NCBI GenBank assembly: GCA_036961325.1
Contig: JBALVF010000002.1
Coordinates: 210,733 to 274,732 of the forward strand
Source: Cycloclasticus sp.
Lineage (GTDB): Bacteria > Pseudomonadota > Gammaproteobacteria > Methylococcales > Cycloclasticaceae
Direction: 5' to 3'
DNA length: 64,000 bases
This document shows positions 1 through 64,000 of the stretch, in pieces. The notes under the pieces were generated by a model. That model saw only the letters and a list, made by a program, of their open reading frames with translations, did not search any database and had not been told where the DNA came from. Position numbers and translations under genes: made by a program. Positions within the stretch are counted from its first letter, which is position 1. Each line of letters starts with the position of its first letter.

Positions 1-371
1 ATGCGTACATTGCGAATGCCATTTTATTTATTCTGGTTGGCGTTACGATTACCGTTTCGATGTTTACTGGCCAATGGTTCGCAATGCTTCTAGGTATTAT
101 CGCCGCCACCATCGCAAGAGGACTGGTAGTTTATGGCTTATTACCCGCGTTTACCCTGATCCCCGCAATTGTGAAAATAGATTCAAATTATAAAAATGTC
201 ATGATGTGGGGCGGTTTGCGGGGTGCGGTATCGTTGTCGCTTGCCTTATCAATTCCAACCGAGATCGAAGCTTGGTACACGGTACAGTCAATAGTTTATG
301 GCGTTGTGGTGTTTACGCTGTTCGTCCAAACACCTTTTATAAATAAGTTAGTTGTTAAAACACTTAAATAA
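1..371 (+). CDS. Na+/H+ antiporter, CPA1/NhaP family, 5'-truncated by window edge
   Basis: Frame of ORF 60..371 is open back to position 3 (AYIANAILFILVGVTIT...). Contains the CPA1 motif WGGLRGAVSLSLAL; hydrophobic throughout. Confidence 0.85.
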   Translation, partial: AYIANAILFILVGVTITVSMFTGQWFAMLLGIIAATIARGLVVYGLLPAFTLIPAIVKIDSNYKNVMMWGGLRGAVSLSLALSIPTEIEAWYTVQSIVYGVVVFTLFVQTPFINKLVVKTLK

Positions 372-699
372 AACGCCATTTTACAAAAAATTAATCGTAA
401 CCTGATCAAGAACAAGATCGGCTAAATTATTTGCACGTTTCTTATTCACTGAAGAGGTAGAATTTATTTTCGGTATTGGTGTAAAGGGCAGGCGGGGTGT
501 CATGGCTACGTAGACTGCCTCAAAACAAGCCTGTTAGCGCCAAACTGCCGTGTAGCAAGGTTTAATAACGCTATAAGCACAGAAGATAACGATAGTTGGT
601 TAAGGAGATACCAGCGTAACGCAGAAGAACAGCTATTCAGACGGGTTGATTTTTATATTACACAACCATTAGCTACCTACTGGGCCATAAAGGAAGAAT

Positions 700-2394
700 A
701 TGCAGCAAAGTTTTATCATGATAGGGATGCTAGCAGGCGGTTTAGGCCTGTTCCTGTTAGCAGTTAATATGATTACCGACGGTCTGAGGTTGGCCGCCGG
801 TCAAGCGTTACGCAAGCTGTTATCAAAATGGACTCGCTCACCATTGCGCGGTATTTTAAACGGTTTGTTGATCACGGCCATTGTGCAGTCATCCAGCGCG
901 GTGACGGTGGCGACGATTGGCTTTGTTAATGCCGGACTCATCACTATGCGGCAGGCGCTTGGAGTTGTCTACGGCTCTAATATCGGCACTACGATGACGG
1001 GGTGGCTAGTCGTCTTGATTGGTTTCAAAATTAATGTAGAAGCGTTTGCACTACCCATCATTGGTTTGGGCATGCTATTACGCCTAAGCGGTGGTGATAA
1101 TAAGCGGGCAAATCTGGGACTAGCGTTGGCGGGTTTCGGCCTGTTTTTTATGGGAATAGACGTCCTCAAAGACGCCTTTGATGGCCTGGTATCAACTATT
1201 GATCTGGAGAGATTTACTGTCGATGGGCTAGCAGGTGTGTTGTTCTACGTCGGTATAGGGTTTCTTATGACCGTACTCACTCAATCATCGAGTGCCGCCA
1301 TTGCGATTACCCTAACGGCAGCTTCTGGAGGGGTTTTGGGACTGTATGCGGCGGCGGCGATGGTCATCGGTACCAATTTGGGAACCACTTCAACGGCTGC
1401 TATTGCCGTTATTGGTGCCACCTCCAATGCAAAAAGAGTGGCGTGTGCGCATATTATCTTTAACGCTGGCACGGGCATAATCGCTTTAATGACCTTACCC
1501 GCTTTATTTTGGCTGGTAGAAAGCACCACTGTGTTACTAGGCCTGGAATCTGTGCCCGTTATTACCTTAGCCATGTTCCACACTACCTTTAATATATTGG
1601 GGGTTTTATTAATATTTCCTTTCAATGACCGCCTGGCTAGTTTTCTTGAAGGTCGATTTGTTTCCCAGGAGGAGGCTGAAGGACGCCCCAGATACCTCGA
1701 CAAGACCGTTATCGTTTCGCCAATACTCGCCATTAACGCGCTGGCGCTGGAGTTATCTAGAATAACGACGGTGGTACGGCGAATGGGGCTTGAAGCGCTA
1801 AGTAGTGAATTCATTCAAAGCAAAAATATCAGGATAGACCATATAGTGGCGCATAAACTCTCGGTCGCTGTGTCGGACTTTATTAGCCGCCTGGAAAGAG
1901 GCGAACTGGGTACAGAAGTTTCTGCACAGCTGACTAAAGTACTACGGGCAGAACAACATCTGTTAGCCTGTGGCGATCAGGCGTTATTAATAGCTAAAAC
2001 GCAGGCATCAGTTGAAAAGGTAATGGATGAGAAGTTAATGGCTGAGCTGTTTAACTACCGCGCAGAAGTGGTCAGTCTGATGGAAATATCGAACCCTGAA
2101 AACAGTGATTTTTCATTTGCTGATTGCGAGTTGCAATTAGATCGGGTGCAAAGTGCATACGACGAGGTAAAAGCATCTTTGTTACAAGCGGGGGTAGAAC
2201 GGCGCATAGCCATTTCCACTATGATGGATAATATCGATCAAAATAGTCGTATCCGCCGTATGGCCCGGCAAATGCTAAAAGCTATGCATTATCTCAGTCA
2301 GCTTTCTATGGTCGCGGGGACTGGAGAATCTCAGCTCGCGCTACCATCAGCCGTAGGCGAAGAAGAGCAGGGCGAGGTGATAAGTAAACCTTGA
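700..2394 (+). CDS. Na/Pi cotransporter family protein (NptA-like) with C-terminal PhoU-like helical domain
   Basis: Two repeats of the family motif (VQSSSAVT...GSNIGTT; TQSSSAAI...GTNLGTT); soluble helical C-terminus. Confidence 0.88.
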   Translation: MQQSFIMIGMLAGGLGLFLLAVNMITDGLRLAAGQALRKLLSKWTRSPLRGILNGLLITAIVQSSSAVTVATIGFVNAGLITMRQALGVVYGSNIGTTMTGWLVVLIGFKINVEAFALPIIGLGMLLRLSGGDNKRANLGLALAGFGLFFMGIDVLKDAFDGLVSTIDLERFTVDGLAGVLFYVGIGFLMTVLTQSSSAAIAITLTAASGGVLGLYAAAAMVIGTNLGTTSTAAIAVIGATSNAKRVACAHIIFNAGTGIIALMTLPALFWLVESTTVLLGLESVPVITLAMFHTTFNILGVLLIFPFNDRLASFLEGRFVSQEEAEGRPRYLDKTVIVSPILAINALALELSRITTVVRRMGLEALSSEFIQSKNIRIDHIVAHKLSVAVSDFISRLERGELGTEVSAQLTKVLRAEQHLLACGDQALLIAKTQASVEKVMDEKLMAELFNYRAEVVSLMEISNPENSDFSFADCELQLDRVQSAYDEVKASLLQAGVERRIAISTMMDNIDQNSRIRRMARQMLKAMHYLSQLSMVAGTGESQLALPSAVGEEEQGEVISKP

Positions 2395-2455
2395 GCAAAA
2401 AGAGTGTAGGTGATGTATTTGTTTCACATTAAATAAACATAAAAAGGTAAATATA

Positions 2456-2725
2456 ATGGCTTTGCTGAAAAAGATTGTTCTCGATGTGCTTAAACCTCAT
2501 CAACCCAATGTCCTGGAGCTTTCGCAAGCCCTGGCTGCTGCGGGCAACGATTACCGAGTGCGTTTGACCGTTATCGAGGTGGATGAAAAAACCGAAACGA
2601 TCCAAATAGAGATAGAAGGAAATGCGATTGATTTTGAAGTGGTTAAATCTGTCATTAGTAGCCTGGGCGCTTCATTGCACAGCATCGATGAAGTTGAAGT
2701 TGAGAGTGAAAAAAAGGCCGGATAA
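2456..2725 (+). CDS. DUF211-family small protein
   Basis: LDVLKPHQP...IEIEGNAIDFEVVKSVISSLGASLHSIDEV matches my recollection of DUF211; RBS-like AAAAGG upstream. Confidence 0.8.
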   Translation: MALLKKIVLDVLKPHQPNVLELSQALAAAGNDYRVRLTVIEVDEKTETIQIEIEGNAIDFEVVKSVISSLGASLHSIDEVEVESEKKAG

Positions 2726-2731
2726 ACTGAT

Positions 2732-3313
2732 ATGCGGTTATTAAATCAGGCTAAATTTCTCCTCGATATCACGCGCAGCAATGATATTGCTCGACGTTAC
2801 TTTGTGGTGAACGGCTTTGATGGGGCGCTCACCATGTTGGGGCTCATTATCGGCTTTCTTGTCAGTGAACCGGCAAATTTAACGGTGATTATCAACGTTT
2901 GTCTGGGGGCAGCCATTGCACTGTGCATGAGTGGCTTAAGTAGCGCCTACATCAGCGAGTCTGCAGAACGGCGACGCGTTCAGGCAAAACTGGAACGGGC
3001 AATGATCAGCGATCTCGGGGAAAGTGCGCATGGTTACGCCACACGCTGGGTGCCCGTGTGGATAGCGTTGGTCAATGGCCTGGCACCACTTATTATTTCG
3101 CTATTAATACTGGCTCCATTGTGGCTAGCCGTCGCCGAAGTTCCTTTACCTATACCACCGCTATACGCCGCTATCGCTGTCGCACTGCTGCTGGTTTTTT
3201 TGCTGGGAGTTTTCCTTGGCCGAATTGCAGATGTCTCATGGCTACGCAGTGGTAGCCAGACCCTGCTAGTGGCCGTGGTGACAGCGGTTCTTATTTTTAT
3301 GTTTGCAGGGTAG
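2732..3313 (+). CDS. VIT1/CCC1-like membrane protein (TIGR00267-type)
   Basis: RRYFVVNGFDGALTMLG and SAYISESAER motifs; about 5 TM segments; starts 6 nt after the DUF211 gene. Confidence 0.75.
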   Translation: MRLLNQAKFLLDITRSNDIARRYFVVNGFDGALTMLGLIIGFLVSEPANLTVIINVCLGAAIALCMSGLSSAYISESAERRRVQAKLERAMISDLGESAHGYATRWVPVWIALVNGLAPLIISLLILAPLWLAVAEVPLPIPPLYAAIAVALLLVFLLGVFLGRIADVSWLRSGSQTLLVAVVTAVLIFMFAG

Positions 3314-3317
3314 TAAT

Positions 3318-5954
3318 ATGACGCAACCTGCCTGGCACAATATTGAAACTAATGAAGTAGTACAACGTCTCGAGTCTTCTTTAAGCGGTTTAACGAAAGA
3401 AGAAGCGCAAAAACGTCTGGCTGCACATGGCCCGAACGCCCTTCCTGAAAAACAGGCCCGATCACTGTTAACTATGGTGTATGGGCAGTTCACCGATTTT
3501 ATGATCGTGGTACTGCTGATAGCCGCGCTGATTTCCGGCTTTATTGGTGAACCGCAGGATACCATCGCCATTTTAGTCATCGTCCTGCTCAACGCGATTA
3601 TTGGCGTGGTGCAGGAATTTAGGGCGGAACGCGCGATGGCGGCTTTGCGTAAAATGGCAGCGCCGGAGGCTCTAGTGTTGCGCGACGGTCATGCGATCAC
3701 GCTGTCGGCGACCGATTTGGTACCGGGTGATGTGGTTATGCTGGTTGCCGGTGATATTGTGCCCGCCGATCTGCGAATGCTGGAAGTGGAAGAAATGCAG
3801 GCAGACGAGTCAACCCTGACCGGTGAATCGCACCCGGTTGAAAAACTATCGTCTTGTTTAGCAGAAGCCGACTTGCCCATCGGCGATCGTCAAAACCTTG
3901 CCTTTAAGAACAGCCTGATCACCCGTGGGCAGGGTAAGGGAATAGTTGTTGCGACGGCTCATGAAACAGAAATTGGCCGTATTGCAGAGCTACTACGAGG
4001 TGAGGAACGGGTAAAGACACCACTGCAGAAACGACTAACACGCTTTGGTCGCTACCTTGCTTTGGCTGTGCTGGCCATTTGTGTGGTGGTGTTTAGCGCC
4101 GGATTGTTACAAGGTCAGCCAGTGATGTTGATGTTTCTTACGGCTGTAAGCCTGGCGGTTGCGGCAATACCCGAAGCGCTGCCAGCGGTAGTGACGATCT
4201 CGCTAGCCCTCGGCGCACGCAAGTTAATAAAGCATCATGCGCTGGTGCGTAATTTGCCCGCGGTAGAAACCCTTGGCTCGGTGACGTATATCTGTGCCGA
4301 CAAGACGGGCACCTTGACACAAAACAGCATGACCGTAGAGTTGTTTTTTGCCGCTGGTGAAGGGCATGAATCATTACCTGCTCTTGATAGCGACGAACCT
4401 TGGGCCGAGCTGGGTCAAGCTATGGCCTTGAATAACGATGTAGCGGAAAAGGATGCTAAAGCTGCTGGTGAACCGACAGAACTGGCTTTGTTTGAGGCCG
4501 CACTTAATGCCGGTTTTGACAAGACAGCACTTGAACAGCTGAAACCTAGATTGGCTGTTATCCCATTTGATAGCCAACGTAAACAGATGATGACCTTTCA
4601 TCAAGCAAAACAGTCGTCTGAAGAGGTGGTCGCGTACGTCAAAGGGGCACCCGAAAAAGTGCTGGCTCAGTGTGTTAATACGGTAAGTAATGGCGTGTCG
4701 CAGGCCTTTGAACCAGCAGCGGTATTGGCAGAAGCAGAACGCTTAGCGAACGAGGGTTATCGTGTACTGGCCTTTGCAAAGCGTGAGTATTCTGCGTTAC
4801 CAACAGCGATTGAAGCTGAAACGGCCTTGCAGAATTTGACGTTTCTCGGGCTGGTAGCTCTGATTGACCCGCCACGAGCCGAAGTGCCGCAGGCGGTGGC
4901 AGATTGTCTGACAGCGGGTATCACGCCGGTGATGATTACCGGTGACCATCCCGGCACTGCCATGGCCATCGCCCGTCGTCTTGGTATCGTTGATGATGAT
5001 CATGCAAAGATATTAATTGGCCAGGAGTTGTCAGATTTATCGGATGAAGACTTTTCCAGTATTGTCGAATCGGTACGCGTGTATGCGCGGGTAACGCCGG
5101 AACAGAAATTACGCATCGTTAAGGCCTTGCAGGAAAAGGATCAGTTTGTCGCCATGACGGGTGATGGTGTTAATGATGCGCCAGCATTGAAACGGGCGGG
5201 TATTGGCATAGCGATGGGGCTAAAAGGCACCGACGTGGCGCGTGAGGCCGCGGACATGGTGTTGCTTGATGACGACTTTACCTCCATCGTGCGTACTGTT
5301 CGCGCTGGTCGCCGGATCTTCGACAATATTCGCAAGTTCATCAACTACACCATGAGTTCCAACTCAGGTGAGATTTGGACGCTGCTACTTGCCCCATTTC
5401 TTGGCCTACCGATACCTTTGTTACCTATTCATATTTTGTGGATCAATCTTGTCACCGATGGTTTACCCGGGCTGGCTTTAACCGCAGAACAGGCAGAGCC
5501 AAACATTATGCGCCGTAAACCCAGGCCTACGAATGACAATATTTTCGCTCATGGTATGTGGCAACACATTGTCTGGGTGGGGCTATTTATCGCGGGTCTT
5601 TCTCTGGCTGCTATGGCGTGGGCTATTTCTCGTGAGGCCGCCCATTGGCAGACGATGGTGTTTACCGTACTGACCGTTTCACAGTTATTTAACTCCTTAT
5701 CCGTCAGAAGCGAGAGTGAATCACTATTTCGTATCGGCCTTTTCAGTAATCTGCCGTTATTAGCTGCGTTTATGCTAACGCTACTACTGCAGATGGCGGT
5801 GATCTATACCCCCGCATTAAACGTTATTTTTCATACCCAGCCTCTGCCGATGTTCGACCTTGCGGTCTGCATGGCGCTGTCTTCACTGGTTTTATTCGCG
5901 GTTGAGATTGAAAAGTGGCTGGTACGACGTGGTGTTTTATATAGCAATGCATAA
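3318..5954 (+). CDS. Cation-transporting P-type ATPase (P2A, Ca2+-type)
   Basis: TGES, PEALP, DKTGTLT, MITGDH, GDGVNDAPAL motifs. ATG at 3318 preferred over TTG at 3303. Confidence 0.93.
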   Translation: MTQPAWHNIETNEVVQRLESSLSGLTKEEAQKRLAAHGPNALPEKQARSLLTMVYGQFTDFMIVVLLIAALISGFIGEPQDTIAILVIVLLNAIIGVVQEFRAERAMAALRKMAAPEALVLRDGHAITLSATDLVPGDVVMLVAGDIVPADLRMLEVEEMQADESTLTGESHPVEKLSSCLAEADLPIGDRQNLAFKNSLITRGQGKGIVVATAHETEIGRIAELLRGEERVKTPLQKRLTRFGRYLALAVLAICVVVFSAGLLQGQPVMLMFLTAVSLAVAAIPEALPAVVTISLALGARKLIKHHALVRNLPAVETLGSVTYICADKTGTLTQNSMTVELFFAAGEGHESLPALDSDEPWAELGQAMALNNDVAEKDAKAAGEPTELALFEAALNAGFDKTALEQLKPRLAVIPFDSQRKQMMTFHQAKQSSEEVVAYVKGAPEKVLAQCVNTVSNGVSQAFEPAAVLAEAERLANEGYRVLAFAKREYSALPTAIEAETALQNLTFLGLVALIDPPRAEVPQAVADCLTAGITPVMITGDHPGTAMAIARRLGIVDDDHAKILIGQELSDLSDEDFSSIVESVRVYARVTPEQKLRIVKALQEKDQFVAMTGDGVNDAPALKRAGIGIAMGLKGTDVAREAADMVLLDDDFTSIVRTVRAGRRIFDNIRKFINYTMSSNSGEIWTLLLAPFLGLPIPLLPIHILWINLVTDGLPGLALTAEQAEPNIMRRKPRPTNDNIFAHGMWQHIVWVGLFIAGLSLAAMAWAISREAAHWQTMVFTVLTVSQLFNSLSVRSESESLFRIGLFSNLPLLAAFMLTLLLQMAVIYTPALNVIFHTQPLPMFDLAVCMALSSLVLFAVEIEKWLVRRGVLYSNA

Positions 5955-6004
5955 CGCTGCTAAGTTGGGGGCGTCGATTTTAATTTTAATCAGGGAGATA
6001 TATT

Positions 6005-7405
6005 TTGGCTAAATTAACGTTTTATGGTGCAACAGAAGGTGTAACCGGTTCTTCCTATATTTTAGAGACGGGTGGTAAAACAATATTATTGGATTGCGGT
6101 CTTTTTCAAGGTGGGCGTGAAGCAGAAAAGTCGAATAAAGATCCGTTTCAATTTGACGTGAGCAAGATCGATGCGGTGGTTTTATCGCACGCACATTTGG
6201 ATCATTCTGGACGTTTGCCTAAATTGGTCGCCGAGGGTTATCAACGGTCTTTATATATGACAGATCCTAGCTGCGAGCTATTAGAAATTATGCTGAAAGA
6301 CGCGGCGTTTCTACAACAGCGCGATACAGAATGGGAAAATAAGCGCAGGCGTCGGCAAGGCAAAGATGAGATTGAAGCCATCTATACGATTGAAGACGTT
6401 GAAGCAACATTGGCACTGTGTGACGGTACTGCTTACGGCGTTCGTCGTGAAATACTGGAAGGCGTTGAGGTCTGTTTTCGAGACGCCGGGCATATCCTGG
6501 GTTCGTCCATCGTCGAATTATTTATCAATGAGAATGGCACAGAAAAAAAACTGGTGTTTTCTGGCGACCTTGGTAATAGCTGTGCGGCCTTATTGCGTGA
6601 CCCAGAAATAGTTGATAAGGCAGATGTGCTCATGCTGGAGTCGACCTATGGCGATCGTAACCACCGCCCGATGGATGAAACCCTGGACGAGTTTGCAAGC
6701 ATCATTACTGAAGCCTCAAAAAATGGCGGTAATATTTTGATCCCGTCTTTTGCCGTCGGTCGAACACAGGAAATTATCTTTCGTCTGGGTGAGCTTTATC
6801 AAAAAGGGTTGTTACGACACCAAGCCGTTTATCTGGATAGCCCAATGGCTATCGCCGTGACCGAGGTCTATCACCGTTACCAAAATTTTTATAATAAAGA
6901 AGATGCATCGACGATGCGGAAGGGCGCAAAAATGAGTTTACATTCCTTTCTACCGATACTGCGATATACCCCCTCAACAGAAGAGTCGATGGCGTTGAAT
7001 AATATAGAAGCAGGCGCAATTATTATTGCGGGCAGTGGAATGTGTACGGGAGGCCGTATACGCCATCATTTCAAGCATAATATATGGAAAAGGAAGGCAC
7101 ACGTAGTGATCGTCGGTTATCAAGCGGTTGGCACGCCTGGACGCTCTTTAGTAGATGGTGCGAAAACGTTTCGTCACGGTGGTGATGACATTGCTGTACA
7201 GGCTACTATTCATACCTTAGGCGGGTTTTCTGCCCACGCCAGCCAGTCGCAACTGGTCGACTGGATCAGTCACTTCAAAACACCACACCCAAGGTTATAT
7301 CTAGTCCATGGCGAAACGGAGACCAAATCAACTTTCCAAAAACACCTGGCAGGGGTTGGCTGGTCAGCCGAAATACCGCATGAAGGTGAAAGTATTACGT
7401 TTTAA
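6005..7405 (+). CDS. MBL-fold beta-CASP RNA-metabolising metallo-hydrolase
   Basis: HAHLDH, AGHILGS, FSGDLG, ESTYGDR, AVGRTQE, GFSAHA, VHGE motifs; GGAG RBS before TTG start. Confidence 0.92.
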   Translation: MAKLTFYGATEGVTGSSYILETGGKTILLDCGLFQGGREAEKSNKDPFQFDVSKIDAVVLSHAHLDHSGRLPKLVAEGYQRSLYMTDPSCELLEIMLKDAAFLQQRDTEWENKRRRRQGKDEIEAIYTIEDVEATLALCDGTAYGVRREILEGVEVCFRDAGHILGSSIVELFINENGTEKKLVFSGDLGNSCAALLRDPEIVDKADVLMLESTYGDRNHRPMDETLDEFASIITEASKNGGNILIPSFAVGRTQEIIFRLGELYQKGLLRHQAVYLDSPMAIAVTEVYHRYQNFYNKEDASTMRKGAKMSLHSFLPILRYTPSTEESMALNNIEAGAIIIAGSGMCTGGRIRHHFKHNIWKRKAHVVIVGYQAVGTPGRSLVDGAKTFRHGGDDIAVQATIHTLGGFSAHASQSQLVDWISHFKTPHPRLYLVHGETETKSTFQKHLAGVGWSAEIPHEGESITF

Positions 7406-7465
7406 ATATAAAGCTCTATGGCTTTTACTTTAGACTGGTTTAGAAGGGTGGGGGAGTAGTTCCTT
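6900..7465 (+). repeat. Direct repeat copy 1 (MBL 3' third plus 60 nt downstream)
   Basis: Aligns gap-free to 23575..24140 at an offset of 16675 bp; about 34 mismatches in 566 nt by hand count. Confidence 0.95.
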
Positions 7466-7482
7466 CTAATAACTTGTTAGGC
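7464..7482 (+). other. attI-like integron recombination site (copy 1, upstream part deleted)
   Basis: TTCTAAT-AACTT-GTTAGGC fits L box / 5-nt spacer / R box. GTTAGGC is the exact complement of the next attC R'' (GCCTAAC). Confidence 0.7.
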
Positions 7483-7505
7483 GCAAATTAAAAGGTAACA
7501 ATCTT

Positions 7506-8384
7506 ATGTTCATAGTTAGAAATATTCTGGTGATATTAATCATTATGTTTTCAGGTAGTAATATTAATTTGTATGCTCAGGAAATAATTGATAGTGGTGA
7601 TGAAAAAATCAACAAACCATTATATAAGCCTTTTATAGAAAGATACGTTCTCGATGAGCTAAAACAATTACGTCAGGATCAATCAAATCTACGAGTAGAA
7701 GTTACCGAGAAAGTTGCAAATGCAAAGTTAGATTCGTCTGATAGAGTTATTAGATATACCGCTGATACAACAAATATCATTTTTTATATAATAACTGCGG
7801 CGGCTTCTATCATAGTTTTTCTAGGATGGAACTCATTGCGAGATATAAAAGACAAAATAGAATTTATTACGACTGAAAAATTGTCAGTTCTTACTCAGGA
7901 ATACGAAAATAGGTTAGATGAATTAGAGAATAAGCTGAAGAATCGTTCAGAACAAATAATAGCGACACAAGAGGAAGTGTCAAATTCAAACACAATACAT
8001 TCTTTGTGGATGCGAGCAGGACTAGAAAAAAGCGATCAAGAGAAGCTCAATATATATGATCATATATTAGAGATTAATCCTGATGATACGGAGGCACTAA
8101 CGTATAAGGCTGATGTTTTATTGGATTTGGGTGAAATAAAATGGGCTCTGTCATTATCAAACCAAGCGATAGAAAATGATAGTAATTATGCTTTAGCCTA
8201 TTGGCAGAGAGCTTGTGCTAAAGCGATGCTAGAGCAAGAAAGCGAAGCCTTAGAAGACATAAAAATGGCTATTAAACTTACTGATACCCTAAAAGATGAA
8301 ATAGCCGATGAAATTTATTTTGAGAGACTGAAATCTAATCATGAGTTTCTTGCTTTAATGGAAGAAATGGATTCTACGACTTAA
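7506..8384 (+). CDS. Membrane-anchored TPR-repeat protein (cassette)
   Basis: N-terminal hydrophobic segment, second TM, coiled coil, then TPR-like repeats (ALTYKADVLLDLGE, ALAYWQRACAKA); AT-rich. Confidence 0.75.
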   Translation: MFIVRNILVILIIMFSGSNINLYAQEIIDSGDEKINKPLYKPFIERYVLDELKQLRQDQSNLRVEVTEKVANAKLDSSDRVIRYTADTTNIIFYIITAAASIIVFLGWNSLRDIKDKIEFITTEKLSVLTQEYENRLDELENKLKNRSEQIIATQEEVSNSNTIHSLWMRAGLEKSDQEKLNIYDHILEINPDDTEALTYKADVLLDLGEIKWALSLSNQAIENDSNYALAYWQRACAKAMLEQESEALEDIKMAIKLTDTLKDEIADEIYFERLKSNHEFLALMEEMDSTT

Positions 8385-8435
8385 CATTATAATGTAGATG
8401 AATCGTTATTATTTTGTGCTTTTCAATTCAATAAG

Positions 8436-8522
8436 GCCTAACAAAGCGGTCAAGTTCGCATGTGCAAAAAGCGCATATGCTTGGACTCCGCTTACGCTTC
8501 GCCACTTACCTCGGCGTTATGC
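8436..8522 (+). other. attC site
   Basis: R'' GCCTAAC; L'' GGT(C)AAGT pairs with L' ACTTACC leaving one extrahelical base; R' GTTATGC; 87 bp imperfect palindrome. Confidence 0.9.
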
Positions 8523-8533
8523 AAAGAAAATAA

Positions 8534-9727
8534 TTGAAAAATATAAGTGCGACACTTAACATGGAATCAACGTCTCAACTTCTTATAGCGCTTGGTGGAA
8601 TTCTTCTATTGGGCCTGGTGATGTCCGCTCTCGGTCAACGGACATTGCTACCTCGAGTAACGCTGCTGTTAATTTTAGGCGTGGTCATAGGCAAGGAAAT
8701 GCTGGATATCATTCCGCTTATATTTTCCGAGTTGTTTGATATTATTGCTGTTATAGCACTACTGATGGTCGGATTTCTGTTAGGAGGAAGGCTCACCATT
8801 GATTCCCTACGGCAGTCCGTGGGCAAGGTTATGTGGATCTCCATAAGTGCAGCAATAATCACTACCCTTATTGTCAGCTTGGGGCTTGTGTGGGTCGGCG
8901 TATCGAAAGAGATTGCGATTCTGTTAGGTTGTATCGCCTCAGCCACCGCCCCAGCGGCAGTTCTGGATGTTGTTACGGAATCCAATTACAAAGGGCCATT
9001 CAAGGATTTGCTGCTTTCTATCGTTACACTTGATGACGCTTGGGCGTTGATGCTGTTTGGAATAGGTGTTGCCGTGGTTACGTCCTTAAATAGTCATGGA
9101 ATAGATGCCTCATCGATCCTGATGGCTCTTAGAGATATTGGCGGGGCTATAATTTTAGGTTTGTTGATTGGGTTTCCTGCCTCTTATTTAACGGGACGGC
9201 TTAAACCAGGGCAACCCATTTTGTCTGAAGCGCTGGGGCTTGTATTTGTCTGTGGCGGATTGGCCATCTGGTTTGATGTATCTTTTTTAATTGCTTCCAT
9301 GGTGCTCGGGGCGGTAATCACAAATTTTGCCAAACATCATGAGTATCCATTTCATGCTATTGAGGGTATTGACTGGCCGTTCATGGTGATCTTTTTCGTC
9401 CTGGCAGGGGCATCGCTTGAATTCAAGGCAGTAGCTGAGGTTGGTTTGGTCGGGACAGTGTATATTCTTGGCCGAATAGCAGGAAAACTCCTTGGGGCTA
9501 GAATTGGTAGTCAAATGAGCAGCGCAGATCAACAGACAAAAAGCTGGATGGGTGTTGCCTTATTGCCCCAGGCGGGTGTTGCTATTGGTATGGCGCTCGT
9601 AGCTTCAAACTATTTCCCTGAATATCGGCAAACATTGTTATCGGTGGTTATCAGCTCTACTATATTTTTTGAAATAATTGGTCCGGTATTTACTCGCATG
9701 GCTTTAAAGCGAGCACATAAAGCTTAA
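8534..9727 (+). CDS. Cation:proton antiporter (CPA superfamily; cassette)
   Basis: About 12 TM segments; ASATAPAAV, VTLDDAW, LLPQAGVAIGMAL motifs. Alternative ATG at 8561. Confidence 0.85.
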   Translation: MKNISATLNMESTSQLLIALGGILLLGLVMSALGQRTLLPRVTLLLILGVVIGKEMLDIIPLIFSELFDIIAVIALLMVGFLLGGRLTIDSLRQSVGKVMWISISAAIITTLIVSLGLVWVGVSKEIAILLGCIASATAPAAVLDVVTESNYKGPFKDLLLSIVTLDDAWALMLFGIGVAVVTSLNSHGIDASSILMALRDIGGAIILGLLIGFPASYLTGRLKPGQPILSEALGLVFVCGGLAIWFDVSFLIASMVLGAVITNFAKHHEYPFHAIEGIDWPFMVIFFVLAGASLEFKAVAEVGLVGTVYILGRIAGKLLGARIGSQMSSADQQTKSWMGVALLPQAGVAIGMALVASNYFPEYRQTLLSVVISSTIFFEIIGPVFTRMALKRAHKA

Positions 9728-9778
9728 CAAGAAACTCCAGCCGACACGAAAAACGTGCAGCTAAATATATCGTTAGGC
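9722..9778 (+). other. attC site (short, L-box pairing degenerate)
   Basis: R'' GCTTAAC contains the upstream gene's stop codon; central CACG-AAAAA-CGTG hairpin; R' GTTAGGC; 57 bp. Confidence 0.75.
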
Positions 9779-9812
9779 ACACGCTCAAATCTGTTTTATT
9801 TTGGGGAATGGC

Positions 9813-10532
9813 ATGTCAACGAAGACGGTTAGTGAAGGGGCAGCTCAAACAGTAACCACTCGCCAGTGGATCCGGTTAGTTGTGGTGTATCTCCTTATCC
9901 CGCTGATTTTATTGATATGCGGTGGGGACCTAGGTTGGTGGCAGGCGTGGGTCTATTCCACGCTGATCTTAGCCGCTGGTATAGGGGGGCATATATGGGC
10001 GGAACAACGACACCCCGGATTAACGGCCGAACGACAAAATATTGAAAATATCCAAAACGCAAAAGCCTGGGATAAAGTGCTTGCTCCTCTGATGGCAGTG
10101 AGTATCAGTTTTCCTATGGTTATTGTGGCAGGGCTGGACCATCGCTATAACTGGTCCCCCGAATTTCCGCTATGGTTAAGTGTAATTGGATTCATATTGA
10201 TCGCGTTCGGTTACGTTTTCGCTACATGGGCATTGGCAGACAACCGCTTTTTCTCCAGCGTGGTACGTATTCAGACGGAACGAGGGCATGTGGTGTGTGA
10301 TACCGGCCCGTACCGGTTTGTTAGGCATCCGGGTTATGCCGGAAATATTCTTGCACTGCTCGGTATTGTTCTTGCCCTGGGTTCGGTATGGACACTGATA
10401 CCTGCGGCGGTGGCAACAATCATTACGGTAATTAGAACAGTACTTGAAGACCAGACTTTACAGGAAGAATTACTGGGCTATCGAGACTATGCACAAGGTG
10501 TGCGCTATCGGTTAATTCCTGGAATTTACTGA
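9813..10532 (+). CDS. Isoprenylcysteine carboxyl methyltransferase family membrane protein (cassette)
   Basis: TGPYRFVRHPGYAG and EDQTL motifs with TM helices. ATG at 9813 within ORF 9801..10532. Confidence 0.85.
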   Translation: MSTKTVSEGAAQTVTTRQWIRLVVVYLLIPLILLICGGDLGWWQAWVYSTLILAAGIGGHIWAEQRHPGLTAERQNIENIQNAKAWDKVLAPLMAVSISFPMVIVAGLDHRYNWSPEFPLWLSVIGFILIAFGYVFATWALADNRFFSSVVRIQTERGHVVCDTGPYRFVRHPGYAGNILALLGIVLALGSVWTLIPAAVATIITVIRTVLEDQTLQEELLGYRDYAQGVRYRLIPGIY

Positions 10533-10675
10533 GAGAGTTGATTGCTGGGTATACCAGATCAGTTAAGAACTAGTTATGTGTTTCATATATTTACATCAAG
10601 AGCACATCAATAAAACTTATGAGAATTCACGATTCAAGGCTTGCCCCTTTAACCTTACTTAAAATTTAATTTCAT

Positions 10676-11719
10676 TTAAACTATAGCAGGCTCTTCGACT
10701 AACTCCGGCGGCATTAAGGCCCCATCATCCTGCATCGTACCTAAGTGTTCTTCTAGCAGAGAAGTTTTCTGTGAACGACCGATATGGAATAATGCTTCAC
10801 CTTCATACACCAATGGTATGTTACTTCTACCAATAATGATGCCTTCTGAGGTTGCTTCAATGACGGCTTCAGCTTTTCCGGCAGGATCTGAAATAATACC
10901 CAATACATCGCCCTTAACAACCAAGTCACCTAATGCCGCCTGAGCTCTTAAAATGCCACTTTTAGATGCGCGGATCCAATTGCTTGACTTCAATACAACC
11001 GGGGGCTTTATCTTTTTAGCTCTGGATTTAGCTAACATACCAAGTTCACGCATTACATTGAGGATGCCTTGGACACCAATTCGAATTGATACCTCATCAA
11101 ACCGAAGTGCTTCTCCCGCTTCATAAACCATGACAGGAACTCCTGCTTTCTCTGCGGCATAACGTAGGGAATTTTCGGGTGGTGCTGAATGTAATAAAAC
11201 AGGAGATGCAAATGCGCGAGATACAACATCCATCCTATCAGCCTTCAAATCAGCTCTTATCTGAGGAAAATTATCGCGATGTATTGCAGCAGTATGTAAA
11301 TCAATACCGAAATCTGAACGACAGACAACCTCAGACATAAAAATATTAGCAAGTCTTCCTGCTAGAGAACCTAATCCTCCCCCAGGAAAGCAACGATTTA
11401 AATCACGACGATCTGGTAAATAGCGTGAATGATTATCGAAGCCAAAAACATTGACAACTGGAACAGCAAGCAGTGTTCCTTTAAGGTGCTTTATGCTATT
11501 AAGCGACAATATCCTGCGGATAATTTCAACCCCGTTAATCTCATCTCCATGTACTGCCGCACTCAAAAAAAGGACAGGACCATTTTTTTTCCCGTGAACA
11601 ACATGCACCGGCATGGACACTTCTGTTTCAGAGTGAAGGCCAGGTAAAGTTAGGTGAACAACTTTTGATTCGCCAGGCTGTACGGTCTCACTGTTTATCT
11701 CAAAATACGCTCTCATCAA
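10676..11719 (-). CDS. Succinylglutamate desuccinylase/aspartoacylase family (M14-like) protein
   Basis: AAVHGDEING, DLNRCFPG, DLHT, YEAG motifs; usual neighbour of rimK. Confidence 0.88.
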   Translation of the reverse strand: MMRAYFEINSETVQPGESKVVHLTLPGLHSETEVSMPVHVVHGKKNGPVLFLSAAVHGDEINGVEIIRRILSLNSIKHLKGTLLAVPVVNVFGFDNHSRYLPDRRDLNRCFPGGGLGSLAGRLANIFMSEVVCRSDFGIDLHTAAIHRDNFPQIRADLKADRMDVVSRAFASPVLLHSAPPENSLRYAAEKAGVPVMVYEAGEALRFDEVSIRIGVQGILNVMRELGMLAKSRAKKIKPPVVLKSSNWIRASKSGILRAQAALGDLVVKGDVLGIISDPAGKAEAVIEATSEGIIIGRSNIPLVYEGEALFHIGRSQKTSLLEEHLGTMQDDGALMPPELVEEPAIV

Positions 11720-11742
11720 TCTAGGCTGTTTTTTTGGTTATT

Positions 11743-12204
11743 TTATTTGACATGCGTTCTACATGAATGCGGTCGTTTTTTACGCTTGCCAACGAGGTAC
11801 GACTTACCAGAGTCCACTAAGTAAAGCCCTTTCATGGCAGTTCGTCCAATAAGCATTCGAAAACCCATACTGTCTCGGTTCGTCAGCGTCATTTCAATAG
11901 TATGCAGATTAGGCCCAATTGCAATCTGGGTTCCTATGACATACCGTTTTTCACTGTGTCCACCTGAGTCTCGTACTTCACGTTCATCTAGTAGTACGGC
12001 CTGACATTCGATAACAGTATCCAAATCTTTCTGCTTTGGATGAATATTGAACTTCACAAGCTTTACACCATTATTTTCTACTAGCTGCACATTGAATGCG
12101 TGTAATGCAGACGTTCTTGCGCCGGTATCGACTTTAGCCTTAATTTGATCAATGCCCAGGTCAGGAAGTGATACCCATTCTCTCCATCCCAATATATCGG
12201 CCAT
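11743..12204 (-). CDS. RimK-associated putative protease (RimB-like, aspartyl-protease fold)
   Basis: GWREWV...KAKVDTGARTSALHA...RDSMGFRMLIGR. Confidence 0.88.
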   Translation of the reverse strand: MADILGWREWVSLPDLGIDQIKAKVDTGARTSALHAFNVQLVENNGVKLVKFNIHPKQKDLDTVIECQAVLLDEREVRDSGGHSEKRYVIGTQIAIGPNLHTIEMTLTNRDSMGFRMLIGRTAMKGLYLVDSGKSYLVGKRKKRPHSCRTHVK

Positions 12205-12208
12205 CTTC

Positions 12209-13411
12209 TCAGGTCTCGTTATGAGTAATAGGTGTATCAGGTAAATCCTGAACCTTAGGTCGACGTCGACGCCTTGTTTTAGCGGGGATCATACCTTTCA
12301 TAGATTCGAGTTTTCCAAAGCATAATAACCTGTCATTTGGTTCTAAAACTCGGCTCATCTTAGGGTTCGGTATGACTTTATTACCACGGTATAATGTGAG
12401 CACATTGAGGTCTTTTTCCGATAAATCAGTTTCTGACAGTTGTTTGCCAACGTATTCAGAGCCTTCAGGAACGTATATTTCACTGACGTCATAACCCTTA
12501 CTAACGGTGAGCCTTTGTCGAATATCTATCTCAGGAAATTCGACCTGTGCGGCAATATAGTCGATGATAGCTCCAGCAACATCTAGCTGTGTACATGTTT
12601 CAATTCCTTCCAAGCCTGGTGAAGAATTGACCTCCATTATTTGAGGTCCAGTTGAACTTTCAAGCATATCAACACCAGCCACTCGTAAACCCAAGATTTG
12701 GGTTGCACGGATAGCGGCTTCTACGTATTCATCAGAGAGTTCAACCGGCTCAGCTTTACCACCTCGATGAACATTGCTGCGGAATTCCTGACCTTGCGCA
12801 ACCCGCCTCATAGAAGCAACCACTCTGTCTCCAACGACAAATGCACGAATATCTTTACCACGGCTTTCTGCAACGAATTTCTGAATAAGAATGTTCTGCT
12901 TTTGACTTTGCAGCAACTCAATAATGGACTCAGCCGTTTTTACTGTTTCAGCAAGAAGCACACCGATACCCTGGGTTCCCTCAATCAATTTGATAATTAC
13001 TGGTGCACCACCAACTCTTTCAATCGCAGGTAATACATCCTTCTTATCACGAACAAACGTGGTTTCTGGTATGCCAATATGGTGCTTTGCAAGTATTTGT
13101 AAACTACGTAATTTATCACGCGAATTTGTTATTCCATTAGCGGTATTAGCACAAAAAACATCCATCTCCTGAAACTGCCTAACAACTGCAGTACCATAAT
13201 AGGTAATAGAGGCACCAATCCTCGGCAAAACAGCGTCATAAGACCGAAGTTGTTTTTGCCGAAAATACAGGTCTGGTGTTCCGCGTTTTAGGTCAATAGC
13301 AAATTTCAGTGTGTCCAATACCTTAACATCCATACCTCTGTCTAGAGCAGCTTCTTTAAGCCTGCGCGTGCTGTATGCCTTGAGTGATCTAGATAATATT
13401 GCTAATCTCAT
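12209..13411 (-). CDS. rimK: RimK-family alpha-L-glutamate ligase with C-terminal TrkA-C (RCK_C) domain
   Basis: ATP-grasp motifs IKLIEGTQGIGV, FRSNVHRGG, GVDML, EVNSSPG; extra ~100 aa resembling TrkA-C (EIYVPEGSEYVGKQL...LEPNDRLLCFG). Confidence 0.9.
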   Translation of the reverse strand: MRLAILSRSLKAYSTRRLKEAALDRGMDVKVLDTLKFAIDLKRGTPDLYFRQKQLRSYDAVLPRIGASITYYGTAVVRQFQEMDVFCANTANGITNSRDKLRSLQILAKHHIGIPETTFVRDKKDVLPAIERVGGAPVIIKLIEGTQGIGVLLAETVKTAESIIELLQSQKQNILIQKFVAESRGKDIRAFVVGDRVVASMRRVAQGQEFRSNVHRGGKAEPVELSDEYVEAAIRATQILGLRVAGVDMLESSTGPQIMEVNSSPGLEGIETCTQLDVAGAIIDYIAAQVEFPEIDIRQRLTVSKGYDVSEIYVPEGSEYVGKQLSETDLSEKDLNVLTLYRGNKVIPNPKMSRVLEPNDRLLCFGKLESMKGMIPAKTRRRRRPKVQDLPDTPITHNET

Positions 13412-13666
13412 ACTTGAACTCCCAAACCTTCAACCTGACTACTAATAACGATGTTGTTTTCTAAATCGGTCATTACATATCCTCACAATTGTTAGCCATA
13501 CATTTACTCATACCGGATCGCATATAATACCAACCCATTGAAAAAGACAAGGTTTATTATTCTGGATATGCAAGAATATCCAAGCCTTACATTTCTAATG
13601 TAACCGTTTGCACTAGCAAAATACCTCAGCCTGGTAGAAAATCTGTTTATAAATTAACTAGAATAG

Positions 13667-13703
13667 ACAACACAACACAACACAACACAACACAACACAA
13701 CAC
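13667..13703. repeat. Pentanucleotide simple sequence repeat (ACAAC)7 + AC
   Basis: Read directly; intergenic, about 256 bp upstream of the rimK start. Confidence 0.97.
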
Positions 13704-13924
13704 TAGGCCCCATAAGTGAATCTAAACAGGCGGTTTTCATGGATTGCTATCTGATAGTAACAACAGACACATAATAGCCTTATCGTTAGTTATTTCATTT
13801 CAAGCTGGGAAAGGCCGCTGGCTCAAAGGCGCGGGAAACTCTTTAAGTATGATTAATTATTATTCGAAATAATTACGATTATTTGGCGCTAAAAAACGAT
13901 ACACTTACGGTGCTAAAAAATCAC

Positions 13925-14899
13925 CTAAAACCATTTTAGTTTTTTGAAGAGCCACACTTGAAACACGATAATAAGGGCTAATATCGCCATAAATATCCAA
14001 AAAGCAGAATCATTTTCTGCACCAGGTATGCCGCCTACATTGATGCCGAGTAAACCCGTTAGAAACCCTAAAGGCAAAAATATAGCGGCAACGACTGAAA
14101 GCATATACATGTTTTTATTCAATCGATCAGACAGGCCTGTCACTAGTTCATCTTTAACAACTTGGGCTCTTTCACGTATCATGTCTAAATCTTCAACATA
14201 GCGAATAACATGATCTAATGCTTCCTGTATGCGACGCTTATGCATTTGGTCTAACCAAGGCTGATCAGAAACGCGCAGCCTTGCAATAACATCTCTTTGG
14301 GGGGCAATATATCGCTTAAACATAATAGCGTCTTTACGAATAGATGTGACAGCTTGTCGTTCGTTTGTATCTGGGTTTTCCATAACACTTTCTTCAACGC
14401 TATCCAATTTCTCATCAATTTCAGAAAAAATGGATTCCATACGCTCAAACAGATTAGCAATCAACATGGTAACAAAGTCACCACTATTTTTAGGACCTTT
14501 ACCAACTTTTAGCCTCCCTTGAATATCAAGGACGGCCTTTAATTTGCGGCGTCGTAAACTAATAATATTGTCTTTATCAACCCATAAGCGCATCGATACC
14601 ATGTCATTAGGTTCTGCGCCTTCATTTAAATTAACACCGCGTAAAATCAGTAGAGCGCCATAATCAAATTCAAGGATACGGGGTCTTGTTTCATCGGCAC
14701 ATAAGGCGTCTATAACCAGGCTATCTAAATGTGGGAAATGTTTTTCAAGCAAATGTCGACTTTGCGGGTGTTCAGCATCAAGGTGCACCCAAACTTGTCC
14801 CTCATCACTAATGGCATTAGAAATCTGCGCATCTTCCAGCAATGTACTCGAACCGTCACCATTCAGCCTACAGGCGTAAAGAATATGATTATTTTCCAT
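13925..14899 (-). CDS. zntB: CorA-family divalent cation transporter, ZntB subfamily
   Basis: FLPLGFLTGLLGINVGGIPG (GIN signature), two C-terminal TMs; start overlaps the upstream gene's stop by 11 nt. Confidence 0.88.
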   Translation of the reverse strand: MENNHILYACRLNGDGSSTLLEDAQISNAISDEGQVWVHLDAEHPQSRHLLEKHFPHLDSLVIDALCADETRPRILEFDYGALLILRGVNLNEGAEPNDMVSMRLWVDKDNIISLRRRKLKAVLDIQGRLKVGKGPKNSGDFVTMLIANLFERMESIFSEIDEKLDSVEESVMENPDTNERQAVTSIRKDAIMFKRYIAPQRDVIARLRVSDQPWLDQMHKRRIQEALDHVIRYVEDLDMIRERAQVVKDELVTGLSDRLNKNMYMLSVVAAIFLPLGFLTGLLGINVGGIPGAENDSAFWIFMAILALIIVFQVWLFKKLKWF

Positions 14900-17174
14900 T
14901 TAATATCCCCTCTAGTCCAGGTGCAGTGCGAATATGTAAATCCCTTTGTGGGAAAGAAATCTCTATTCCAGCTTCTTTAAAGGCGTCCCAAATTTGAAAG
15001 CGAACCTTGCTTGATATATCAAATACTTCACGAATATTACGAATAAAAAAACGTATCTCAAATATCAACGCACTGTCTGCAAAATCTTTAAAATAAATCG
15101 TCGGTTTAGGGTTATTCAGTATCTCATTATTACTGCTAATCAATTCTAAAAGAATATCTTGCACTTGCTGTGGGTTAGAAGAGTAGGAGACACCTACATT
15201 GATAATCACACGTCCAATTTTATCAGCATGTGTCCAGTTTTTTACCGATGATGAAATGAATTCAGAATTTGGCACAATAATCGATGTGCGATCAAATGTT
15301 TCAACGACCGTAGCGCGTACGCTAATTTTCTTTACAATTCCCTCACCGGAATTTGTAATAACCCAGTCTCCAACTTTAATGGGTCGTTCAAACAATAGAA
15401 TAAGGCCAGAAACAAAATTACTCACAATGCTTTGTAAGCCAAAGCCGATACCAACAGATAATGCACCTGCAATCAATGCCAAGTTTGTTAAATCAAACCC
15501 CATCGTCGATATGCCGGCCATTAGCGCAATAATTAGCCCAACATAACCCAAAACTTGCGTTATCGACTGGCGAATACTGGCATCCATTTTAGTTTTAGGG
15601 AGAATTTTTTTCTCCAACAGACGTTGAATAAGGCGGGTTACAAACAACAAGATTAAAAAGACAATAAAAGCAATCCCAATGTTTGCGATCGAAACCGTCA
15701 TCGTTCCAATTTTAAAACCAAAGAATGCTTGTTTTAACGTATCTTGGATGTAGAGCCATTCTGTGCCAAGAATACGGGCAATAAGAGGAAGGGATATAAA
15801 TAATAAAATTAGATCCACTGATAACGAAAACCAGAAATAAATAAAGTGTTCTGAATCTTGATCAGTTTTTTCACGGACAAAATGTCGGTCTAACTTATAG
15901 AGATAAGGGCGGATAATTGCTCTTATCACCAGAAACGCTGCAAATAAAGAAAAGACTAGAACAAAACCTTCAAATATGTAGCGGCTTAGTGCAGCATAAC
16001 CAAATGTATTGGCAACAATAATGCACAAGCTAATGGCTATAAAAACAATAAATGCCTGTCTTGGAAAGAAATAGTGCCTAGCGTCCTGTGGGGCTAACAA
16101 AATAAAGAAAGAGCACAGCCCTAATATGCATGCAAAGGTAGTTGTTACGATATAGCTTTGAACTACAGCAAACTCTAAAGGCATCCCCGTGATTTTGCCG
16201 CTAGCAAGCAACAGGGCATCTGCCGAATATATGAGTGCAACCATAAAAATGAGTAAGTGTGAATTTGCACGAATTATTTTCGCTTTTGAAAAGCGTTTCG
16301 TCATCAAATAGACAACAATCAAAAACCCTATAAGCAACAGGCTCTTATCAATAAAAAAACCATTAGACTCATTGATAACCTGCTGCGTAACCAATGTTTG
16401 ATAAATGATAAACAACCCTAAGCCTAATGCCACCAGTGGCAACAGCAAAGACTGTGAAACCGTTGAAAAAATATCTGGCCTTTCTTCAACAGCTTGTAAC
16501 TTTTTATGTAATCTTTTTCTGGATAATAGTGTTGCGACAAAAAACACTATAAAAAAGAGAAGACTAGCCGTGATTAAAGGAAACAGAACGCCTTTATCTA
16601 TGTGTTTGAATGTGCGTTTATAGCCAGATAGTTGAGGAATATAGGTGTCTACTGCTCCCTTCAATAAAGCTATATTAAACGGCGATATTTGTCGTTCAAA
16701 GAGGCCATTTAAAAATAGGCTTCTTCTTAAAGAGGAGGCTTTTTCTAAAAGACGTGATGTTTTAGAGCTTAGAGCTTCAGCCTGTTTCAACACGCCTTCT
16801 GTTAAAAGAGCGTCCGTAGTTAACTCTGCGCGTAACCTCTGAATATTTTCAGGCTCACTTGATGGTTTTTCACCCTCTGGCACTACGCCAAGATCAGCAA
16901 GGTCAACCTGTGTGCTGTCATTAACTGGTTTAATAATAGCAACAATGTTTTGCAACTCAGAACGAGATAACCTAAGCGTTTGTCGAAATTTTAATAAACG
17001 AGCTTCATCAATAGCGCTTTCAGCAAGCTCTGGGGCAATAAGCTCAATCCTGGTTTGTAATTGCTTAAGTTGTAATTCAATTGCCTTTATATCAATAGCA
17101 TCGTTCGCAACAGCCGAGGTAGACGCACATAAAACAAAGAAACACCAGCAAACAAAAAATCGCACAAAATTCAT
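14889..17174 (-). CDS. Large MscS-family mechanosensitive channel protein
   Basis: Signal peptide, periplasmic coiled coil, multiple TMs, then the MscS core (GIGFGLQSIVSNFVSGLILLFERPIKVGDW; IVPNSEF). Confidence 0.9.
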   Translation of the reverse strand: MNFVRFFVCWCFFVLCASTSAVANDAIDIKAIELQLKQLQTRIELIAPELAESAIDEARLLKFRQTLRLSRSELQNIVAIIKPVNDSTQVDLADLGVVPEGEKPSSEPENIQRLRAELTTDALLTEGVLKQAEALSSKTSRLLEKASSLRRSLFLNGLFERQISPFNIALLKGAVDTYIPQLSGYKRTFKHIDKGVLFPLITASLLFFIVFFVATLLSRKRLHKKLQAVEERPDIFSTVSQSLLLPLVALGLGLFIIYQTLVTQQVINESNGFFIDKSLLLIGFLIVVYLMTKRFSKAKIIRANSHLLIFMVALIYSADALLLASGKITGMPLEFAVVQSYIVTTTFACILGLCSFFILLAPQDARHYFFPRQAFIVFIAISLCIIVANTFGYAALSRYIFEGFVLVFSLFAAFLVIRAIIRPYLYKLDRHFVREKTDQDSEHFIYFWFSLSVDLILLFISLPLIARILGTEWLYIQDTLKQAFFGFKIGTMTVSIANIGIAFIVFLILLFVTRLIQRLLEKKILPKTKMDASIRQSITQVLGYVGLIIALMAGISTMGFDLTNLALIAGALSVGIGFGLQSIVSNFVSGLILLFERPIKVGDWVITNSGEGIVKKISVRATVVETFDRTSIIVPNSEFISSSVKNWTHADKIGRVIINVGVSYSSNPQQVQDILLELISSNNEILNNPKPTIYFKDFADSALIFEIRFFIRNIREVFDISSKVRFQIWDAFKEAGIEISFPQRDLHIRTAPGLEGILNGK

Positions 17175-17649
17175 ATCATATTTTCTCGACTATAAATACG
17201 GGGTAGATAATCGCATACAGCGCACATCCATTTCCATCCATTTGAAAACCAATAATTCAAGTTTAAACCCATCTTAGTATTTTCATAATAGCTGATATAG
17301 CACCTAATGTACTGCTCTAATAGAGCCAGACACATTAATGAGAGACAATAACCGTCAACCATTGAGGTGTTTATCATTGGTGAACCTGAGCCTGCCGTAG
17401 TTTATCGGGTGCATTAAATAAATGATAAATCAAAGGACTCATACTCAATTCATTTTTGGTTTAAACCGAATTACTTACCCAGTTATTGAATTAACATCTG
17501 AGGTTGTGGCGTTAGTTTAAGGCGGCCCGACTTCATACTAATGCAATAAAATCATTCATTTTGAATTAATGTGATTGGCCTATAATGCGCAATTTATTTT
17601 GGTGCTCTACGAGTTGAGTAAAATATATGGTTTATATGGTGGGACTTTA

Positions 17650-19401
17650 ATGGGTGACTTATTGAAGACTAGAATCAATCTTCTAGTGTGTATTGTCTTG
17701 CTATGTGTTGCATTCCAGGCGCAGTCGTCTGGAATGTCTGTTGCGGTTGAGCTGGAGGGTGCTCCGAAGGGTAAAGCCGAAGTTTTACTCAGCGGTCTAA
17801 GTATCTACCGGCTAAAAGACAGCGAACGCTTAACGCAAAGGCAGCTCCAACAACTGCATCAAAAAGCGGTCGATGAATTAAGCGATATGCTGAAGGTTTA
17901 TGGGTTTTATCAAGCTAAAATCAATAGTCAATTAATACAACAAAATGACCAATGGCGGGCGAGCTATCTAATTGACTTAGGTCAGCAGGTTAGTTTATTT
18001 AAAGTGCAGGTAACGGTGCAAGGTGAGGCTGAAACGGATAATAAATTTTCTGCTTTAGTGTCAAATTTTCCGTTAAAAGAAGGTGGTTTGTTTGACCACG
18101 ATAGTTATGAATCCGCGAAAAAAAAGTTATTGCGACTGGGTGTGGAACGCGGCTACTTTGATGCTGAATTAAAGCAGCATAAAGTTGAGATCGACATGCT
18201 CATTAATACGGCAGTGGTTACTTTGTTTTATGACTCTGGGCCACGCTATAAGTTTGCTTCACTAGATGTGCCTGACACCGTTATTAGCCATCAAACCCTA
18301 TCAAAATTAATTCCATTTAAAGCGGGTGATCCTTATTTCGCTGGAAAAGTACTGACGTTAAAAAAAAATCTAAAGAATGCTGCTTATTTTCGTGACGTTG
18401 AGGTCGATGTGCTGACTGACCAGCGACAAAATAATGAAGTAAAGCTTCGCGTTAGCCTTAGCGAAGAACTTCAGTATAAATATAATGCAGGTCTGGGGTT
18501 TGGCACCGATACTGGAGCCAGGATCAGTTTGGGTTGGGAAAATAAATACTTTAACTCCAGTGGGCACCGATTAAGTGCGGCAGCAAGGCTTTCTCAAACG
18601 GGTAACACCGTGACTGCGGATTATCAGATACCGCTATTGAGTGGGCTGGTCTCGGATATTGGATTCAGCAGTGAGTTTAAAACCGAAGACACCGATAGCA
18701 CACAAAGCAGTTCCTTTGCTATTGGCAGTTACTATAAGGCTAAACGTTGGGGCTGGGGTGAAACTGGAAGCATTAAACTGTTGAGTGAAAGCTTTGATGT
18801 GTCAGACGATAGTAATACCTCAGTTATACTAATACCTAGTATTGGTTGGACTAAAACCTGGGCTGATGACAGCATTTATACAAAACAGGGTGGCAAACTA
18901 TCTTTATCTTTATCAGGCGCCAGCGAGGCATTGTTATCAGATGTGAGTTTTGCACAAGTCGTGTTACGGGGTAAATATATCTACTCGTTCAACCACAGCG
19001 GACGATTGATAACCCGCGCAAATCTTGGTGCTACAGAGGTGAGTGATTTTGAAAAACTACCCAGCTCATTACGTTTTTTCGCCGGTGGCGATAACAGTAT
19101 TCGTGGCTTTGATTTTCAATCATTGGGCCCACTCGGTGACGATGGAAATGTTGAAGGGGGGCGTTACTTAGCCACCGTTAGCGTGGAATATGAACACATG
19201 TTTACAGACAAATGGGGCGCTGCGGTCTTTACTGATGCTGGTAACGCTTATAACGGCGTCAACGACCCATTCGAGCATAGCGTAGGGCTTGGCTTGCGTT
19301 GGCGTTCACCGATTGGACTGATTCGGTTTGATGTAGCAAAAGCGCTGTCTGATAGCGATAATGGACTCGGCTTCCATTTGGTGATTGGGCCAGATTTATG
19401 A
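17650..19401 (+). CDS. tamA: Autotransporter assembly outer-membrane protein TamA (Omp85 family)
   Basis: POTRA-like N-terminus and RFFAGGDNSIRGF barrel motif; ends IGPDL; directly upstream of tamB. ATG at 17650 preferred over TTG at 17575. Confidence 0.9.
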   Translation: MGDLLKTRINLLVCIVLLCVAFQAQSSGMSVAVELEGAPKGKAEVLLSGLSIYRLKDSERLTQRQLQQLHQKAVDELSDMLKVYGFYQAKINSQLIQQNDQWRASYLIDLGQQVSLFKVQVTVQGEAETDNKFSALVSNFPLKEGGLFDHDSYESAKKKLLRLGVERGYFDAELKQHKVEIDMLINTAVVTLFYDSGPRYKFASLDVPDTVISHQTLSKLIPFKAGDPYFAGKVLTLKKNLKNAAYFRDVEVDVLTDQRQNNEVKLRVSLSEELQYKYNAGLGFGTDTGARISLGWENKYFNSSGHRLSAAARLSQTGNTVTADYQIPLLSGLVSDIGFSSEFKTEDTDSTQSSSFAIGSYYKAKRWGWGETGSIKLLSESFDVSDDSNTSVILIPSIGWTKTWADDSIYTKQGGKLSLSLSGASEALLSDVSFAQVVLRGKYIYSFNHSGRLITRANLGATEVSDFEKLPSSLRFFAGGDNSIRGFDFQSLGPLGDDGNVEGGRYLATVSVEYEHMFTDKWGAAVFTDAGNAYNGVNDPFEHSVGLGLRWRSPIGLIRFDVAKALSDSDNGLGFHLVIGPDL

Positions 19402-22400
19402 TGCGTCGCTTAGTCATATCAACTCTCGTTATTGTTGCATTGCTGATTAGTGTTTTAGTGTGCTTGTTTACGACTGAAGTCGGCTTGTCAACATCGTCAT
19501 CAATGCTGCAACGTTGGGTACCGGCTTTAAGTATTGAAAAAGTAACTGGACGACTTAATCAATCTGCGACACTTGAGGGGCTCGTCTATCGCGCCGCGGA
19601 TCAGCAGCAATATCGAATCAATAAGTTGATTGTTAGCTTATCGCCTATCAGTTTATTGAGTGGTCGTATGACTGTTGATGTGCTGCAATTGGATGGTATT
19701 GAACTGACTCTGGGCAGCTCAGCGGAAAAACCGCTAGAGGATAACGCGTTCTTGCTAGCCGATCTTGCTTTGCCTATAGCATTCAATATCGCCGATTTAC
19801 GCGTTGGTAACGTATCACTAATTAATGAGTCGTCACAAAAAAATACGGTCTTTACAGGTTTGTCTGCGTCGCTTAGCGCATCTGGGCAAACGTTAAACCT
19901 TAAACAATTAACGTTACAAAAGGACGCTGAAGCAAGCCTTGAAATAGAAGGTATTATCAGCCTGAACGGTACTGATCCGACGCATTTAAATTACCGTTGG
20001 CGTTTAGCAACGAACGCTAAACCGCTGTCAGCTGAAGGTCAGATTAAAGGCAATTTTGCAGACTTAACGATTGAGCAGCAACTGCTAGAACCGGTTCAAT
20101 CCAAGCAAACCATTAAGGTAACGAAGTTATTGAGCGACTTTAATTGGACGGCTCAGGCGCAACTGGCAGCATTAACATGGTCGGATTTGATAGATGGACA
20201 ACCAGGCGGACTTAGTAACGCCACGTTAACAGCGAGCGGCACTAAACGTAACGCCAAGGTGATAATTAACAGCCAACTTGTTGATCATGCCCTCGCTGAC
20301 TTTAAATTAGATTTTAATGCCAATAGCGATGAGGCCGATAACTGGAAAATTAACGCCCAGCTCCTATCTTCAAGCAAGCTGGGATTGACTTTAGTGGGTT
20401 ATGTTCGGCAACCATTTAAGCAACCTCAATTAGAATTAGAGGGTAACTGGCAACAAATACAGTGGCCTGTTGGAGCGGACAACATCCCTTTATTTAGCCG
20501 AAAAGGCAAGTTTTCGATACACGGCAAGGACGAGCAATATCGTATTGAAGCATTAGGTGATTTAGACATCGAGCAACAACACGCTACGTTCAGCTCTGAA
20601 ATTGACTTTACAAAAGATCGATTAGTACTTAAACGTTTTGACCTTAAAGGCTTTGGTGGTCAGACAACCTTGAGCGGGGAAGTGTTATTTAATACAGAAA
20701 ATCCCGTATATCAACTACAGGCCAAACTGATGAACTTAACCGTTCCCAGAGCCTTGAGTAAGGCATTGATGGTTATCAATAAGGGGGATATTGAACTATC
20801 AGGAACGATTGATGCACCGCTGCTGAATATTCAGGCTGAACTGCTGGTTGATACTAAACCCGTTAATTTAAACTTAACGTATCAGACAGATGCTAGCGGT
20901 AGCAACCAGCTAAATATACTTGCTAACATGAAAACGGCTCGCGCCAAATTTAATGGAACGGCACAGTTGAGCGATCTGTTTAAGCTAAATGGTGTCGTTA
21001 AGTTACATCAGGTCGATCCGAGCTTATTCGCAAAAGACTGGCCGGGGACGTTGTCAGGTGGTTGGCAAATGAGCGTAAATAAGCGTTCGGGAGATGGGTT
21101 TGATCTTAATATTAAAGCGCTAACTATTGACGGCACACTCAGGCAACGGCCGCTGCGAGTGACAGCCGATTTGAGTTACCTCAATGGGGCTATTAATGTT
21201 CCGTCGTTACAAATAAGTTCGGCTAAATCAGTGATCCGCGCGGAGGGCAGCTTAAAAGACAAGTTGGCTTTCAATTGGTGGTTGAATACACCAAACCTGG
21301 CAGATATTCACCCTGATTTAACGGGTCAATTACACGCCAATGGCAAACTGTCTGGCGATATGGATACGCCTTCAATAAGTACTAAATTGAACGGCAAAAA
21401 CATTATATACACGGGCGTATTTCAGCTTGATAAAGTCGACTCCGAGGTGTTTGTTGATATGGCAAAGCAAGGCCGAATGGACGTAAACATCGCTTTTTCG
21501 GCTTTATCTTTGAAAGGTTCGCAAATTATAGACGGCAGCCTGTCGATGACTGGCCCAACAGATCAGCATAACGTTACGTTAAAGGCGAATGACAAAACAG
21601 CCAGCGTATTTGGTCGCGCATCAGGCGGTTTTACTGATCAGCAATGGCGAGGAAAATTCAGCGAACTCCACGTTAATCAGGAAGATGGCACTCAGTGGAA
21701 AGCGAAAAAATTTGGATCGATTGTGCTGGCGAAAAATCATTTCCAGATAGATCAGCAGTGTTTACAGGCTGCTCAAAGTGCCTTCTGTCTGCAAGCGAAT
21801 TACAAAGAAAAAGGTGACTGGAAAAGCAAGTTTAGCTTGCAGGCAATACCGATGACGCTGGTGAATGCTTACACTGATTTTGTCGAGCCATTGCAAGGCG
21901 AAATAAACGCAGATATAGAATTAAACGGACAGGGACTTTACCCTACCGGTGGACGTGGTCAACTCAATGTACAAAAGGCCCGTCTATTATTAGATGCTGA
22001 GACAAAGGATCAAAAAATCATCCCACTAAAGCAACTAAGCCTTAGTTACCAATTAAGCGAAAAGAACAGTCTTATCGATTTGTTGCTGACACCCGATATT
22101 AAAGGTGTTAGTCCATTGACGGGACGTTTGTCGCTGTCTGATATTAAAACCGCAATACTGGATCCAGATAAGTCGACGGTATCGGGTTATTTAAAAACGA
22201 CTGTAGCTGATTTGGCGGAAATTGATTCCTTACACGATGACTACGAGAATCTAAAAGGCCAGCTAACAGTTGATATTGGTGTCTCAGGGACGGTTAAAAA
22301 ACCATTATTAAATGGCCTTCTGGCGCTTAACAACGGCCATGTCGAACTGCCGCGCTTAGGTATTAAGCTTGAAGACGTTCGCGTATTGGCTGAAAGTGAT

Positions 22401-23429
22401 GCCCTCAACGTCATTAAGTTAAATTACCAGCTCAAATCTGGACAAGGGCAGTTAATTGGTGAAGCTGAGCTGAGCAATAGCAAACAAGGCTGGAATATTG
22501 TAAGCACAGCTAAAGGTAAGGATGTTCAAGTGTTAAACCTGCCTGAGGCATATGTAGTGGCTTCGCCCGATTTGTCCTTCGCGCTAAAAAATAATGCTTC
22601 CCAACTCTCAGGTACGGTTATTGTGCCGATTGCAGAACTGGTACCTTTGCAATTCAATTCCCCAGTGTCGGCGAGTGATGATGTGGTGGTGATAAACGGA
22701 CAAAGTGAAAAGGCAGCCCAATCAATAGCCACGGATTTTAATGTGAACCTTACATTAGGCGATAAGGTTAAGGTCGAGGGATTAGGATTTGATGGCCGAT
22801 TGTTAGGCAAACTATTAATCAGTGGCAATAGTAAAAAACTATTATTAGGCACTGGCGATATCGTCATTAAAGAAGGTAGTTACGTCGCCTATGGGCAAAA
22901 ATTAGAGATTGATAACGGTAAAATTCATTTTACCGGCGGTGCTTTAGATAATCCCAGTCTGGATATTAAAGCGATTAGAAAAAGTGGAAAAGTTACCGCT
23001 GGCCTTCAGGTAACCGGTACCGCAGATGAACCTTTAGTCGGTCTCTTTTCTAGTCCCTCAATGAGTGATGACAATATATTGTCTTACCTAATGATTGGAC
23101 GGCCACTGGCCAGTGCTTCAGCGGGTGATGCTGCAATCCTCGCTTCAGCGGCCACTGGCCTGGGTATTAAGGGGGGCAATATGTTAGGCGAACAAATCGC
23201 CAGTACCTTCGGTTTGGATTCGTTAGCAATCAATGGCAATGGTGGGGGCGATACCGCCTTACAAATAGGCAAATACCTCTCGCCTAAGTTATACCTGAGT
23301 TACGGTATTGGTTTGTTTGAACCGGTTAGTACCGTCAAGCTAAATTATGAACTCAATGAAAGTTGGTCGGTAAAAACGGAATCGGGTGTAGAGACCGAGG
23401 TCGATATCTTATATACAAAAGAAAGATAA
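19398..23429 (+). CDS. tamB: Translocation/assembly module TamB
   Basis: 1343 aa, N-terminal anchor, beta-rich body, DUF490-like C-terminus (GKYLSPKLYLSYG); overlaps the tamA stop. Confidence 0.9.
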   Translation: MMRRLVISTLVIVALLISVLVCLFTTEVGLSTSSSMLQRWVPALSIEKVTGRLNQSATLEGLVYRAADQQQYRINKLIVSLSPISLLSGRMTVDVLQLDGIELTLGSSAEKPLEDNAFLLADLALPIAFNIADLRVGNVSLINESSQKNTVFTGLSASLSASGQTLNLKQLTLQKDAEASLEIEGIISLNGTDPTHLNYRWRLATNAKPLSAEGQIKGNFADLTIEQQLLEPVQSKQTIKVTKLLSDFNWTAQAQLAALTWSDLIDGQPGGLSNATLTASGTKRNAKVIINSQLVDHALADFKLDFNANSDEADNWKINAQLLSSSKLGLTLVGYVRQPFKQPQLELEGNWQQIQWPVGADNIPLFSRKGKFSIHGKDEQYRIEALGDLDIEQQHATFSSEIDFTKDRLVLKRFDLKGFGGQTTLSGEVLFNTENPVYQLQAKLMNLTVPRALSKALMVINKGDIELSGTIDAPLLNIQAELLVDTKPVNLNLTYQTDASGSNQLNILANMKTARAKFNGTAQLSDLFKLNGVVKLHQVDPSLFAKDWPGTLSGGWQMSVNKRSGDGFDLNIKALTIDGTLRQRPLRVTADLSYLNGAINVPSLQISSAKSVIRAEGSLKDKLAFNWWLNTPNLADIHPDLTGQLHANGKLSGDMDTPSISTKLNGKNIIYTGVFQLDKVDSEVFVDMAKQGRMDVNIAFSALSLKGSQIIDGSLSMTGPTDQHNVTLKANDKTASVFGRASGGFTDQQWRGKFSELHVNQEDGTQWKAKKFGSIVLAKNHFQIDQQCLQAAQSAFCLQANYKEKGDWKSKFSLQAIPMTLVNAYTDFVEPLQGEINADIELNGQGLYPTGGRGQLNVQKARLLLDAETKDQKIIPLKQLSLSYQLSEKNSLIDLLLTPDIKGVSPLTGRLSLSDIKTAILDPDKSTVSGYLKTTVADLAEIDSLHDDYENLKGQLTVDIGVSGTVKKPLLNGLLALNNGHVELPRLGIKLEDVRVLAESDALNVIKLNYQLKSGQGQLIGEAELSNSKQGWNIVSTAKGKDVQVLNLPEAYVVASPDLSFALKNNASQLSGTVIVPIAELVPLQFNSPVSASDDVVVINGQSEKAAQSIATDFNVNLTLGDKVKVEGLGFDGRLLGKLLISGNSKKLLLGTGDIVIKEGSYVAYGQKLEIDNGKIHFTGGALDNPSLDIKAIRKSGKVTAGLQVTGTADEPLVGLFSSPSMSDDNILSYLMIGRPLASASAGDAAILASAATGLGIKGGNMLGEQIASTFGLDSLAINGNGGGDTALQIGKYLSPKLYLSYGIGLFEPVSTVKLNYELNESWSVKTESGVETEVDILYTKER

Positions 23430-23574
23430 ATTCACCGACATTTACCGTGGGCTAACTTGCGCCTGGTCAAAGACTTTTCCCTATAAGTTGCTTTTTACAT
23501 AATCGAATACGGTAATGGTTAACCCGTAGGCGCAAAATTGTGTGAATTTAAATAGCCTTAACCTGCTCAAGGAT

Positions 23575-24080
23575 AAGACGCTTCGACGATGAAGAAGGGC
23601 GCAAAAATGAGCTTGCATTCCTTTTTACCGATACTGCGATATACCCCCTCAACAGAAGAGTCGATGGCGTTGAATAATATAGAAGCAGGCGCAATTATTA
23701 TTGCGGGCAATGGCATGTGCACAGGTGGCCGTATACGGCATCATTTCAAGAACAATATATGGAAAAGGAAGGCACACGTAGTGATCGTCGGCTATCAAGC
23801 GGTTGGCACGCCTGGGCGATCTTTGGTGGATGGTGCAAAAACGTTTCATCACGGTGGTGATGATATTGCTGTTCAGGCGACTATTCATACCTTAGGCGGG
23901 TTTTCTGCCCACGCCAGCCAATCGCAACTGGTCGACTGGATAAGTCACTTCAAAACACCACACCCCAGGTTATATCTCGTCCACGGTGAAACGGAGACCA
24001 AATCAACTTTCCAAAAACACCTGGCAGGTGTTGGCTGGTCAGCCGAAATACCGCATGAAGGTGAAAGTATTACGTTTTAA
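23575..24080 (+). pseudogene. 5'-truncated second copy of the MBL beta-CASP gene
   Basis: Last 163 aa of the 6005..7405 protein with 4 substitutions (R>K, S>N in AGSGM, H>N, R>H); lacks the HxHxDH catalytic domain. Confidence 0.9.
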
Positions 24081-24140
24081 ATATAAAGCTCTATGGCTTT
24101 TACTTTAGACTGGTTAAGAAAGGTGGGGGAGTAGTTCCTT
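23575..24140 (+). repeat. Direct repeat copy 2
   Basis: Partner of 6900..7465. Confidence 0.95.
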
Positions 24141-24240
24141 GTTTGGTCTTTATTATAAGATGACAGGGTATTATAGTTCGGACAAGTGCCCGCTTTTCTT
24201 TCGGTGTATATGTAAGGGAATTACAGGGACTTTTTGTTCC

Positions 24241-24259
24241 TACTAATAACTTGTTATAA
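24241..24259 (+). other. attI-like integron recombination site (copy 2)
   Basis: TACTAAT-AACTT-GTTATAA; very close to the class 2 attI2 core as I recall it (TACTAATAAAATGTT). GTTATAA is the exact complement of the first cassette's R'' TTATAAC. Confidence 0.78.
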
Positions 24260-24262
24260 ATC

Positions 24263-24736
24263 ATGAAAAAGTTTACTTTGAGTTTGAAAGAGCAGAAATA
24301 TAATTACGGTGCATATGCATGGGTTATTTTTGACAAGGAATCTAATTTAGCCGTTAAGGTATTTAAAAAAAGGAATAGTACTGAACACGCTAGGAATGTT
24401 TTTAAATCAGAAGTAAAGGCATATGAAATAGCAATGCGCCAAGATGAAATAAGGTCATTGGTACCTTTGTTTCACGGTGAAGTTCATATAGACAAGCTTG
24501 AGAATGCAACAGAAACCTTTCATAGAGATATGGCATATGCGATGTCAATAGAACAAGATATGTTTGTAAAAATAGGAGTTATTGATAGCTTTGAAAGGAC
24601 AAGAATTACAGAACTCTTTAGAAAATTTGGAATCAATTATACCAAAGATGCCTCTGTTCTACTTAATGATGAAAACGAAGTAGTGAAAATAATTGATTTT
24701 GCAACAGAGGAATTTGAATTGTGGCATCAAGAATAA
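24263..24736 (+). CDS. Minimal protein-kinase-like protein (cassette)
   Basis: Ordered kinase-like motifs in 157 aa: YGAYAWV (Gly loop), AVKVF, SEVKAY (helix-C Glu), GINYTKDASV (catalytic-loop-like), KIIDFA (DFG-like). Confidence 0.55.
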   Translation: MKKFTLSLKEQKYNYGAYAWVIFDKESNLAVKVFKKRNSTEHARNVFKSEVKAYEIAMRQDEIRSLVPLFHGEVHIDKLENATETFHRDMAYAMSIEQDMFVKIGVIDSFERTRITELFRKFGINYTKDASVLLNDENEVVKIIDFATEEFELWHQE

Positions 24737-24740
24737 TGAC

Positions 24741-24804
24741 TTATAACAATTCGCTCAAGCAGGGTCGCATAAAAGACATGCGCCCCTTAGCTTAACCGTT
24801 AGAA
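24741..24804 (+). other. attC site
   Basis: R'' TTATAAC; GCT(C)AAG/CTTAGC and GGG(T)CGCAT/ATGCGCCC give two extrahelical bases; R' GTTAGAA; 64 bp. Confidence 0.92.
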
Positions 24805-24827
24805 CTCAACAATTACTAAGGCATACG

Positions 24828-26645
24828 ATGTTACTAAAATCAATAAAAGCAAAGAATATTCTTCCCATTCTGCGTTTTGATGTCGAAAACTTGTCAGATG
24901 TCGTAGTCCTTGCTGGCCGGAATGGTGTCGGTAAAACCAGACTATTGCAGGCACTAATTAATGGGTTCCAGAATCCGGTAGGGCAGAAAAATATTCAATA
25001 TATAATTGAAGCCACTAATGATGAAGAAAGATCGAAATGGGGTAAAAGTATATTAGATACTGGTATACCTCAAGATGCGCAGCTGCTCCAATCTACTCTC
25101 CATGAAAATAGGTTTAGAAGAAATTGGCGCGGAAGTGTAATAAATATTGAAAGTGACAGATCAATACAGAAAATAAACCCATATGCATTCACGTTCGACG
25201 CTGTCGACCCAGATAAGGAGCAAATTGGCTGGAATTTTATGCTTGGCGGAATGAGGAGTAGGCATCAAGATACCCTTCATTCTATTTTCAGAAAAGTTCA
25301 TGCACATAGAAACAAAATCTCGACCTTGGCAGAGAAGTTAATCCGTGAAGGAAAGTCTTCTATGGAGCTCAACTTCCCTGATCCATTGGAAAAGTTTAAG
25401 CATGCTTTCAGGCGGTTGCTGGCTCCAAAAGAGCTTCTTGATGCGGATTTACAATCGCAACAATTAAAATATTCTATTGGTGAGCAGGAGTTATTGTTAA
25501 ACACACTTAGCTCAGGAGAAAGAGAGGTAGTCAATATAGTTTTTGATTTTATTCTCAGAAACCCAAGCGATTGCATAGTATTTTTTGATGAGCCAGAGAT
25601 TCACCTGCACCCTGAATTAAGTTACAAACTTATTCAAACATTGACAAGTCTTGGTGATAACAACCAGTTTATATTTTGTACTCACTCACCTGACATAATA
25701 ACTGCTTCACTCGAACATTCGGTTATATTTGTTGCCCCGCCGCAGGATGCTAATACTAATCAAGCAATTACAGTATCCGAGGATGATGAAACAAATCGAG
25801 CACTTAAACTTCTAGGTCAATCTGTAGGGGTAATTGCTTTAGGCAAAAAAATCGTTCTGATAGAAGGTGAGCACGCAAGTCTAGATAAACAAACATATGG
25901 CGCTATTTTGAAAGATAACTTCCCAGAGTTAGTTTTAGTTCCTAGCGGCGGAAAAGGGCTTATTAAATCATTTTCTCTTCTTCTAAAAGAAGTGCTAGAA
26001 AAGTCTATTTGGGGAGTAGAATTTTTTATGTTGTGTGACAGGGATGTCATTCCTTTGTCCAAAACTGAAGCGGAGCTCGGAAATGGTAGATTTCAAACCA
26101 TACGAAAATATCATCTCGAGAACTACTTTTTAGATGCGGACGTTATTTCAAAGGTATTTCAAAATATAGAACCGGAAGGATCTTGGCTTCGTTCATCAGA
26201 ATCTATAAACGATAAGTTGAAAGAAATTGCTAAAGAAATGGTCTCATATTCTGTGGCCTTGTATGCAACTGCCTATTTTCGCGAACAAGTAGGCAATATC
26301 GACTTAATGCCAAAAGATTGCCATAAAAAAACGAAAGAAGAGCTAGTTGCTCTGATATTAGCAAAGTCAGAGTTAGAACTGCAGCGAGTGGGACATAGTA
26401 TGACGCCAGATGTCATATCGAATTATGTAAATGATACTGCACAAAAATTGGAAGAAAGTGTGGGCAATGGTGATGGCTGGAAGGATCTGATTCCTGGGAA
26501 GAGAATATTAAACGTATTTGCAAGCAAAGCTAATATTTCTGTTGGAAGATTGAAAAGAGCATATATTGTTGAGGCGGCAAAAGTTGAAAACAATCCTTTT
26601 CAAGATATTATAGACATATTCTCTGATTTCAACTCAATGGAGTGA
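24828..26645 (+). CDS. ABC-type ATPase fused to TOPRIM/DUF4435-like domain (OLD-family/fused PARIS-like; cassette)
   Basis: Walker A GRNGVGKT, signature LSSGEREV, Walker B FFDEPEIHLHP, H-loop THSP; C-terminal IEGE...CDRD...YHLENY...PGK. Confidence 0.8.
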   Translation: MLLKSIKAKNILPILRFDVENLSDVVVLAGRNGVGKTRLLQALINGFQNPVGQKNIQYIIEATNDEERSKWGKSILDTGIPQDAQLLQSTLHENRFRRNWRGSVINIESDRSIQKINPYAFTFDAVDPDKEQIGWNFMLGGMRSRHQDTLHSIFRKVHAHRNKISTLAEKLIREGKSSMELNFPDPLEKFKHAFRRLLAPKELLDADLQSQQLKYSIGEQELLLNTLSSGEREVVNIVFDFILRNPSDCIVFFDEPEIHLHPELSYKLIQTLTSLGDNNQFIFCTHSPDIITASLEHSVIFVAPPQDANTNQAITVSEDDETNRALKLLGQSVGVIALGKKIVLIEGEHASLDKQTYGAILKDNFPELVLVPSGGKGLIKSFSLLLKEVLEKSIWGVEFFMLCDRDVIPLSKTEAELGNGRFQTIRKYHLENYFLDADVISKVFQNIEPEGSWLRSSESINDKLKEIAKEMVSYSVALYATAYFREQVGNIDLMPKDCHKKTKEELVALILAKSELELQRVGHSMTPDVISNYVNDTAQKLEESVGNGDGWKDLIPGKRILNVFASKANISVGRLKRAYIVEAAKVENNPFQDIIDIFSDFNSME

Positions 26646-26652
26646 AAATGAG

Positions 26653-26739
26653 TTCTAACAATTACTTGCACACGGACAAAATAAAGCTACGTTGCTTCGC
26701 TCCTCCGCTTTATTTTGCCAGTGAAGCAAGACGTTATAC
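26653..26739 (+). other. attC site
   Basis: R'' TTCTAAC; CTT(G)CAC/GTGAAG; CAAAATAAAGC/GCTTTATTTTG stem; R' GTTATAC; 87 bp. Confidence 0.92.
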
Positions 26740-26752
26740 GGAGAAAACATAG

Positions 26753-27610
26753 ATGGAGACAATTTTTCATTACTGTTCATCATCTACATTCACATCGATT
26801 ATCTCTAATAATTCCATTTGGTTATCATCTTTATCTTTATCAAATGACACTATGGAGGGACGTTTCGTTGCACAAACATTCGATAAGCTACTTGCGAAAT
26901 CGGATGTAGATGCTGAAGAAGCTGAAGAAATTCGAAAAGCTCTCCGTATCACAGGAGAGCTTTTCGACGGCCTTGGTTTTTGTCTATCTGAGAAACCAGA
27001 CCTTTTAAGTCAATGGAGAGGTTACGCAGATGATGGACAAGGATTCTCCATTGGCTTTAATAAAGAATACCTTGATGAACTTTCAAATATAAAAGATAAA
27101 AATGTACCTAGCTTTAAGCTTAAAAAAGTATTTTATGAGCCAGTCGAGCATGAAGCGGAACTTAAACCCATATTTGATGAAATAATGAAACTCGTAGAAA
27201 GCGGGAAATTAAAAAAGCCAAAATATGGTTTGTTAACTATGCCTAGTGATGATGAATTAAAAACTAAGAATGACGAGTATTTAAAATCAATAAATGATTT
27301 ATGGTCTAAGGCTATTAGAACATTACCTAATATACACATACTTAAAAATAAGGCTTTTTCAGAAGAAGTTGAGTGGAGACTTATATCGTACTTATTAAAA
27401 GAGTCTGGTGACTCAGCTTTATTCAGGTCATCTGGGAACAGACTAGTTCCGTATAGAGAATTTAAATTAAAACCACTATCTTCAAATGCAATTAACGAGG
27501 TATATATTGGGCCAAAAAACATTACGCCTTATTTTGTTGTAGAGAAATTTTTATTATTAAACGGATTTCAAGGTGTAACAATAAATAAATCGGAAGCTAC
27601 ATACCGTTAA
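26753..27610 (+). CDS. DUF2971-domain protein (cassette)
   Basis: IFHYCS...SNDTMEG...FCLSEKPDLLSQWRGYADDGQGFSIGF...KNKAFSEEVEWR. Confidence 0.82.
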   Translation: METIFHYCSSSTFTSIISNNSIWLSSLSLSNDTMEGRFVAQTFDKLLAKSDVDAEEAEEIRKALRITGELFDGLGFCLSEKPDLLSQWRGYADDGQGFSIGFNKEYLDELSNIKDKNVPSFKLKKVFYEPVEHEAELKPIFDEIMKLVESGKLKKPKYGLLTMPSDDELKTKNDEYLKSINDLWSKAIRTLPNIHILKNKAFSEEVEWRLISYLLKESGDSALFRSSGNRLVPYREFKLKPLSSNAINEVYIGPKNITPYFVVEKFLLLNGFQGVTINKSEATYR

Positions 27611-27627
27611 CCTAATGGCATATAAGC

Positions 27628-27687
27628 GTATAACAAGTCAATTAGTGCGACCGCAAAAAGCGCGTCGCCTTATTTCAAACGTTAAGT
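27628..27687 (+). other. attC site
   Basis: R'' GTATAAC, GCGAC/GTCGC stem, R' GTTAAGT; 60 bp. Confidence 0.88.
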
Positions 27688-27702
27688 ATCTAAAGGTGCA
27701 TC

Positions 27703-28389
27703 GTGCAGCATTCAAAAAATAAATTTTCTAGGGTTAGCGGCATTGCGAGCACTTACATTCATCTGAAAGACATGCCGCGCGGCCTATCTTTAGAGGAAGC
27801 ACATGAGTACCTTGAGAGAATCGCAAGGAAGTGGGCAAAACTACAATACAACCGTGAATTTGACGTTAATGTTCTAGTAGAAGAAGGATCATTAATCGGG
27901 CGAATTGTCCTAAGTGGGGTCACAATATATGGATTAGTAGCTGGTTATGGCTCATTTCGTAGTGGCATTGACCACATTGTTGAGGACGGCCACGCTTTTT
28001 CAAGTCATGTAATCGATCAGTTCGAAAATGACTATCACATAACTGACGATGCAATTATTCGCGCTGAGCGTAGGTTAGGTGTACCAGGTAAAATTCAACG
28101 CTTTTTCGTTCGCCTCGATGGATTAAATTCTGATGATCTCAGCCGAAATGAAAGAGAAGTTGAGATAGAGAAGCTCCAACAAGAATTTATCAAAATCATT
28201 GAGCTTCTACCTGACGATCGAGATCGAGCTATTTTCCAGGAAGCCGCCAACTCGGAACCGCACGAAACCAATGAACTGATTGATAGACAACCTCCGAACG
28301 TTCCATTTGAATGGCCCTTTGATCCCTTCCCAATCCCGGAAGGCGGGAATGTGCCGAGAATTGCCGGGCCTAGAAATGAAGATACTTAA
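27703..28389 (+). CDS. Hypothetical protein (cassette)
   Basis: 228-aa ORF filling the cassette, with its stop codon inside R''. No domain recognised; Pro-rich tail. Confidence 0.7.
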   Translation: MQHSKNKFSRVSGIASTYIHLKDMPRGLSLEEAHEYLERIARKWAKLQYNREFDVNVLVEEGSLIGRIVLSGVTIYGLVAGYGSFRSGIDHIVEDGHAFSSHVIDQFENDYHITDDAIIRAERRLGVPGKIQRFFVRLDGLNSDDLSRNEREVEIEKLQQEFIKIIELLPDDRDRAIFQEAANSEPHETNELIDRQPPNVPFEWPFDPFPIPEGGNVPRIAGPRNEDT

Positions 28390-28470
28390 CAAGTTGCTGT
28401 TGTCGCCATGCTGTGCATGGCTGGGACAGCCTACACTGTGTTGCGGCAGCCCCAAAGCAATGCGTTAGGT
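28384..28470 (+). other. attC site
   Basis: R'' ACTTAAC; GCT(G)TTG/CAAAGC; R' GTTAGGT; 87 bp. Confidence 0.88.
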
Positions 28471-28489
28471 TTATGGAGGCAACGGAACT

Positions 28490-28555
28490 AAGGGGTCAAG
28501 TCTTGAATCATGAATTTTCTCGTCGATTATACTAGGCCTCTATGGCTAGACCCTT
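28490..28555. repeat. Degenerate GGGGTC...GACCC inverted-repeat mini-element
   Basis: AAGGGGTCAAG ... CTAGACCCTT, 66 bp; similar size and ends to the elements at 54941 and 56726, different interior. Confidence 0.4.
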
Positions 28556-28593
28556 ACGAATATAATCAAAAAAGCCAGTCTCCATTGACTTCT

Positions 28594-28621
28594 TTGACTT
28601 TATTGGCTTAACTGCTAGAAT
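28594..28621 (+). promoter_or_regulatory. Putative sigma70 promoter for the metal-efflux operon
   Basis: TTGACT-16 nt-TAGAAT, 67 nt upstream of the ATG at 28688. Confidence 0.45.
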
Positions 28622-28687
28622 TCCAATTGTTAAAAGGCTTTGTTAATGCAAAGCGTTGAGTTTAAAACATTTGTTCAGAAACCGACG

Positions 28688-29044
28688 ATGACAAAAAAAC
28701 TGTTGATTCTACTCATATTGATGATGGTGATAGCGCCAGTCGCTTCAGCGTCTAGCCATTGTTCGAATATGGCTACTGATATGGATGTCGTTGATTCAAC
28801 TGATGTGCAGGAAACTAGTGGACATGAGCACCATGCGCAAGCCGATACTCTTCCTGTTGATAGTGATAGCTGTGACTGCGCAGCCAGCATGGATTGCGCC
28901 GGTCACGTTTGTGCTTATGTGATGCCGTATGACGTTGCGGCAAGTCGTTCTATAGTACTCACTGGTTTCTTAACGCTCGATCACACCTTTCCCCTCAGCG
29001 AAACCATTTCTCCTGAAATAAGACCCCCCAGCCTAAGCGTATAA
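28688..29044 (+). CDS. Exported Cys/His/Met-rich small protein (CzcI/DUF2946-like)
   Basis: Signal peptide MTKKLLILLILMMVIAPVASA, GHEHH, CDCAASMDCAGHVC, C-terminal EIRPP; immediately upstream of the RND operon. Confidence 0.65.
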   Translation: MTKKLLILLILMMVIAPVASASSHCSNMATDMDVVDSTDVQETSGHEHHAQADTLPVDSDSCDCAASMDCAGHVCAYVMPYDVAASRSIVLTGFLTLDHTFPLSETISPEIRPPSLSV

Positions 29045-29191
29045 CAGAGGGCTAGTCCGTCTGCTGTTTTTAAACGGCCAGGTATTTACAAGAATATTCC
29101 TACCGTTTACGCCAGTGACGAACTTCGTTCATTGCCCTCTAAAGTTTTTCGATGCTAATTCATTATCGATTTTTATACGCTTGAGGACATT

Positions 29192-30472
29192 ATGGTTTTA
29201 TTTAAGAAACTGGCACTACTAACAATACTTTTAGTTTTATCCAGCACCGCCAGTGCTGAAGAGGCTAGCGTCTTAACGCTAGAGATGGCGCTCGGTATTG
29301 CCGTTCAGAACAACCCAGGTCTGGCTGAAATGCGCGCCCGTTCCGACGCAATGGCGGCGATCCCATCACAGGTGGGAACCTTGCCTGACCCGATGATCAG
29401 TTTTAACGCCTTAAATTTTCCGGTTGATACCTTTGATATTGATCAGGAAAATATGACGCAGCTGCAAACGGGACTGTCTCAGTTGATTCCGTTCCCTGGC
29501 AAATTGGCGCTGCGTGAAGAGGGTGCAGAGCACGAAGCCGAGGCGGCTAATCATAACGTTACAGAAACTCGTTGGTTTTTACTGCGAGACGTTAAAAAAA
29601 CCTGGTGGGCTATTTTTTATTTAGATCACGCGCTAGAGATTATTTCTGCTAATCAGGATTTGTTACGGCAGTTTGTTCAAATCGCACAAACTAAATATCA
29701 GGTGGGTGAGGGACTGCAGCAGGACGTTTTATTAGCGCAACTGGAACTATCTAAGTTACTGGACAATAAACTCAGCTTACAAGCCGCAAGAGACAGGGTT
29801 AGGGCGCAATTAAATGCCTTGCTTGACCGATCAGCTGAACAGCAAATTAATATGCCAGCGATGGTTTTAGAGAAGTTGCCCAAATTACGAGCAGAAGCAG
29901 AACTATTTCAGTTCGCAGAAAATTATCGGGCTTTACTGGCTGCTCAGCGTGAATCTATTAATGCGGCGCAATCACGCTTAGACCTTGCGAAAAAAGACTT
30001 CTATCCAGACTTCAACGTAGGGGCTTTTTATAGCGTCCGAGATGATATGCCATCCGGGCCTGATAGAGCCGATTTTCTCAGTTTAAGACTGAGTATGAAT
30101 CTGCCTATTTTTACCGACACCAAGCAGCAAAAAGCGGTAGATCAACGAAATAAAGAATTATTGCAGCGTAAGTTCAACTTGCGGGATAAATGGAACCGCG
30201 TACGCGCTGAGATATCAACGGCTTATAGCTATTACCAAAAAAGCAGCCAGCAGGTTGAGCTATTCAAAAGCGGCATTATTCCTCAGGCGCGGCAAACCGT
30301 CGCGTCAATGCTTGCGGGATATCAGGTCGATAAGGTCGATTTTCTAAATCTGATACGCAGTCAAATCACGCTTTATAACTACGAAACGCAATACTGGAAG
30401 GCACTAACAGAAGCTAATCAGGCATTGGCAGAATTAACCGCCGTTGTTGGCAAGGAAGAGATTTATGAATAA
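29192..30472 (+). CDS. TolC-family outer-membrane efflux protein (CusC-like)
   Basis: Signal peptide, two OEP-like repeats; first gene of the RND triplet. Confidence 0.88.
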   Translation: MVLFKKLALLTILLVLSSTASAEEASVLTLEMALGIAVQNNPGLAEMRARSDAMAAIPSQVGTLPDPMISFNALNFPVDTFDIDQENMTQLQTGLSQLIPFPGKLALREEGAEHEAEAANHNVTETRWFLLRDVKKTWWAIFYLDHALEIISANQDLLRQFVQIAQTKYQVGEGLQQDVLLAQLELSKLLDNKLSLQAARDRVRAQLNALLDRSAEQQINMPAMVLEKLPKLRAEAELFQFAENYRALLAAQRESINAAQSRLDLAKKDFYPDFNVGAFYSVRDDMPSGPDRADFLSLRLSMNLPIFTDTKQQKAVDQRNKELLQRKFNLRDKWNRVRAEISTAYSYYQKSSQQVELFKSGIIPQARQTVASMLAGYQVDKVDFLNLIRSQITLYNYETQYWKALTEANQALAELTAVVGKEEIYE

Positions 30473-31919
30473 TAAAATAATAGTGATTATGGCACCTGCT
30501 TTATTATTGGCAGGATTGACGGCTGGTTATTGGTTGGCTGGAATGAATCAGCATAAAGAGGCAGCTAGTTCAGAGGCGATGGAACCGAGCATTCTTTTCT
30601 ACCGTAACCCAATGAACCCGGACATTACTTCGCCGTTGCCAGCAAAAGATGATATGGGCATGGATTACTTACCCGTGTATGCGGAAGAAGAAACGCCCAA
30701 AGTAGCGAAAATTCTGTTTTATCGTAACCCTATGAACCCTGATATTACCTCAGCAACACCGGCTCAGGATGATATGGGGATGGATTATATCCCCGTTTTT
30801 GCTGATACCAGTAACGACGACGAAGCGCCGGCGGGCACGGTTAAAATTGACGGTGTGACGACTCAAAATATCGGTGTGCGAACAGCAAAAGCCGTTGAAT
30901 TGGCCTTGTCGCATACCGTTCGAGCCGTTGGCAGGGTGGCCTATGACGAAGAAAAAATGTTGCATTTACACCCTAAAACCGAAGGCTGGATTGAAAAGAT
31001 GCACGTTGATAAAACCGGTCAATGGGTAAAAGAGGACACGGATTTATTGAGTATTTATTCTCCACAGCTGGTCACCAGTCAACAAGAATACTTACTCGCG
31101 CTAAATAATTTGAAGGCGCTTGAAAAAAGTCCAATCGAAGACATACGGCGCGGCGCTGAAGCGTTGGTAAAAAGCGCACGTGAACGATTGAAGTTGCTAG
31201 ATTTTCCTGCGCACCAGATGCGGGAGTTAGATAAAAGCCGACAGATCAAAAAGAGCATTCATATACATACGCCAACGGAAGGTATTGTGATGAAGATAGG
31301 CGCCCGTGAGGGGCAGTTCGTCACGCCTAAAACTGAGATATATATGATCGCCGATTTACGCAAAGTATGGGTGTACGCCAATATTTACGAATATGAACTA
31401 CCGTGGGTTAAAGAGGGTGATTCGGTGGAGATGCAGTTAGTCGGTATTCCAGGGCGAGTTTATAAAGGACACCTGGCCTATATCTATCCCTACGCTGAAT
31501 CTAAAACACGGACCATTAAGGTGCGCTTAGTGTTTGATAACCCTGACCTCCTTTTAAAACCAAATATGTTTGCAGACCTGACTATTAACGCTGGTAAACG
31601 GGCAAATGCGGTGGTGATTCCATCAGAAGCGGTGATCCGTTCAGGTTCTCGCAATCAGGTCTTTGTCGTTCGAGGTCCAGGGAAATTTGAACCGCGTCTG
31701 GTCAGACTAGGGCTGGATTCAAATGGACGGGTCGAAGTGCTTGAAGGTGTTAAAGCGGGAGAGGAAGTCGTTACCTCAGCGCAATTTTTAATCGATTCAG
31801 AATCGAAGCTACGTGAAGCGACGGCGAAAATGTTACAGCTGATGGATGAAAAGAAACAAATGGACGCAACATCAGCTTCAAATAAGCAGGGCGACTCTAT
31901 GGAGATGAACGATGATTAA
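30465..31919 (+). CDS. cusB: RND periplasmic adaptor with two tandem heavy-metal-binding repeats
   Basis: Two copies of FYRNPMNPDITS...DDMGMDYxPV; LLSIYSPQLV, YIYPY, LKPNMFA motifs. ATG at 30465. Confidence 0.88.
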   Translation: MNNKIIVIMAPALLLAGLTAGYWLAGMNQHKEAASSEAMEPSILFYRNPMNPDITSPLPAKDDMGMDYLPVYAEEETPKVAKILFYRNPMNPDITSATPAQDDMGMDYIPVFADTSNDDEAPAGTVKIDGVTTQNIGVRTAKAVELALSHTVRAVGRVAYDEEKMLHLHPKTEGWIEKMHVDKTGQWVKEDTDLLSIYSPQLVTSQQEYLLALNNLKALEKSPIEDIRRGAEALVKSARERLKLLDFPAHQMRELDKSRQIKKSIHIHTPTEGIVMKIGAREGQFVTPKTEIYMIADLRKVWVYANIYEYELPWVKEGDSVEMQLVGIPGRVYKGHLAYIYPYAESKTRTIKVRLVFDNPDLLLKPNMFADLTINAGKRANAVVIPSEAVIRSGSRNQVFVVRGPGKFEPRLVRLGLDSNGRVEVLEGVKAGEEVVTSAQFLIDSESKLREATAKMLQLMDEKKQMDATSASNKQGDSMEMNDD

Positions 31920-34900
31920 TGCAATTATCAATGCCTCCATAAAAGACCGTTTTATGGTATTAATTGCGACGCTGATTATCGCTGTGGCCGGTTTATGGAG
32001 TTATAACAATACGTTTTTAGACGCTATTCCTGATTTATCCGACGTGCAAGTGATTGTTTTTACGAAGTATTCAGGCCAAGCACCGCAAGTCGTTGAAGAT
32101 CAGGTGACCTACCCGTTGACCACCGCGATGCTGTCGGTACCACATTCTAAAATCGTTCGTGGTTATTCTTTTTTTGGTTTGTCGTTTGTCTACATCATTT
32201 TTGAAGACGGTACCGATATGTACTGGGCTCGATCGCGCGTGCTGGAGTCGCTGAATTTTGTTAGCAGTAAACTACCCGAAGGCGTAACGCCGACCCTGGG
32301 TCCAGATGCTACTGGCGTTGGTTGGGTTTATGAGTACGCTCTGGTGGATAAAACCGGTCAGCATGATTTGGCGCAACTGCGTTCAATTCAAGATTGGTAT
32401 TTGCGTTACCCCTTACAGACCGTAGCGGGTGTTGCCGAGGTCGCTTCGGTGGGCGGTTTCGTTAAACAATATCAGGTTGAGGTTGATCCCAATGCGCTAC
32501 AGGCTTATGGCATTCCGTTATCGAAAGTCAAACATGCTATCAAACGCTCGAATAATGACGTCGGTGGCCGTTTAATAGAAATGGCAGAAACCGAATATAT
32601 GGTTCGCGGTTTGGGCTATATCCAGTCACTAGAAGATTTAAATAGTATCCCTGTCGGCGTCGATAGCAACGGCACACCGATTCGTTTGCAGGATATCGCA
32701 AACGTCCATATCGGGCCAGAGCTTAGACGTGGGGTGGTGGAACTAAACGGCGAAGGTGAGGTGGCGGGTGGCGTTGTGATTATGCGTTACGGCGAGAATG
32801 CCTTATCCACCATCCAGGGTGTACGCAAAAAACTGGAAGAGCTGAAGCAGGGCTTACCCGCTGGCGTCGAGATCGTTCCAGTATATGACAGGGGCAACTT
32901 GATAGAAGGAGCTGTCGCCAGTTTAAATACATCGCTATTACAAGAATTAGCCATCGTCAGTTTGGTCGTCATGCTGTTTTTATTACACGCACGCTCTGCG
33001 CTAGTCGCGATTATTACCTTACCGTTAGGCATTTTAATGGCCTTTATCGTGATGAAATTTCAGGGGCTTAACGCGAATATCATGTCTTTGGGTGGTATTG
33101 CGATCACCATTGGGACGATGGTCGATGGCGCTATCGTTATGGTGGAAAATGCGCATAAACACCTGGAACAGTCTGCGGCCAAAAAAGGAGCAGATTTAAC
33201 CATTGACGAGCGGTGGACGGCGATCGCTAACGCTTCACGCGAAGTGGGCCCTGCGTTGTTTTTTTCCTTATTGATTATCACGGTTTCTTTCCTACCCATT
33301 TTTACCATGCAGGCGCAAGAAGGACGGATGTTCAGTCCATTAGCCTTTACCGCAGCGTATGCGATGGCCGCTTCGGCGATACTCGCGGTGACCCTGGTGC
33401 CGGTGATGATGGGTTACTTTATTCGTGGAAAAATTATTTCCGAACGTAAAAACCCGGTCAATCGTTTATTACACGCCGTTCATACGCCGTTATTAAAAAT
33501 GGCGATGCAATGGCGTAAAGTGACCGTTGTTTTAGCGCTTGGCTTATTGGTACTAACGCTTTATCCCTACTCAAAACTCGGCAGCGAATTTATGCCGCCG
33601 CTCGATGAGGGAGATATTTTGTATATGCCAACGACTTTCCCGGGCATCTCCATCACCAAGGCAAAGGAACTGTTGCAGCAGACGGACAAGATTATTAAAA
33701 CCTTTCCGGAAGTGCATCACGTATTCGGTAAGGTAGGTAGGGCAGAAACGGCCACCGACGCCGCGCCACTATCGATGATAGAAACGACGATTAGCCTTAA
33801 ACCGAAAGAAGAATGGCCTGATCCCGATAAAACCACCAAGCAATTAATGAGTGAAATGGATCAGGCGATTAAGTTTCCAGGGCTTGCTAATGCCTGGACG
33901 ATGCCGATTAAAACGCGGATTGATATGTTATCAACGGGCATTAAAACGCCTGTGGGTATCAAGGTTTCCGGGCCGGATTTAAACGTACTGCAAACTATTT
34001 CCGGCGAAATTGAACGGGCCATGAAGACGATTCCCGAAACGACTTCAGCGTTTGGTGATCGCGCGGTAGGGGGTTATTACCTTGATTTTGATATCAACCG
34101 TGAAGCGGCTTCTCGTTATGGTTTAACGGTGGGCGACGTGCAAGACGTTATACAAAGTGCTATCGGCGGGATGAATATTACCGAAACCGTAGAAGGGCTA
34201 GAGCGTTACCCGGTCAACCTGCGTTACCCACGTGAATTACGTGATGACTTTGAAAGCTTGAAGCGGGTGCTGATTCCCACACCGACGGGTAGTCAAATAC
34301 CACTCGTGCAAGTAGCTGAGTTGAACTTCAGGCGTGGCCCACCGGTTATTAAGAGCGAGAATTCTCGGCCGAACGCCTGGATATACGTCGATATTAATAC
34401 CTCTGATATTGGCGGTTTTGTCACCAAAGCGAAACGGGTTTTGGCAGAAAATGTGACCATTCCAGCGGGTTATACGGTGGTTTGGTCCGGCCAATTTGAA
34501 TATATGGAAAGGGCGGCGAAACGTCTGAAAATAGTGGTACCCGCTACCCTTGTCATCATTTTCTTGCTGCTTTATATCCATTTTCGTAATGCCATTGAGC
34601 CGATTATCGTCATGTTGGCACTGCCGTTTGGCGTTATCGGTGGTATCTGGATGATCTATTTAAATGATTACAATTTATCCGTTGCCGTTTATGTGGGCTT
34701 TATTGCTCTAGCGGGGATGGCGGCAGAAATTGGCGTGCTGGTACTCAGCTTCATTGATATGGAAATTGCAAAACGCCGCACGGCGAGTTCAGAGCCACTA
34801 TCAACGGCAGAAATTAGAGAAGCGACGCATTCGGCAACCTCTATGCGCGTCCGTCCCGTCGTTATGACCGCAGTCTCCACCATGGCGGGGCTGGTTCCGA

Positions 34901-35097
34901 TTATGCTCAGTAGTGGAATAGGATCAGATGTAACGCACCGTATAGCCGCTCCGATGTTGGGCGGTATGCTGACTGTATTGATATTAAACCTGCTGGTACT
35001 GCCGGTTATTTATAGCTTTGTCTTGCAACACCAGGAAAGCCAAAAAAACAAATGGTTAACATTGGAAAATGATAACGGTGAAAAGCTCAGGGGATAG
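31912..35097 (+). CDS. cusA: CusA/CzcA-family heavy-metal RND permease (Cu/Ag type)
   Basis: DAIPDLSDVQVI, NIMSLGGIAI, FMPPLDEGD, NAWTMPIKTRIDMLSTG (CusA Met motif). Confidence 0.93.
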   Translation: MINAIINASIKDRFMVLIATLIIAVAGLWSYNNTFLDAIPDLSDVQVIVFTKYSGQAPQVVEDQVTYPLTTAMLSVPHSKIVRGYSFFGLSFVYIIFEDGTDMYWARSRVLESLNFVSSKLPEGVTPTLGPDATGVGWVYEYALVDKTGQHDLAQLRSIQDWYLRYPLQTVAGVAEVASVGGFVKQYQVEVDPNALQAYGIPLSKVKHAIKRSNNDVGGRLIEMAETEYMVRGLGYIQSLEDLNSIPVGVDSNGTPIRLQDIANVHIGPELRRGVVELNGEGEVAGGVVIMRYGENALSTIQGVRKKLEELKQGLPAGVEIVPVYDRGNLIEGAVASLNTSLLQELAIVSLVVMLFLLHARSALVAIITLPLGILMAFIVMKFQGLNANIMSLGGIAITIGTMVDGAIVMVENAHKHLEQSAAKKGADLTIDERWTAIANASREVGPALFFSLLIITVSFLPIFTMQAQEGRMFSPLAFTAAYAMAASAILAVTLVPVMMGYFIRGKIISERKNPVNRLLHAVHTPLLKMAMQWRKVTVVLALGLLVLTLYPYSKLGSEFMPPLDEGDILYMPTTFPGISITKAKELLQQTDKIIKTFPEVHHVFGKVGRAETATDAAPLSMIETTISLKPKEEWPDPDKTTKQLMSEMDQAIKFPGLANAWTMPIKTRIDMLSTGIKTPVGIKVSGPDLNVLQTISGEIERAMKTIPETTSAFGDRAVGGYYLDFDINREAASRYGLTVGDVQDVIQSAIGGMNITETVEGLERYPVNLRYPRELRDDFESLKRVLIPTPTGSQIPLVQVAELNFRRGPPVIKSENSRPNAWIYVDINTSDIGGFVTKAKRVLAENVTIPAGYTVVWSGQFEYMERAAKRLKIVVPATLVIIFLLLYIHFRNAIEPIIVMLALPFGVIGGIWMIYLNDYNLSVAVYVGFIALAGMAAEIGVLVLSFIDMEIAKRRTASSEPLSTAEIREATHSATSMRVRPVVMTAVSTMAGLVPIMLSSGIGSDVTHRIAAPMLGGMLTVLILNLLVLPVIYSFVLQHQESQKNKWLTLENDNGEKLRG

Positions 35098-35266
35098 GCA
35101 TATTTATTAATGCTTAAGTGTCGAGGAGGTTTCCAGCTGGAAGAATTACACGGCAATTATAAGATGACGGGTATCTTAACGTTTAGTAATACATAGACTT
35201 TAGGCTGATGCTAATTACCCTTTGTGTTGTAGAACTTTAAAGGCGAAGTGAATTGCTATCCGTGTG

Positions 35267-35902
35267 TTATATATCAAGTAGATTTTCTTGTAACGCCAAA
35301 TGCACTAATTCGGCAGTGGTGGTCACATTGAGACTTTTTTTAGTTTTACTCAAATAATTGGATACGGTTTTTTTAGATAAATGCATTTCGTTAGATATCT
35401 CACCAATGGATTGCCCCCTGGTTAAGCGTAAAAAAACGTCAAACTCCTTGGAGGTGAGCGCTGATAATGCAGAAATCTTTTGAGGGCCAAGCTGGCTTAA
35501 TGCAATTTTATCGGCTATATCAGGACTGATAAATCTCTTGCCTTTTACAACCTCAGCTAAAGCTTGCATTAGAATAACCCCACTACTTGACTTGGTAACA
35601 TACCCAGTAGCGCCTGCCTTGAAACACCTTTCAACCAGACTTTGGTGATCATACAATGAGGCAACTAAAATATACGCCTTTTCCTGGTGGTTGATAATGC
35701 GATGGATAGAACTCGCTATTCCTATGCCAGGCATCATCACATCAATGACGACTAGATCAGGTAGAAATTCTTTAAAAAGATTAACGGCTTCCTCGCCATT
35801 ACAAGCCTCAGCTACGACTTCGTGTAAGCCTGTCGATTCAAAAAGGCGTCGATAACCTGATCGAACTATTGGGTGGTCATCTGCAATTAGTATACGACTC
35901 AT
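35267..35902 (-). CDS. NarL/LuxR-family response regulator
   Basis: ADDHPIVR, IDVMMPG receiver domain; C-terminal LuxR-type HTH. Confidence 0.9.
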   Translation of the reverse strand: MSRILIADDHPIVRSGYRRLFESTGLHEVVAEACNGEEAVNLFKEFLPDLVVIDVMMPGIGIASSIHRIINHQEKAYILVASLYDHQSLVERCFKAGATGYVTKSSSGVILMQALAEVVKGKRFISPDIADKIALSQLGPQKISALSALTSKEFDVFLRLTRGQSIGEISNEMHLSKKTVSNYLSKTKKSLNVTTTAELVHLALQENLLDI

Positions 35903-35924
35903 TCCTTTACAATATTCCTATTTA

Positions 35925-37115
35925 TCAAACATAAGGTAACTGTACATGAATTTGAGCCCCACCTGCTGACGAGTCTCCACGATACAATGAACCGCCCAGT
36001 GATCTCACTCGCTCATTCATATATTTTAAGCCTAAACAACGGTTGTTGAATGTTTTAGGAAATCCACAGCCGTTATCAGAAATAACTAAGTCAACAATAA
36101 AACCACTACCTTTATTATTAATGAATTCTTTTGTAATCAACTTATTGTCTTGTTGTTCCATTTTATAAATGGAGAAGGCTGCTTGAACTTCTGTCGCCCC
36201 TGAGTGCCGAGTAATATTAGTCAACGCTTCTTGTGTCACGCGATATAGCATTTCTTTAATGTCTAAAGGCAGATCAGAATCTACCTTAGCGTTTAAAGTT
36301 ATTTGACCTATAACATTTCGATTCCTCTTATTCCAATCAGAAAATAAATCTTGAAGCATTTCATTAACTGTCAAATGTAAAATAACAGTGCGTGGATTTA
36401 GTCGGATGCTGATATTCCTGATAGTTTTAAGAAATTTTTCGGATAGTTTTATAATGTCGTTGATAGTTTCAGTTTCAGAAGCTGATCGCCCATTTTCCTG
36501 AATAGCTAAAAAATCTGCATTTAACTTAATTGCCGTACCTATTTGTCCTATTTCATCGTGCAAATCCTGAGACAGCTGTCGTCGTTCGTTATCTGTCGCG
36601 ATAACGATATCCTGAGTGAGTTTTTTATTTTCTTCGAGTAGCTTACCTAAAGACAACGTCGTATTTTTTAAAGCGGTGACGTCAACGGATGTTTTTATGG
36701 CGACAAACCTTCCATCATCCCAACGCATAACTTGATCGCAGCATTGAAACCATTTTTTTTTCATTAAGTTTAGGTAAGTCGAGTGGCGGATTCCCGTTGG
36801 TTGGCCTTTCTCGTTTATTAAGTTTTTATTCGTACAAAATTCACAAACTTTATTTTGTCCTTTTTGTAGCACCTTCCAGCATTTCTTTCCAACAACGGAA
36901 CCAAATAAATCGACGATTTTTTTGTTGGCAAAAATTATTTCTTCAGTCATTAGATCAACTATATAAATAGGTTCGTCGATAGTATCTAAGATATTTTTTA
37001 ATAACGTATTATCGGATGATTTATCACTCTGGGTTTTACTGTTTAAAGCCGTTAAGGTGTTTTTTTCCAGAAGACCAATAAGTTCTTTTTTTGATAGTGC
37101 TGAATAGAGTGTCAT
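35925..37115 (-). CDS. Soluble PAS-domain sensor histidine kinase (HisKA_3)
   Basis: SQDLHDEIGQ H-box, EALTNITRH, SDNGCGF; no TM segment; PAS contains KKCW...VCEFC. Confidence 0.88.
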   Translation of the reverse strand: MTLYSALSKKELIGLLEKNTLTALNSKTQSDKSSDNTLLKNILDTIDEPIYIVDLMTEEIIFANKKIVDLFGSVVGKKCWKVLQKGQNKVCEFCTNKNLINEKGQPTGIRHSTYLNLMKKKWFQCCDQVMRWDDGRFVAIKTSVDVTALKNTTLSLGKLLEENKKLTQDIVIATDNERRQLSQDLHDEIGQIGTAIKLNADFLAIQENGRSASETETINDIIKLSEKFLKTIRNISIRLNPRTVILHLTVNEMLQDLFSDWNKRNRNVIGQITLNAKVDSDLPLDIKEMLYRVTQEALTNITRHSGATEVQAAFSIYKMEQQDNKLITKEFINNKGSGFIVDLVISDNGCGFPKTFNNRCLGLKYMNERVRSLGGSLYRGDSSAGGAQIHVQLPYV

Positions 37116-37371
37116 TTTTTTAGTTAACCTTTAAATCATAGAATTACAGCGATTTTTAATCGTTTGGTTTTTAATTTAGTAACTCTTGTTGGAATTTTAA
37201 GTTAAATATTAAGACAAAAATTTTATTTTAAGGCCGAAAAAGTTAAATGGTTGAATTCATGAGAAATGCCCGTATTAAATTGGGAATACTTCCCATGTTT
37301 ATTTTTTAGTTGCTCATCTATGCTTTCAATGTGATTTAAGTATTTTAAATGTATCAAAAGGAGAGGATTGT

Positions 37372-37476
37372 ATGATTTTAAAAAACAAAAAATATTGCAG
37401 AGTGGCAGGTAACTTTATCGCTCATAAGTACCTATCTTCATTGTCGGGCTTATCTCTTAAAACACTTTATCTTTAA
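37372..37476 (+). other. 34-codon ORF in frame with the downstream GGDEF-EAL gene, separated from it by one TAA
   Basis: AAAAGGAGAGG RBS, ATG at 37372, TAA at 37474, then 4 codons to ATG at 37489 in the same frame. Confidence 0.6.
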
Positions 37477-37488
37477 GTAGCATTTATT

Positions 37489-39141
37489 ATGCTGACTGCG
37501 GCTGTTTTTTTTGAGGAATCATCATTAGGGATGATGTTTACCGATAAAAATATGAACATCACACTAGTTAATGAAGCGTTTACTAATATAACTGGGTATT
37601 TAGCCGAAGAAGCCATTAACCAGAAACCCACAATACTTAATTCAGGTAAACAAGACAGGGTTTTTTATCAACAGATGTGGTATTCCATCAATTCCAATGG
37701 ATATTGGACAGGTGAAATATGGAATAGACGGAAAAACGGTGAAATTTATCCGGAGCTGATGACAATAAACGTAATTTATAGAGATGACGGCGAACAAAAA
37801 GGATTTATTGCAGTTTTTTCGGATATTTCTAATGTAAAAAGTGGGGGGAATAATCTTGGGTATTTGGCAAGTCACGACCCATTAACGGGCCTGCCTAATA
37901 GGCTTTTTATAAGTTCCCAATTTGAAACGGCGATAGAAAGGGCGAAGCGAAACGACTCAGTGTTAGCGCTACTTTTTATCGATCTTGATAATTTTAAACC
38001 AGTGAATGATGTCTTTGGTCATTCAGTCGGTGACACAGTATTACAGAAGGTTGCCGAGCGTCTTGTCGCGCAATTAAGAAAATCGGAAACGGTATCCCGT
38101 TGGGGCGGGGATGAGTTTATTGTTGTATTAGAAGATATAGAATCAGCTGCGAATATATCGTTGGTCGCGGCTAAATTATTAAACGCTATCAGTAGTCCTT
38201 TTATTGTTGATCGGAATGAAATATTTATCGGCTGTAGTATCGGTGTTTCAGTGCTATCTGAAAATTTACAGAGTAATGAATCTGATGCTTTAGTTCGAAA
38301 TGCAGGCACGGCCATGTATCAAGCTAAAAAAGATGGGGGTAATAAATATCACTTTTATGATGAGGAGATGGAGAAGGCGCTACATCACAGGTTGTTTTTA
38401 GAAAGAGAATTACACAATGCTATAGAAAACGACGAACTTGAGCTCCATTATCAAGCAAAGTTCTGTACGAAAACGCAAAAAATCCAAGGGGTAGAGGCAT
38501 TAATACGCTGGTTACACCCAGTGAAAGGATTCATTCCTCCCGATCAGTTTATCCCTATTGCCGAGGAGACAGGCCTAATTATTCCAATAGGGGATTGGGT
38601 GATTCGCACAGCTTGCCAGCAAGCACTAATCTGGATAAAAGAAGGAACACCAGTTCAGGTCGCAGTGAATGTCTCTGCAAGGCAGCTCAATAGCGGGAAT
38701 CTTCATGAGGAGATCGAGTCTATTTTGTCAGAAACGGGCTTGCCTCCACACTTGCTAGAAATAGAATTAACAGAGAGCCTGCTGATAAAGAATGTTTCGG
38801 AAACTGTTTTTTTACTGGATAAGTTAACAGAGCTCGGTGTCTCCATAGCGATTGATGACTTTGGTACAGGTTTCTCATCGCTGAGCTATTTAACGCAGTT
38901 TCCTGTAAAAAAACTAAAAATAGATCGTTGTTTTGTTCAGAAAATCTCTTCAGATAGCGCTGATAGGCGTTTGGTAAATGCCATTGTAGCGTTGGCACAT
39001 TCAATCGACCTTGAAGTGGTAGCGGAAGGAATCGAAACAACGGAACAATTGACGTATTTTAAAGAAATTAAATGTGACTTCGTTCAGGGCTTTTTATTAG
39101 CGAAACCCGTTGAGGCTGAATTAATGAAATTCACCGCATGA
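37489..39141 (+). CDS. PAS-GGDEF-EAL c-di-GMP turnover protein
   Basis: PAS/PAC, HDPLTGLPNR, WGGDEF, EALIRW, DDFGTGFSSLSYL. Confidence 0.92.
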   Translation: MLTAAVFFEESSLGMMFTDKNMNITLVNEAFTNITGYLAEEAINQKPTILNSGKQDRVFYQQMWYSINSNGYWTGEIWNRRKNGEIYPELMTINVIYRDDGEQKGFIAVFSDISNVKSGGNNLGYLASHDPLTGLPNRLFISSQFETAIERAKRNDSVLALLFIDLDNFKPVNDVFGHSVGDTVLQKVAERLVAQLRKSETVSRWGGDEFIVVLEDIESAANISLVAAKLLNAISSPFIVDRNEIFIGCSIGVSVLSENLQSNESDALVRNAGTAMYQAKKDGGNKYHFYDEEMEKALHHRLFLERELHNAIENDELELHYQAKFCTKTQKIQGVEALIRWLHPVKGFIPPDQFIPIAEETGLIIPIGDWVIRTACQQALIWIKEGTPVQVAVNVSARQLNSGNLHEEIESILSETGLPPHLLEIELTESLLIKNVSETVFLLDKLTELGVSIAIDDFGTGFSSLSYLTQFPVKKLKIDRCFVQKISSDSADRRLVNAIVALAHSIDLEVVAEGIETTEQLTYFKEIKCDFVQGFLLAKPVEAELMKFTA

Positions 39142-39279
39142 TTTTAAAAATTCTAATGGAATGAAATATCGTCAATGGGGACTAACTGACGGCATAGAAA
39201 GGTCATGGAATAGTGTCCTTTTGAATAGATAGAATAAAAATAGCTCTAGAAATAATTGATCACTTAAAAAGGAAAATAT

Positions 39280-40857
39280 GTGAAAAATAATCAACCTGTA
39301 ACGGGTGTAAATAAAGATTTTAAGGCAGACGTTAACCTCCTTTCAACGACTAATCTAAAAGGCAGCATAACGTATACAAATCCTGAGTTTACTGAAATTA
39401 GCGGTTTTAGCGAGGATGAGTTAAAAGATAAAAATCATAATATAGTCCGCCACCCGGATATGCCTCCAGCTGCCTTTGAGAATTTATGGACTGACATTAA
39501 AGCCGGTAAACCATGGATGGGCATAGTAAAGAATCGTTGTAAAAATGGTGATCATTATTGGGTAGATGCATATGTGATGCCTATTCAGCAAAATGGCGTA
39601 ACCGTTGAATACCAGTCCGTGCGATTCAAACCAAAACCAGAAGCGGTTGGACGTGCAACGCAATTATATAAAAAATTACAAAAAAAAAGAGGAGTCCGAG
39701 ATAAGCTAAATATCCAGTTGAGTTTAAAAAACAAACTGCTTTTAAGTGCTTTTATATCACTACTGCCTGTATTCATTACCACTCAAGTAGAAAACCTTGT
39801 TCAGTACAGCCTGTTAGGGTTTGTGACTTCCTTGTTGTGTATTCTGGCAAGTAATATATGGTTAATGGGTCCTTTTGACGGCCTGGTTAAGGAAGCAAAA
39901 GAGATCTTTGATAACCCTTTAATGAATCGAGTTTATACAGGCCGTAATGATGAGTTCGGGCAGATACAACTCGCACTAAAAATGCAACATTCGCAAATTG
40001 ATTCGATAGTTGGTCGTTTGAGCGATACGACGCGAATTCTGGCTGATATTGCCATTGAAACGGCCGCTAATTCAAGCCAGGCGCATCAAGGCGCATTAAC
40101 CCAACATAACGAAATCTCAGAGGTCGCAACGGCGATGAAGGAGATGGCAAACACAGTACAAGAGGTTGCTAAGAATGCTTCAATGGCGGCCGAATCAACT
40201 GAGCTTGGGTTAAAAGAAGCAGCGAATGGAAATGAAGTCGTTGAGGGTACGATAGCGTCGATCAATGTGCTGGCTGAAGATGTACAAAAAGCGGCTGGAG
40301 TGGTTGAAAATTTATCAGAGTACAGTTCGAATATTGCTGATATTTTGGGCGTCATAAAAAGTATCGCGGAACAAACAAATCTGTTGGCGTTAAATGCTGC
40401 TATTGAAGCAGCAAGGGCTGGTGAGCATGGACGTGGTTTTGCAGTGGTAGCTGATGAGGTTCGTACGTTGGCGGGGCGAACACAAGGTTCAGCTCTTGAA
40501 ATTGAGGCGATGATCGAGCAGCTGATGACAAAAACTCATGACGCTGTAAAAGTGATGACTGAAAGTCGTGAGAAAGCTGAAGATAGTGTTCGACAAGCAA
40601 CTAAGGCGGGTGAGGCACTAGAAACTATCACCACGTCGATTGCTGGTATTGGCAGATTGAATCAACATATTGCTACAGGATCTGAAGTACAAAGTTCTGT
40701 TGCTGATGAAATAGATAAAAATATTGAAAATATTAGTCAACTAGCTAATGAAACAGCGGAAGGCGCAAAGAAAAGTGTCAGCTCTACAAAACAAATGGTT
40801 GAAACCATTCAAAGCTTGAATAATCTGGTGTCGCAGTTTACTAATAAATCTGCATAG
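39280..40857 (+). CDS. aer: Aerotaxis receptor (PAS + MCP)
   Basis: Aer-type PAS ([14 protein letters not shown]...GDHYWV), short membrane anchor, MCP core [21 protein letters not shown]. Confidence 0.9.
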
Positions 40858-40962
40858 CGGGTTTTGTAGTCGGCTTAACTAGTTAATAGGCGTCCTACTG
40901 TGCCGTGGCAGATGGTAACAATTGTCGTAGCCGAATACCTCCAGCCTACAGGTAATGAGTTC

Positions 40963-42666
40963 TTATTTAATGAGAATAAATATGATATTTGCCAATAGGC
41001 TTAATAAAGCAATGCTTTTCCAGAAGATTAAAGGGTTGCGCTCTATTAATGGCGTGTGCTTTTTTTCGATAAACAGCTTGTTCGGATAGGACAGGTCGTG
41101 GATAAATTCAGATATTTCTTCATATCGCTTTGATGGGTTTCTCTTGACGATTTTTCTAATGGCTCCGTCCACCCATAGGGGAATATCAGGGTTGAATTGT
41201 TGTGCGGGGATGTATTGCAATTTACTCAGTGCTTTTTCGCCGTATTTCTCTCCGAAAGGCAGTTTTCCGGTGAGCATTTCATAAGTAATGACGCCGAGAG
41301 AAAAAGCATCTGAACGTGTGCTCGGCTGTTGCCCCATCAGGTATTCCGGTGCCGTGTAGTGTTGTGTTCCCAATAGGTTGAGGCGTAGAACGGGAGTCGC
41401 TATTTCTTCGATACCGGCAATTTTAGTCGAGCCGAAGTCTATAATGATGACCGTACCCTGGGTGTCGATAATGATGTTTTCAGGCTTCAGATCCTGATGA
41501 ATCATTTCTTTGCTATGAAATGCGCGTAGCCCCCGTGCTATCTGGCGCACAATGCCTCTTACATCGTGCACGCTGGGTAGTGGGTTGTCGCTCATCCAGT
41601 GCCTTAAGGTTTGGCCTTCGATATACTCTGTTACGTAATATAGGAATTGTCTGGGACGGGTCTGCTCGATAATTTTTAAAACATGGTTATTATCCAGGCG
41701 TCGACCAACCCATTCTTCATGCACGAACATATCGAGGTAAGTGGGGTCGTCAACGTAATTGATAGAGGGTGTTTTAATCACCACATGAGCGCCGGTATCT
41801 TCATCGGTTGCAAGATACAGCTGGGTGCGATTACTGGCGTGCAGTTCACGTTCAATACGATATCCATCCAGGATCATGCCGGCGTTTAAATCAGGCGGGA
41901 AGGGTAGCTCGGTTAATTTACGGTAGACTTCCTGATCATTAATTTGCGGTAGTTGATTGAAGCGAACGACCTGACAACTGACGTTGTCATCGCTGCCCGC
42001 TTTCATCGCTAAGGATGTGATTTCACGCGCAGCGCGGTCTAAATTGTTGGCGTTATCATTAACCTTCTCCAACATAAGACTATCGCTAACAAACTCGTGC
42101 ACGCCGTCGGTGGTTAATAAAAAGGTATCACCTTGTTCGAGTAAAAAATTGCTGTAGTCGATTTCTAAGTGCAGGTCGATACCCATGGCGCGCGTCAGAT
42201 AGTTCTTATCTTTAGAGACCCAAAAACGATGATCCTGGGTTAAACATTCTAGTTTAGCTTGCCGTATCCGGTAGATCCGTGTGTCACCGATATGAAATAG
42301 GTGTACCGTTGAGGACTTAACGATCAGAGCGCTCATCGTCGTGGCTAGCCCTTTATAAGCGTGGCTACTTTGCTGCGCCATTCCTAACATCCAGCGATTG
42401 GTCGCCACCAGCACTTTTTGTGCGGATGTTTTTACCGTCCAGGAGTCGGGGGTGCAGTAATAATCGCTCAATAAACTTTTAACGCACGTTTCACTCGCCA
42501 GTTTGCCCGCTTCGCAACCGCTGACACCATCGGCGATAACAATGACGATGCCTTTTTGTTCTAAAACGGGAGACTCGGGCAATAAGACGCCGTAACTATC
42601 CTGGTTCTCCTCTTTAACCCCTTTATCAGAAGATTGTCCGAGATCAATTAAAGCGTTTGATTGCAT
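40963..42666 (-). CDS. Bifunctional PP2C phosphatase / Ser-Thr protein kinase
   Basis: NQDS, ADGVSG, HIGDTR, TTDGVH, DDNVS (PP2C); VVIK, HQDLKPEN, DFG, APE (kinase). Confidence 0.92.
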   Translation of the reverse strand: MQSNALIDLGQSSDKGVKEENQDSYGVLLPESPVLEQKGIVIVIADGVSGCEAGKLASETCVKSLLSDYYCTPDSWTVKTSAQKVLVATNRWMLGMAQQSSHAYKGLATTMSALIVKSSTVHLFHIGDTRIYRIRQAKLECLTQDHRFWVSKDKNYLTRAMGIDLHLEIDYSNFLLEQGDTFLLTTDGVHEFVSDSLMLEKVNDNANNLDRAAREITSLAMKAGSDDNVSCQVVRFNQLPQINDQEVYRKLTELPFPPDLNAGMILDGYRIERELHASNRTQLYLATDEDTGAHVVIKTPSINYVDDPTYLDMFVHEEWVGRRLDNNHVLKIIEQTRPRQFLYYVTEYIEGQTLRHWMSDNPLPSVHDVRGIVRQIARGLRAFHSKEMIHQDLKPENIIIDTQGTVIIIDFGSTKIAGIEEIATPVLRLNLLGTQHYTAPEYLMGQQPSTRSDAFSLGVITYEMLTGKLPFGEKYGEKALSKLQYIPAQQFNPDIPLWVDGAIRKIVKRNPSKRYEEISEFIHDLSYPNKLFIEKKHTPLIERNPLIFWKSIALLSLLANIIFILIK

Positions 42667-42682
42667 CTGCGTCTCTTTAGTT

Positions 42683-44149
42683 TTAGGTCACATCAATTAG
42701 CTGAACAGTGCCATCTTCGAGGACTTCAGCCGTTTGACCTTTTGGTTCTTGTAAAAATATAAACATTAATAATAGTACCAGTCCGGCAGTAGCGCCAATC
42801 ACCATAAAAAATACCTGCGGTGAAACAAACGATAAAACGGTCAAAAAGGTTAAGCCCCCAACGTTACCATACGCACCGACCATGCCCGCAACCTGCCCCG
42901 TCATGCGACGCTGGATCAATGGTACCATCGCATACACCGCGCCAGAACCGCCTTTGGCAAACAGACCGCACATAATCGTACATAAAACCACCATCGGAAC
43001 CGCCCACGTTGGGCTGACTTGCGCCAGAATTAAAAACGTTACCGTGATGCCGGAAAACAAAATGACCAATGATTTTTTACGGCCTATTTTGTCGCTTAAT
43101 ATACCGCCACCAGGGCGCGCTACCAAATTCATTACGGGGTAAATTGCGGCCAACAAACCAGCCGTGACCGGCGATAGGCCGAACATATCAATATAAAATA
43201 ATGGCAACATAGAAACCAGTGCTAGTTCTGAGCCAAAGGTCACCATATAGGCGAGATCCAAAATCGCAACCTGTTTAAATTGATAACGGAATAAGTCGGG
43301 TACCGGCTTGGTAAAAATGTCTTTATTGACCTTAATAATTTGCCAGGCTTGATAACTATAAATAGCGACAATAGTGATATAGCCGATGTTGGCCGTTTGT
43401 TCGCTCATCCACGCCATTCCTGTAGGCGAGAGCTTCCAGATCAATAAGCCCAGCGCACCATAGATAGGCGTGCTCATCAGTAAATAAAGAACGAGGTCGC
43501 CTTTACTCGTGACCTCCATGCCGCCCACCTTTTTGGGTTTAAAGTATGTGGACCCTTTTGGTGTGTCGGTGACGGCAAAATAATAATAAACACCATAACT
43601 GCTCGCAATAATGGCAGTGATAGTTAAGGCATAACGCCATCCATCTTCGCCACCAAGCCACAAAGCTAAACTGGGTAAGATCATTGCGGAGGCGGCAGAA
43701 CCAAAATTCCCCCAACCACCATAAATACCCTGAGCTAACCCCGTTTGTCTAGCGGGGAACCATTCGCCAATCATGCGAATACCGACGACAAATCCCGCGC
43801 CGACAAAACCCAATAAGAACCGAGCCAATGCGAGTTGTTGAAAGGTCTGAGCCCAGGCAAAAAATAAACATAAAAACCCCGATACCACTAAAATGCCAGA
43901 AAACATTCTACGCGGACCATAACTGTCAACCATCATGCCGACGACGATTCGAGCGGGGATGGTCAGGGCTACATTAAGTATCAGTAAAACGGATACTTCC
44001 TGATTGCTTAGATTGAAGACATCACGAATAACAGACATTAATGGCGCGTGGTTGAACCACACCATGAAGCTTATAAAGAAGGCGATCCAGGTCGAGTGTA
44101 AAATTCGGATGTTACCGGTGAAAGAGAATAAGTTTATTTTTTGCGACAT
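42683..44149 (-). CDS. narK: NarK/NRT2-family nitrate/nitrite MFS transporter
   Basis: Nitrate-signature motifs GIYGGWGNFG, YMVTFGSEL, ARPGGGILSD, AGMVGAYGNVGG. Confidence 0.92.
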   Translation of the reverse strand: MSQKINLFSFTGNIRILHSTWIAFFISFMVWFNHAPLMSVIRDVFNLSNQEVSVLLILNVALTIPARIVVGMMVDSYGPRRMFSGILVVSGFLCLFFAWAQTFQQLALARFLLGFVGAGFVVGIRMIGEWFPARQTGLAQGIYGGWGNFGSAASAMILPSLALWLGGEDGWRYALTITAIIASSYGVYYYFAVTDTPKGSTYFKPKKVGGMEVTSKGDLVLYLLMSTPIYGALGLLIWKLSPTGMAWMSEQTANIGYITIVAIYSYQAWQIIKVNKDIFTKPVPDLFRYQFKQVAILDLAYMVTFGSELALVSMLPLFYIDMFGLSPVTAGLLAAIYPVMNLVARPGGGILSDKIGRKKSLVILFSGITVTFLILAQVSPTWAVPMVVLCTIMCGLFAKGGSGAVYAMVPLIQRRMTGQVAGMVGAYGNVGGLTFLTVLSFVSPQVFFMVIGATAGLVLLLMFIFLQEPKGQTAEVLEDGTVQLIDVT

Positions 44150-44185
44150 TGCGGTTGGGTCTCCATTGACGTATCCAATGTCCTA

Positions 44186-44201
44186 AGCAATGGCTATGCC
44201 A
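44186..44201 (-). promoter_or_regulatory. sigma54 -24/-12 promoter for narK
   Basis: Minus strand TGGCAT-AGCCA-TTGCT, 37 nt before the narK ATG. Confidence 0.8.
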
Positions 44202-44263
44202 ACTAGCCAAGTGATTGTTAATTAATAATATTTTCTATTTTTTGAGAAATTTAATTATTTTAC

Positions 44264-44278
44264 GCACTAAAGTGGTGC
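44264..44278. promoter_or_regulatory. NtrC-type enhancer site
   Basis: GCAC-N7-GTGC (GCACTAAAGTGGTGC) between two divergent sigma54 promoters; half-site TGCACT near 44294. Confidence 0.7.
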
Positions 44279-44392
44279 GCATATTGACTTTCTTGCACTG
44301 CAATAAAACATAGCGACTTAAAGTAGTATTATTGAAAATACAAAAAAACTTCATTCACCTTTATATCAATAACTTAGAGTTTAAAAATTAGA

Positions 44393-44408
44393 TGGCATGT
44401 AATTTGCT
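44393..44408 (+). promoter_or_regulatory. sigma54 -24/-12 promoter for the nirB operon
   Basis: TGGCAT-GTAAT-TTGCT, 38 nt before the nirB ATG. Confidence 0.82.
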
Positions 44409-44445
44409 CTAACTTCACGAATACAATAAGCAACTGGGAATTAGG

Positions 44446-46971
44446 ATGAGTCAACCGAAGTTAGTCGTCATTGGTAATGGCATGGTAGGGCATAAGTTTT
44501 TGCAAGCCATGGTCAACAACGAGAGCAATAAGAAATATGAGATTATTACGTTTTGTGAAGAAACACGGCTAGCTTATGACCGAGTTCAGTTAACTTCTTT
44601 TTTTAACGGTAAAACAGCCGACGATCTATCTTTAGTAGAACCTGGCTTCTTCGAAGAAAACAATATCACCGTTCATACGGGTGATAGAGCAGCGCATATC
44701 GACCGTGATAAGCAGGTCGTTACTTCGGCCAACGGAATCAGCGTTGCATACGATAAGCTGGTGTTAGCGACGGGATCATTTCCATTTGTACCGCCTATTC
44801 CTGGCAATGAAAGAAAAAATTGCTTCGTCTATCGCACCATAGACGACCTAAACGATATCGCAACAGCTGGGAAAACGTCTAAGGTTGGCGTGGTTATCGG
44901 TGGTGGTTTATTAGGCCTTGAAGCCGCTAAAGCATTAAAAGATTTGGGTTTAAAAACACACGTTGTTGAATTTGCTCCTCGTTTGATGGCGGTGCAAATC
45001 GACGACGGTGCGGGTGCGTTGTTACGTAAAAAGATCGAGGAACTGGACGTAAGCGTACATACACAGAAGAACACGAAAAATATAGTTGATGGCGAAGAGT
45101 GCGTACACCGTATGAACTTTGCGGACGGCACACACATTGAAACAGACGTTATTCTTTTCTCAGCGGGTATTCGCCCAAGAGATGATATAGCACGAGATTG
45201 CGACTTAACCCTGGGCGCACGTGGCGGCATTGTTATCGATGATAACTGCCTGACATCGGATGAAAATATCTACGCCATCGGTGAGTGTGCGTTATGGGAC
45301 GGCAAAATATTTGGCTTGGTCGCGCCAGGTTATCAAATGGCGCAAGTCGTTGCCGATCAATTGTCGGACAAGCAAAATGCTTTTACCGGCGCAGATATGA
45401 GTACCAAATTAAAATTGATGGGTGTGGACGTCGCCAGCATCGGTGATGCACACGCAGCCACGGCGGGCGCGAAAGTTTATACCTACGTAAATGGCGCCGA
45501 TGATGTTTATAAGAAGATCGTCGTCAGCGAAGATAACAAGCGCTTATTGGGTGCTGTGCTGATTGGTGATACCGTCGATTACGGTAATCTGTTACAACTT
45601 AAATTGAATGATATCGCCTTACCCGAATACCCCGATGCGCTAATTCTACCGCAACGCGATGGCTCTGCCGCTACCGGTTTGGGCGTTGATGCCTTACCTG
45701 ATAATGCACAAATCTGCTCTTGCTTTGACGTATCAAAAGGCGCGCTTTGCCAAGCGGTATCAGACGGTGCAACGACCTTGGGCGCAATTAAAGAATGTAC
45801 GAGCGCAACAACGGGATGTGGTGGTTGTACGGCCTTGGTTGGACAGGTTCTGAATAAAGAATTAGAAAAACTGGGGATGGATGTTAATACCGACCTGTGC
45901 GAGCACTTTGCTTATACCCGTCAGGAAATGTACCACCTCGTACGCGTTGGTGGCATTAAAACGTTTGACGAAATGATTGAAAAACACGGTAAGGGATACG
46001 GTTGTGACATTTGTAAACCAACCACCGCGTCCATACTAGCGTCTTGCTGGAATGACTACGTATTAGAAAAGCCGCACGCCGGTCTGCAAGACACCAATGA
46101 TCGTTACCTGGCCAATATTCAAAAAAATGGCACATATTCGATTGTTCCGCGAATTGCCGCTGGTGAAATCACCCCCGATAAATTGATCGTACTGGGTCAG
46201 GTGGGTAAAAAATATAATTTGTACTGCAAAATCACTGGCGGTCAACGCGTGGACTTATTTGGTGCACGGCAGGAAGAGCTACCGCTTATCTGGAAAGAGT
46301 TAATTGACGCTGGTTTTGAAACCGGGCATGCCTATGGCAAATCGTTACGTACCGTTAAATCTTGCGTCGGCAGTACCTGGTGTCGTTATGGCGTTGCCGA
46401 TAGTGTAACGACCGCGATTGATTTAGAAAATCGTTATAAAGGTTTACGTTCGCCACATAAATTAAAGTTTGCCGTATCGGGTTGTACCCGTGAATGTGCA
46501 GAAGCCCAGAGCAAAGACGTGGGCCTTATCGCGACCGAAAACGGTTGGAATTTGTACCTGTGCGGTAACGGCGGAATGAAACCAAGACACGCCGATTTAT
46601 TCGCAACCGACCTGGATTATGAAACGGTGATCAAATATATCGACCGTTTCCTGATGTTCTATGTAAAAACGGGTGATCGTTTACAGCGCACCTCGACCTG
46701 GATGATGAATTTGGAAGGCGGCATTGATTATCTACGCGAAGTCGTTATCGAAGATTCACTTGGCTTGGCAGAAACGTTTGAGGAAGAAATGAAAACGGTC
46801 ATCGAGACGTATCAATGTGAGTGGAAAACAACCGTTGAAAGCGAAGAGAAATCTAAAACGTTCAACGCGTTTGTGAACTCAGATAAAGGCGATAGCCAAA
46901 TCGTATTCGTGCCGGAGCGCGATCAAATACGGCCCGCGCGTAAAGATGAAATTGTGGCAAAACTTAATTAA
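44446..46971 (+). CDS. nirB: NAD(P)H-dependent nitrite reductase large subunit
   Basis: GNGMVG and GGGLLGLE nucleotide-binding motifs, two BFD-like Cys clusters, KSCVGSTWC, GCTRECAE siroheme/Fe-S motif. Confidence 0.96.
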   Translation: MSQPKLVVIGNGMVGHKFLQAMVNNESNKKYEIITFCEETRLAYDRVQLTSFFNGKTADDLSLVEPGFFEENNITVHTGDRAAHIDRDKQVVTSANGISVAYDKLVLATGSFPFVPPIPGNERKNCFVYRTIDDLNDIATAGKTSKVGVVIGGGLLGLEAAKALKDLGLKTHVVEFAPRLMAVQIDDGAGALLRKKIEELDVSVHTQKNTKNIVDGEECVHRMNFADGTHIETDVILFSAGIRPRDDIARDCDLTLGARGGIVIDDNCLTSDENIYAIGECALWDGKIFGLVAPGYQMAQVVADQLSDKQNAFTGADMSTKLKLMGVDVASIGDAHAATAGAKVYTYVNGADDVYKKIVVSEDNKRLLGAVLIGDTVDYGNLLQLKLNDIALPEYPDALILPQRDGSAATGLGVDALPDNAQICSCFDVSKGALCQAVSDGATTLGAIKECTSATTGCGGCTALVGQVLNKELEKLGMDVNTDLCEHFAYTRQEMYHLVRVGGIKTFDEMIEKHGKGYGCDICKPTTASILASCWNDYVLEKPHAGLQDTNDRYLANIQKNGTYSIVPRIAAGEITPDKLIVLGQVGKKYNLYCKITGGQRVDLFGARQEELPLIWKELIDAGFETGHAYGKSLRTVKSCVGSTWCRYGVADSVTTAIDLENRYKGLRSPHKLKFAVSGCTRECAEAQSKDVGLIATENGWNLYLCGNGGMKPRHADLFATDLDYETVIKYIDRFLMFYVKTGDRLQRTSTWMMNLEGGIDYLREVVIEDSLGLAETFEEEMKTVIETYQCEWKTTVESEEKSKTFNAFVNSDKGDSQIVFVPERDQIRPARKDEIVAKLN

Positions 46972-46985
46972 GCGATAAGAAACGG

Positions 46986-47345
46986 ATGAATACTCAAATG
47001 GTTAATGAATTAAATAATAATGAAATTGATATCTGTGCGTTAACGGATCTTATTGAAGATGCCGGTATAGCAGCCTTGCTTGATGAGCTGCAGATCGCCC
47101 TGTTTTACGTTAAAAAAACAGAGCAAGTGTTTGCCCTAAGTAACTACGACCCGTTTAGTGAAGCAAACGTACTATCGCGTGGCATTATCGGAAGCATTGG
47201 TGATGAACTGGTCGTCGCTTCGCCGATCTACAAGCAGCATTTTAATCTTGCTACGGGACAATGTATTGAAGACGACAGCGTCGCCGTAACGGCTTACCCT
47301 GTAACAATAAAAAATGGCCGAATTCTTGTCGGTTTCGCCAGCTAA
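46986..47345 (+). CDS. nirD: Nitrite reductase small subunit
   Basis: NYDPFSEANVLSRG...VASPIYKQHFNL. Confidence 0.95.
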   Translation: MNTQMVNELNNNEIDICALTDLIEDAGIAALLDELQIALFYVKKTEQVFALSNYDPFSEANVLSRGIIGSIGDELVVASPIYKQHFNLATGQCIEDDSVAVTAYPVTIKNGRILVGFAS

Positions 47346-47359
47346 ATAAAGGCTTACTT

Positions 47360-48274
47360 ATGAATACAACGTATTACACCTTAGATGTTTTTACTAAAAC
47401 GGCGTTCCAGGGAGCGCAGATAGCTGTTTTTCCATTTGCAGAAAACTTGTCTGATGACCTGCTTCCGCTCATTGCTAAAGAACTTAATTTATCGGAAACG
47501 GTTTTTATTTATCCGTCGGAAGAAGGCAGTAATACGTTTAATATTAGAATTTTTTCCCCCAGAGGTGAGGTGGATTTTGCCGGTCATCCGATCCTGGCGA
47601 CCGCGCATGTATTAGCAGAAACAGGTCAGTTATCAATACAGGGCGATTATACGAGCATCACCTTGAATGAGAAATCAAAAACGATTGTTGCCAATATTTC
47701 CTTGCATGAGTCGGCAAATAAATTTGTCCAGTTCACCCTTCAATGTAACCCCGAAGTGGACCGTTTTACGCCACCTACTGAAGAGTTAGCGCGCTTTCTA
47801 TCGATTGATGAAAGTGATATTGATCAAACCCATTTTCATACCCGTTTAGTATCTGAAGGCCTGCCTTATTTAGTCGTGCCATTGTTGTCCCAAAGCGCTG
47901 TTAGACGAGCGCAATTCGATATTAAGGCGTGGAGTGAGTCCAGTGCGCCCGAAATGGCGGCACAGGAAATTCTTCTATTCAGTGCGAAAACGAATTCGAG
48001 CGATAGTAACTTTCATGGCCGTTTAGTGGGGCCGAGTATCGGCTTTAACGAAGATCCACCGATTGGTTCAGCGATGCCCGCTTTTTGTGGCTACCTGGCT
48101 TCGCACGATCATATTAGAAAAGGCACTTACAGTTTCGCGATCGATCGTGGCACGGTCGTAACGCGAAGAAGCTTATTACATATCGAAATGGATAAGCGCG
48201 TAGGTTGGCCGTTAACACTGAGGGTAGGCGGTGATTCGGTCTTAGTCAGCAAAAACGAACTACTGGTCAACTAA
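47360..48274 (+). CDS. PhzF-family isomerase-like protein
   Basis: DVFT, ELNLSETVF, EVDFAGHP, EDPPIGSA motifs; embedded in the nir/nas operon. Confidence 0.85.
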   Translation: MNTTYYTLDVFTKTAFQGAQIAVFPFAENLSDDLLPLIAKELNLSETVFIYPSEEGSNTFNIRIFSPRGEVDFAGHPILATAHVLAETGQLSIQGDYTSITLNEKSKTIVANISLHESANKFVQFTLQCNPEVDRFTPPTEELARFLSIDESDIDQTHFHTRLVSEGLPYLVVPLLSQSAVRRAQFDIKAWSESSAPEMAAQEILLFSAKTNSSDSNFHGRLVGPSIGFNEDPPIGSAMPAFCGYLASHDHIRKGTYSFAIDRGTVVTRRSLLHIEMDKRVGWPLTLRVGGDSVLVSKNELLVN

Positions 48275-48287
48275 GCGCGAGACAAGC

Positions 48288-50492
48288 ATGTTATTTGGAA
48301 GACATAAAAAGAACCCCATCAAAATGGTCGATAAACAGATCACCAAGTGGAGTTACGCCACCTGTGGTTATTGTTCTGTTGGCTGTTCGATAGAAATTGG
48401 CTCGAATGCAGACGGTAAAATAGTCGGCTCACGTGGCGTTGGTGGGGCGGACGTTAATCGTGGCAAGCTATGCGTAAAAGGCATTTTTGAACACGAGTTG
48501 TTCGAATCTTCAGGCCGAGGCGATAAGCCACTGATGCGCGATGCTATCGAAGAGAGCTATAAAGAAACGACTTGGGATGAAGCTACCAGCAAGGCGGCAA
48601 CAGAGATTCGTCGTATTCAAGAAACATATGGTCGTGATTCCTTCGCGGTTATTTCGACGGGTCAATTACTGACTGAAGAGTTCTACACCCTGGGTAAATT
48701 AACCCGTGGGCTTATCGGCACCAATAATTACGATGGCAACACCACCTTGTGTATGGCTTCTGCCGTTTCGGGCTACAAGCGCTCGTTCGGTTCAGATGGG
48801 CCACCGGGTTGTTACGAAGATTTTGAACACACAGAATGCTTAATGGCCTGGGGTTCGAACTTACCCGAACAGCACCCCATCATTTACTGGCGCTTTCAGG
48901 AAGCGCGTGAAAAACGCGACTTTCCTTTAATAGTTATCGACCCTCGCGTCACCATGTTGGCGCAAAAGGCAGACTATCATTTACCGATTACTCCAGGTAC
49001 AGATTTGGTATTGTTGAACGCATTAGCCTTCGTCATTCTTGATGAAGGTTTAGAGGACAGTGCGTACATTGAAGCAAACACAAACGGACTGGATGAACTA
49101 AAGGCAGAAGTCGCCAATTTCACCCCTGAATTAGCAGAGCCAATTTGTGGCATTGATGCTGAAACTATTCGTACCGTTGCGCGTATCTATGCAAAAGCTA
49201 AAACGGCGATGAGCATTTGGACTATGGGTATCAACCAAAGCACCCACGGTACCGACGGGGTAGTGGGCATCAATAATCTAAGCCTTATTACTGGCAATAT
49301 CGGCAAACCTGGCGGCACAAGCTTATCTATTACGGGTCAATGTAATGCCATGGGTACGCGTGAATGGTCATCTTGTTCTGGCTTACCCGGGTACCGATAT
49401 TTAGAAAGCGAAGCGGACCGAAATGAAATAGGTGAATTTTGGAATGTTGACCCTGAGTTCTTTCCGAAAAAACGTGGGATGGCGCAAACCGATATATTCC
49501 CGGCGATTGAGTCTGGTGAAATTAAGGGCATGTGGTTAGTTGCAACCAATCCAATGACGTCAATGGCGAATACCGAACGTACGCGTAATATACTGAAAAA
49601 ATTAGATTTTCTTGTGGTGCAAGATAGTTACGCCGACGTGGAAACCACGCAGTACGCACATTTGTATTTACCCGCCGCCACCTGGGCAGAAAAAGAAGGT
49701 GTGTTCACCAATACGGAACGGCGTGTCAATATCGTACGTAAAGCGGGTGATGCACCCGGTGATTCGAAATCAGATTTCGATATCTTTAACCTCATAGCCA
49801 AACACTTTCCGAATAACGAGAAAATGACATTTCCGGATAAGCCTGCTGGTGCGTTTGAGGAAATGAAAACGCTATCGAAAGGCCGCCTGGCTGATATCTC
49901 AGGCATGGATCACGACCTGATCGAAAAACAACGCGGCATTCAATGGCCCTATACCAAAGAACAAGCGGATAAAGGCGAGCTACCGCCAGCAGGTGGCAAG
50001 CGTTTATACACGGAAACTGCTTCCTTTCGCTTTGCCGATGGTAAGGCAAAACTTATCGCTATGCCGTTTGTTGATAATAACGAAGTACCCGACGAGCAAT
50101 ACCCTTTTTGGCTAAATTCGGGTCGTTTAGTCGAGCATTTTCACACACGCACCAAAACGGGCAAGCTCGGTAATACCAATAAATATAGCCCGATTCCTTT
50201 TATGGAAATTAACCCCGACGCGGCGATGGACTTAGGCATAGAGCAAGGCGAATACGTTCGCTGTGTATCACGGCGTGGTGATGCAGTTGTGATGGCAATG
50301 CTTACACAACGCGTGCCGGCAAATATGGTGTTTATTCCGTTTCATTACTATGACTGTGTGAACCGTTTATCGCTTGGTCTACTCGATCCATATTCGCGCC
50401 AACCTGCGTATAAGCAAGCGGCGATTAAAATCGAAAAATTGGAAGACCAAAAAGCCGCCGCTCAACTGAGCATGCAACGTCGTAATTTTTAA
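48288..50492 (+). CDS. nasA: Molybdopterin nitrate reductase catalytic subunit (assimilatory type, no Tat signal)
   Basis: CGYCSVGC...LCVKG Fe-S motif, TLCMASAV Mo-ligand loop, GQCNAMG, EKEGVFTNTERR; no RR leader and no C-terminal BFD domain. Confidence 0.85.
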   Translation: MLFGRHKKNPIKMVDKQITKWSYATCGYCSVGCSIEIGSNADGKIVGSRGVGGADVNRGKLCVKGIFEHELFESSGRGDKPLMRDAIEESYKETTWDEATSKAATEIRRIQETYGRDSFAVISTGQLLTEEFYTLGKLTRGLIGTNNYDGNTTLCMASAVSGYKRSFGSDGPPGCYEDFEHTECLMAWGSNLPEQHPIIYWRFQEAREKRDFPLIVIDPRVTMLAQKADYHLPITPGTDLVLLNALAFVILDEGLEDSAYIEANTNGLDELKAEVANFTPELAEPICGIDAETIRTVARIYAKAKTAMSIWTMGINQSTHGTDGVVGINNLSLITGNIGKPGGTSLSITGQCNAMGTREWSSCSGLPGYRYLESEADRNEIGEFWNVDPEFFPKKRGMAQTDIFPAIESGEIKGMWLVATNPMTSMANTERTRNILKKLDFLVVQDSYADVETTQYAHLYLPAATWAEKEGVFTNTERRVNIVRKAGDAPGDSKSDFDIFNLIAKHFPNNEKMTFPDKPAGAFEEMKTLSKGRLADISGMDHDLIEKQRGIQWPYTKEQADKGELPPAGGKRLYTETASFRFADGKAKLIAMPFVDNNEVPDEQYPFWLNSGRLVEHFHTRTKTGKLGNTNKYSPIPFMEINPDAAMDLGIEQGEYVRCVSRRGDAVVMAMLTQRVPANMVFIPFHYYDCVNRLSLGLLDPYSRQPAYKQAAIKIEKLEDQKAAAQLSMQRRNF

Positions 50493-50510
50493 CCTATACA
50501 AAACTCATTT

Positions 50511-52400
50511 ATGTTTGAAGTAAGAAGTGACGAACCAAAATATGCGTTTCTTTGGGATAAAGAAACTAAAGCCAAAAATATCTATGGTGATTCGATTGAA
50601 TTAACCTCTGATCAAGGCGGCTTGCATGGCGTTAGTTTAAATATTAACGGTGATGATGATTTAGGTGAAAACCCAAACCGTTACAAGCAGCACGGCTTTT
50701 ACTTCAATGCCGACAATTGTATTGGTTGTCACGCCTGTGAGGCCGCTTGTAGTGAGAAAAACGACAATCCGGCGCATATATCGTTCCGTTCAGTTGGCTT
50801 CGTAGAAGGCGGTACCTATCCCGATTATCAACGCCTGAATATTTCCATGGCGTGTAACCACTGTGATGACCCGGTTTGTTTAAAAGGTTGCCCAACACGT
50901 GCCTATACCAAATACGCAGAATACGGCGCGGTATTACAAGACCCCGATATTTGTTTTGGTTGCGGCTACTGTACCTGGGTTTGCCCGTACAACGCGCCCC
51001 AGCTTGACCCTGTAAAGGGCGAGGTGAGTAAATGTAATATGTGTGTGGATCGCTTAGAAGTTGGCTTAAAACCATCCTGCGTGTCTGCTTGCCTGGGTAA
51101 TGCGCTAGATTTTGGCGTGATCGAAAACGTGCCAGAAAACCGAGAAGAGTGCAAAACAGAGATACCCGGTTTCCCCACCACTGATATCACGCACCCGAAT
51201 ATTCGCTTCCAGCAGTCTCGGCAAACAAAACCTGAAATGACACGAACCGATTCGATGCCGCTTAAATACCATAAAGATGAAGACAGCGGGAAATACAAGC
51301 CGGTTGTCGATGCTAAAAAAGGCAAACAAAAACACTGGAACTGGAAACCTTTACTGCTAGCGCACGAAAGCTCACACGTGATTTTCACCTTGGCCACGCA
51401 AGCGATAGTCGGTGCCTTTGTGATGTTGATAGCAGGTGATTTACTTGGTTTACCAGCGTTTACCAGCATCACGTCATCGAGTGCTTACTTTGCCTTGCTG
51501 GTGGTAATGAATGTGTTGTTAACCATCGGCTTGTATAAATTGAATATGCACCTCGGTAAACCACACCGGTTCTACCGTGGTTTTTACAATTTACGTCATT
51601 CCCCCGTCAGTCGTGAAATTGCAGGGGTCAGCCTGTTTTATACCAGCTTGCTGGGTTATACCTTTTTTAGCTTATTCAATATTGACATCATCACCACGGC
51701 ATTTGGCGTGCTCGGCCTTATTTCAGGTCCTGTTGGGGTGTTTTATATGTACAAGTTGTACCGCATCAAAGCGCGTCCTTTTTGGAATCACTGGCAAACG
51801 GCCAGTTCCTTTATTGGTACTTGCCTGAGTCTAGGCGCGATCACCATTGCGCTAGTTGCTTTAGCCAGTGGCGATGTCAGCACGCTATCATTTAGTGTCT
51901 TAGTCGGCTGCATACTAGCCGGTCTATTACTTGAAGCAGTTGGACATATCGCCCACGCCAAAGACATTAGTAACGGAGAAGGTGAGGGCGCCGCGTCCTG
52001 GTATCTACAAACGACCCAATATGGTTGGCCTTTTATCATCAGTAATATCTTATTGGCATGCGCTATCGCGTTAGCGGGTGTATTAATTTTCACCCCAACT
52101 TCAATAGTCGTCTGGGTACTGTTATTCATCACCATGCTATCAACGGCGTTCATTAGACGTTCGTTATTCTTTGCCCTGGTTATTCCCACCACCATGCCGG
52201 GTGCGTTCTTCTGGAAAAACAAAGGTTTCGAAGAACACGCAAAAGAAACCGGCCTCGCGAATATGCAACAGGTTGGTGTTGAGTACGAGCATCACCGTAA
52301 ATTCAAGCTCAACGAGTTGATGGAGACGATCAAAACCACCACGTTTAATGAAGCGTACGAGCAAACAAAAAGCATATTTGTCTGGAAAAACGCTAAATAA
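50511..52400 (+). CDS. DmsB-like 4x[4Fe-4S] domain fused to DmsC-like membrane anchor
   Basis: CIGCHACEAAC, CNHCDDPVCLKGCP, CFGCGYCTWVCP, CNMC...SCVSAC; then about 8 TMs with HLGKPHRFY...SPVSREI. Confidence 0.88.
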   Translation: MFEVRSDEPKYAFLWDKETKAKNIYGDSIELTSDQGGLHGVSLNINGDDDLGENPNRYKQHGFYFNADNCIGCHACEAACSEKNDNPAHISFRSVGFVEGGTYPDYQRLNISMACNHCDDPVCLKGCPTRAYTKYAEYGAVLQDPDICFGCGYCTWVCPYNAPQLDPVKGEVSKCNMCVDRLEVGLKPSCVSACLGNALDFGVIENVPENREECKTEIPGFPTTDITHPNIRFQQSRQTKPEMTRTDSMPLKYHKDEDSGKYKPVVDAKKGKQKHWNWKPLLLAHESSHVIFTLATQAIVGAFVMLIAGDLLGLPAFTSITSSSAYFALLVVMNVLLTIGLYKLNMHLGKPHRFYRGFYNLRHSPVSREIAGVSLFYTSLLGYTFFSLFNIDIITTAFGVLGLISGPVGVFYMYKLYRIKARPFWNHWQTASSFIGTCLSLGAITIALVALASGDVSTLSFSVLVGCILAGLLLEAVGHIAHAKDISNGEGEGAASWYLQTTQYGWPFIISNILLACAIALAGVLIFTPTSIVVWVLLFITMLSTAFIRRSLFFALVIPTTMPGAFFWKNKGFEEHAKETGLANMQQVGVEYEHHRKFKLNELMETIKTTTFNEAYEQTKSIFVWKNAK

Positions 52401-52440
52401 AAAACTCGCAAGCGGAATCTATTGGGTGGTATTGTTAGTA

Positions 52441-52471
52441 CATCGAATGAATTTGCATTCGATGGATTTTT
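52441..52471 (+). terminator. Probable terminator of the nir/nas operon
   Basis: CATCGAATG-loop-CATTCGATG followed by GATTTTT. Confidence 0.5.
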
Positions 52472-52547
52472 AGTTGTCAGCTAACAGAGGGTAACAGTAA
52501 AGTAATTACACAGAAAATTCGTTCCTGTTTTAGTTAAATTAAGAGGG

Positions 52548-53231
52548 TTGTTTTCTCTTAAATTAAACTTGTGGTCTGTGGACATGATAAGTAGATTAGG
52601 CGCTATGTGTGATGATGAACTAATGACTGATGAAGAGTTTCTCGAAGACAGACGAAGTGCTTTACATGAATCAGTAGAGTATTTTTCAGCAGAACATAAA
52701 CCTGAGCGTGAGCAATGGGTCTGCATAGAATTTTTAACAAATTTAGGTCTAGCATTCAATGAAGATGAAGTGCTGTCATCTAAAGAAGACCCACCGGATG
52801 TTCTTTTTCGTGATGCTGCATTTGAAATAAAAGAAATTCTAGATCCGGGACGTAAACGTCATGATGAATTCAAAAAATCCTATCAAAAAGCACTTGAGGC
52901 AACAAAACCTGAGGACCTCCTAACAGAATATACGCCTATTGATATAACGCCTGATCAAATCAGTATATTGATATTAAAAGAATTGGAACGTTTGCAATAT
53001 CGCTACGCGCCTGCTGTGAAAAGTAATTTGGATTTACTCTTCTATGTGAATTTGACTGATAACTTATTAAAGGAAGGCGCAATGCCTTCAGCCCAGCAGT
53101 TCGATACTTTTGAGTGGCGCTCAATTTCTGCTATTTTTGGTTGGGGCGGATTGATTTTCTTTGCCAATGCTATTTCACCAGACTTTATATACTCTAGAGT
53201 AGGCACATTAACCCAAAAAAAGTTTGAATGA
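52548..53231 (+). CDS. DUF1780-family putative endonuclease
   Basis: EREQWVC...EDPPDVLFRDAAFEIKEILDPGR. True start probably a later ATG (MCDDE or MTDEE). Confidence 0.75.
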   Translation: MFSLKLNLWSVDMISRLGAMCDDELMTDEEFLEDRRSALHESVEYFSAEHKPEREQWVCIEFLTNLGLAFNEDEVLSSKEDPPDVLFRDAAFEIKEILDPGRKRHDEFKKSYQKALEATKPEDLLTEYTPIDITPDQISILILKELERLQYRYAPAVKSNLDLLFYVNLTDNLLKEGAMPSAQQFDTFEWRSISAIFGWGGLIFFANAISPDFIYSRVGTLTQKKFE

Positions 53232-53235
53232 ATTC

Positions 53236-53255
53236 GTCTAACAAACCACTCAAGT
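53236..53255 (+). other. Truncated attC (left arm only)
   Basis: GTCTAAC-AAACC-ACTCAAGT just after the DUF1780 stop; no right arm; GGGGTC follows at 53272. Confidence 0.55.
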
Positions 53256-53324
53256 ACTTCGAGAAAGAAACGGGGTCCAACTCGAATTTATTTTATAAAA
53301 TATTAGCTGTTAATTCATAGGGGT

Positions 53325-53620
53325 ATATTCGCTGCCGCGAGGGCGATCATTTCTTTTGTATGCCCATCACCTAAAGGTATAAGTCTCATAACTGCGGATA
53401 AAAAACATCCGCCTATTCGGCTAAAAGCTACGAACCAAAGAAAAAGGCACCCTGATCGCAACAATCAGTCATTTTTCGGGTTCGCGCTAAACTCGCTACG
53501 CTCAAACAACGCACTCTCTATTCCGAAAAACAACTAATTGCTAGCGCGATAAAGGGGAGAGAAAAGCCGTTAACTGGTCGGTTTTTTTTGATTTAACTCC
53601 CCTTTTACCTCACCGAAGAA
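53325..53620. repeat. Structured intergenic repeat-like element
   Basis: Contains TTTCTTTTG...AACCAAAGAAAAAGGCACCC and AACTCGCTACGCTCAAAC motifs that I recognise from dispersed proteobacterial repeats; internal GCGGAT/ATCCGC hairpin; boundaries approximate. Confidence 0.45.
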
Positions 53621-53818
53621 TAGATACTTTTTCCAACCGCTGAGGAACTCGCCCTTTAGGGTGAAACCTGATACTGAATACGACGCAAAGCAAATTGTTT
53701 ATTAAAAAGGTAATTAATTTACAAGGGCTGTTAGAATTTTAAAAAGTCGTGGAATTTGAAGCAATGATGGATTAGATTAAGCAGGGAGCTAACGAATTAT
53801 GTGTGAAAAGGGAAATAC

Positions 53819-54013
53819 ATGGATGCTGCTTTAAGCAATTTTGCCGCGACAATAATATCCTTCGTCGTTTTAATTGTAGGTGTATATGTGGTAATTACAT
53901 TTACCGTTCATTATGGTTTGAAAAATGTAATTACAAACAGAAAATTAAGAAACGACATAATTAAGCTAGCATCAGTTATTGCTTTCGGTGCGATTGCAAT
54001 GTCGATATATTAG
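53819..54013 (+). CDS. Small two-TM hypothetical protein
   Basis: 64 aa with AAAGGG RBS and two hydrophobic segments. Confidence 0.55.
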   Translation: MDAALSNFAATIISFVVLIVGVYVVITFTVHYGLKNVITNRKLRNDIIKLASVIAFGAIAMSIY

Positions 54014-54127
54014 GAAGCAACACATTTAAAAAAATGACAGGCAGATTAAATGCGATAAGGAAAAATCTGTAGCTCCGCCAGACTCCTTGTCTTTTGCGTA
54101 ATACTAAAAAATAATAAAGGGATGTAA

Positions 54128-54904
54128 ATGGATTTCACACCGCTAATTAATCAAGTCATAAGCATGCTCTGGTATCTGCTTCCTATTGGAGTAATTGTTG
54201 CACTAGTTAAATCACCCTGGTTCAAGGGCGTTGTGGGCGAAGCTATCGTAAATCTAAGTGCAAAGCTTTTTCTCGATAAAAAGAAATATCATCTTGTAAA
54301 AAATGTGACTTTGCCAACTGAAGACGGCAGCACACAAATAGATCATATTATTATTTCAAAGTATGGAATATTTGTTGTTGAAACAAAGAATATGAAAGGT
54401 TGGATATTTGGAGGCCCTAATCAAAAAATGTGGACACAAAAGATTTACAAACATTCTAGTAAATTTCAAAACCCGTTACACCAGAATTATAAACATACCA
54501 AAACGTTACAATCATTATTAGAGCTAAGCGATGAGCAAATATTCTCTGTTGTCGTATTCGTTGGTGACAGCACGTTTAAAACCGAAATGCCAGATAACGT
54601 AACCTACGGCAGAGGCTATATCCGATTTATACACTCCAAAACACAAGTTCATTTAAGCGACCAACAAGTTAAAGAAATAACAACTAAAATTCAATCCGGT
54701 AGGCTAACGCCCTCATTTAAAACAAACCGGGAGCATGTAAAGCACGTTAAATCGATCATAGCCGAGAAAGATAAAGTCCAAACTTGCCCTAAATGCGGTA
54801 GTAATATGTTGTTAAGAGATGTTAAAAAAGGGCAAAATGCAGGCAATAAATTTTGGGGTTGCTCGACGTTTCCAAAATGTAGGGGCGTTGTAAATGTTAC
54901 GTAA
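54128..54904 (+). CDS. NERD-domain nuclease-related protein with C-terminal topoisomerase-type C4 zinc ribbon
   Basis: TQIDHIIISKYGIFVVETKNMKG; CPKCG...FWGCSTFPKC. Confidence 0.9.
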   Translation: MDFTPLINQVISMLWYLLPIGVIVALVKSPWFKGVVGEAIVNLSAKLFLDKKKYHLVKNVTLPTEDGSTQIDHIIISKYGIFVVETKNMKGWIFGGPNQKMWTQKIYKHSSKFQNPLHQNYKHTKTLQSLLELSDEQIFSVVVFVGDSTFKTEMPDNVTYGRGYIRFIHSKTQVHLSDQQVKEITTKIQSGRLTPSFKTNREHVKHVKSIIAEKDKVQTCPKCGSNMLLRDVKKGQNAGNKFWGCSTFPKCRGVVNVT

Positions 54905-54940
54905 TCATTACTTCAAAACGTTTGTGTAAAGATACACACG

Positions 54941-55017
54941 TGATATTTGGGGTCAGAGTAAAAACTATTCAATGATCTCTATATTTACTCAATAATTTTT
55001 ACTCTGACCCCAATTAC
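54941..55017. mobile_element. 77-bp MITE-like element, copy 1
   Basis: Identical to 56726..56802; 18-bp perfect inverted repeat TTGGGGTCAGAGTAAAAA. Confidence 0.8.
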
Positions 55018-55088
55018 CTGATTATCGGACTTCGTTTAACGGGCGATTACAAAGAATTATTTACAGTCTCTAGCAATTAGTTACTCGA

Positions 55089-56450
55089 CTAGTTTTCTGT
55101 TTCGGGTGCCGGAGCCTCGAGGACATTAGTTTTAATGAGCCAGCGCTCCATCAGCTTGGCGGCAACCAGGTCACCGCAAACATTAACAGACGTTCGGCTC
55201 ATATCAAGAATACGGTCGACACCCATAATCAGAACAATACCCGTTGTTGGGATACCGGCTGTCTCTAGTACCATGGCAAGAATGATAATCCCGACACCAG
55301 GTGTTCCCGGTGAACCGATGGATGCGCCAACGGCAGTGACGATAACCAACAGTAATGCACTCGTACTCAGGTCTACACCATAGACTTGCGCCAGAAATAT
55401 GGTTGCAACACCCTGGTACAATGCCGTGCCATTCATGTTGATAGTGGCACCCAGCGGGATCACGAACTGGGAAACTGAAGGACTTACCCCAAGTTTTTCC
55501 TCTGCTGTCTTAATAGAAAGCGGCATAACAGCGGCAGAGCTGGAGGTGGAGAATGCCAATAACAGAACGTCCCGGGTATTGCGTAAGAAATGCAAGGGTG
55601 ACTCTCTGGCAAAAACATATATGAGCAACAGGTACATTGACGTAAGTATCGCCAGACCGAGTAACACAGTACCGACATATACACCCATTCCCAGTATCGC
55701 ATTTAACCCTATTTTGGTGGTGAGTTGCGCCATCAGTCCGAACACGGCAATTGGCGCAAGCCGCATCGCCCAGCCGACTACCGTCATACAGACTTCCTGA
55801 AGCGAAGCCATCAAATCAAGTAAGGGCTTGGACTGGTCGGCCTTCATCATTACGAGTGCAACGCCCATGATAGCGGCAAAGAGTACAACCTGTAGCATTT
55901 GCCCTTCAACCATAGATGTTAACGGGTTGGTAGGGAGTATAGTCACCAGCGTTTGCGGTAGCTCGGACAGGGTAGGCATTGTTGCATGCGCAGAAGGGGG
56001 TGCTGCCCCACTGGTTGCCAATGTAGTTTTTAGACTGCCGGCGTCAACAAAGCTACCGGGATTGATCAGTTTGGCAACACCCAGGCCAATGATGATGGCA
56101 ATGGTGGTGGTAATAACAAAATAAACCACGACACCGATTCCCATCTTGCGTAACTGCTCAAAACTTTCACTGGATGTTAGACCACGCACGACAGAGGCAA
56201 AGATTAATGGCATCACGATCATTTGGATAAGGGTCAGGAACAATTGCCCCGGTAATGCCAGCCAGTTTCCCACTGTGGTTGCGGTTTCGGCTGGAAGCCA
56301 TCCTGTTGTAGGACCAATTAGCATGCCTGTTGCAATACCCAGCAACATACCTATTAGTACTTTTAACCATAGGCGTCCTTGTACAAGTTTGGTCAGGTGT
56401 TTGCTGAGATAGTTGAACGGGTTATTCGCTGTAATATATTCAATAATCAT
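55089..56450 (-). CDS. Dicarboxylate/amino acid:cation symporter (DAACS/GltP family)
   Basis: FSTSSSAAVMP, GATINMNGTALY, GVDRILDMSRT motifs. ATG at 56450 preferred. Confidence 0.92.
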   Translation of the reverse strand: MIIEYITANNPFNYLSKHLTKLVQGRLWLKVLIGMLLGIATGMLIGPTTGWLPAETATTVGNWLALPGQLFLTLIQMIVMPLIFASVVRGLTSSESFEQLRKMGIGVVVYFVITTTIAIIIGLGVAKLINPGSFVDAGSLKTTLATSGAAPPSAHATMPTLSELPQTLVTILPTNPLTSMVEGQMLQVVLFAAIMGVALVMMKADQSKPLLDLMASLQEVCMTVVGWAMRLAPIAVFGLMAQLTTKIGLNAILGMGVYVGTVLLGLAILTSMYLLLIYVFARESPLHFLRNTRDVLLLAFSTSSSAAVMPLSIKTAEEKLGVSPSVSQFVIPLGATINMNGTALYQGVATIFLAQVYGVDLSTSALLLVIVTAVGASIGSPGTPGVGIIILAMVLETAGIPTTGIVLIMGVDRILDMSRTSVNVCGDLVAAKLMERWLIKTNVLEAPAPETEN

Positions 56451-56725
56451 GTGCTTGCCTGTATATTTTTGTGTGGAGACACTAGATGAAATCAATAGCA
56501 TAACATAACACTATGTTATAGATTAACGACCTAGCAGCTGCCTTAGGGGGCCGCATTGAAAAATGAAAACGAATTTTTCTACAGCTGAAAGTCTGTTCAC
56601 AAGATTGTAGAAGCTGGTAAACCAGATGGCGGAAATAATTATTGGAAAAACGCGTAGGCCGAAGAAGAAGCCCGGCGATAGACATTAATTTTACTCAGGT
56701 ACTTATTTCATAAGGACTATTGTTA

Positions 56726-56802
56726 TGATATTTGGGGTCAGAGTAAAAACTATTCAATGATCTCTATATTTACTCAATAATTTTTACTCTGACCCCAATT
56801 AC
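56726..56802. mobile_element. 77-bp MITE-like element, copy 2 (direct orientation)
   Basis: Identical to 54941..55017. Confidence 0.8.
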
Positions 56803-56843
56803 TTCACTTCACTACATAGTCGCCTTTGATGGCGGCGTAATGC
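56803..56843 (+). other. attC right-arm remnant
   Basis: CTTCACTACATAGTCGCCTTTGATGGCGGC-GTAATGC, directly after the element and 12 nt before the next gene; core GTT reads GTA. Confidence 0.5.
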
Positions 56844-56855
56844 AAAAGGTAAATT

Positions 56856-57299
56856 ATGAGACTTTGGTCAATACATCCAGGTTATTTAGATTCAAAAGGT
56901 TTAGTAGCCTTGTGGCGAGAGGGGTTATTGGCACAAAATGTGTTGCTCGGCAAGACAAAGGGTTACAAGAATCATCCACAGCTGAAGAGGTTCAAAAGTA
57001 CTGGCAATTCTGAAGTAGCTATTTGTAGCTATCTTTCTTGTGTTGCGGATGAGGCGGATAATAGAGCCTATAATTTTAACAGGGCAAAAATAGTCCAGAA
57101 TACCAAATGCGAACTTATGCTAGTAACCGAAGGGCAGCTGAATTACGAATTCAAGCATTTGTTGAATAAATTAAAGGTGCGTGACCCAAGTCGATATGAA
57201 GAATTGCAGTCAATTAAAAAAATAAAAACACATCCTTTATTCACACAAGTAGATGGTGGCATAGAAGAGTGGGAAGTCATTAATGATGAACCCCAATAA
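56856..57299 (+). CDS. Pyrimidine-dimer DNA glycosylase/endonuclease V family protein
   Basis: MRLWSIHP...GLVALWREGLLAQ...GYKNHPQL. Confidence 0.85.
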   Translation: MRLWSIHPGYLDSKGLVALWREGLLAQNVLLGKTKGYKNHPQLKRFKSTGNSEVAICSYLSCVADEADNRAYNFNRAKIVQNTKCELMLVTEGQLNYEFKHLLNKLKVRDPSRYEELQSIKKIKTHPLFTQVDGGIEEWEVINDEPQ

Positions 57300-57612
57300 T
57301 ATTTTTGATTTAATCCCTAAAAACCTTGATAAGGAACTCGTTGAGACGCTTATTCAGCAGGGCGATGTAAAAATTGAGCGCATAGTATCGACAGGCCAAT
57401 CTTCACCGGAATTTGGTTGGTACGACCAGGCACTTGTAGAATGGGTGATGGTTTTAAGTGGAGAGGCTATTATCGCGTTTGAAGGGGAGGAGGACTGCCA
57501 CCTTGTGGCGGGTAGTTACCTGAATATTCCAGCACACACGAAACATAAAGTTAAATGGACGAGTCCAACGGTTGAAACCGTATGGTTAACAGTTCATTAT
57601 CCTGCTGATTAA
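57283..57612 (+). CDS. Cupin-domain protein
   Basis: IERIVSTGQSSP...WYDQ...EWVMVLSG...IPAHTKHKVKWT. Confidence 0.85.
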   Translation: MMNPNNIFDLIPKNLDKELVETLIQQGDVKIERIVSTGQSSPEFGWYDQALVEWVMVLSGEAIIAFEGEEDCHLVAGSYLNIPAHTKHKVKWTSPTVETVWLTVHYPAD

Positions 57613-57684
57613 CCGCCAATGTTTAAAATGAAATTTATTAAAAAAAGCGGCATGATTGATGGGATGAAAATTTAATATGAAGCT

Positions 57685-57713
57685 AAAAAAACCCGCGATA
57701 AATTATCGCGGGT
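57685..57713 (-). terminator. Rho-independent terminator of the nrt operon
   Basis: 11-bp perfect stem ACCCGCGATAA/TTATCGCGGGT with an A-run that gives the U-tract on the minus strand. Confidence 0.75.
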
Positions 57714-57821
57714 ATAAGAGATTCTTTCGAACCTGAGGAGGTTGAACATATTGAGAACATGCCAACACTTTTAATCTTACGTACTTGATTTATTACAACA
57801 ATGACTTTGATCATTAATTTA

Positions 57822-59501
57822 TTAATGATCATTACATTGGGCAAGAAAGCTCAATAAATCTTCTCGGTATTTATAATAGTCAGGGTGTGCAACCAGTGCT
57901 TTACGGCTACGCGGTCGGGGTAGGTCTACCTGCATAACTTTACCGACGTTTGCATTCGGACCATTAGTCATCATCACGACTCTATCGGCTAATAAAATTG
58001 CTTCATCGACGTCGTGTGTGACCATAATCGCGGTCACTTTGGTGCGCGTCCAGACTTCCATTAGCACTTCTTGTAATTCCCACCTGGTTAGGGAATCTAA
58101 CATGCCGAATGGCTCATCTAATAATAAAAGCTTGGGCGATAAGGCGAACGCACGGGCGATGCCCACGCGTTGTTTCATACCATTCGATAATTCAGCGGCT
58201 TTTTTATTAAAGGCACTGCCTAAGCCCACTTTGCTTAGGTAATACTCCACAATGTCGTTACGTTCGGCTTTACTAGCGTGTGGGTAAACACGCTCTACGC
58301 CTAAAGCAACGTTTTCTTTGGCGCTCAACCAGGGAAATAAGCTAGGTGCCTGGAAAACGACGGCGCGGTCTGGGCCAGCGGCATTAATTTCTTTTTTATC
58401 CAATACGATGCCGCCGTCGCTGACCTCTGTTAGACCAGCGGTCATGGATAAAACGGTCGATTTACCGCAACCAGAGTGGCCGATGATGGAAATAAACTCG
58501 CCTTTTTGTATATTAAGATTAAAACCATCGACCACGGTTAATGGGCCTTTGGGGGTGGGGTAAACCTTAGTTAAATTAAAATATTCTAAATATTTTTTAT
58601 CGCCAATACCTTGCTGATATGGCTTTAGGATTGTAGGTTTTTCGTTATCGGTTAAGCCAAAGTTTGCGGCGGTATTAGGTTGAACGTTCGGCAGCTGATA
58701 GACGTTGCTCTCGGCTTCAGCCGCGTCGGCAATACCGATGTTCATTAAATATTGTGTGATATCGCTACGGAGTTTTTTGAATTTTTCGTCGTGGTTCATC
58801 GCAGTTCTGTCGCGCGGACGTGGTAGATCAACAATAAATTCGGGGCCAAAAGTAGCATTAGGCCCCGGGTTAAGAGGAATAATTCTATCGGCCATGATAA
58901 GGCCTTCATCCACATCATTGGTGATGAGCACGACGGTTTTCTTTTCCTGCTCCCAGATGCGGATAATTTCATCTTGTAAGTTGGCGCGGGTGAGGGCGTC
59001 GAGGGCACTGAGCGGTTCGTCGAGCAATAATACGTGCGGACTGGCGGCCAATGCTCTTGCCACATTCACGCGTTGCCTCATGCCGCCGGATAGTTCTGAA
59101 GGGTGACGGTTTGTCGCGTGCGATAAGCCCACCATGTCGATGTACTTTTCGATACGCTGTTGCCGTTCAGTGGGCGATAAGTTCGCAAAAACGGAGTCAA
59201 CAGCCAGGGCGACATTGTCGTACACGGTGAGCCATGGCATCAAAGAGTAGCTTTGAAATACCACGCCACGTTTTGAGCTGGGCCCAGTTACACGTTCACC
59301 TTCCATAACTACCTCGCCACTGTCGGCTTTAATGAGGCCCGCAATGGTGGATATAAGGGTCGTTTTTCCGCTGCCTGAGAAACCCACGATAGCGACGAAT
59401 TCACCTTCTTTTATATCAAGGTTAATATTACTCAGAACGTCTGTTTTATTGTGCCCTGATCCGTATGATTTACTGATATTTTTTAGTGCTAAAAATGACA
59501 T
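57822..59501 (-). CDS. nrtC: Nitrate ABC transporter ATP-binding protein (two fused ATPase domains, NrtC/D-like)
   Basis: GFSGSGKT/LSGGMRQ/LLDEP and GHSGCGKS/LSNGMKQ/LLDEP. Confidence 0.9.
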   Translation of the reverse strand: MSFLALKNISKSYGSGHNKTDVLSNINLDIKEGEFVAIVGFSGSGKTTLISTIAGLIKADSGEVVMEGERVTGPSSKRGVVFQSYSLMPWLTVYDNVALAVDSVFANLSPTERQQRIEKYIDMVGLSHATNRHPSELSGGMRQRVNVARALAASPHVLLLDEPLSALDALTRANLQDEIIRIWEQEKKTVVLITNDVDEGLIMADRIIPLNPGPNATFGPEFIVDLPRPRDRTAMNHDEKFKKLRSDITQYLMNIGIADAAEAESNVYQLPNVQPNTAANFGLTDNEKPTILKPYQQGIGDKKYLEYFNLTKVYPTPKGPLTVVDGFNLNIQKGEFISIIGHSGCGKSTVLSMTAGLTEVSDGGIVLDKKEINAAGPDRAVVFQAPSLFPWLSAKENVALGVERVYPHASKAERNDIVEYYLSKVGLGSAFNKKAAELSNGMKQRVGIARAFALSPKLLLLDEPFGMLDSLTRWELQEVLMEVWTRTKVTAIMVTHDVDEAILLADRVVMMTNGPNANVGKVMQVDLPRPRSRKALVAHPDYYKYREDLLSFLAQCNDH

Positions 59502-59513
59502 ATTGAATACTCC

Positions 59514-60650
59514 TTACATTGCGTCGCCATAAGAGAAATACTTTTGTAACGTCAACATAATGCGATCGAGCATAAAGCCGATGATACCGATAGTGAATAC
59601 AGCCACCATAATTTTGCCTAATGAGTGTTGGCTACCATTTTGGAATTCATCCCAGACAAACTTACCTAAGCCAGGGTTTTGAGCCAACATTTCTGCGGCG
59701 ATCAATACCATCCAGCCAACGCCTAGTGACAGACGTAAACCGGTAAAAATCATTGGTAGTGAACTAGGTAATACAATTTTTGTGACGGTTTTCCACCAGC
59801 CTAATTGCAATACTTTAGATACGTTCATCAAGTCATTATCAATGGTTGATACACCAACGGCGGTATTAATGAGCGTTGGCCATAAGGAACAGAGGGTAAC
59901 GGTGATTGCTGAAACGAGAAATGATTTGCTAAACATGGGCTCTCCATCAACGACGTATACGGCGCTAACGATCAATGTCACGATGGGTAGCCAGGCAAGC
60001 GGTGAAACGGGTTTAAATATTTGAATAATAGGGTTAATGGCAGCGTTAAATGCAGGGCTTAAACCACAGATAACACCAAGTGGAATAGCGATGATACTAG
60101 CCAGTATAAAACCAGCAAATACCGTCCATAGACTGGTCATTATTTGTTGTGGATAGGTTGCTTTACCCGTGTATTGACGTATTTTTACATCCGCATCAGG
60201 GTTTTTTTCTAATTTTTTAACGTTGCGAACATCTTGACGCTGATAGAAAGCTATCTCTTTTTCTTTCTCTTTATAGTGGTCAGCTGCGAGACTTTTAGTT
60301 TCTTGCCAAACGGCGGCGGGGCCTGGAATGGCGCCCAGGCTAGTGTGTACTTTTGAGGCGCCCCAACTCCAAAAAACTAAAAAAAGTAACATCGCAAGTA
60401 CGGGTACGCCGATGACTTTAAGGATTTCTTTCAATTGTTGTATTGGGTCTTCACCGGATAATAATTTAACAAAGGGTATAAACCAGGTGAAACCAATAAG
60501 GTTTAGAAAACTAATAATTTTAAGTGACACATTAACTCCTTCTTTAGAGTTGGGTTTGGTTTGAGGTTGAGTGGTTTTTGCTTGTTTCTTTTGCTCTAGT
60601 GCTTGCTGAGACATTGTTTCCTGTTCTTTTAATATTGCGTTATTTGACAT
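59514..60650 (-). CDS. nrtB: Nitrate ABC transporter permease
   Basis: KPVSPLAWLPI, LWPTLINTAVGV, GWMVLIAAEML. Confidence 0.92.
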   Translation of the reverse strand: MSNNAILKEQETMSQQALEQKKQAKTTQPQTKPNSKEGVNVSLKIISFLNLIGFTWFIPFVKLLSGEDPIQQLKEILKVIGVPVLAMLLFLVFWSWGASKVHTSLGAIPGPAAVWQETKSLAADHYKEKEKEIAFYQRQDVRNVKKLEKNPDADVKIRQYTGKATYPQQIMTSLWTVFAGFILASIIAIPLGVICGLSPAFNAAINPIIQIFKPVSPLAWLPIVTLIVSAVYVVDGEPMFSKSFLVSAITVTLCSLWPTLINTAVGVSTIDNDLMNVSKVLQLGWWKTVTKIVLPSSLPMIFTGLRLSLGVGWMVLIAAEMLAQNPGLGKFVWDEFQNGSQHSLGKIMVAVFTIGIIGFMLDRIMLTLQKYFSYGDAM

Positions 60651-60670
60651 AGGGATACCTCTATTAAGTT

Positions 60671-60705
60671 GCCAGGAACGCCTGAATGAATCAGGCGTTC
60701 CTGGC
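60671..60705. other. Intercistronic stem-loop between nrtA and nrtB
   Basis: 15-bp perfect stem GCCAGGAACGCCTGA/TCAGGCGTTCCTGGC with no minus-strand U-tract; likely stabilises nrtA mRNA. Confidence 0.7.
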
Positions 60706-60712
60706 TTAATTT

Positions 60713-62101
60713 TTACTTAACAATATCCTTACCTTTTAAACCAATTTTGAACTGGCCTAAATAGGCGTTTGGCGTGCGTCCATCGTAAGTAACGTCGTCA
60801 ATAAAGTGCTTTTGTGGTGCACGGTAACCATCTGAATCCCAGGGCATGTCTTCTTTAGCTATTTTTCCTTCTGCTAATAATTCTTTCGCCGCTGCTAAAT
60901 AGATATCTGGACGATAGACTTTCCTTGCGATTTCGTGGAACCATTCGTCAGATTTTTCCTCGGTAATTTGTCCCCAACGGCGCATTTGGGTCAGGTACCA
61001 GATAGCATCTGAGTAGTAGGGATAAGTTGCGTAATAACGATAAAATACGTTGAAGTCAGGCAGCTCTCGTTTATCACCTTTTTCGTATTCAAACGTACCA
61101 GTCATGCTATTGGCAATTACGTCATAATCGGCACCAACGTACTCAGATTGGGCCAGTATTTTTACCGCTTCAGGACGATTTTCGTCGTTATTCTCATCAA
61201 GCCATTTAGCCGCGCGAATAAGCGCTTTGATCACCGCTTTATGCGTATTTGGATTCGCTTTAGCCCATTCAGCACTTACGCCAAATACTTTTTCAGGGTT
61301 GTTTTTCCAGATTTCATAATCGGTTACGACGGGAACGCCAATACCTTTGAACACGGCTTGTTGGTTCCAGGGTTCGCCGACGCAATAACCATGAATGGTG
61401 CCGGCTTCAAGCGTTGATGGCATTTGTGGAGGAGGGGTCACTGACAATAAGGCATCGGCATCAATTTGGCCTGTAATATCAGATTTTGAATAATATCCAG
61501 GGTGAATACCACCGGCGGCTAACCAATAACGTAACTCGTAGTTATGAGTCGATACCGGAAAAACCATGCCCATTTTGAACGGTTTTCCATCCGCTTTAAA
61601 CTGATCTACCACTGGCTTTAAGGCATCGGCCTTAATGGGGTGCACGGGTTTACCATCAGATCGTTTTGCAATGTTTGGCTTCATGGCTGCCCAAACATCA
61701 TTCGATACGGTAATGGCGTTACCGTTTAAATCCATACTAAAGGCCGTAATAATATCTGCTTTTGTACCAAAGCCTATGGTTGCGCCGAGTGGTTGACCGG
61801 CTAGCATATGAGCGCCATCGAGTTCACCATCAATCACACGGTCGAGCAATACTTTCCAGTTGGCCTGTGGTTCAACGGTGACGTATAGACCTTCGTCTTC
61901 AAAAAAACCTTTTTCATAAGCAATGGCCAGTGGCGCCATATCGGTTAGTTTGATAAAGCCAAATTTGAGTTCGTCTTTTTCAAGTTCAGCTGAATAGGCG
62001 CCGCTCAATCCACCAGCAATGGTTAGTGCAAGACCGGCGAGGCATTTTTTAAATAATACCCCTATCTCTTTTTTCATAAGTTTTTTGTCGTCTGTTTTCA
62101 T
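60713..62101 (-). CDS. nrtA: CmpA/NrtA-family nitrate-binding protein
   Basis: [39 protein letters not shown]. Confidence 0.92.
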
Positions 62102-62128
62102 TTGTTTTCCTATGTTAATTAAAAATCC

Positions 62129-62234
62129 AAAAAAAACGTCCGCAGCTCGTTTTTCATAAGAAAAACGTGCATACGGACGTCGTTGTCCAGTTGACCATAT
62201 AGGGTCAGTTTTTTTATTACCCCGCCGTTGGGGT
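62129..62234 (-). promoter_or_regulatory. ANTAR (NasT/NasR-type) antitermination leader
   Basis: Minus strand: P1 ACCCC-AACGGC-GGGGT, P2 GGAC-AACGAC-GTCC; P2 overlaps the terminator ACGTCCG...CGGACGT followed by a U-run. Confidence 0.88.
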
Positions 62235-62264
62235 GTAGTACTACAATTTAGCTATTTAGTTTCT

Positions 62265-62843
62265 TCATACCAGCAGCTCGCTAGCAGAAATAACGCTTTT
62301 GGCTAACTCAGCCATTTTCATATTTTTATCCATCGCTGTTTTTCGTAGTGTTTTGTAGGCAGCGTCTTCATCAATATTTGAATGCTTCATCACGATGCCT
62401 TTTGCTTTATCAATCAACTTTCGTTCGGTTAAGCTGGTTTTAGTTTTTTCTAATTCCTGTTTAATTTGCTGCTGTTCCTGAAAACGGAAAAGCGCCGTAT
62501 CCAATATGGATACGATTCGTTTAGCCTGCAAACCATCGACGATATAGGCACTAACCCCGGCTTTAATCGCAAGCCTAATAACATCCCTGCTGTCGTCGTA
62601 GGTAAATACGACGACAGGCAGAGGGTTATGTAAATTAATTTGTTGTACACAGTTAAATAACTGATCAAACCGTTTGTCTGTCACCACCATCAGTAAATCG
62701 ACGATGCCTGATAGAGTGGCCTGACTGACTTGACTCAAGCTAGAACAGATACCCATTACTTCGTAGTTGGACTGGTATAAGCTATTTTGAATATCAACCA
62801 GTCCATCCGCTGTCGTGTTGAATAAAAGTACTTTGGTTTTCAT
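62265..62843 (-). CDS. nasT: ANTAR-domain antitermination regulator
   Basis: Pseudo-receiver domain (AIKAGVSAYIVDGL) plus ANTAR (ERKLIDKAKGIVM...AYKTLRKTAM). Confidence 0.92.
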   Translation of the reverse strand: MKTKVLLFNTTADGLVDIQNSLYQSNYEVMGICSSLSQVSQATLSGIVDLLMVVTDKRFDQLFNCVQQINLHNPLPVVVFTYDDSRDVIRLAIKAGVSAYIVDGLQAKRIVSILDTALFRFQEQQQIKQELEKTKTSLTERKLIDKAKGIVMKHSNIDEDAAYKTLRKTAMDKNMKMAELAKSVISASELLV

Positions 62844-62897
62844 CAGATTTTATTTAACTGTCTAAACTATAAGAAGGATACGAAGGCATGAAATAAT

Positions 62898-64000
62898 TTA
62901 AAATTTAGCCTGAACGAAAGCCCAAATTTTAGTGACGTCGTTAGGAGTCGTTGTGTTCAGACTATTCGTGTCAGCATTGAAATCAGCATACTTAAGACCA
63001 AGGGTGTAGTTTTTAGCTACTTTCTTTGTTGCCATGATATTAAACTCCGTACCATAATCGTAACTGTTTTTATCTGAGCTAAAGTCGTGATAAGCAGCAA
63101 CAAATTTCATGCCGTAAGCTTTTGCAACAGCAGTTAAGTAGATATCTTTAACACCATCGCCAGGGGTCACCAGGAACTGATCTGCCCAGCCCTGGTAAGC
63201 GTGATTCGTACCTAAGATAGTAACGAAACGATCTGCTCCACCGTTGCCTTCTTGCAGTTCATAACTCGCTTTGACTAGCAACATTTTCACGGGGCCGTCG
63301 AATGTCATTTTTGCGCCTAATTCGCCTAATAAATAATCCGCATCAATGGAGTTAGGGTTATCTGCTGCATCAGACTGGCTTGCGTATTCAGCGGTATAAA
63401 TAGCGTTAACACCATCAGCTACGGGCGTAGCGCCACTCGCTCTTAAACCATATGTATTGGTTGATAAAGCATCCGCATTTTTAAAGTCATATAAATACGC
63501 ATAGGCTTCGAGCTTTACTGGCTTAAAACCCATGTATTGCGCATTTATCAGGTGAGAGGCGCTATCGAAGTCATCCCATGGCTCTGGTGCATCTTCACCG
63601 AAGATACGGTTTACATTCCATACGTAGGCATAGCTAAGGGTCGTGTCCTGGATTGATTTGTTTGCAACGGAGAAAGCGTCGAGTGTCTGCCAGTTTTGAC
63701 GCCATGCAACGGTTCCGATGTGTCTATGAAAGGGGGCGTCGCGGTAGGTGAGTGCCTGACGACCCAGTTTGACAGAGGTGTCGCTAAGTCCGGTGTAAAA
63801 CAGATAGCCTTGATTTAGTTCAGTTTCATTTGGGTCGGCTATAACAGGGTAGGTCGCGCCTTTTGCTTGTGATTTATGTGCATAATTATTGCTAAATAAG
63901 CTGTGGACGCTTTCAACTTCGCCGTAAATACCCAGACCATAATAAGTGCCGGTTTTATACGCTGCTGTTAGTCTGGCGGTATAAGCGTTGGCTTCTTCTG
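62898..64000 (-). CDS. Alginate-export-family outer-membrane porin, 5'-truncated by window edge
   Basis: Frame is open from 63533 to the window end (DPNETELNQGYL...GRQ...RHIGTVAWRQNWQTLDA); terminal Phe. Confidence 0.85.
   Translation of the reverse strand, partial: EEANAYTARLTAAYKTGTYYGLGIYGEVESVHSLFSNNYAHKSQAKGATYPVIADPNETELNQGYLFYTGLSDTSVKLGRQALTYRDAPFHRHIGTVAWRQNWQTLDAFSVANKSIQDTTLSYAYVWNVNRIFGEDAPEPWDDFDSASHLINAQYMGFKPVKLEAYAYLYDFKNADALSTNTYGLRASGATPVADGVNAIYTAEYASQSDAADNPNSIDADYLLGELGAKMTFDGPVKMLLVKASYELQEGNGGADRFVTILGTNHAYQGWADQFLVTPGDGVKDIYLTAVAKAYGMKFVAAYHDFSSDKNSYDYGTEFNIMATKKVAKNYTLGLKYADFNADTNSLNTTTPNDVTKIWAFVQAKF

What the first reader, a model, noticed from the sequence alone, without database searches (positions are those of the whole stretch)
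6900..24140. 566-bp, ~94%-identical direct repeat of the MBL 3' end brackets a 16.7-kb block and duplicates an attI platform
6900..7465 and 23575..24140 align without gaps at an offset of 16675 bp. By hand count there are about 34 mismatches but only 4 amino-acid changes. This synonymous bias suggests both copies came from functional alleles, so the block may have entered from a related lineage by recombination in the MBL gene rather than by local duplication. Each copy is followed by an attI-like site and a different cassette set. Recombination between the repeats would excise or amplify array 1, rimK, zntB, mscS and tamAB, and would join the intact MBL gene to array 2.
Basis: partly seen in the sequence, partly recalled or inferred. 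Interest (0 to 1): 0.72.

Follow-up and report, generated by a model that had tools for sequence, protein, structure and literature searches.

The report
Duplicated integron platform with deletion scar
The 566-bp repeat is real: it is the leftover 3' end of a second copy of a nuclease gene plus cassette-insertion site, cut down by a 6.5-kb deletion, so this Cycloclasticus-like chromosome carries two integrase-less integron cassette arrays, a known kind of element in an unusual doubled layout.

Summary
Window 6900-7465 and 23575-24140 align without gaps, with 34 mismatches, 4 amino-acid changes and dN/dS 0.04.

Both copies end at the same insertion point, TAATAACTTG|TTA. Each is followed by genuine integron cassettes: six attC sites, and 23 of 24 variable core positions complementary to the cassette's own 5' end. 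At least six different first cassettes occupy this junction in the window and in related sequences. No integron integrase is present in the window or in any related contig, so both arrays meet the CALIN definition on the sequence held.

The 16.7-kb block is not an import through recombination inside the gene. In at least five related contigs the single intact unit, NaPi-DUF211-VIT-P-type ATPase-MBL-insertion site-cassettes, sits between tamB and the o134/OEP efflux genes. That is where copy 2 sits. Nineteen bases of the unit's 5' end survive at 23556-23574, fused to MBL codon ~299. The repeat's left edge is therefore a 6.5-kb deletion scar.

How the second, intact unit (copy 1) arose is unresolved: inter-strain recombination or a roughly 23-kb segmental duplication. 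"MBL" here means a beta-CASP nuclease fold, not a beta-lactamase. This is a new member of a known kind, of moderate interest.

The parts
392..410 (+). 5' start of unit 1 (AACCTGATCAAGAACAAGA), just upstream of the NaPi gene. It is the counterpart of 23556-23574.
   Evidence: it aligns with the L082/L163 spacer-to-unit junction and with window 23556-23574 (16 of 19 identical).
6005..7405 (+). Intact 466-aa MBL-fold beta-CASP nuclease gene. It is not a beta-lactamase.
   Evidence: Pfam Lactamase_B + Beta-Casp + RMMBL. The best NCBIfam hits are beta-CASP nucleases, all below their cut-offs. It is 96% identical to Cycloclasticus-labelled MAG proteins.
6900..7465 (+). Repeat copy 1: MBL codons ~299-466 plus 60 nt downstream.
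   Evidence: It is 100% identical to the Logan contig L081.
7406..7476 (+). Short form of the attI-like platform, lacking the 102-nt segment. The crossover G is at 7476 in TAATAACTTG|TTAGGC.
7477..8516 (+). Cassette 1 of array 1: TPR protein (34% GC), with attC at 8436-8522.
   Evidence: R'' GCCTAAC is the exact complement of the cassette start G|TTAGGC. Central hairpin. The cassette is replaced by a different one in L001 at the same junctions.
8517..9772 (+). Cassette 2 of array 1: cation/proton antiporter, with attC at 9722-9780 (GCTTAAC ... GTTAGGC).
9773..10611 (+). ICMT/PEMT-like methyltransferase segment. It begins like a cassette (TTAGGC) but has no canonical attC at its end.
   Evidence: In L081 it is truncated at 9865 and fused to a partial attC plus a toxin-antitoxin cassette.
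10612..10647 (+). IR-L: left half of a repeated palindromic element. Its partner IR-R is at 28491-28562.
   Evidence: A contig of run X1 (a marine metagenome) joins 10647 to 28491. Copies in L162 flank a BCCT gene.
10676..23429 (.). Chromosomal block: AstE-like, Zn protease, rimK, zntB and mscK on the minus strand; tamA and tamB on the plus strand.
   Evidence: Pfam. Related metagenome contigs are 96.4-99.9% identical.
23430..23555 (+). Spacer downstream of tamB, syntenic with relatives. Relatives carry a 3.8-kb copper-resistance island inserted at 23453.
   Evidence: L082 5728-5963 matches window 23345-23578.
23556..23574 (+). 19-nt remnant of the 5' end of unit 2. The deletion junction lies at 23574/23575, with AAGA microhomology.
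   Evidence: Alignment A2.
23575..24140 (+). Repeat copy 2: the 3' 168 codons of MBL plus 60 nt. The residual ORF 23589-24080 lacks the catalytic MBL domain.
24081..24253 (+). Long form of the attI-like platform, including the 102-nt segment 24141-24242. The crossover G is at 24253.
   Evidence: It is 92-94% identical in L001, L082 and L163, and absent downstream of the more distant MBL homologues fetched.
24254..24798 (+). Array 2 cassette 1: 157-aa protein of unknown function, with attC at 24741-24806.
   Evidence: (hairpin z -5.2).
24799..26733 (+). Array 2 cassette 2: 605-aa AAA_15/AAA_21 ATPase resembling the fused PARIS protein AriAB, with attC at 26653-26741.
   Evidence: PADLOC AriAB 1.5e-60, Pfam, hairpin z -4.4, core complementarity.
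26734..27681 (+). Array 2 cassette 3: DUF2971 protein, with attC at 27628-27689.
   Evidence: (weak PDC-S31 hit).
27682..28464 (+). Array 2 cassette 4: 228-aa protein of unknown function, with attC at 28384-28472.
28491..28562 (+). IR-R: right half of the palindromic repeat at the distal end of array 2, followed by the o134-OEP-MFP-RND efflux genes.

Best explanation
Shown: the window holds two copies of an integron-like platform, each made of the 3' end of a beta-CASP MBL-fold gene followed by an attI-like insertion site. Each platform is followed by its own array of true attC-bearing cassettes. No integron integrase is nearby, so both arrays are of CALIN type. Copy 2 lies where related strains carry their single intact unit: tamA-tamB-spacer-[NaPi-DUF211-VIT-P-type ATPase-MBL-insertion site-cassettes]-palindromic repeat-o134-OEP efflux genes. 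In the window this unit has lost about 6.5 kb, from 19 nt inside its 5' end to MBL codon ~299, by a deletion between short AAGA matches. That deletion creates the left edge of the repeat. The right edge is the conserved platform, which ends at the G|TT crossover where cassettes are inserted. Copy 1 belongs to a second, intact unit further upstream, preceded by an NhaP-like gene. Inferred: both MBL copies were working genes for nearly all of their divergence, so the truncation is recent. The two units most likely came together when strains with different gene orders recombined through flanking homology. A segmental duplication with a period of about 23.2 kb is the main alternative. Cassette turnover at the site is presumed to need an IntI supplied from elsewhere, and the cassettes are probably transcribed by read-through from MBL.
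For: The repeat and its synonymous bias. Deletion scar: alignment A2 shows the window matching L082 and L163 up to ...CAAGGATAAGA and then continuing as MBL codon ~299; raw sequences are. Canonical order in relatives: L082, L163, and L167, L168 and L169. Together these show tamA-tamB-copper island-NaPi-DUF211-VIT-P-type ATPase-MarC-MBL-cassettes, and, in L163, the continuation to SulP-IR-R-o134-OEP. Cassettes: attC sites follow each ORF, all on the plus strand. Hairpin z-scores reach -5.2. 23 of 24 variable core positions are complementary between a cassette's first bases and its own R'' box, P 2.6e-13. At least six different first cassettes sit at the same TAATAACNNG|TTA junction: window copy 1, window copy 2, L001, L082/L163/L168, and loose ends in the marine metagenome runs X2 and X5. 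The 60 nt after the stop codon differ at only 2 positions while dS is 0.29, which suggests constraint. No integrase: Pfam on the ORFs of at least 100-120 aa that look like genes and a tblastn lead search. The block is native: 96.4-99.9% identity to related metagenome contigs. The window's tamB is the protein on a 980-kb NCBI contig, which argues against a short chimeric contig.
Against: No public run holds the 23574/23575 junction or array 2, so the arrangement could not be checked with reads. Sequence upstream of window position 1 is not available. In one relative (L166) an NhaP-type gene follows tamB and the copper island, so the window's genome might carry a second tamAB copy upstream. That would make this a larger duplication than I can see. 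The origin of the second unit is therefore uncertain. The attI label rests on repeated use of one junction and on an L-box/R-box-like inverted pair; no integrase binding or adjacency is shown. No sigma-70-like promoter was found in the platform.
Confidence: 0.75

Rival explanations
1. One reading: the 16.7-kb block (array 1 plus rimK-zntB-mscK-tamAB) was imported from a related lineage by homologous recombination with one endpoint inside the MBL gene.
For: The 6% divergence is mostly synonymous, which fits two alleles from different lineages.
Against: The block genes are 96.4-99.9% identical to the closest strains in metagenomes. tamB plus the downstream spacer is also the order in a relative (L082). 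The repeat's left edge is preceded by 19 nt of the unit's own 5' end, the signature of an internal deletion. Copy 2's neighbours on both sides match those of the single unit in relatives.
Confidence: 0.04
2. The two units arose by an in-genome segmental (tandem-like) duplication with a period of about 23.2 kb (392 versus 23556). Both MBL paralogues then stayed functional and diverged until the recent deletion in copy 2.
For: Both units are in the same orientation, and the unit's 5' start is retained at both places. In L166 an NhaP-type gene lies between tamB/copper island and the contig end, so the window may be preceded by another tamAB copy. In run X2 the unit's depth (about 700-1250) exceeds that of the block (about 470-650) and of array 1 (about 315-490).
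Against: The strain closest to copy 1 (run X1, 100% identical over the 566 nt) shows single-copy depth for the unit and no copy-2-like allele. dS of 0.29 with no sign of gene conversion between paralogues 16.7 kb apart is a long time for a redundant copy to survive. Metagenome depth in mixed strains is ambiguous.
Confidence: 0.3
3. Assembly chimera: two strains, one with NhaP-unit-array 1 and one with tamB-spacer-deleted unit-array 2, were joined within the shared block. In that case the two copies never sit on one molecule.
For: The related population is strongly mixed and mosaic. No run could be found to verify the junctions.
Against: The window's tamB is recorded on a 980-kb NCBI contig. 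The copies differ by 6% and each has unique flanks, so they are not a collapsed or confusable repeat. Minor-strain contigs in X2 and X7 are identical to the window across 9826-10641, and X2 covers 10617-10984. Even under this rival the deletion junction must be real DNA.
Confidence: 0.08
4. A site-specific integrative island of the phage 21 / e14-in-icd type: an element carrying a replacement 3' end of its target gene inserted into MBL, leaving the original 3' end as copy 2.
For: This is the classic pattern of a duplicated gene 3' end with mostly synonymous differences around intervening DNA. Relatives show similar 3'-end duplications: 109 nt of tamB around a copper island and a 71-nt MBL remnant before o134.
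Against: There is no integrase or other recombinase in the 16.7 kb. The intervening DNA is chromosomal core. The left edge is a deletion scar carrying the unit's 5' remnant.
Confidence: 0.03

Closest known systems
CALIN (cluster of attC sites lacking an integron-integrase; Cury et al. 2016, PMC4889954)
   Same: Two or more attC sites with promoterless-looking cassettes in one orientation, and no intI within several kb. The arrays are small, with 2 and 4 attC sites. PMC4889954 proposes rearrangement of arrays or insertion at secondary sites as their origin.
   Different: Each array here starts at a conserved, repeatedly used insertion site fixed behind a housekeeping-type gene. The platform is present twice in one chromosome, and one copy is scarred by a deletion.
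Sedentary chromosomal integrons such as the Vibrio superintegron; defence cassettes in such integrons (bioRxiv 10.1101/2024.07.02.601686)
   Same: Chromosomal location, strain-to-strain cassette turnover, a toxin-antitoxin cassette (Unstab_antitox/ParE in L082 and L163), and a defence-like cassette (AriAB-like).
   Different: No adjacent intI and no identified Pc promoter. The arrays are short. The attC sites within the two arrays are heterogeneous rather than one homogeneous repeat family.
Cassette insertion at genomic attG sites (Loot et al., bioRxiv 10.1101/2022.09.11.507474)
   Same: Cassettes joined to non-integron chromosomal DNA at a GTT, producing integrase-less single cassettes or small arrays.
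   Different: The same junction carries at least six different first cassettes. It is embedded in a roughly 175-nt region conserved at 92-94% across lineages, which behaves more like a dedicated attI than a one-off secondary site.
Xanthomonas ilvD-linked integrons (bioRxiv 10.1101/2025.06.18.660453; the ilvD linkage is recalled from my own knowledge)
   Same: An integron fixed at one chromosomal position next to a conserved gene across a clade, with frequent decay.
   Different: Xanthomonas keeps intI, often as a pseudogene, between the neighbouring gene and the array. No trace of intI is seen here.
icd 3'-end duplication by phage 21 / e14 (recalled from my own knowledge, not tested)
   Same: A duplicated 3' gene end with mainly synonymous differences flanking intervening DNA.
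   Different: That duplication is made by integrase-mediated insertion of an element carrying a surrogate 3' end. This one is made by a deletion inside a second copy of the whole unit.

Membership tests
Integron gene cassette / attC site | Imperfect inverted repeat with an R'' box (RYYYAAC) and an R' box (GTTRRRY), placed directly after a usually single, promoterless ORF. | tested here: met
   Six sites were found (8436-8522, 9722-9780, 24741-24806, 26653-26741, 27628-27689, 28384-28472). All are on the plus strand and all follow an ORF. Some boxes deviate from the consensus by one base.
Integron gene cassette / attC site | Crossover at G|TT, so that the first six bases of a cassette complement its own R'' box. 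| tested here: met
   23 of 24 variable positions are complementary, P 2.6e-13. Relatives swap cassettes exactly at these junctions.
Integron gene cassette / attC site | The single-stranded site folds into a hairpin with extrahelical bases. | tested here: inconclusive
   All six have central stems. DNA-fold z-scores range from -0.8 to -5.2, and three are clearly better than shuffles. Extrahelical bases were not analysed, and no covariance model was run.
Complete integron | An intI gene (tyrosine recombinase with the IntI-specific insertion) adjacent to attI. | tested here: not met
   Pfam on the ORFs of at least 100-120 aa that look like genes, in the window and in L082, finds no Phage_integrase domain. 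The rest of the genome could not be searched.
Complete integron | A Pc promoter reading into the array. | tested here: inconclusive
   No sigma-70-like match and no terminator-like site between the MBL stop and the first cassette of array 2. Read-through from MBL is possible but untested.
attI site | A double-stranded site next to intI with inverted L and R core boxes, used as the primary insertion point for incoming cassettes. | tested here: inconclusive
   An inverted pair TAATAAC-NN-GTTAKRM is present, and at least six different first cassettes sit at the same G|TT. Adjacency to intI is not met, and integrase binding cannot be tested here.
CALIN | At least two attC sites clustered, with no integron integrase within about 4 kb (PMC4889954). 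| tested here: met
   Array 1 has 2 attC sites and array 2 has 4. The nearest sequence without an integrase extends 7.4 kb upstream and more than 35 kb downstream.
Integrative island that replaces the 3' end of its target gene (phage 21 / e14 type) | An element-encoded site-specific recombinase, with attL/attR made of the duplicated gene end. | tested here: not met
   No recombinase lies between the repeats. The left repeat edge is a deletion junction that retains 19 nt of the unit's 5' end.
Metallo-beta-lactamase (antibiotic resistance enzyme) | Membership of a class B beta-lactamase family at the curated score. | tested here: not met
   The best NCBIfam hits are beta-CASP nucleases (Cas14-type 370 bits against a cut-off of 800; aCPSF1 268 against 580). 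B3 lactamase models score about 25 bits against cut-offs of 240-625. The Pfam architecture is Lactamase_B + Beta-Casp + RMMBL.

The most novel reading that the evidence does not exclude
The lineage may maintain a working cassette-capture site with no cognate integrase gene. A conserved roughly 175-nt attI-like platform fixed behind a beta-CASP nuclease gene is used again and again, with at least six different first cassettes across strains. It would be served only in trans by an unlinked or transient IntI, or by another recombinase. The platform can be multiplied in one chromosome to found a second array. That would be an integrase-less, duplicable integron platform rather than a decayed integron.
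Probability: 0.15. Interest if true: 0.6.

Novelty: new member of a known kind. Interest (0 to 1): 0.38.

Why it matters
The locus documents integron cassette arrays in a marine, Cycloclasticus-labelled lineage. It gives a clean natural example of how integrase-less arrays (CALINs) can arise and multiply. A platform consisting of a gene 3' end plus an insertion site is present twice, one copy is being eroded by deletion, and cassette content turns over strain by strain at one G|TT junction. Array 2 carries a PARIS-like (AriAB) defence cassette, in line with recent reports that chromosomal integron cassettes store anti-phage systems. It also guards against a misreading: "MBL" here is a beta-CASP nuclease fold, not an antibiotic-resistance enzyme. 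If the whole genome proves to lack intI, the repeatedly used site would bear on where attI sites come from and how cassettes spread without a resident integrase.

Tried and rejected
- **Chance repeat:** rejected.
- **tRNA or known RNA as integration target:** none found in the window.
- **Phage or integrative island with a surrogate 3' end:** rejected, because there is no recombinase and the left edge is a deletion scar.
- **Simple motif count for attC (TAACAA...CGTTA):** only 8 hits against about 4 expected, so not significant on its own. I relied instead on position, strand, hairpins and core complementarity.
- **Loose attC regex across 161 loci:** too noisy in AT-rich genomes to say whether distant MBL homologues carry arrays. 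A blast of the platform shows it only in the close clade.
- **Covariance model of attC:** not built, because MAFFT cannot align the variable centres.
- **Reads to verify the junction:** the best runs hold only 27% of the words of 22800-24800, and no run holds 23400-28600. At 96% likeness only fragments match copy 2.
- **Exact-protein look-ups:** those for o157, tamB, the MBL fragment and P0125 returned nothing. P0125 turned out to be the window's own tamB.
- **Promoter scan of the platform:** no hit.
- **Literature on integrons in Cycloclasticus:** nothing relevant.

Full report
**1. Observation**

The repeat is in the sequence exactly as described. Window 6900-7465 and 23575-24140 align at an offset of 16675 with no gaps and 34 mismatches in 566 nt (94.0%). 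Identity in the neighbouring 50-nt windows drops to 14-38%, and the repeat finder recovers the same pair.

The 466-aa ORF at 6005-7405 has the Pfam architecture Lactamase_B + Beta-Casp + RMMBL. The ORF 23589-24080 holds only the Beta-Casp C-terminal part and RMMBL. NCBIfam places the protein among beta-CASP nucleases, with all hits below their cut-offs, and far from beta-lactamases. "MBL" is therefore a fold name here, not a resistance gene.

A codon-based comparison gives 27.5 synonymous and 4.5 nonsynonymous differences. 26 of the 32 coding differences are at third positions, and there are 4 amino-acid changes. dS is 0.29 and dN/dS is 0.041.

Two details were missed:
- Homology resumes after a 102-nt indel (24141-24242, bounded by GTTCCT repeats and absent from copy 1) and continues to GTTA at 7479 / 24256.
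- The 19 nt immediately left of copy 2 match window 392-410.

**2. The cassettes are real**

Every ORF boundary in 7477-9780 and 24254-28472 carries an attC-type site on the plus strand, with an R'' box ending in TAAC and an R' box beginning GTTA.

The motif count alone is not significant: 8 hits against about 4 expected. The hallmark of integron cassettes is met, however. Because crossover occurs at G|TT, each cassette's first six bases should complement its own R'' box. 23 of 24 variable positions do, P 2.6e-13. All six sites have central hairpins, three of them clearly better than shuffles.

Cassette limits are:

| Cassette | Coordinates |
|---|---|
| TPR protein | 7477-8516 |
| Cation/proton antiporter | 8517-9772 |
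| 157-aa unknown | 24254-24798 |
| 605-aa ATPase | 24799-26733 |
| DUF2971 protein | 26734-27681 |
| 228-aa unknown | 27682-28464 |

The 605-aa ATPase matches the fused PARIS protein AriAB in PADLOC at 1.5e-60.

Related sequences exchange cassettes exactly at these junctions:
- L001 has a small ORF where the window has the TPR cassette.
- L082, L163 and L168 have an Unstab_antitox/ParE cassette first.
- Loose ends in the marine metagenome runs X2 and X5 show two further sequences right after ...GTTA.

At least six different first cassettes therefore follow the same TAATAACNNG|TTA.

The platform between the MBL stop codon and this point is 92-94% identical in L001, L082 and L163, and it was not found after the more distant MBL homologues fetched. 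The 60 nt after the stop codon differ at 2 positions between the two window copies, whereas synonymous sites differ at about a quarter. This suggests the platform is under constraint.

**3. No integrase**

Pfam assignments for the ORFs of at least 100-120 aa that look like genes, in the window and in L082, include no tyrosine recombinase.

By the definition in PMC4889954 both arrays are CALINs. That paper and bioRxiv 10.1101/2022.09.11.507474 give the known routes to such arrays: loss of intI, rearrangement of arrays, or insertion at genomic sites. Whether the genome has an intI elsewhere could not be tested.

**4. What the repeat is**

The organism is a relative of MAGs labelled Cycloclasticus. 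In at least five related contigs the gene order is:

tamA - tamB - (3.8-kb copA/copB copper island) - NaPi - DUF211 - VIT - P-type ATPase - MarC - MBL - platform - cassettes

This is seen in L082, L163, L167, L168 and L169. In L163 it continues: cassettes - SulP - palindromic repeat (IR-R) - 71-nt MBL remnant - o134 - OEP efflux genes.

In the window, copy 2 has exactly these outer neighbours. tamB and its downstream spacer (23430-23555) are on the left. IR-R (28491-28562) and o134-OEP-MFP-RND are on the right.

Alignment A2 shows the window following L082 and L163 through the spacer and into the first 19 nt of the unit (AACCTGCTCAAGGATAAGA). It then jumps to MBL codon ~299. The corresponding stretch 411-6899 of unit 1, about 6.5 kb, is missing, and AAGA is present on both sides of the junction.

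The left edge of the repeat is therefore an internal deletion scar in a second copy of the whole unit. It is not a recombination endpoint in the gene. The right edge is the shared platform, which ends where cassettes begin.

**5. The block between the copies**

AstE-like, Zn protease, rimK, zntB, mscK, tamA and tamB are 96.4-99.9% identical to contigs of the nearest strains in marine metagenomes. The block is resident DNA.

Its left end abuts a 36-nt half (IR-L, 10612-10647) of a palindromic repeat whose other half is IR-R. In run X1 the two halves lie on one contig. In L162 they flank a BCCT transporter gene. I record this but did not resolve it.

**6. Where the second unit came from**

The low dN/dS means both MBL copies were under purifying selection for almost all of their divergence, so the truncation is recent.

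Copy 1 is 100% identical over the 566 nt to contig L081 of run X1 (99.3% over 4 kb, counting mismatches only). Copy 2 is 94% identical to copy 1 and 90-92% to L001, L082 and L163, and has no close full-length match in any run. Run X1 shows single-copy depth for the unit.

The junction of the NhaP-like gene with the unit, as at window ~392, occurs in X1, X2, X3 and X7. The junction of the tamB spacer with the unit also occurs in X2. Both gene orders therefore exist in the population, and the window combines them.

I favour union by homologous recombination between strains with different orders, followed by deletion of the redundant part. I cannot exclude a segmental duplication with a period of about 23.2 kb, for two reasons:
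- In L166 an NhaP-type gene follows tamB and the copper island.
- The sequence left of the window is unavailable.

Upstream of tamA the window, X1 and X2 have mscK, whereas L167, L168 and X3 have Crp-MlaA-MMPL. The whole neighbourhood is a patchwork.

**7. Artefact?**

No run holds the 23574/23575 junction or array 2, so read-level verification was impossible.

Several points argue against a chimera:
- The window's tamB is the protein recorded on a 980-kb NCBI contig.
- The two copies differ by 6% and each has unique flanks.
- Minor-strain contigs in X2 and X7 are identical to the window across 9826-10641.

**8. Verdict**

The feature is a doubled, integrase-less integron platform with two small cassette arrays, and one platform copy is reduced to 566 bp by a deletion. 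It is a new member of a known kind (CALIN / chromosomal integron arrays) with an instructive layout. It is of moderate interest unless the genome proves to lack any intI.

Noticed in passing
L082 1941-5727; L166-L169; insertion point is window 23453: Relatives carry a 3.8-kb copper-resistance island (multicopper oxidase CopA, CopB, cupredoxin-like protein) inserted at the 3' end of tamB. In L082 it is flanked by a 109-nt direct repeat of tamB's end (window 23345-23453). The window lacks it. The island contains no recombinase.
   Followed up: partly
window 10612-10647 and 28491-28562; L162 2040-2075, 3930-4000, 6234-6311; L163 8990-9067: A repeated palindromic element has its two roughly 30-nt arms 17.8 kb apart in the window. 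The arms are adjacent in a contig of run X1 and flank a BCCT gene in L162. Copies extend to about 150 nt and sit at the distal ends of cassette arrays. It may be a homogeneous attC-like family or a MITE-like repeat.
   Followed up: partly
L163 9157-9227; L162 6401-6471; L164 68-138 (equivalent to window 7339-7409): A 71-nt remnant of the MBL 3' end, 96% identical, lies about 210 nt upstream of o134 in relatives that also have the intact gene. It looks like an older scar of the same kind. The window lacks it.
   Followed up: partly
window 24828-26645: The 605-aa AAA_15/AAA_21 protein carried as one integron cassette matches the fused PARIS defence protein AriAB (PADLOC 1.5e-60). The next cassette (DUF2971) weakly matches the candidate system PDC-S31.
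   Followed up: partly
window 6005-7405: The best NCBIfam match of the beta-CASP protein is the type VII CRISPR nuclease Cas14 model (E 1e-110, 370 bits, cut-off 800). The match covers only the nuclease part of the profile (positions 2-427 of 612). No match to any RNA family, CRISPR repeat families included, reached threshold in the Rfam scan and no other cas genes are nearby, so it is a relative of that nuclease domain and not a Cas14.
   Followed up: no
window 35046-40997: A stretch encoding a LuxR-type response regulator, a histidine kinase, a PAS-GGDEF-EAL protein and a PAS-MCP is nearly absent from the main strains of four metagenome runs. X3's contig skips it, replacing it with about 1.8 kb. 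It is a strain-specific island.
   Followed up: no
window 13667-13705: A (CAACA)n microsatellite lies in the rimK-zntB intergenic region and varies in length between metagenome contigs.
   Followed up: no
window 24141-24242; L082 ~13100-13200: The 102-nt segment of the platform is missing from copy 1 and L081 through a deletion between GTTCCT repeats. A diverged look-alike of it precedes an amino-acid permease gene after the second cassette in L082. It could be a promoter or regulatory module.
   Followed up: no
L081 3974-4538 versus window 9865: In the closest relative the ICMT-like gene is cut after about 20 codons and fused to the 3' part of an attC followed by an Unstab_antitox/ParE cassette. 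The array distal to the antiporter cassette therefore differs between near-identical strains.
   Followed up: partly
window 3596-5874 versus L082, L163 and L168: Most of the P-type ATPase gene is deleted in several relatives, leaving a 122-aa N-terminal remnant. These relatives, and L167 and run X3, which keep the ATPase full-length, carry a MarC-family gene (about 845 nt, minus strand) between the ATPase and MBL. The window lacks that gene.
   Followed up: no
window 52548-57299: A cluster of nuclease-type genes (DUF1780 endonuclease, NERD with a topoisomerase zinc ribbon, pyrimidine-dimer glycosylase) surrounds a dicarboxylate symporter. A weak attC-like motif follows the DUF1780 gene at 53236-53315. 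This may be another accessory or defence patch.
   Followed up: no

What the first reader, a model, noticed from the sequence alone, without database searches (positions are those of the whole stretch)
23575..28470. Integrase-less integron platform: attI2-like site anchored behind a beta-CASP ribonuclease gene, with four intact cassettes
Canonical integrons have intI divergently adjacent to attI. Here the attI-like site follows the 3' end of an MBL gene in both copies, and no tyrosine recombinase is encoded in the window. Yet all four cassettes have perfectly complementary R''/R' cores and correct extrahelical bases, which implies recent integrase activity. This suggests a satellite capture platform served in trans by an intI elsewhere, or very recent intI loss. 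That differs from an ordinary attC-only CALIN.
Basis: partly seen in the sequence, partly recalled or inferred. Interest (0 to 1): 0.8.

Follow-up and report, generated by a model that had tools for sequence, protein, structure and literature searches.

The report
Orphan attI site with integron cassettes
Two integron gene-cassette arrays in a Cycloclasticus-type chromosome start at a conserved attI2-like docking site behind a ribonuclease gene with no integrase beside them; this is a known class of element (CALIN), probably served by an integron integrase encoded elsewhere in the genome.

Summary
Window 24254-28464 holds four intact integron cassettes. Each ends in an attC whose R'' core is 7/7 complementary to the first bases of its own cassette.

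The array starts at G|TT (24253|24254) in the motif CTAATAACTTG|TTA. That motif occurs once more in the window (7466-7479), where a second, shorter array begins. It matches the attI crossover core I recovered from five IntI2-clade integrons (ACTAAYAnnnTG|TTA).

The window encodes no tyrosine recombinase. Related Cycloclasticus contigs carry the same gene, spacer and site with four different first cassettes at the identical G|TT, so the site has been used repeatedly without an adjacent intI.

The two copies are not independent. Copy B is the ancestral locus after a microhomology-mediated deletion of its 5' part.

IntegronFinder 2.0's published table lists one complete integron plus one or two CALINs in all three complete Cycloclasticus genomes. 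An intI acting in trans is therefore the likely recombinase, and such arrays are already catalogued.

Verdict: two CALINs with a recognisable orphan attI. They are well documented here but of a known kind. Interest is moderate.

The parts
6005..7405 (+). Full-length beta-CASP MBL-fold ribonuclease-like gene (466 aa), anchor of array A
   Evidence: Pfam Lactamase_B + Beta-Casp + RMMBL. 96% identical to a Cycloclasticus MAG protein.
7406..7476 (+). Short spacer A, ending in the attI-like core CTAATAACTTG (crossover after G7476)
   Evidence: Alignment with copy B shows a 104-nt deletion between GTTCCT repeats. Motif hit at 7466-7479.
7477..8516 (+). Cassette A1: TPR protein ORF 7506-8384, attC 8436-8522
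   Evidence: R'' GCCTAAC is 7/7 complementary to the opening GTTAGGC. It has the canonical L-box bulge GGT[C]AAGT. It is replaced by another cassette in L001 at the same boundaries.
8517..9772 (+). Cassette-like unit A2: Na+/H+ exchanger ORF 8534-9727 with a 57-nt attC-like site 9722-9778
   Evidence: R'' GCTTAAC is 6/7 complementary to GTTATGC. Fold z is -1.98. The unit is absent from L083/L164 arrays and present in L001/L082. Weaker than the other sites.
23430..23578 (+). Segment J between tamB and the truncated MBL copy. The deletion junction lies at about 23575-23578.
   Evidence: 89% identical to L083 4907-5054, where it continues into the NaPi upstream region. The junction is at a shared AAGA.
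23575..24080 (+). Truncated 3' copy of the MBL gene (last ~168 codons), a non-functional remnant
   Evidence: 92% identical to 6900-7405. Pfam finds only partial Beta-Casp plus RMMBL.
24081..24253 (+). Long spacer B, ending in the attI-like core ACTAATAACTTG (crossover after G24253)
   Evidence: 92-94% identical to the spacer behind the full MBL gene in L001, L083 and L164. The core equals the IntI2-clade attI core.
24254..24798 (+). Cassette B1: ORF 24263-24736 (157 aa, unknown), attC 24741-24804
   Evidence: R''/R' chain rule 7/7. Canonical GCT[C]AAG bulge. Fold z is -4.97.
24799..26733 (+). Cassette B2: ORF 24828-26645 (605 aa), a fused AriA-AriB (PARIS-like) ATPase-nuclease; attC 26653-26739
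   Evidence: PADLOC AriAB E=1.5e-60. Pfam AAA_15/AAA_21. Chain rule 7/7. Fold z is -3.85.
26734..27681 (+). Cassette B3: ORF 26753-27610 (DUF2971), attC 27628-27687
   Evidence: Pfam DUF2971, with a weak PADLOC PDC-S31 hit. Chain rule 7/7. Fold z is -2.43. An attC like this one sits next to other cassettes in metagenome runs, diverging right after GTTA.
27682..28464 (+). Cassette B4: ORF 27703-28389 (228 aa, unknown), attC 28384-28470
   Evidence: Chain rule 7/7. Fold z is -1.33. In run X2 a contig joins about 27689 to about 28484, consistent with absence of this cassette.
28488..28566 (+). REP-like repeat that bounds the distal end of the array
   Evidence: Same element after the last cassette in L164. 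Three copies in L163, next to a fragment that reads like a RAYT-type (REP-associated tyrosine) transposase; that family name rests on my reading of the translation and was not scanned against Pfam.

Best explanation
These are two integrase-less integron cassette arrays (CALINs) in a Cycloclasticus-type chromosome. Each array begins at an orphan attI-type site whose crossover core (ACTAATAAnnnG|TTA) is that of the IntI2 clade of integrons. The site lies about 70-175 nt downstream of a beta-CASP MBL gene.

How it works. An integron integrase encoded elsewhere, most likely the resident chromosomal intI that every complete Cycloclasticus genome carries, recombines folded attC sites of circular cassettes with this site at G|TT. 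It also excises cassettes by attC x attC recombination. The content of the arrays therefore turns over between strains.

History. Copy B (23575-28470) is the original locus. It sits between tamB and the cus operon, as in strains L083 and L164. It lost its 5' part (NaPi..MBL-5') through a deletion at a 4-nt microhomology. Copy A is a second, intact copy of the same module in which 104 nt of the spacer are deleted.

What is shown and what is inferred. Shown: cassette and attC anatomy, the shared crossover point, absence of intI in cis, strain-to-strain cassette replacement, and the deletion junction. Inferred: that the site is bound and cut by an IntI, which IntI does it, and that turnover is ongoing.
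For: - Cassette anatomy and the R''/R' chain rule.
- attC heuristic: 10 hits against about 1.5 in shuffles.
- The motif CTAATAANNNGTTA occurs only at the two array starts, 2 found against 0.05 expected.
- The same core sits at the verified crossover of Tn7 attI2 and of Marinospirillum, Thalassolituus and Psychrobacter IntI2-clade integrons. The two Psychrobacter loci diverge exactly after G|TTA.
- Four different first cassettes sit at the identical G|TT behind the same MBL gene and spacer: TPR in window A and L082, the 157-aa ORF in window B, a 101-aa ORF in L001, and an Unstab_antitox/ParE pair in L083 and L164.
- Metagenome contigs change partner exactly at cassette boundaries.
- No intI or any tyrosine recombinase in the window or in any Cycloclasticus-clade locus.
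- Relatives L167-L169 have tamB directly followed by the cus operon, so B is an insertion there. L083 and L164 show the intact form. The junction is at AAGA.
- IntegronFinder 2.0 Table S3 lists one complete integron plus 1-2 CALINs in Cycloclasticus sp. P1, PY97N and C. zancles 78-ME.
Against: - I could not see the rest of this genome, so an intI in it is inferred from congeners, not shown.
- Similarity to attI2-type sites is limited to about 12-13 nt. Nothing upstream resembles accessory IntI-binding repeats.
- No promoter-like site was found in the spacer.
- Differences between strains could arise from homologous exchange of whole arrays rather than from site-specific recombination in each lineage.
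- A 78%-identical paralogue of the distal spacer, with a mutated core, lies upstream of a permease gene in L083. The spacer may therefore be a native repeat rather than a relic of an integron.
- A2 is a weak attC. B4 and A1 fold no better than many shuffles.
Confidence: 0.7

Rival explanations
1. Fossil CALIN. A classical integron once sat here, its intI was deleted, and the arrays are now inert. Differences between strains come from homologous recombination or transformation that swaps whole arrays between conserved flanks.
For: No intI in cis in any of the five contexts. The region is full of other rearrangements: a microhomology deletion, a 71-nt MBL remnant fused to a transposase-like fragment, and REP-like repeats. 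CALINs have been proposed to be degraded integrons.
Against: Strains differ cassette by cassette, exactly at G|TT, with perfect R''/R' complementarity. The integrase-less state predates 6-10% sequence divergence, yet the attC sites and ORFs are intact. Congeners carry a complete integron.
Confidence: 0.17
2. attG-type hotspot. The site is an ordinary genomic sequence that happens to be a good secondary target for IntI (Loot et al.). It is not derived from, or equivalent to, an attI. The likeness to attI2 is convergent or due to chance.
For: Cassettes can insert into genomes at GWT sites at high frequency, and small CALINs or SALINs may arise that way. There is no similarity to attI2-type sites beyond the core. 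A diverged paralogue of the spacer exists elsewhere in L083. The spacer is confined to one Cycloclasticus clade.
Against: attG sites were described as broadly different from attI in sequence. Here 12 of 12 defined core positions equal the IntI2-clade attI core, and the motif is otherwise absent from 64 kb. The same point was used at least four times.
Confidence: 0.1
3. Not an integron feature at all: the hairpins and GTT/AAC cores arise by chance in AT-rich accessory DNA.
For: B4 and A1 fold no better than many shuffles. The heuristic gives about 1.5 false hits per shuffle.
Against: 16 of 16 complementary variable positions in the chain rule. One ORF per unit. Canonical L-box bulges as in the sat2 and aadA1 attC sites. 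Replacement of units at exact boundaries in other strains.
Confidence: 0.01

Closest known systems
CALIN (cluster of attC sites lacking an integron integrase; Cury et al. 2016, IntegronFinder)
   Same: Two or more attC sites with cassettes in one orientation and no intI nearby. Cycloclasticus genomes are already listed with 1-2 CALINs each beside one complete integron.
   Different: A conserved attI-type site is identifiable at the head of the array and is reused across strains. CALIN annotation does not look for this.
Class 2 integron of Tn7 and chromosomal IntI2-clade integrons (Marinospirillum, Thalassolituus, Psychrobacter)
   Same: Crossover core ACTAAYAnnnTG|TTA followed by cassettes with canonical attC sites.
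   Different: In those integrons intI lies divergently about 300 nt from the crossover, and GCATGCYT usually precedes the core. Here a co-oriented MBL gene end lies 70-175 nt upstream, and nothing beyond the core is similar.
attG sites / SALINs (Loot et al., bioRxiv 10.1101/2022.09.11.507474)
   Same: Cassettes integrated in a chromosome outside a complete integron, at G|TT.
   Different: attG sites were reported as unlike attI and are used more or less at random. This site has an attI-type core and was hit repeatedly.
Sedentary chromosomal integrons as banks of anti-phage defence cassettes
   Same: Cassette B2 encodes a fused AriAB (PARIS-like) protein and B3 a DUF2971/PDC-S31 candidate. A toxin-antitoxin cassette occurs in sister strains.
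   Different: The arrays are very short (2 and 4 cassettes), the attC sites are heterogeneous, and there is no integrase in cis.

Membership tests
Integron gene cassette / attC site | Inverse core R'' (RYYYAAC) and core R' (G|TTRRRY) bounding an imperfect palindrome | tested here: met
   Six sites on the + strand. All carry TAACAA...GTTA, as do the dfrA1, sat2 and aadA1 attC sites of R721.
Integron gene cassette / attC site | Circular-cassette signature: the first bases of a cassette (TTnnnn) are complementary to the R'' of its own attC | tested here: met
   7/7 for B1-B4, A1 and the L001 cassette. 6/7 for A2 and for the L083 toxin-antitoxin cassette.
Integron gene cassette / attC site | L''/L' stem with an extrahelical base on the bottom strand; stable single-strand hairpin | tested here: inconclusive
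   Canonical bulge in B1 and A1 (and in L001 and the L083 cassette), as in sat2 and aadA1. The bulged base is different in B2 and B4. No strict bulge in B3 or A2. Fold z ranges from -4.97 to -0.81.
Complete integron | intI (tyrosine recombinase with the IntI-specific insertion) adjacent and divergent to attI | tested here: not met
   No Phage_integrase hit in the ORFs scanned. tblastn with IntI2 found nothing in the window or in the Cycloclasticus loci.
Complete integron | Pc promoter upstream of the first cassette | tested here: inconclusive
   No sigma-70-like match in 24081-24262 at the scan's threshold. Read-through from upstream genes was not tested.
CALIN | At least 2 attC sites clustered, with no integron integrase nearby | tested here: met
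   Array B has 4 attC sites. Array A has 1 firm plus 1 weak site. No intI within 23 kb upstream or 35 kb downstream of array B.
attI site of the IntI2 clade | Crossover core ACTAAYAnnnTG|TTA | tested here: met
   B is ACTAATAACTTG|TTA and A is TCTAATAACTTG|TTA, compared with five reference sites. The motif is found twice against 0.05 expected.
attI site of the IntI2 clade | Location beside its intI, with upstream accessory sequence similar to other attI2-type sites | tested here: not met
   No intI in cis. Ungapped identity over the 60 nt ending at the crossover G, core included, is 21-24 of 60, against 30-32 of 60 among most of the genuine sites.
attI site of the IntI2 clade | Recombines with attC under IntI | not testable with these tools
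   Indirect evidence only: four different first cassettes at the same G|TT.
attG secondary site | Genomic GWT target that is unlike attI in sequence and structure | tested here: not met
   The GTT and the genomic location fit, but the left arm equals an attI core.

The most novel reading that the evidence does not exclude
Cycloclasticus runs a 'distributed integron'. One chromosomal IntI would serve several conserved, integrase-less attI docks that are kept by selection as extra capture and expression sites, here loaded with anti-phage genes. The dock has an IntI2-clade core. It could therefore also accept cassettes through IntI2-type integrases of the kind found in marine Oceanospirillales such as Thalassolituus and Bermanella; whether these co-occur with Cycloclasticus was not tested.
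Probability: 0.3. Interest if true: 0.6.

Novelty: new member of a known kind. Interest (0 to 1): 0.4.

Why it matters
CALINs are as common as complete integrons, but their origin and activity are still debated: degraded integrons, or products of integration in trans. This locus gives an unusually clean natural test case. It has an orphan site with a recognisable attI core and a fixed chromosomal anchor. Several sequenced strains differ only by which cassette sits at the same G|TT. An assay with the resident IntI would show directly whether CALINs can act as live secondary platforms. The cassette content (a PARIS-like AriAB fusion, DUF2971, a toxin-antitoxin pair in sister strains) also fits the view of integron arrays as stores of defence genes.

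Tried and rejected
- Rfam gathering scan of the window: no hit. Rfam returned no family for these attC sites.
- My first strict attC scans (RYYYAAC/GTTRRRY plus tight energy cut-offs) missed most sites and were replaced.
- I tested whether the 104-nt extra spacer is itself a decayed attC or a structured element. It folds weakly, so I rejected this.
- The candidate attC after the DUF1780 gene (53237-53316) does not fold (z 0.12), so I rejected it.
- I looked for an intI next to MBL homologues in 80 genome loci and 80 metagenome loci. The only tyrosine-recombinase hits (about 30% identity to IntI2, so not intI) lie in distant taxa: L058, L140 and L146.
- I looked for a Cycloclasticus IntI among IntI2 homologues. 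The top 120 are Oceanospirillales, Psychrobacter and similar taxa; none is named Cycloclasticus.
- Exact-protein look-ups of cassettes B2 and B3 found nothing on record.
- The window's own genome is not among the indexed runs; the best run holds 37% of the sampled words.
Full report
**What is at 23575-28470**

The stretch opens with a truncated 3' copy of a beta-CASP MBL-fold gene (23575-24080). It is 92% identical to the end of the full gene at 6005-7405. A 173-nt spacer follows, and then four units, each with one + strand ORF and a terminal imperfect palindrome.

The palindromes are attC sites at 24741-24804, 26653-26739, 27628-27687 and 28384-28470. All start with nnnTAACAA and end with GTTAnnn, like the dfrA1, sat2 and aadA1 attC sites that I fetched from plasmid R721.

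The strongest evidence is the signature of a circular cassette. The seven bases that open each unit (GTTATAA, GTTAGAA, GTTATAC, GTTAAGT) are exactly complementary to the R'' of that unit's own attC. That is 16 of 16 variable positions.

- A crude attC scan finds these four sites and two more in a second array. It gives 10 hits against about 1.5 in shuffles, and the four extra hits lie inside long ORFs.
- Bottom-strand folds are better than shuffles for B1-B3 (z -4.97, -3.85, -2.43). For the GC-rich B4 the difference is not convincing (z -1.33).
- The canonical L-box bulge (top-strand C, bottom-strand G) is present in B1. B2 and B4 have a bulge of another base at that place, and B3 has none under strict rules.
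- GC drops to 0.36-0.38 over the array.

**The site at the head of the array**

Cassette B1 starts after G24253, in ACTAATAACTTG|TTATAA. The same CTAATAACTTG|TTA occurs once more in the window, at 7466-7479. There a second array begins behind the full-length MBL gene. It holds a TPR cassette with attC 8436-8522, then a Na+/H+ exchanger with a weaker 57-nt attC-like site at 9722-9778. The motif CTAATAANNNGTTA has 2 matches in 64 kb against 0.05 expected.

To test the label 'attI2-like' I retrieved the real attI2 of Tn7 from plasmid R721. I also retrieved four chromosomal integrons whose IntI is 64-80% identical to IntI2, from Marinospirillum, Thalassolituus and two Psychrobacter contigs. In all of them the crossover lies about 300 nt from the intI start, in ACTAAYAnnnTG|TTA. 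The two Psychrobacter contigs share everything up to G|TTA and then carry different cassettes, which fixes the crossover point.

The Cycloclasticus site fits this core at every defined position. Beyond the core there is no similarity.

**No integrase in cis**

- Pfam scans of about 40 long ORFs found no Phage_integrase domain.
- tblastn with IntI2 found nothing in the window at E<=10. It also found nothing in any related Cycloclasticus locus, while the positive controls scored 1e-141 or better.

**Comparison with other strains**

The MBL protein places the window in Cycloclasticus (96% identity to a Cycloclasticus MAG). I found the same MBL gene, spacer and core in four other contigs:

| Context | First cassette at G\|TT |
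|---|---|
| Window A and L082 | TPR protein |
| Window B | 157-aa ORF |
| L001 | 101-aa ORF, then the same junction GTTATGC to the Na+/H+ exchanger |
| L083 and L164 | Unstab_antitox/ParE pair, then an MBL-fold hydrolase and a SulP transporter, each followed by an attC-like site |

Four different first cassettes therefore sit at the identical G|TT.

Metagenome contigs add more evidence. In one run the L001-type cassette abuts the exchanger at 8515/8516. An attC like that of B3 is flanked by other sequences that diverge right after GTTA. One contig is consistent with absence of B4.

The spacer is confined to this clade. More distant MBL homologues, including another Cycloclasticus MAG, lack it.

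**Why there are two copies**

- Relatives at about 77% identity (L167-L169) have tamA-tamB directly followed by the cus operon.
- Close strains L083 and L164 have tamB-J-NaPi-VIT1-...-MBL-spacer-cassettes-REP element-cus.
- The window has tamB-J-MBL'(3' part)-spacer-cassettes-REP element-cus. Copy B is therefore the orthologue of the intact L083/L164 locus.
- The junction reads ...GGATAAGA|CGCTTCGACG. It is what a deletion between the AAGA at the end of J and the AAGA in the MBL gene would give.
- Copy A is a second, complete NaPi-VIT1-ATPase-MBL module about 8% diverged from copy B in the MBL 3' end. It has 104 nt of spacer deleted between two GTTCCT repeats.

The link between the MBL gene and the site is thus one ancestral event, not two independent ones.

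The neighbourhood shows other scars. In L163-L165 a 71-nt MBL 3' remnant is fused to a fragment that reads like a RAYT-type transposase (my reading of the translation, not a Pfam scan). A REP-like repeat sits at 28488-28566. Other strains carry a 3.8-kb insertion at 23453.

**Where the integrase may be**

I could not read the rest of this genome. IntegronFinder 2.0's Table S3 lists the following (PMC9024848, supplementary table_s3):

| Genome | Complete integron | CALINs |
|---|---|---|
| Cycloclasticus sp. P1 | 1 (1 attC) | 2 (8 and 6 attC) |
| Cycloclasticus sp. PY97N | 1 (6 attC) | 2 (2 and 3 attC) |
| C. zancles 78-ME | 1 (7 attC) | 1 (8 attC) |

All three complete Cycloclasticus genomes in that table thus carry an intI somewhere, along with integrase-less arrays. 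A separate study reports an In0 in a Cycloclasticus mussel symbiont (PMC10295459).

This makes action in trans by a resident IntI the most economical mechanism. It also means arrays of this type are already catalogued, although I found no description of their attI-like head.

**Rival readings**

- An inert fossil whose differences arise by homologous exchange is possible. It sits poorly with cassette-by-cassette differences at exact G|TT points and with intact attC sites after 6-10% divergence of the flanks.
- An attG-type hotspot (Loot et al.) is possible. The similarity stops at the core, and L083 holds a 78%-identical paralogue of the distal spacer with a mutated core (GACTAG|TCA) in front of a permease gene. 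However, attG sites were described as unlike attI, and this core matches an attI core exactly.

**Cassette content**

- B2 is a fused AriA-AriB (PARIS-like) protein (PADLOC E=1.5e-60).
- B3 is DUF2971, with weak hits to the defence candidate PDC-S31.
- B1 and B4 have no family.

**Verdict**

Recent loss of intI is unlikely, and the two copies are one event. By definition this is a CALIN, so it is a well-characterised new member of a known kind rather than a new kind of element.

Noticed in passing
window 54941-55017 and 56726-56802: Two perfect 77-nt direct repeats flank the sodium:dicarboxylate symporter gene (55089-56501, - strand). Each repeat is itself a hairpin with arms GGGGTCAGAGTAAAAA. 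A similar GGGTCAGAGTAAAA motif lies after the hydrolase cassette in L083. The repeats look like a MITE or REP-type element.
   Followed up: partly
window 52400-54904: Low-GC island (0.35-0.39) with a DUF1780 endonuclease-like gene and a NERD + Zn-ribbon gene (weak PglW hit). An R''-like GTCTAACAAACC follows the DUF1780 gene, but the stretch does not fold (z 0.12), so it is not a functional attC.
   Followed up: partly
window 28488-28566; L163 2052-2076, 3930-4000, 6234-6311; L164 8990-9067: A REP-like repeat marks the distal end of the arrays. In L163-L165 it is followed by an N-terminal fragment that reads like a RAYT-type transposase (my reading, not scanned), fused in frame to the last 71 nt of the MBL gene (= window 24014-24084), about 210 nt upstream of cusF.
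   Followed up: partly
L083 12255-12336: A diverged (78%) second copy of the distal spacer including the core position, mutated to GACTAG|TCA. It lies upstream of an amino-acid permease gene and has no cassettes behind it.
   Followed up: partly
window 9779-10579; L082 3890-4040: Most related strains leave the PEMT-family gene after about 50-65 nt of its coding sequence (9865/9866). They continue into an attC-like palindrome ending in GTTATGT, followed by the toxin-antitoxin cassette. The window keeps the full gene and has GTTATGT at 10573-10579. Array A may therefore extend further than 9778.
   Followed up: partly
window 23345-23453: In L083 and in four metagenome runs, a 3.8-kb segment is inserted after 23453 and is flanked by a duplicate of the last ~108 nt of the tamB region. 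Its content was not analysed.
   Followed up: no
window 60-420: ORF 60-371 is only the C-terminal fragment of a Na+/H+ antiporter. Homology of the NaPi module with L083 and L164 starts right at TAAC|CTG (~397), which reads G|TTA on the other strand. This may be another IntI-type breakpoint or a coincidence.
   Followed up: no
window 35100-40900: A low-GC block (LuxR-type response regulator, histidine kinase, PAS-GGDEF-EAL protein, PAS-MCP) lies between cusA and the PP2C/kinase gene. It is absent from relatives L167-L169, so it is another insertion relative to them.
   Followed up: no

What the first reader, a model, noticed from the sequence alone, without database searches (positions are those of the whole stretch)
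24263..24736. 157-aa stripped-down kinase-fold protein in the first cassette position
Gly-loop, AVK lysine, helix-C Glu, a catalytic Asp and a DFA motif appear in order, but the catalytic-loop Asn and the entire C-lobe after DFA are missing. The protein is much shorter than Hanks kinases and recalls RIO/Kdo-type minimal kinases. As a lone AT-rich cassette it is a candidate toxin or antiphage effector.
Basis: inference. Interest (0 to 1): 0.62.

Follow-up and report, generated by a model that had tools for sequence, protein, structure and literature searches.

The report
Minimal kinase-fold protein on integron cassette
This 157-residue gene is a complete member of a rare, unnamed family of very small kinase-shaped proteins that keep the ATP-handling residues but lack almost the whole lower half of a normal kinase; they move between bacteria as single-gene cassettes, usually beside anti-virus genes.

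Summary
The ORF (24263..24736, +) is real. That family has 237 representative clusters, a median length of 165 aa, and no Pfam, NCBIfam, PADLOC or PHROG model.

Conserved residues are G16 and K32 (99%), E50, D145 and F146 (98%), and D129 (100%). Asn at D+5 occurs in only 3 of 127 members. A median of 12 residues follows the DFA motif.

AlphaFold models of two members that are 26% identical (pLDDT 93.6 and 96.0) gave only kinase-superfamily structures among the top 50 PDB matches. These include the minimal kinases HopBF1, OspG and PRPK/Bud32.

The fold stops before helix F, which is the end of the published "universal core" of kinases. Its straight, Asn-less catalytic segment recalls PIPKIIβ.

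The gene is the first of four intact attC-bounded cassettes behind an integrase-less attI-like site. Two homologs share the same cassette borders. Other homologs sit beside Ppl, type I R-M, Mrr, RES or toxin-antitoxin genes, or at a prophage end.

Most likely it is an ATP-dependent phosphotransferase acting as a stand-alone conflict or defence gene. Activity, substrate and phenotype are untested.

The parts
24263..24736 (+). 157-aa ORF: minimal protein-kinase-like (PKL) fold protein, full length
   Evidence: ORF; family and conservation; fold
24308..24325 (+). Glycine-loop equivalent G16-A-Y18-A19-W-V21 (family consensus G-A-Y-G-x-V)
   Evidence: G16 126/127, Y18 109/127, G/A19. One search aligns it to the G-loop of CDKL3; one search aligns it to that of PKA.
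24356..24358 (+). K32, the beta3 'AxK' lysine
   Evidence: 126/127 conserved; aligned to the VAIK Lys of CDKL3 and PKA
24410..24412 (+). E50, the helix-C glutamate (helix 40-59 in the model)
   Evidence: 125/127 conserved; helix assignment; aligned to the CDKL3 helix-C Glu
24647..24655 (+). D129-A-S131: catalytic-loop Asp followed directly by strand beta7, with no 3-10 helix and no Asn
   Evidence: D129 127/127, S131 109/127; DSSP strand 131-134; Asn at D+5 in 3/127
24695..24703 (+). D145-F146-A147, the DFG-type metal-binding motif
   Evidence: D145 and F146 125/127 each, A147 93/127
24704..24733 (+). Short C-terminal tail T-E-E150-F-E152-L-W154-H-Q-E with semi-conserved E150, E152 and W/H154. 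It stands where the activation segment and helix F would be.
   Evidence: pLDDT 75 for the last residues, 151-157
24254..24798 (+). Cassette 1 (545 bp), from the crossover G|TT of the attI-like core to the crossover G|TT of its own attC
   Evidence: Sequence read. Homologous cassettes in L012 and L020 have identical border cores.
24741..24804 (.). attC of cassette 1: R'' TTATAAC ... R' GTTAGAA
   Evidence: The bottom strand folds as a hairpin, -14.7 kcal/mol, z = -5.2, with 0 of 200 shuffles as good.
24081..24259 (+). attI-like platform ending in CTAATAACTTGTTATAA, located 3' of a truncated beta-CASP gene
   Evidence: near-identical to the copy at 7250-7480 as far as GTAGTTCC, same core; Beta-Casp/RMMBL fragment at 23589..24080
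24828..26645 (+). Cassette 2 gene: fused ABC-ATPase/TOPRIM protein, AriAB-like (PARIS-type). A separate cassette, not an operon partner.
   Evidence: PDLC02981 AriAB, 1.5e-60; attC2 at 26653-26739
26753..27610 (+). Cassette 3 gene: DUF2971 / PADLOC candidate PDC-S31
   Evidence: attC3 at 27628-27687
27703..28389 (+). Cassette 4 gene: 228 aa, unknown function; attC4 at 28384-28470

Best explanation
The ORF encodes a complete, single-domain protein of an unannotated family of about 165 aa with the smallest kinase-type fold I could find a precedent for.

Shown:
- It has a canonical Hanks-type N-lobe: G-loop, AxK lysine and helix-C glutamate.
- After the N-lobe come a hinge, one helix (the helix-E equivalent) and an invariant catalytic-loop Asp.
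- That Asp runs straight into strands beta7 and beta8, followed by a DFA metal-binding motif and then only about 12 residues.
- There is no catalytic-loop Asn, no activation segment and no helices F to I.
- The gene is a promoterless single-gene integron cassette, first in an integrase-less four-cassette array. It is foreign to its Cycloclasticus-like host.

Inferred:
- Near-total conservation of K32, E50, D129 and D145 argues for an ATP- and Mg-dependent phosphotransferase rather than a dead kinase.
- With no substrate-docking lobe, it probably acts on, or is switched on by, a protein or ligand that packs against the exposed catalytic face. OspG (activated by E2~Ub) and HopBF1 (acting on HSP90) are the precedents.
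- Conserved K103 (in G-x-F-x-K), S131 and the E150/E152/W154 tail are candidates to replace the missing Lys168, Asn171 and helix-F functions.
- From its neighbourhoods, its role is most likely phage defence or conflict between mobile elements, as a stand-alone gene. It could phosphorylate a phage or host target to abort infection.
For: Fold:
- The AF2 model has pLDDT 93.6 and pTM 0.88.
- All 50 top PDB Foldseek hits are kinases, including HopBF1 6pwg (prob 0.97).
- The viral library's top hits are Ser/Thr kinases, best E = 3.7e-4.
- A member only 26% identical gives pLDDT 96.0 and again kinase-superfamily chains only: CurKC, PRPK, PknB, OspG, AceK.

Catalytic residues:
- D129 is invariant. K32 and G16 are at 99%; E50, D145 and F146 are at 98% of 127 sequences.
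- Sub-threshold sequence hits fall in the kinase clan: YrbL, DUF1679, APH, Pkinase, and the CDKL3 N-lobe.

Full length:
- There are 237 clusters with a median length of 165 aa and a median of 12 residues after the DFG-type Asp.

Mobility:
- It is absent from 40 relatives, including 21 of the same genus, and from 400 genomes of the class.
- GC is 0.33.
- The cassette has an attC, and the cassette borders are conserved in L012 and in Teredinibacter L020.

Conflict context:
- In the window it sits beside AriAB-like and PDC-S31 genes.
- Homologs sit beside Ppl, a type I R-M with AAA_13, and an Mrr/PLD-helicase/DUF4145 island.
- One is 16 nt after a HEPN_RES_NTD1-RES gene and one follows a Gp49/HTH toxin-antitoxin pair.
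- Others lie in cassette arrays with HEPN or ParDE genes, or at the end of a Providencia prophage.
- One member is fused to a RexA-type DUF4747 N-terminus (PMC6426606).
Against: - No biochemical or phenotypic data exist for any member.
- No defence-system model matches it (PADLOC).
- The catalytic-loop Asn that binds the second Mg2+ is absent. So is helix F, which stabilises the catalytic loop in every kinase-superfamily structure surveyed by Scheeff & Bourne (PMC1261164). The protein could therefore be inactive or do other chemistry.
- Foldseek E-values are modest (about 1e-3) and TM-scores are about 0.5.
- Profile-based sequence tests against kinases are not significant.
- Guilt by association is weak for integron cassettes, which carry many kinds of gene.
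- No promoter-like site or Shine-Dalgarno was found upstream (the ATG is 3 nt after the core), so expression here is unproven.
Confidence: 0.45

Rival explanations
1. It is a small-molecule or lipid-type kinase, for example one that inactivates an antibiotic or modifies a metabolite or signal molecule. In this reading it is a minimal relative of the APH, choline, PIPK or inositol-phosphate kinases. The cassette would then be a resistance or metabolic accessory gene rather than a defence gene.
For: Integron cassettes classically carry phosphotransferase resistance genes (established knowledge). The weak sequence hits are to small-molecule kinase families: APH, DUF1679/EcKL and YrbL. The straight catalytic segment (D-x-S-V-x-L) without Asn171, followed by I-D-F-A, matches the PIPKIIβ-type 'linear' catalytic region that lacks N171 (PMC1261164). 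It also recalls, from memory, the MDYSLL and SSLL...IDFA motifs of PIP and inositol-phosphate kinases. There is no protein-substrate docking lobe.
Against: All top structural matches are protein kinases. No APH, PIPK or IPK chain appears in either top 50. No Pfam hit to PIP5K or IPK was listed. The helical substrate-binding subdomain that APH and choline kinases use is also absent. Neighbourhoods are dominated by defence and toxin-antitoxin genes, not resistance or metabolic genes.
Confidence: 0.2
2. It is a pseudokinase-like nucleotide-binding switch or decoy. It would bind ATP, or a phage protein, without transferring phosphate, and would act as a sensor, scaffold or inhibitor.
For: It lacks the Mg-binding Asn, the catalytic-loop Lys (a Ser is at D+2), the activation segment and helix F. 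It also occurs as a partner-like gene 16 nt after a RES-domain effector and fused to a RexA-type sensor fragment.
Against: Pseudokinases typically lose K72, D166 or D184 equivalents. Here these residues are 98-100% conserved across sequences about 25% identical overall, which is hard to explain without catalysis.
Confidence: 0.15
3. It is a constitutive toxin of an addiction module that stabilises the cassette array, with no role against phages.
For: Chromosomal cassette arrays are known to be stabilised by toxin-antitoxin cassettes (PMC13108822). Homologs lie in arrays with ParDE and next to HigBA-like pairs. Kinase toxins such as HipA exist (established knowledge).
Against: No conserved second gene (antitoxin) accompanies the family in any of the contexts examined. 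The 545-bp cassette holds only this ORF. A lone constitutive toxin could not be maintained.
Confidence: 0.08
4. It is a chance ORF or decaying gene fragment, meaning a truncated Hanks kinase.
For: It is short, AT-rich, lacks a Shine-Dalgarno, and sits in an integrase-less array next to a truncated gene.
Against: There are 237 homologous clusters of the same length with catalytic-residue conservation. None of the 127 aligned members extends into a full kinase C-lobe. Two confident compact models were obtained.
Confidence: 0.02

Closest known systems
OspG/NleH-type and HopBF1-type minimal bacterial effector kinases (PDB 4bvu, 4q5h, 6pwg, 6pwd)
   Same: Both are single-domain kinase folds of about 170-200 aa with a canonical N-lobe and a drastically reduced C-lobe. 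They are among the Foldseek hits closest in size to the query, with the best target-normalised TM-scores (TMt 0.40-0.45). [quoted passage not shown] From established knowledge, OspG needs a bound partner (E2~Ub) to become active, which is the working model proposed here.
   Different: Sequence identity is only 8-10%. Those proteins are secreted effectors that act in eukaryotic cells. This family is about 20-40 residues shorter still, ends about 12 residues after DFG, lacks the catalytic-loop Asn, and lives on integron cassettes, defence islands and prophages of free-living bacteria.
Eukaryotic-type (Hanks) protein kinases, Pfam PF00069
   Same: It shares the G-loop G-x-Y-G-x-V, AxK, helix-C Glu, a [HY]-x-x-D catalytic loop and K-[VI]-I-D-F-A. 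They make up most of the Foldseek hits.
   Different: There is no Asn171 equivalent, no Lys at D+2, and 14-15 rather than 17 residues between the two Asp. There is no activation segment or APE motif and no helices F to I. The Pfam score is far below threshold (1 of 127 members at E = 0.013).
PIPKIIβ-type 'linear' catalytic region (Scheeff & Bourne 2005, PMC1261164)
   Same: The catalytic Asp is followed directly by a beta-strand instead of the 3-10 helix that carries N171, with no obvious compensation for the missing Asn, and there is little structure beyond the core. From memory, the D-x-S-x-L-L and I-D-F/I motifs also resemble those of PIP and inositol-phosphate kinases.
   Different: No sequence or Foldseek top-50 match to PIPK or IPK was found. 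This family keeps the K-E ion pair and a Hanks-type G-loop, which PIPKIIβ lacks, and PIPKIIβ still has helix F.
YrbL (PF10707, PhoP-regulated kinase-like protein) and Bud32/PRPK
   Same: Both are small (185-230 aa) kinase-clan proteins. YrbL is one of the few recurrent sub-threshold Pfam hits, and it shares a P-x-F-Y-G and D-x-x-G-x-[DI]-S stretch. PRPK is among the best structural matches (TMq 0.50-0.53).
   Different: The YrbL score is 14.5 bits against a cut-off of 31.5. YrbL keeps K-P-K-N and about 40 more C-terminal residues but has no Asp at the D129 position. PRPK/Bud32 is a universal KEOPS subunit with a retained C-lobe.
CALIN (cluster of attC sites lacking an integron integrase) and defence-rich chromosomal integron arrays (bioRxiv 10.1101/2024.07.02.601686)
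   Same: It is the first of four attC-bounded single-gene cassettes with no adjacent intI, and its neighbours are defence genes.
   Different: This is context only. No kinase-fold cassette is mentioned in that paper: the word 'kinase' occurs 0 times.

Membership tests
Protein kinase-like (PKL) superfamily fold | Bilobal ATP-binding fold: five-stranded N-lobe sheet plus helix C, hinge, helix E, catalytic loop, beta7-beta8 and DFG | tested here: met
   AF2 models at pLDDT 93.6 and 96.0 have exactly these elements. All 50 top PDB hits in both searches are kinase-superfamily chains.
Protein kinase-like (PKL) superfamily fold | Helix F as the last element of the 'universal core' (PMC1261164) | tested here: not met
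   The model has no helix after strand 140-144. The median tail after the DFG-type Asp is 12 residues across 127 members.
Eukaryotic-type protein kinase (PF00069) | Conserved Lys (beta3), Glu (helix C), catalytic Asp and DFG Asp | tested here: met
   K32 99%, E50 98%, D129 100%, D145 98%
Eukaryotic-type protein kinase (PF00069) | Catalytic-loop Asn (N171) on a 3-10 helix, five residues after the Asp | tested here: not met
   Asn at D+5 in 3 of 127 members. The strand begins at D+2.
Eukaryotic-type protein kinase (PF00069) | Score above the Pfam gathering threshold | tested here: not met
   No hit for the window protein. Only 1 of 127 members hits, at E = 0.013.
   The window protein has no such Pfam hit at E<=1. 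Neither family is among the families listed for the members (which shows 25 of 40). None appears in the Foldseek top 50.
YrbL-PhoP_reg (PF10707 / NF007671) | Score above the curated cut-off (31.5 bits Pfam; 227 bits NCBIfam) | tested here: not met
   14.5 bits and 12.8 bits. Only 3 of 127 members hit, best E = 0.0037.
Aminoglycoside/macrolide phosphotransferase (APH, PF01636) | Pfam match and a C-terminal helical substrate-binding subdomain | tested here: not met
   1 of 127 members hits, at E = 0.0011. No residues are available to form that subdomain.
PIPK / inositol-phosphate kinase type | Linear catalytic region lacking N171 | tested here: met
   DSSP and alignment, compared with the description in PMC1261164
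PIPK / inositol-phosphate kinase type | Sequence or structure match to PF01504/PF03770 or to PIPK/IPK structures | tested here: not met
   Not among the listed Pfam hits or the Foldseek top 50. The motif resemblance is from memory only.
Integron gene cassette | Single ORF followed by an attC whose R'' complements the cassette's first bases, and which folds as a hairpin | tested here: met
   R'' TTATAAC (24741) against G|TTATAA (24253). Hairpin z = -5.2. The same borders occur in L012 and L020.
Integron gene cassette | Adjacent intI integrase (complete integron) | tested here: not met
   The only IntI-class gene of the genome lies about 625 kb from this gene on the same contig, so this array is CALIN-type.
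Known anti-phage defence systems (PADLOC-DB 2.0) | Match to any defence-protein model | tested here: not met
   0 families for the window protein and for the Providencia homolog
Active phosphotransferase | ATP/Mg binding and phosphate transfer | not testable with these tools
   Requires biochemistry or ligand-aware structure prediction.

The most novel reading that the evidence does not exclude
This family would be the smallest autonomous catalytic unit of the protein-kinase superfamily, at about 155 residues and ending before helix F. It would be a single-gene anti-phage system. On its own the half-kinase is inert. It becomes a working kinase only when a phage or host protein docks onto its open catalytic face and supplies the missing C-lobe functions. 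It would then phosphorylate that partner or a nearby target and stop the infection.
Probability: 0.2. Interest if true: 0.85.

Novelty: new variant of a known kind. Interest (0 to 1): 0.6.

Why it matters
Comparative work on kinase structures (Scheeff & Bourne 2005) treats helix F as the end of the core shared by every kinase-superfamily member, and the catalytic-loop Asn as almost untouchable. This family has neither. It nevertheless keeps the Lys, Glu and two Asp residues across sequences that are on average only about 25% identical.

If the protein is active, it sets a new lower size limit for a kinase. It would also be a compact, easily expressed model for asking what is really needed for phosphotransfer.

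Its way of life makes it a good and cheap candidate for an undescribed single-gene defence or conflict function. It occurs as single-gene integron cassettes, at a prophage end, and in islands with PARIS-like, Ppl, R-M, Mrr and RES genes. It also adds a concrete case to the recent view that chromosomal cassette arrays are stores of streamlined defence genes.

Tried and rejected
- The search for related loci with the family alignments A1 and A2 failed because no stretch was conserved enough.
- With the five closest sequences (A4) it found no relative in genome contigs or viral contigs.
- tblastn against the plasmid and phage collections found nothing.
- The word-indexed protein search finds only 3-12 members. 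The exhaustive HMMER search was needed.
- One hit, P0039 (3427 aa, 34 stretches), is a spurious tandem-repeat protein.
- The Pfam hits to Ubiquitin_UBP8 (22.8 bits, cut-off 27, no stretch passing) and Imm41 are below threshold, occur in one member only, and were rejected.
- The profile search against PDB sequences gave at best the CDKL3 N-lobe at E = 0.17.
- CapK/CapS kinases upstream of immune operons (PMC13373217) were considered and rejected, because CapK is a GHKL-type anti-sigma-factor kinase, which is a different fold.
- I considered a functional pairing with the downstream ABC-ATPase gene (AriAB-like here, Ppl in L012). An attC separates the genes, and most homolog contexts lack such a neighbour.
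- An MBL-fold gene lies upstream both here and in L012. The two are not homologous.
- My own crude attC scanner missed known sites, so borders were read by eye and by alignment instead.
- The promoter scan found no site upstream of the ORF.
- The two AF2 models could not be inspected as coordinates, so residue-level superposition on PKA, PIPK or OspG was not possible.
Full report
**1. The observation**

The ORF at 24263..24736 (+) is 157 aa. It starts at ATG and ends with two stops in a row, TAA TGA. It reads MKKFTLSLKEQKYNYGAYAWVIFDKESNLAVKVFKK...SEVKAYEIA...GINYTKDASVLLNDENEVVKIIDFATEEFELWHQE. GC content is 0.32-0.34 across the gene, against about 0.45 on either side of the four-cassette block.

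**2. It belongs to a real family, and the motifs are its signature**

The word-indexed search found only two relatives. The exhaustive HMMER scan of 1.84 billion representatives found far more: 237 clusters at E<=1e-3, 119 at E<=1e-10 and 4 at E<=1e-30. Their median length is 165 aa, and 122 of the 150 best are between 150 and 180 aa. The short length is therefore native and not a truncation.

In an alignment of 127 members with a mean column identity of 25%, conservation is concentrated as follows:
- D129 is the only invariant column.
- The only other columns at 90% or above are G16, K32, E50, A53, G123, I124, D145 and F146.
- The consensus is G-A-Y-G-x-V-F ... A-x-K-V-F ... V-F-x-S-E-V-x-A-Y ... 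P-x-F-x-G ... A-Y-x-M-E ... G-x-F-x-K-x-G ... L-F-x-x-x-G-I-x-[HY]-x-x-D-x-S-V ... G-x-I-x-K-V-I-D-F-A-x-x-E-x-E-x-[WH].

This is the Lys/Glu/Asp/Asp constellation of kinases. Chance cannot explain it.

Two absences apply to the whole family:
- Asn at D129+5 occurs in 3 of 127 members. The window protein's N135 is not conserved.
- A median of 12 residues follows the DFG-type Asp, and only 2 of 127 members have more than 25.
- In addition, 14-15 residues separate the two Asp, against 17 in Hanks kinases.

**3. Fold**

No curated family covers the protein.
- Pfam gives only sub-threshold hits: YrbL at 14.5 bits against a cut-off of 31.5, Imm41, and UBP8-Ubl.
- NCBIfam gives only YrbL at 12.8 bits.
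- PADLOC gives nothing.
- PHROGs gives only one weak, non-significant hit (phrog_6473, unknown function, E = 0.034).

Across the 127 members, the recurrent weak Pfam hits are to kinase-clan families: DUF1679 (5 members), YrbL (3), APH (1) and Pkinase (1). The family profile's best PDB sequence hit is the N-lobe of CDKL3 at E = 0.17. That alignment matches G-loop to G-loop, K32 to the VAIK Lys, and E50 to the helix-C Glu.

AlphaFold2 with the 127-sequence alignment gave pLDDT 93.6 and pTM 0.88. The elements in order are strands 3-7, 13-15, 19-24 and 29-35; helix 40-59; strands 70-80 and 86-95; helix 109-120; and strands 131-134 and 140-144. Foldseek results were:
- Against the PDB, all 50 top hits are protein kinases, including PR-1G kinase, LIMK1, IRAK4, B-Raf, PDK1 and the minimal effector kinase HopBF1. 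Probabilities reach 0.99 and TMq is 0.44-0.52.
- Against viral models, the top hits are Ser/Thr kinases, with the best E = 3.7e-4.

As a replicate I modelled P0129, which is 26% identical to the window protein. It gave pLDDT 96.0 and pTM 0.89 with the same topology. The top 50 were again only kinase-superfamily chains: the CurKC kinase domain, PRPK (the human Bud32), PknB, Wee1, CK1, AceK and the minimal Shigella kinase OspG.

**4. What is unusual about the fold**

Scheeff & Bourne's comparison of the superfamily (PMC1261164) makes two relevant points. [quoted passage not shown] Second, N171 sits on a 3-10 helix retained by all families except ChaK and PIPKIIβ. Those two have "an approximately linear chain structure", and PIPKIIβ shows no obvious compensation for the missing Asn.

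In this family a beta-strand begins two residues after the invariant Asp (D-x-S-V-x-L, DSSP 131-134). There is no Asn and no helix after beta8. The family therefore combines three things:
- a Hanks-type N-lobe, with the G-x-Y-G-x-V loop and the K-E pair;
- a PIPK-like straight catalytic segment;
- a C-terminus that stops short of the published universal core.

Conserved K103 (90%, in G-x-F-x-K just after the hinge), S131 (86%) and the tail E150-x-E152-x-[WH]154 are the obvious candidates to stand in for Lys168, Asn171 and helix F. That is inference, because I could not inspect the coordinates.

From memory, D-x-S-x-L-L and I-D-F-A also resemble the MDYSLL, SSLL and IDF motifs of PIP and inositol-phosphate kinases. 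I could not test that. No such Pfam or Foldseek hit was listed.

**5. Genomic setting here**

The gene is the first of four intact integron cassettes. Each gene is followed by an attC whose R'' box is the exact complement of the first bases of its own cassette.

| Cassette | Starts with | Start position | R'' box | R'' position |
|---|---|---|---|---|
| 1 | TTATAA | 24254 | TTATAAC | 24741 |
| 2 | TTAGAA | 24799 | TTCTAAC | 26653 |
| 3 | TTATAC | 26734 | GTATAAC | 27628 |
| 4 | TTAAGT | 27682 | ACTTAAC | 28384 |

These were read directly from the sequence. The bottom strands fold as hairpins with z = -5.2, -4.4, -2.5 and -1.5.

Upstream lies an attI-like platform ending in CTAATAACTTG|TTATAA. 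It sits behind a 163-aa C-terminal fragment of a beta-CASP/RMMBL gene. The platform is a near-identical duplicate of the region at 7250-7480, which lies behind the intact gene 6005..7405. This agrees with earlier notes of the scan. No integrase is adjacent. The only IntI-class gene of the 2.48-Mb genome lies about 625 kb from this gene on the same contig, so the array is of the CALIN type.

The neighbouring cassettes encode:
- a fused ABC-ATPase/TOPRIM protein that is AriAB-like (PARIS-type; PDLC02981, 1.5e-60);
- a DUF2971 / PDC-S31 protein;
- an unknown 228-aa protein.

The kinase-like gene is foreign to the lineage. It is absent from 40 relatives, including 21 genomes of the same genus, and from 400 genomes sampled across the class. 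The ATG lies 3 nt after the crossover core, so there is no room for a Shine-Dalgarno inside the cassette. The promoter scan found nothing upstream.

**6. Where the relatives live**

No member carries a functional name; the few annotated ones are called "hypothetical protein". Named hosts are Teredinibacter haidensis and Providencia rettgeri.

| Locus | Context |
|---|---|
| L020, T. haidensis | Long array of small same-strand genes with ParDE; an attC on both sides |
| L012/L011, marine MAG | Behind G|TTATAA, followed by ACTTATAACAA and then a Ppl (PHP-ATPase) defence gene (PDLC02208, 2.7e-25) |
| L001 | Cassette array with a HEPN RiboL-PSP gene |
| L021-23 and L032, Providencia | Last gene of a 57.7-kb prophage, between the tail-fibre region and smpB |
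| L024/25 | 16 nt downstream of a 380-aa HEPN_RES_NTD1-RES gene, followed by a terminator |
| L015 | After a Gp49/HTH toxin-antitoxin pair |
| L028 | Directly after a type I R-M operon with an AAA_13 gene, followed by a transposase and an integrase |
| L029/30 | Island with a PLD-helicase (DUF3427), NUDIX, three Mrr_cat genes, PDDEXK_5, DUF4145 and an integrase |
| L002 | Alone between 50-nt inverted repeats |
| L014 | Among unknown genes |
| L016 | On a 950-bp contig, too short to be informative |

Three further points follow from these contexts.
- The window, L012 and L020 cassettes share identical border cores although the proteins are only about 41-45% identical. The gene and its attC have therefore travelled together for a long time.
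- One member (P0088) is fused to the first 87 positions of DUF4747, the RexA domain (PMC6426606).
- No second gene recurs next to the family, so it is a stand-alone module. Most of its neighbourhoods are conflict or defence loci.
- Nothing was found in the plasmid or phage reference collections.

**7. How it most likely works**

Shown:
- The fold is a minimal kinase fold.
- The nucleotide-binding and metal-binding residues are conserved.
- The gene is a mobile single-gene cassette.

Inferred:
- The protein binds ATP/Mg in the cleft between the N-lobe and the beta7-beta8-DFA hairpin, and transfers the gamma-phosphate using D129.
- It has no docking surface of its own. Its target, or an activator, probably packs onto the exposed catalytic face. 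OspG is switched on by E2~Ub (established knowledge), and HopBF1 engages HSP90 (PMC9950578).
- In a defence setting the trigger or target would be a phage protein or a host factor whose phosphorylation aborts infection.

I put the kinase-like fold at about 0.9, catalytic competence at about 0.55, and the full statement (an active enzyme with a conflict or defence role) at about 0.45.

Rivals:
- A small-molecule or lipid-type kinase (0.2). This is supported by the PIPK-like catalytic segment and the weak APH/EcKL hits.
- A nucleotide-binding pseudokinase switch or decoy (0.15).
- A pure addiction toxin (0.08). No antitoxin is present.
- A junk ORF (0.02). This is refuted by the family data.

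**8. Comparison with what is known, and novelty**

The protein is a member of the kinase superfamily by fold. It is not a member of any described family that I could test:
- Pkinase, YrbL and APH fail their thresholds.
- No RIO or Kdo hit was seen.
- PADLOC has no model for it.
- Two textbook features of the superfamily, N171 and helix F, are absent.

The closest things by behaviour and size are the minimal effector kinases OspG/NleH and HopBF1, and PRPK/Bud32. The closest by catalytic-loop geometry is PIPKIIβ. A 2026 structure-based survey of kinase-like domains contains none of the words 'minimal', 'truncated' or 'smallest' in its main text. The paper on defence cassettes in chromosomal integrons does not mention kinases.

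I therefore rate this a new variant of a known kind: an unnamed, sub-core kinase-superfamily group with a mobile, defence-associated way of life.

**9. Limits**

- All functional statements rest on conservation, predicted structures and neighbourhoods.
- Foldseek E-values are only about 1e-3, and TM-scores are about 0.5.
- Sequence-profile links to kinases are not significant on their own.
- Only about a dozen of the 237 clusters could be placed in genomic context.

Noticed in passing
L002:5984-6696: The 168-aa homolog (6068-6574) is enclosed by 50-nt inverted repeats that are 92% complementary, with 613 nt between them. The unit has no transposase and lies between a radical-SAM gene and a GIY-YIG gene. 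It looks like a small IR-bounded mobile unit carrying only this gene.
   Followed up: partly
L025:47-1678 and L024:6843-8474: The kinase-like gene lies 16 nt downstream of a 380-aa HEPN_RES_NTD1-RES gene and is followed by a strong terminator, which suggests a possible two-gene operon. In L024 the RES gene is broken into three ORFs while the kinase-like gene stays intact.
   Followed up: no
P0088 (loci L017-L019): A 249-aa member carries an N-terminal fragment of DUF4747, the domain of lambda RexA (31.5 bits, positions 1-87 of 257), fused to the kinase-like domain.
   Followed up: partly
window 24253-24265; L020 around 7990-8003: The start codon is only 3 nt after the recombination core GTTATAA, both in the window and in Teredinibacter. 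The cassette itself therefore has no room for a ribosome-binding site, and translation signals must come from whatever lies upstream.
   Followed up: no
window 27703-28389: The cassette 4 gene (228 aa) has no Pfam, NCBIfam or PADLOC match. It has only a weak hit to phrog_31894 (1.4e-5, unknown function).
   Followed up: no
G000:C3:859972-860919 (locus L031): The genome's only IntI-class integrase (442.7 bits, above the cut-off) lies about 625 kb away from this gene. A probable attI crossover GTTAGGC next to it matches the first bases after the attI-like core of platform copy 1 (window about 7470).
   Followed up: partly
L012:1063-1118: A perfect 15-bp inverted repeat (ACTATACAGAATC ... GATTCTGTATAGT) lies just upstream of the G|TTATAA core in the marine MAG. 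It occupies the place of the attI-like platform and sits behind a non-homologous MBL-fold gene.
   Followed up: no
L026:1492-2049 (-): A YrbL homolog from another genome has K-L-K-P-K-N where Hanks kinases have H-R-D-L-K-P-x-N. It keeps the Asn but has no catalytic Asp, which is the mirror image of the family studied here.
   Followed up: no
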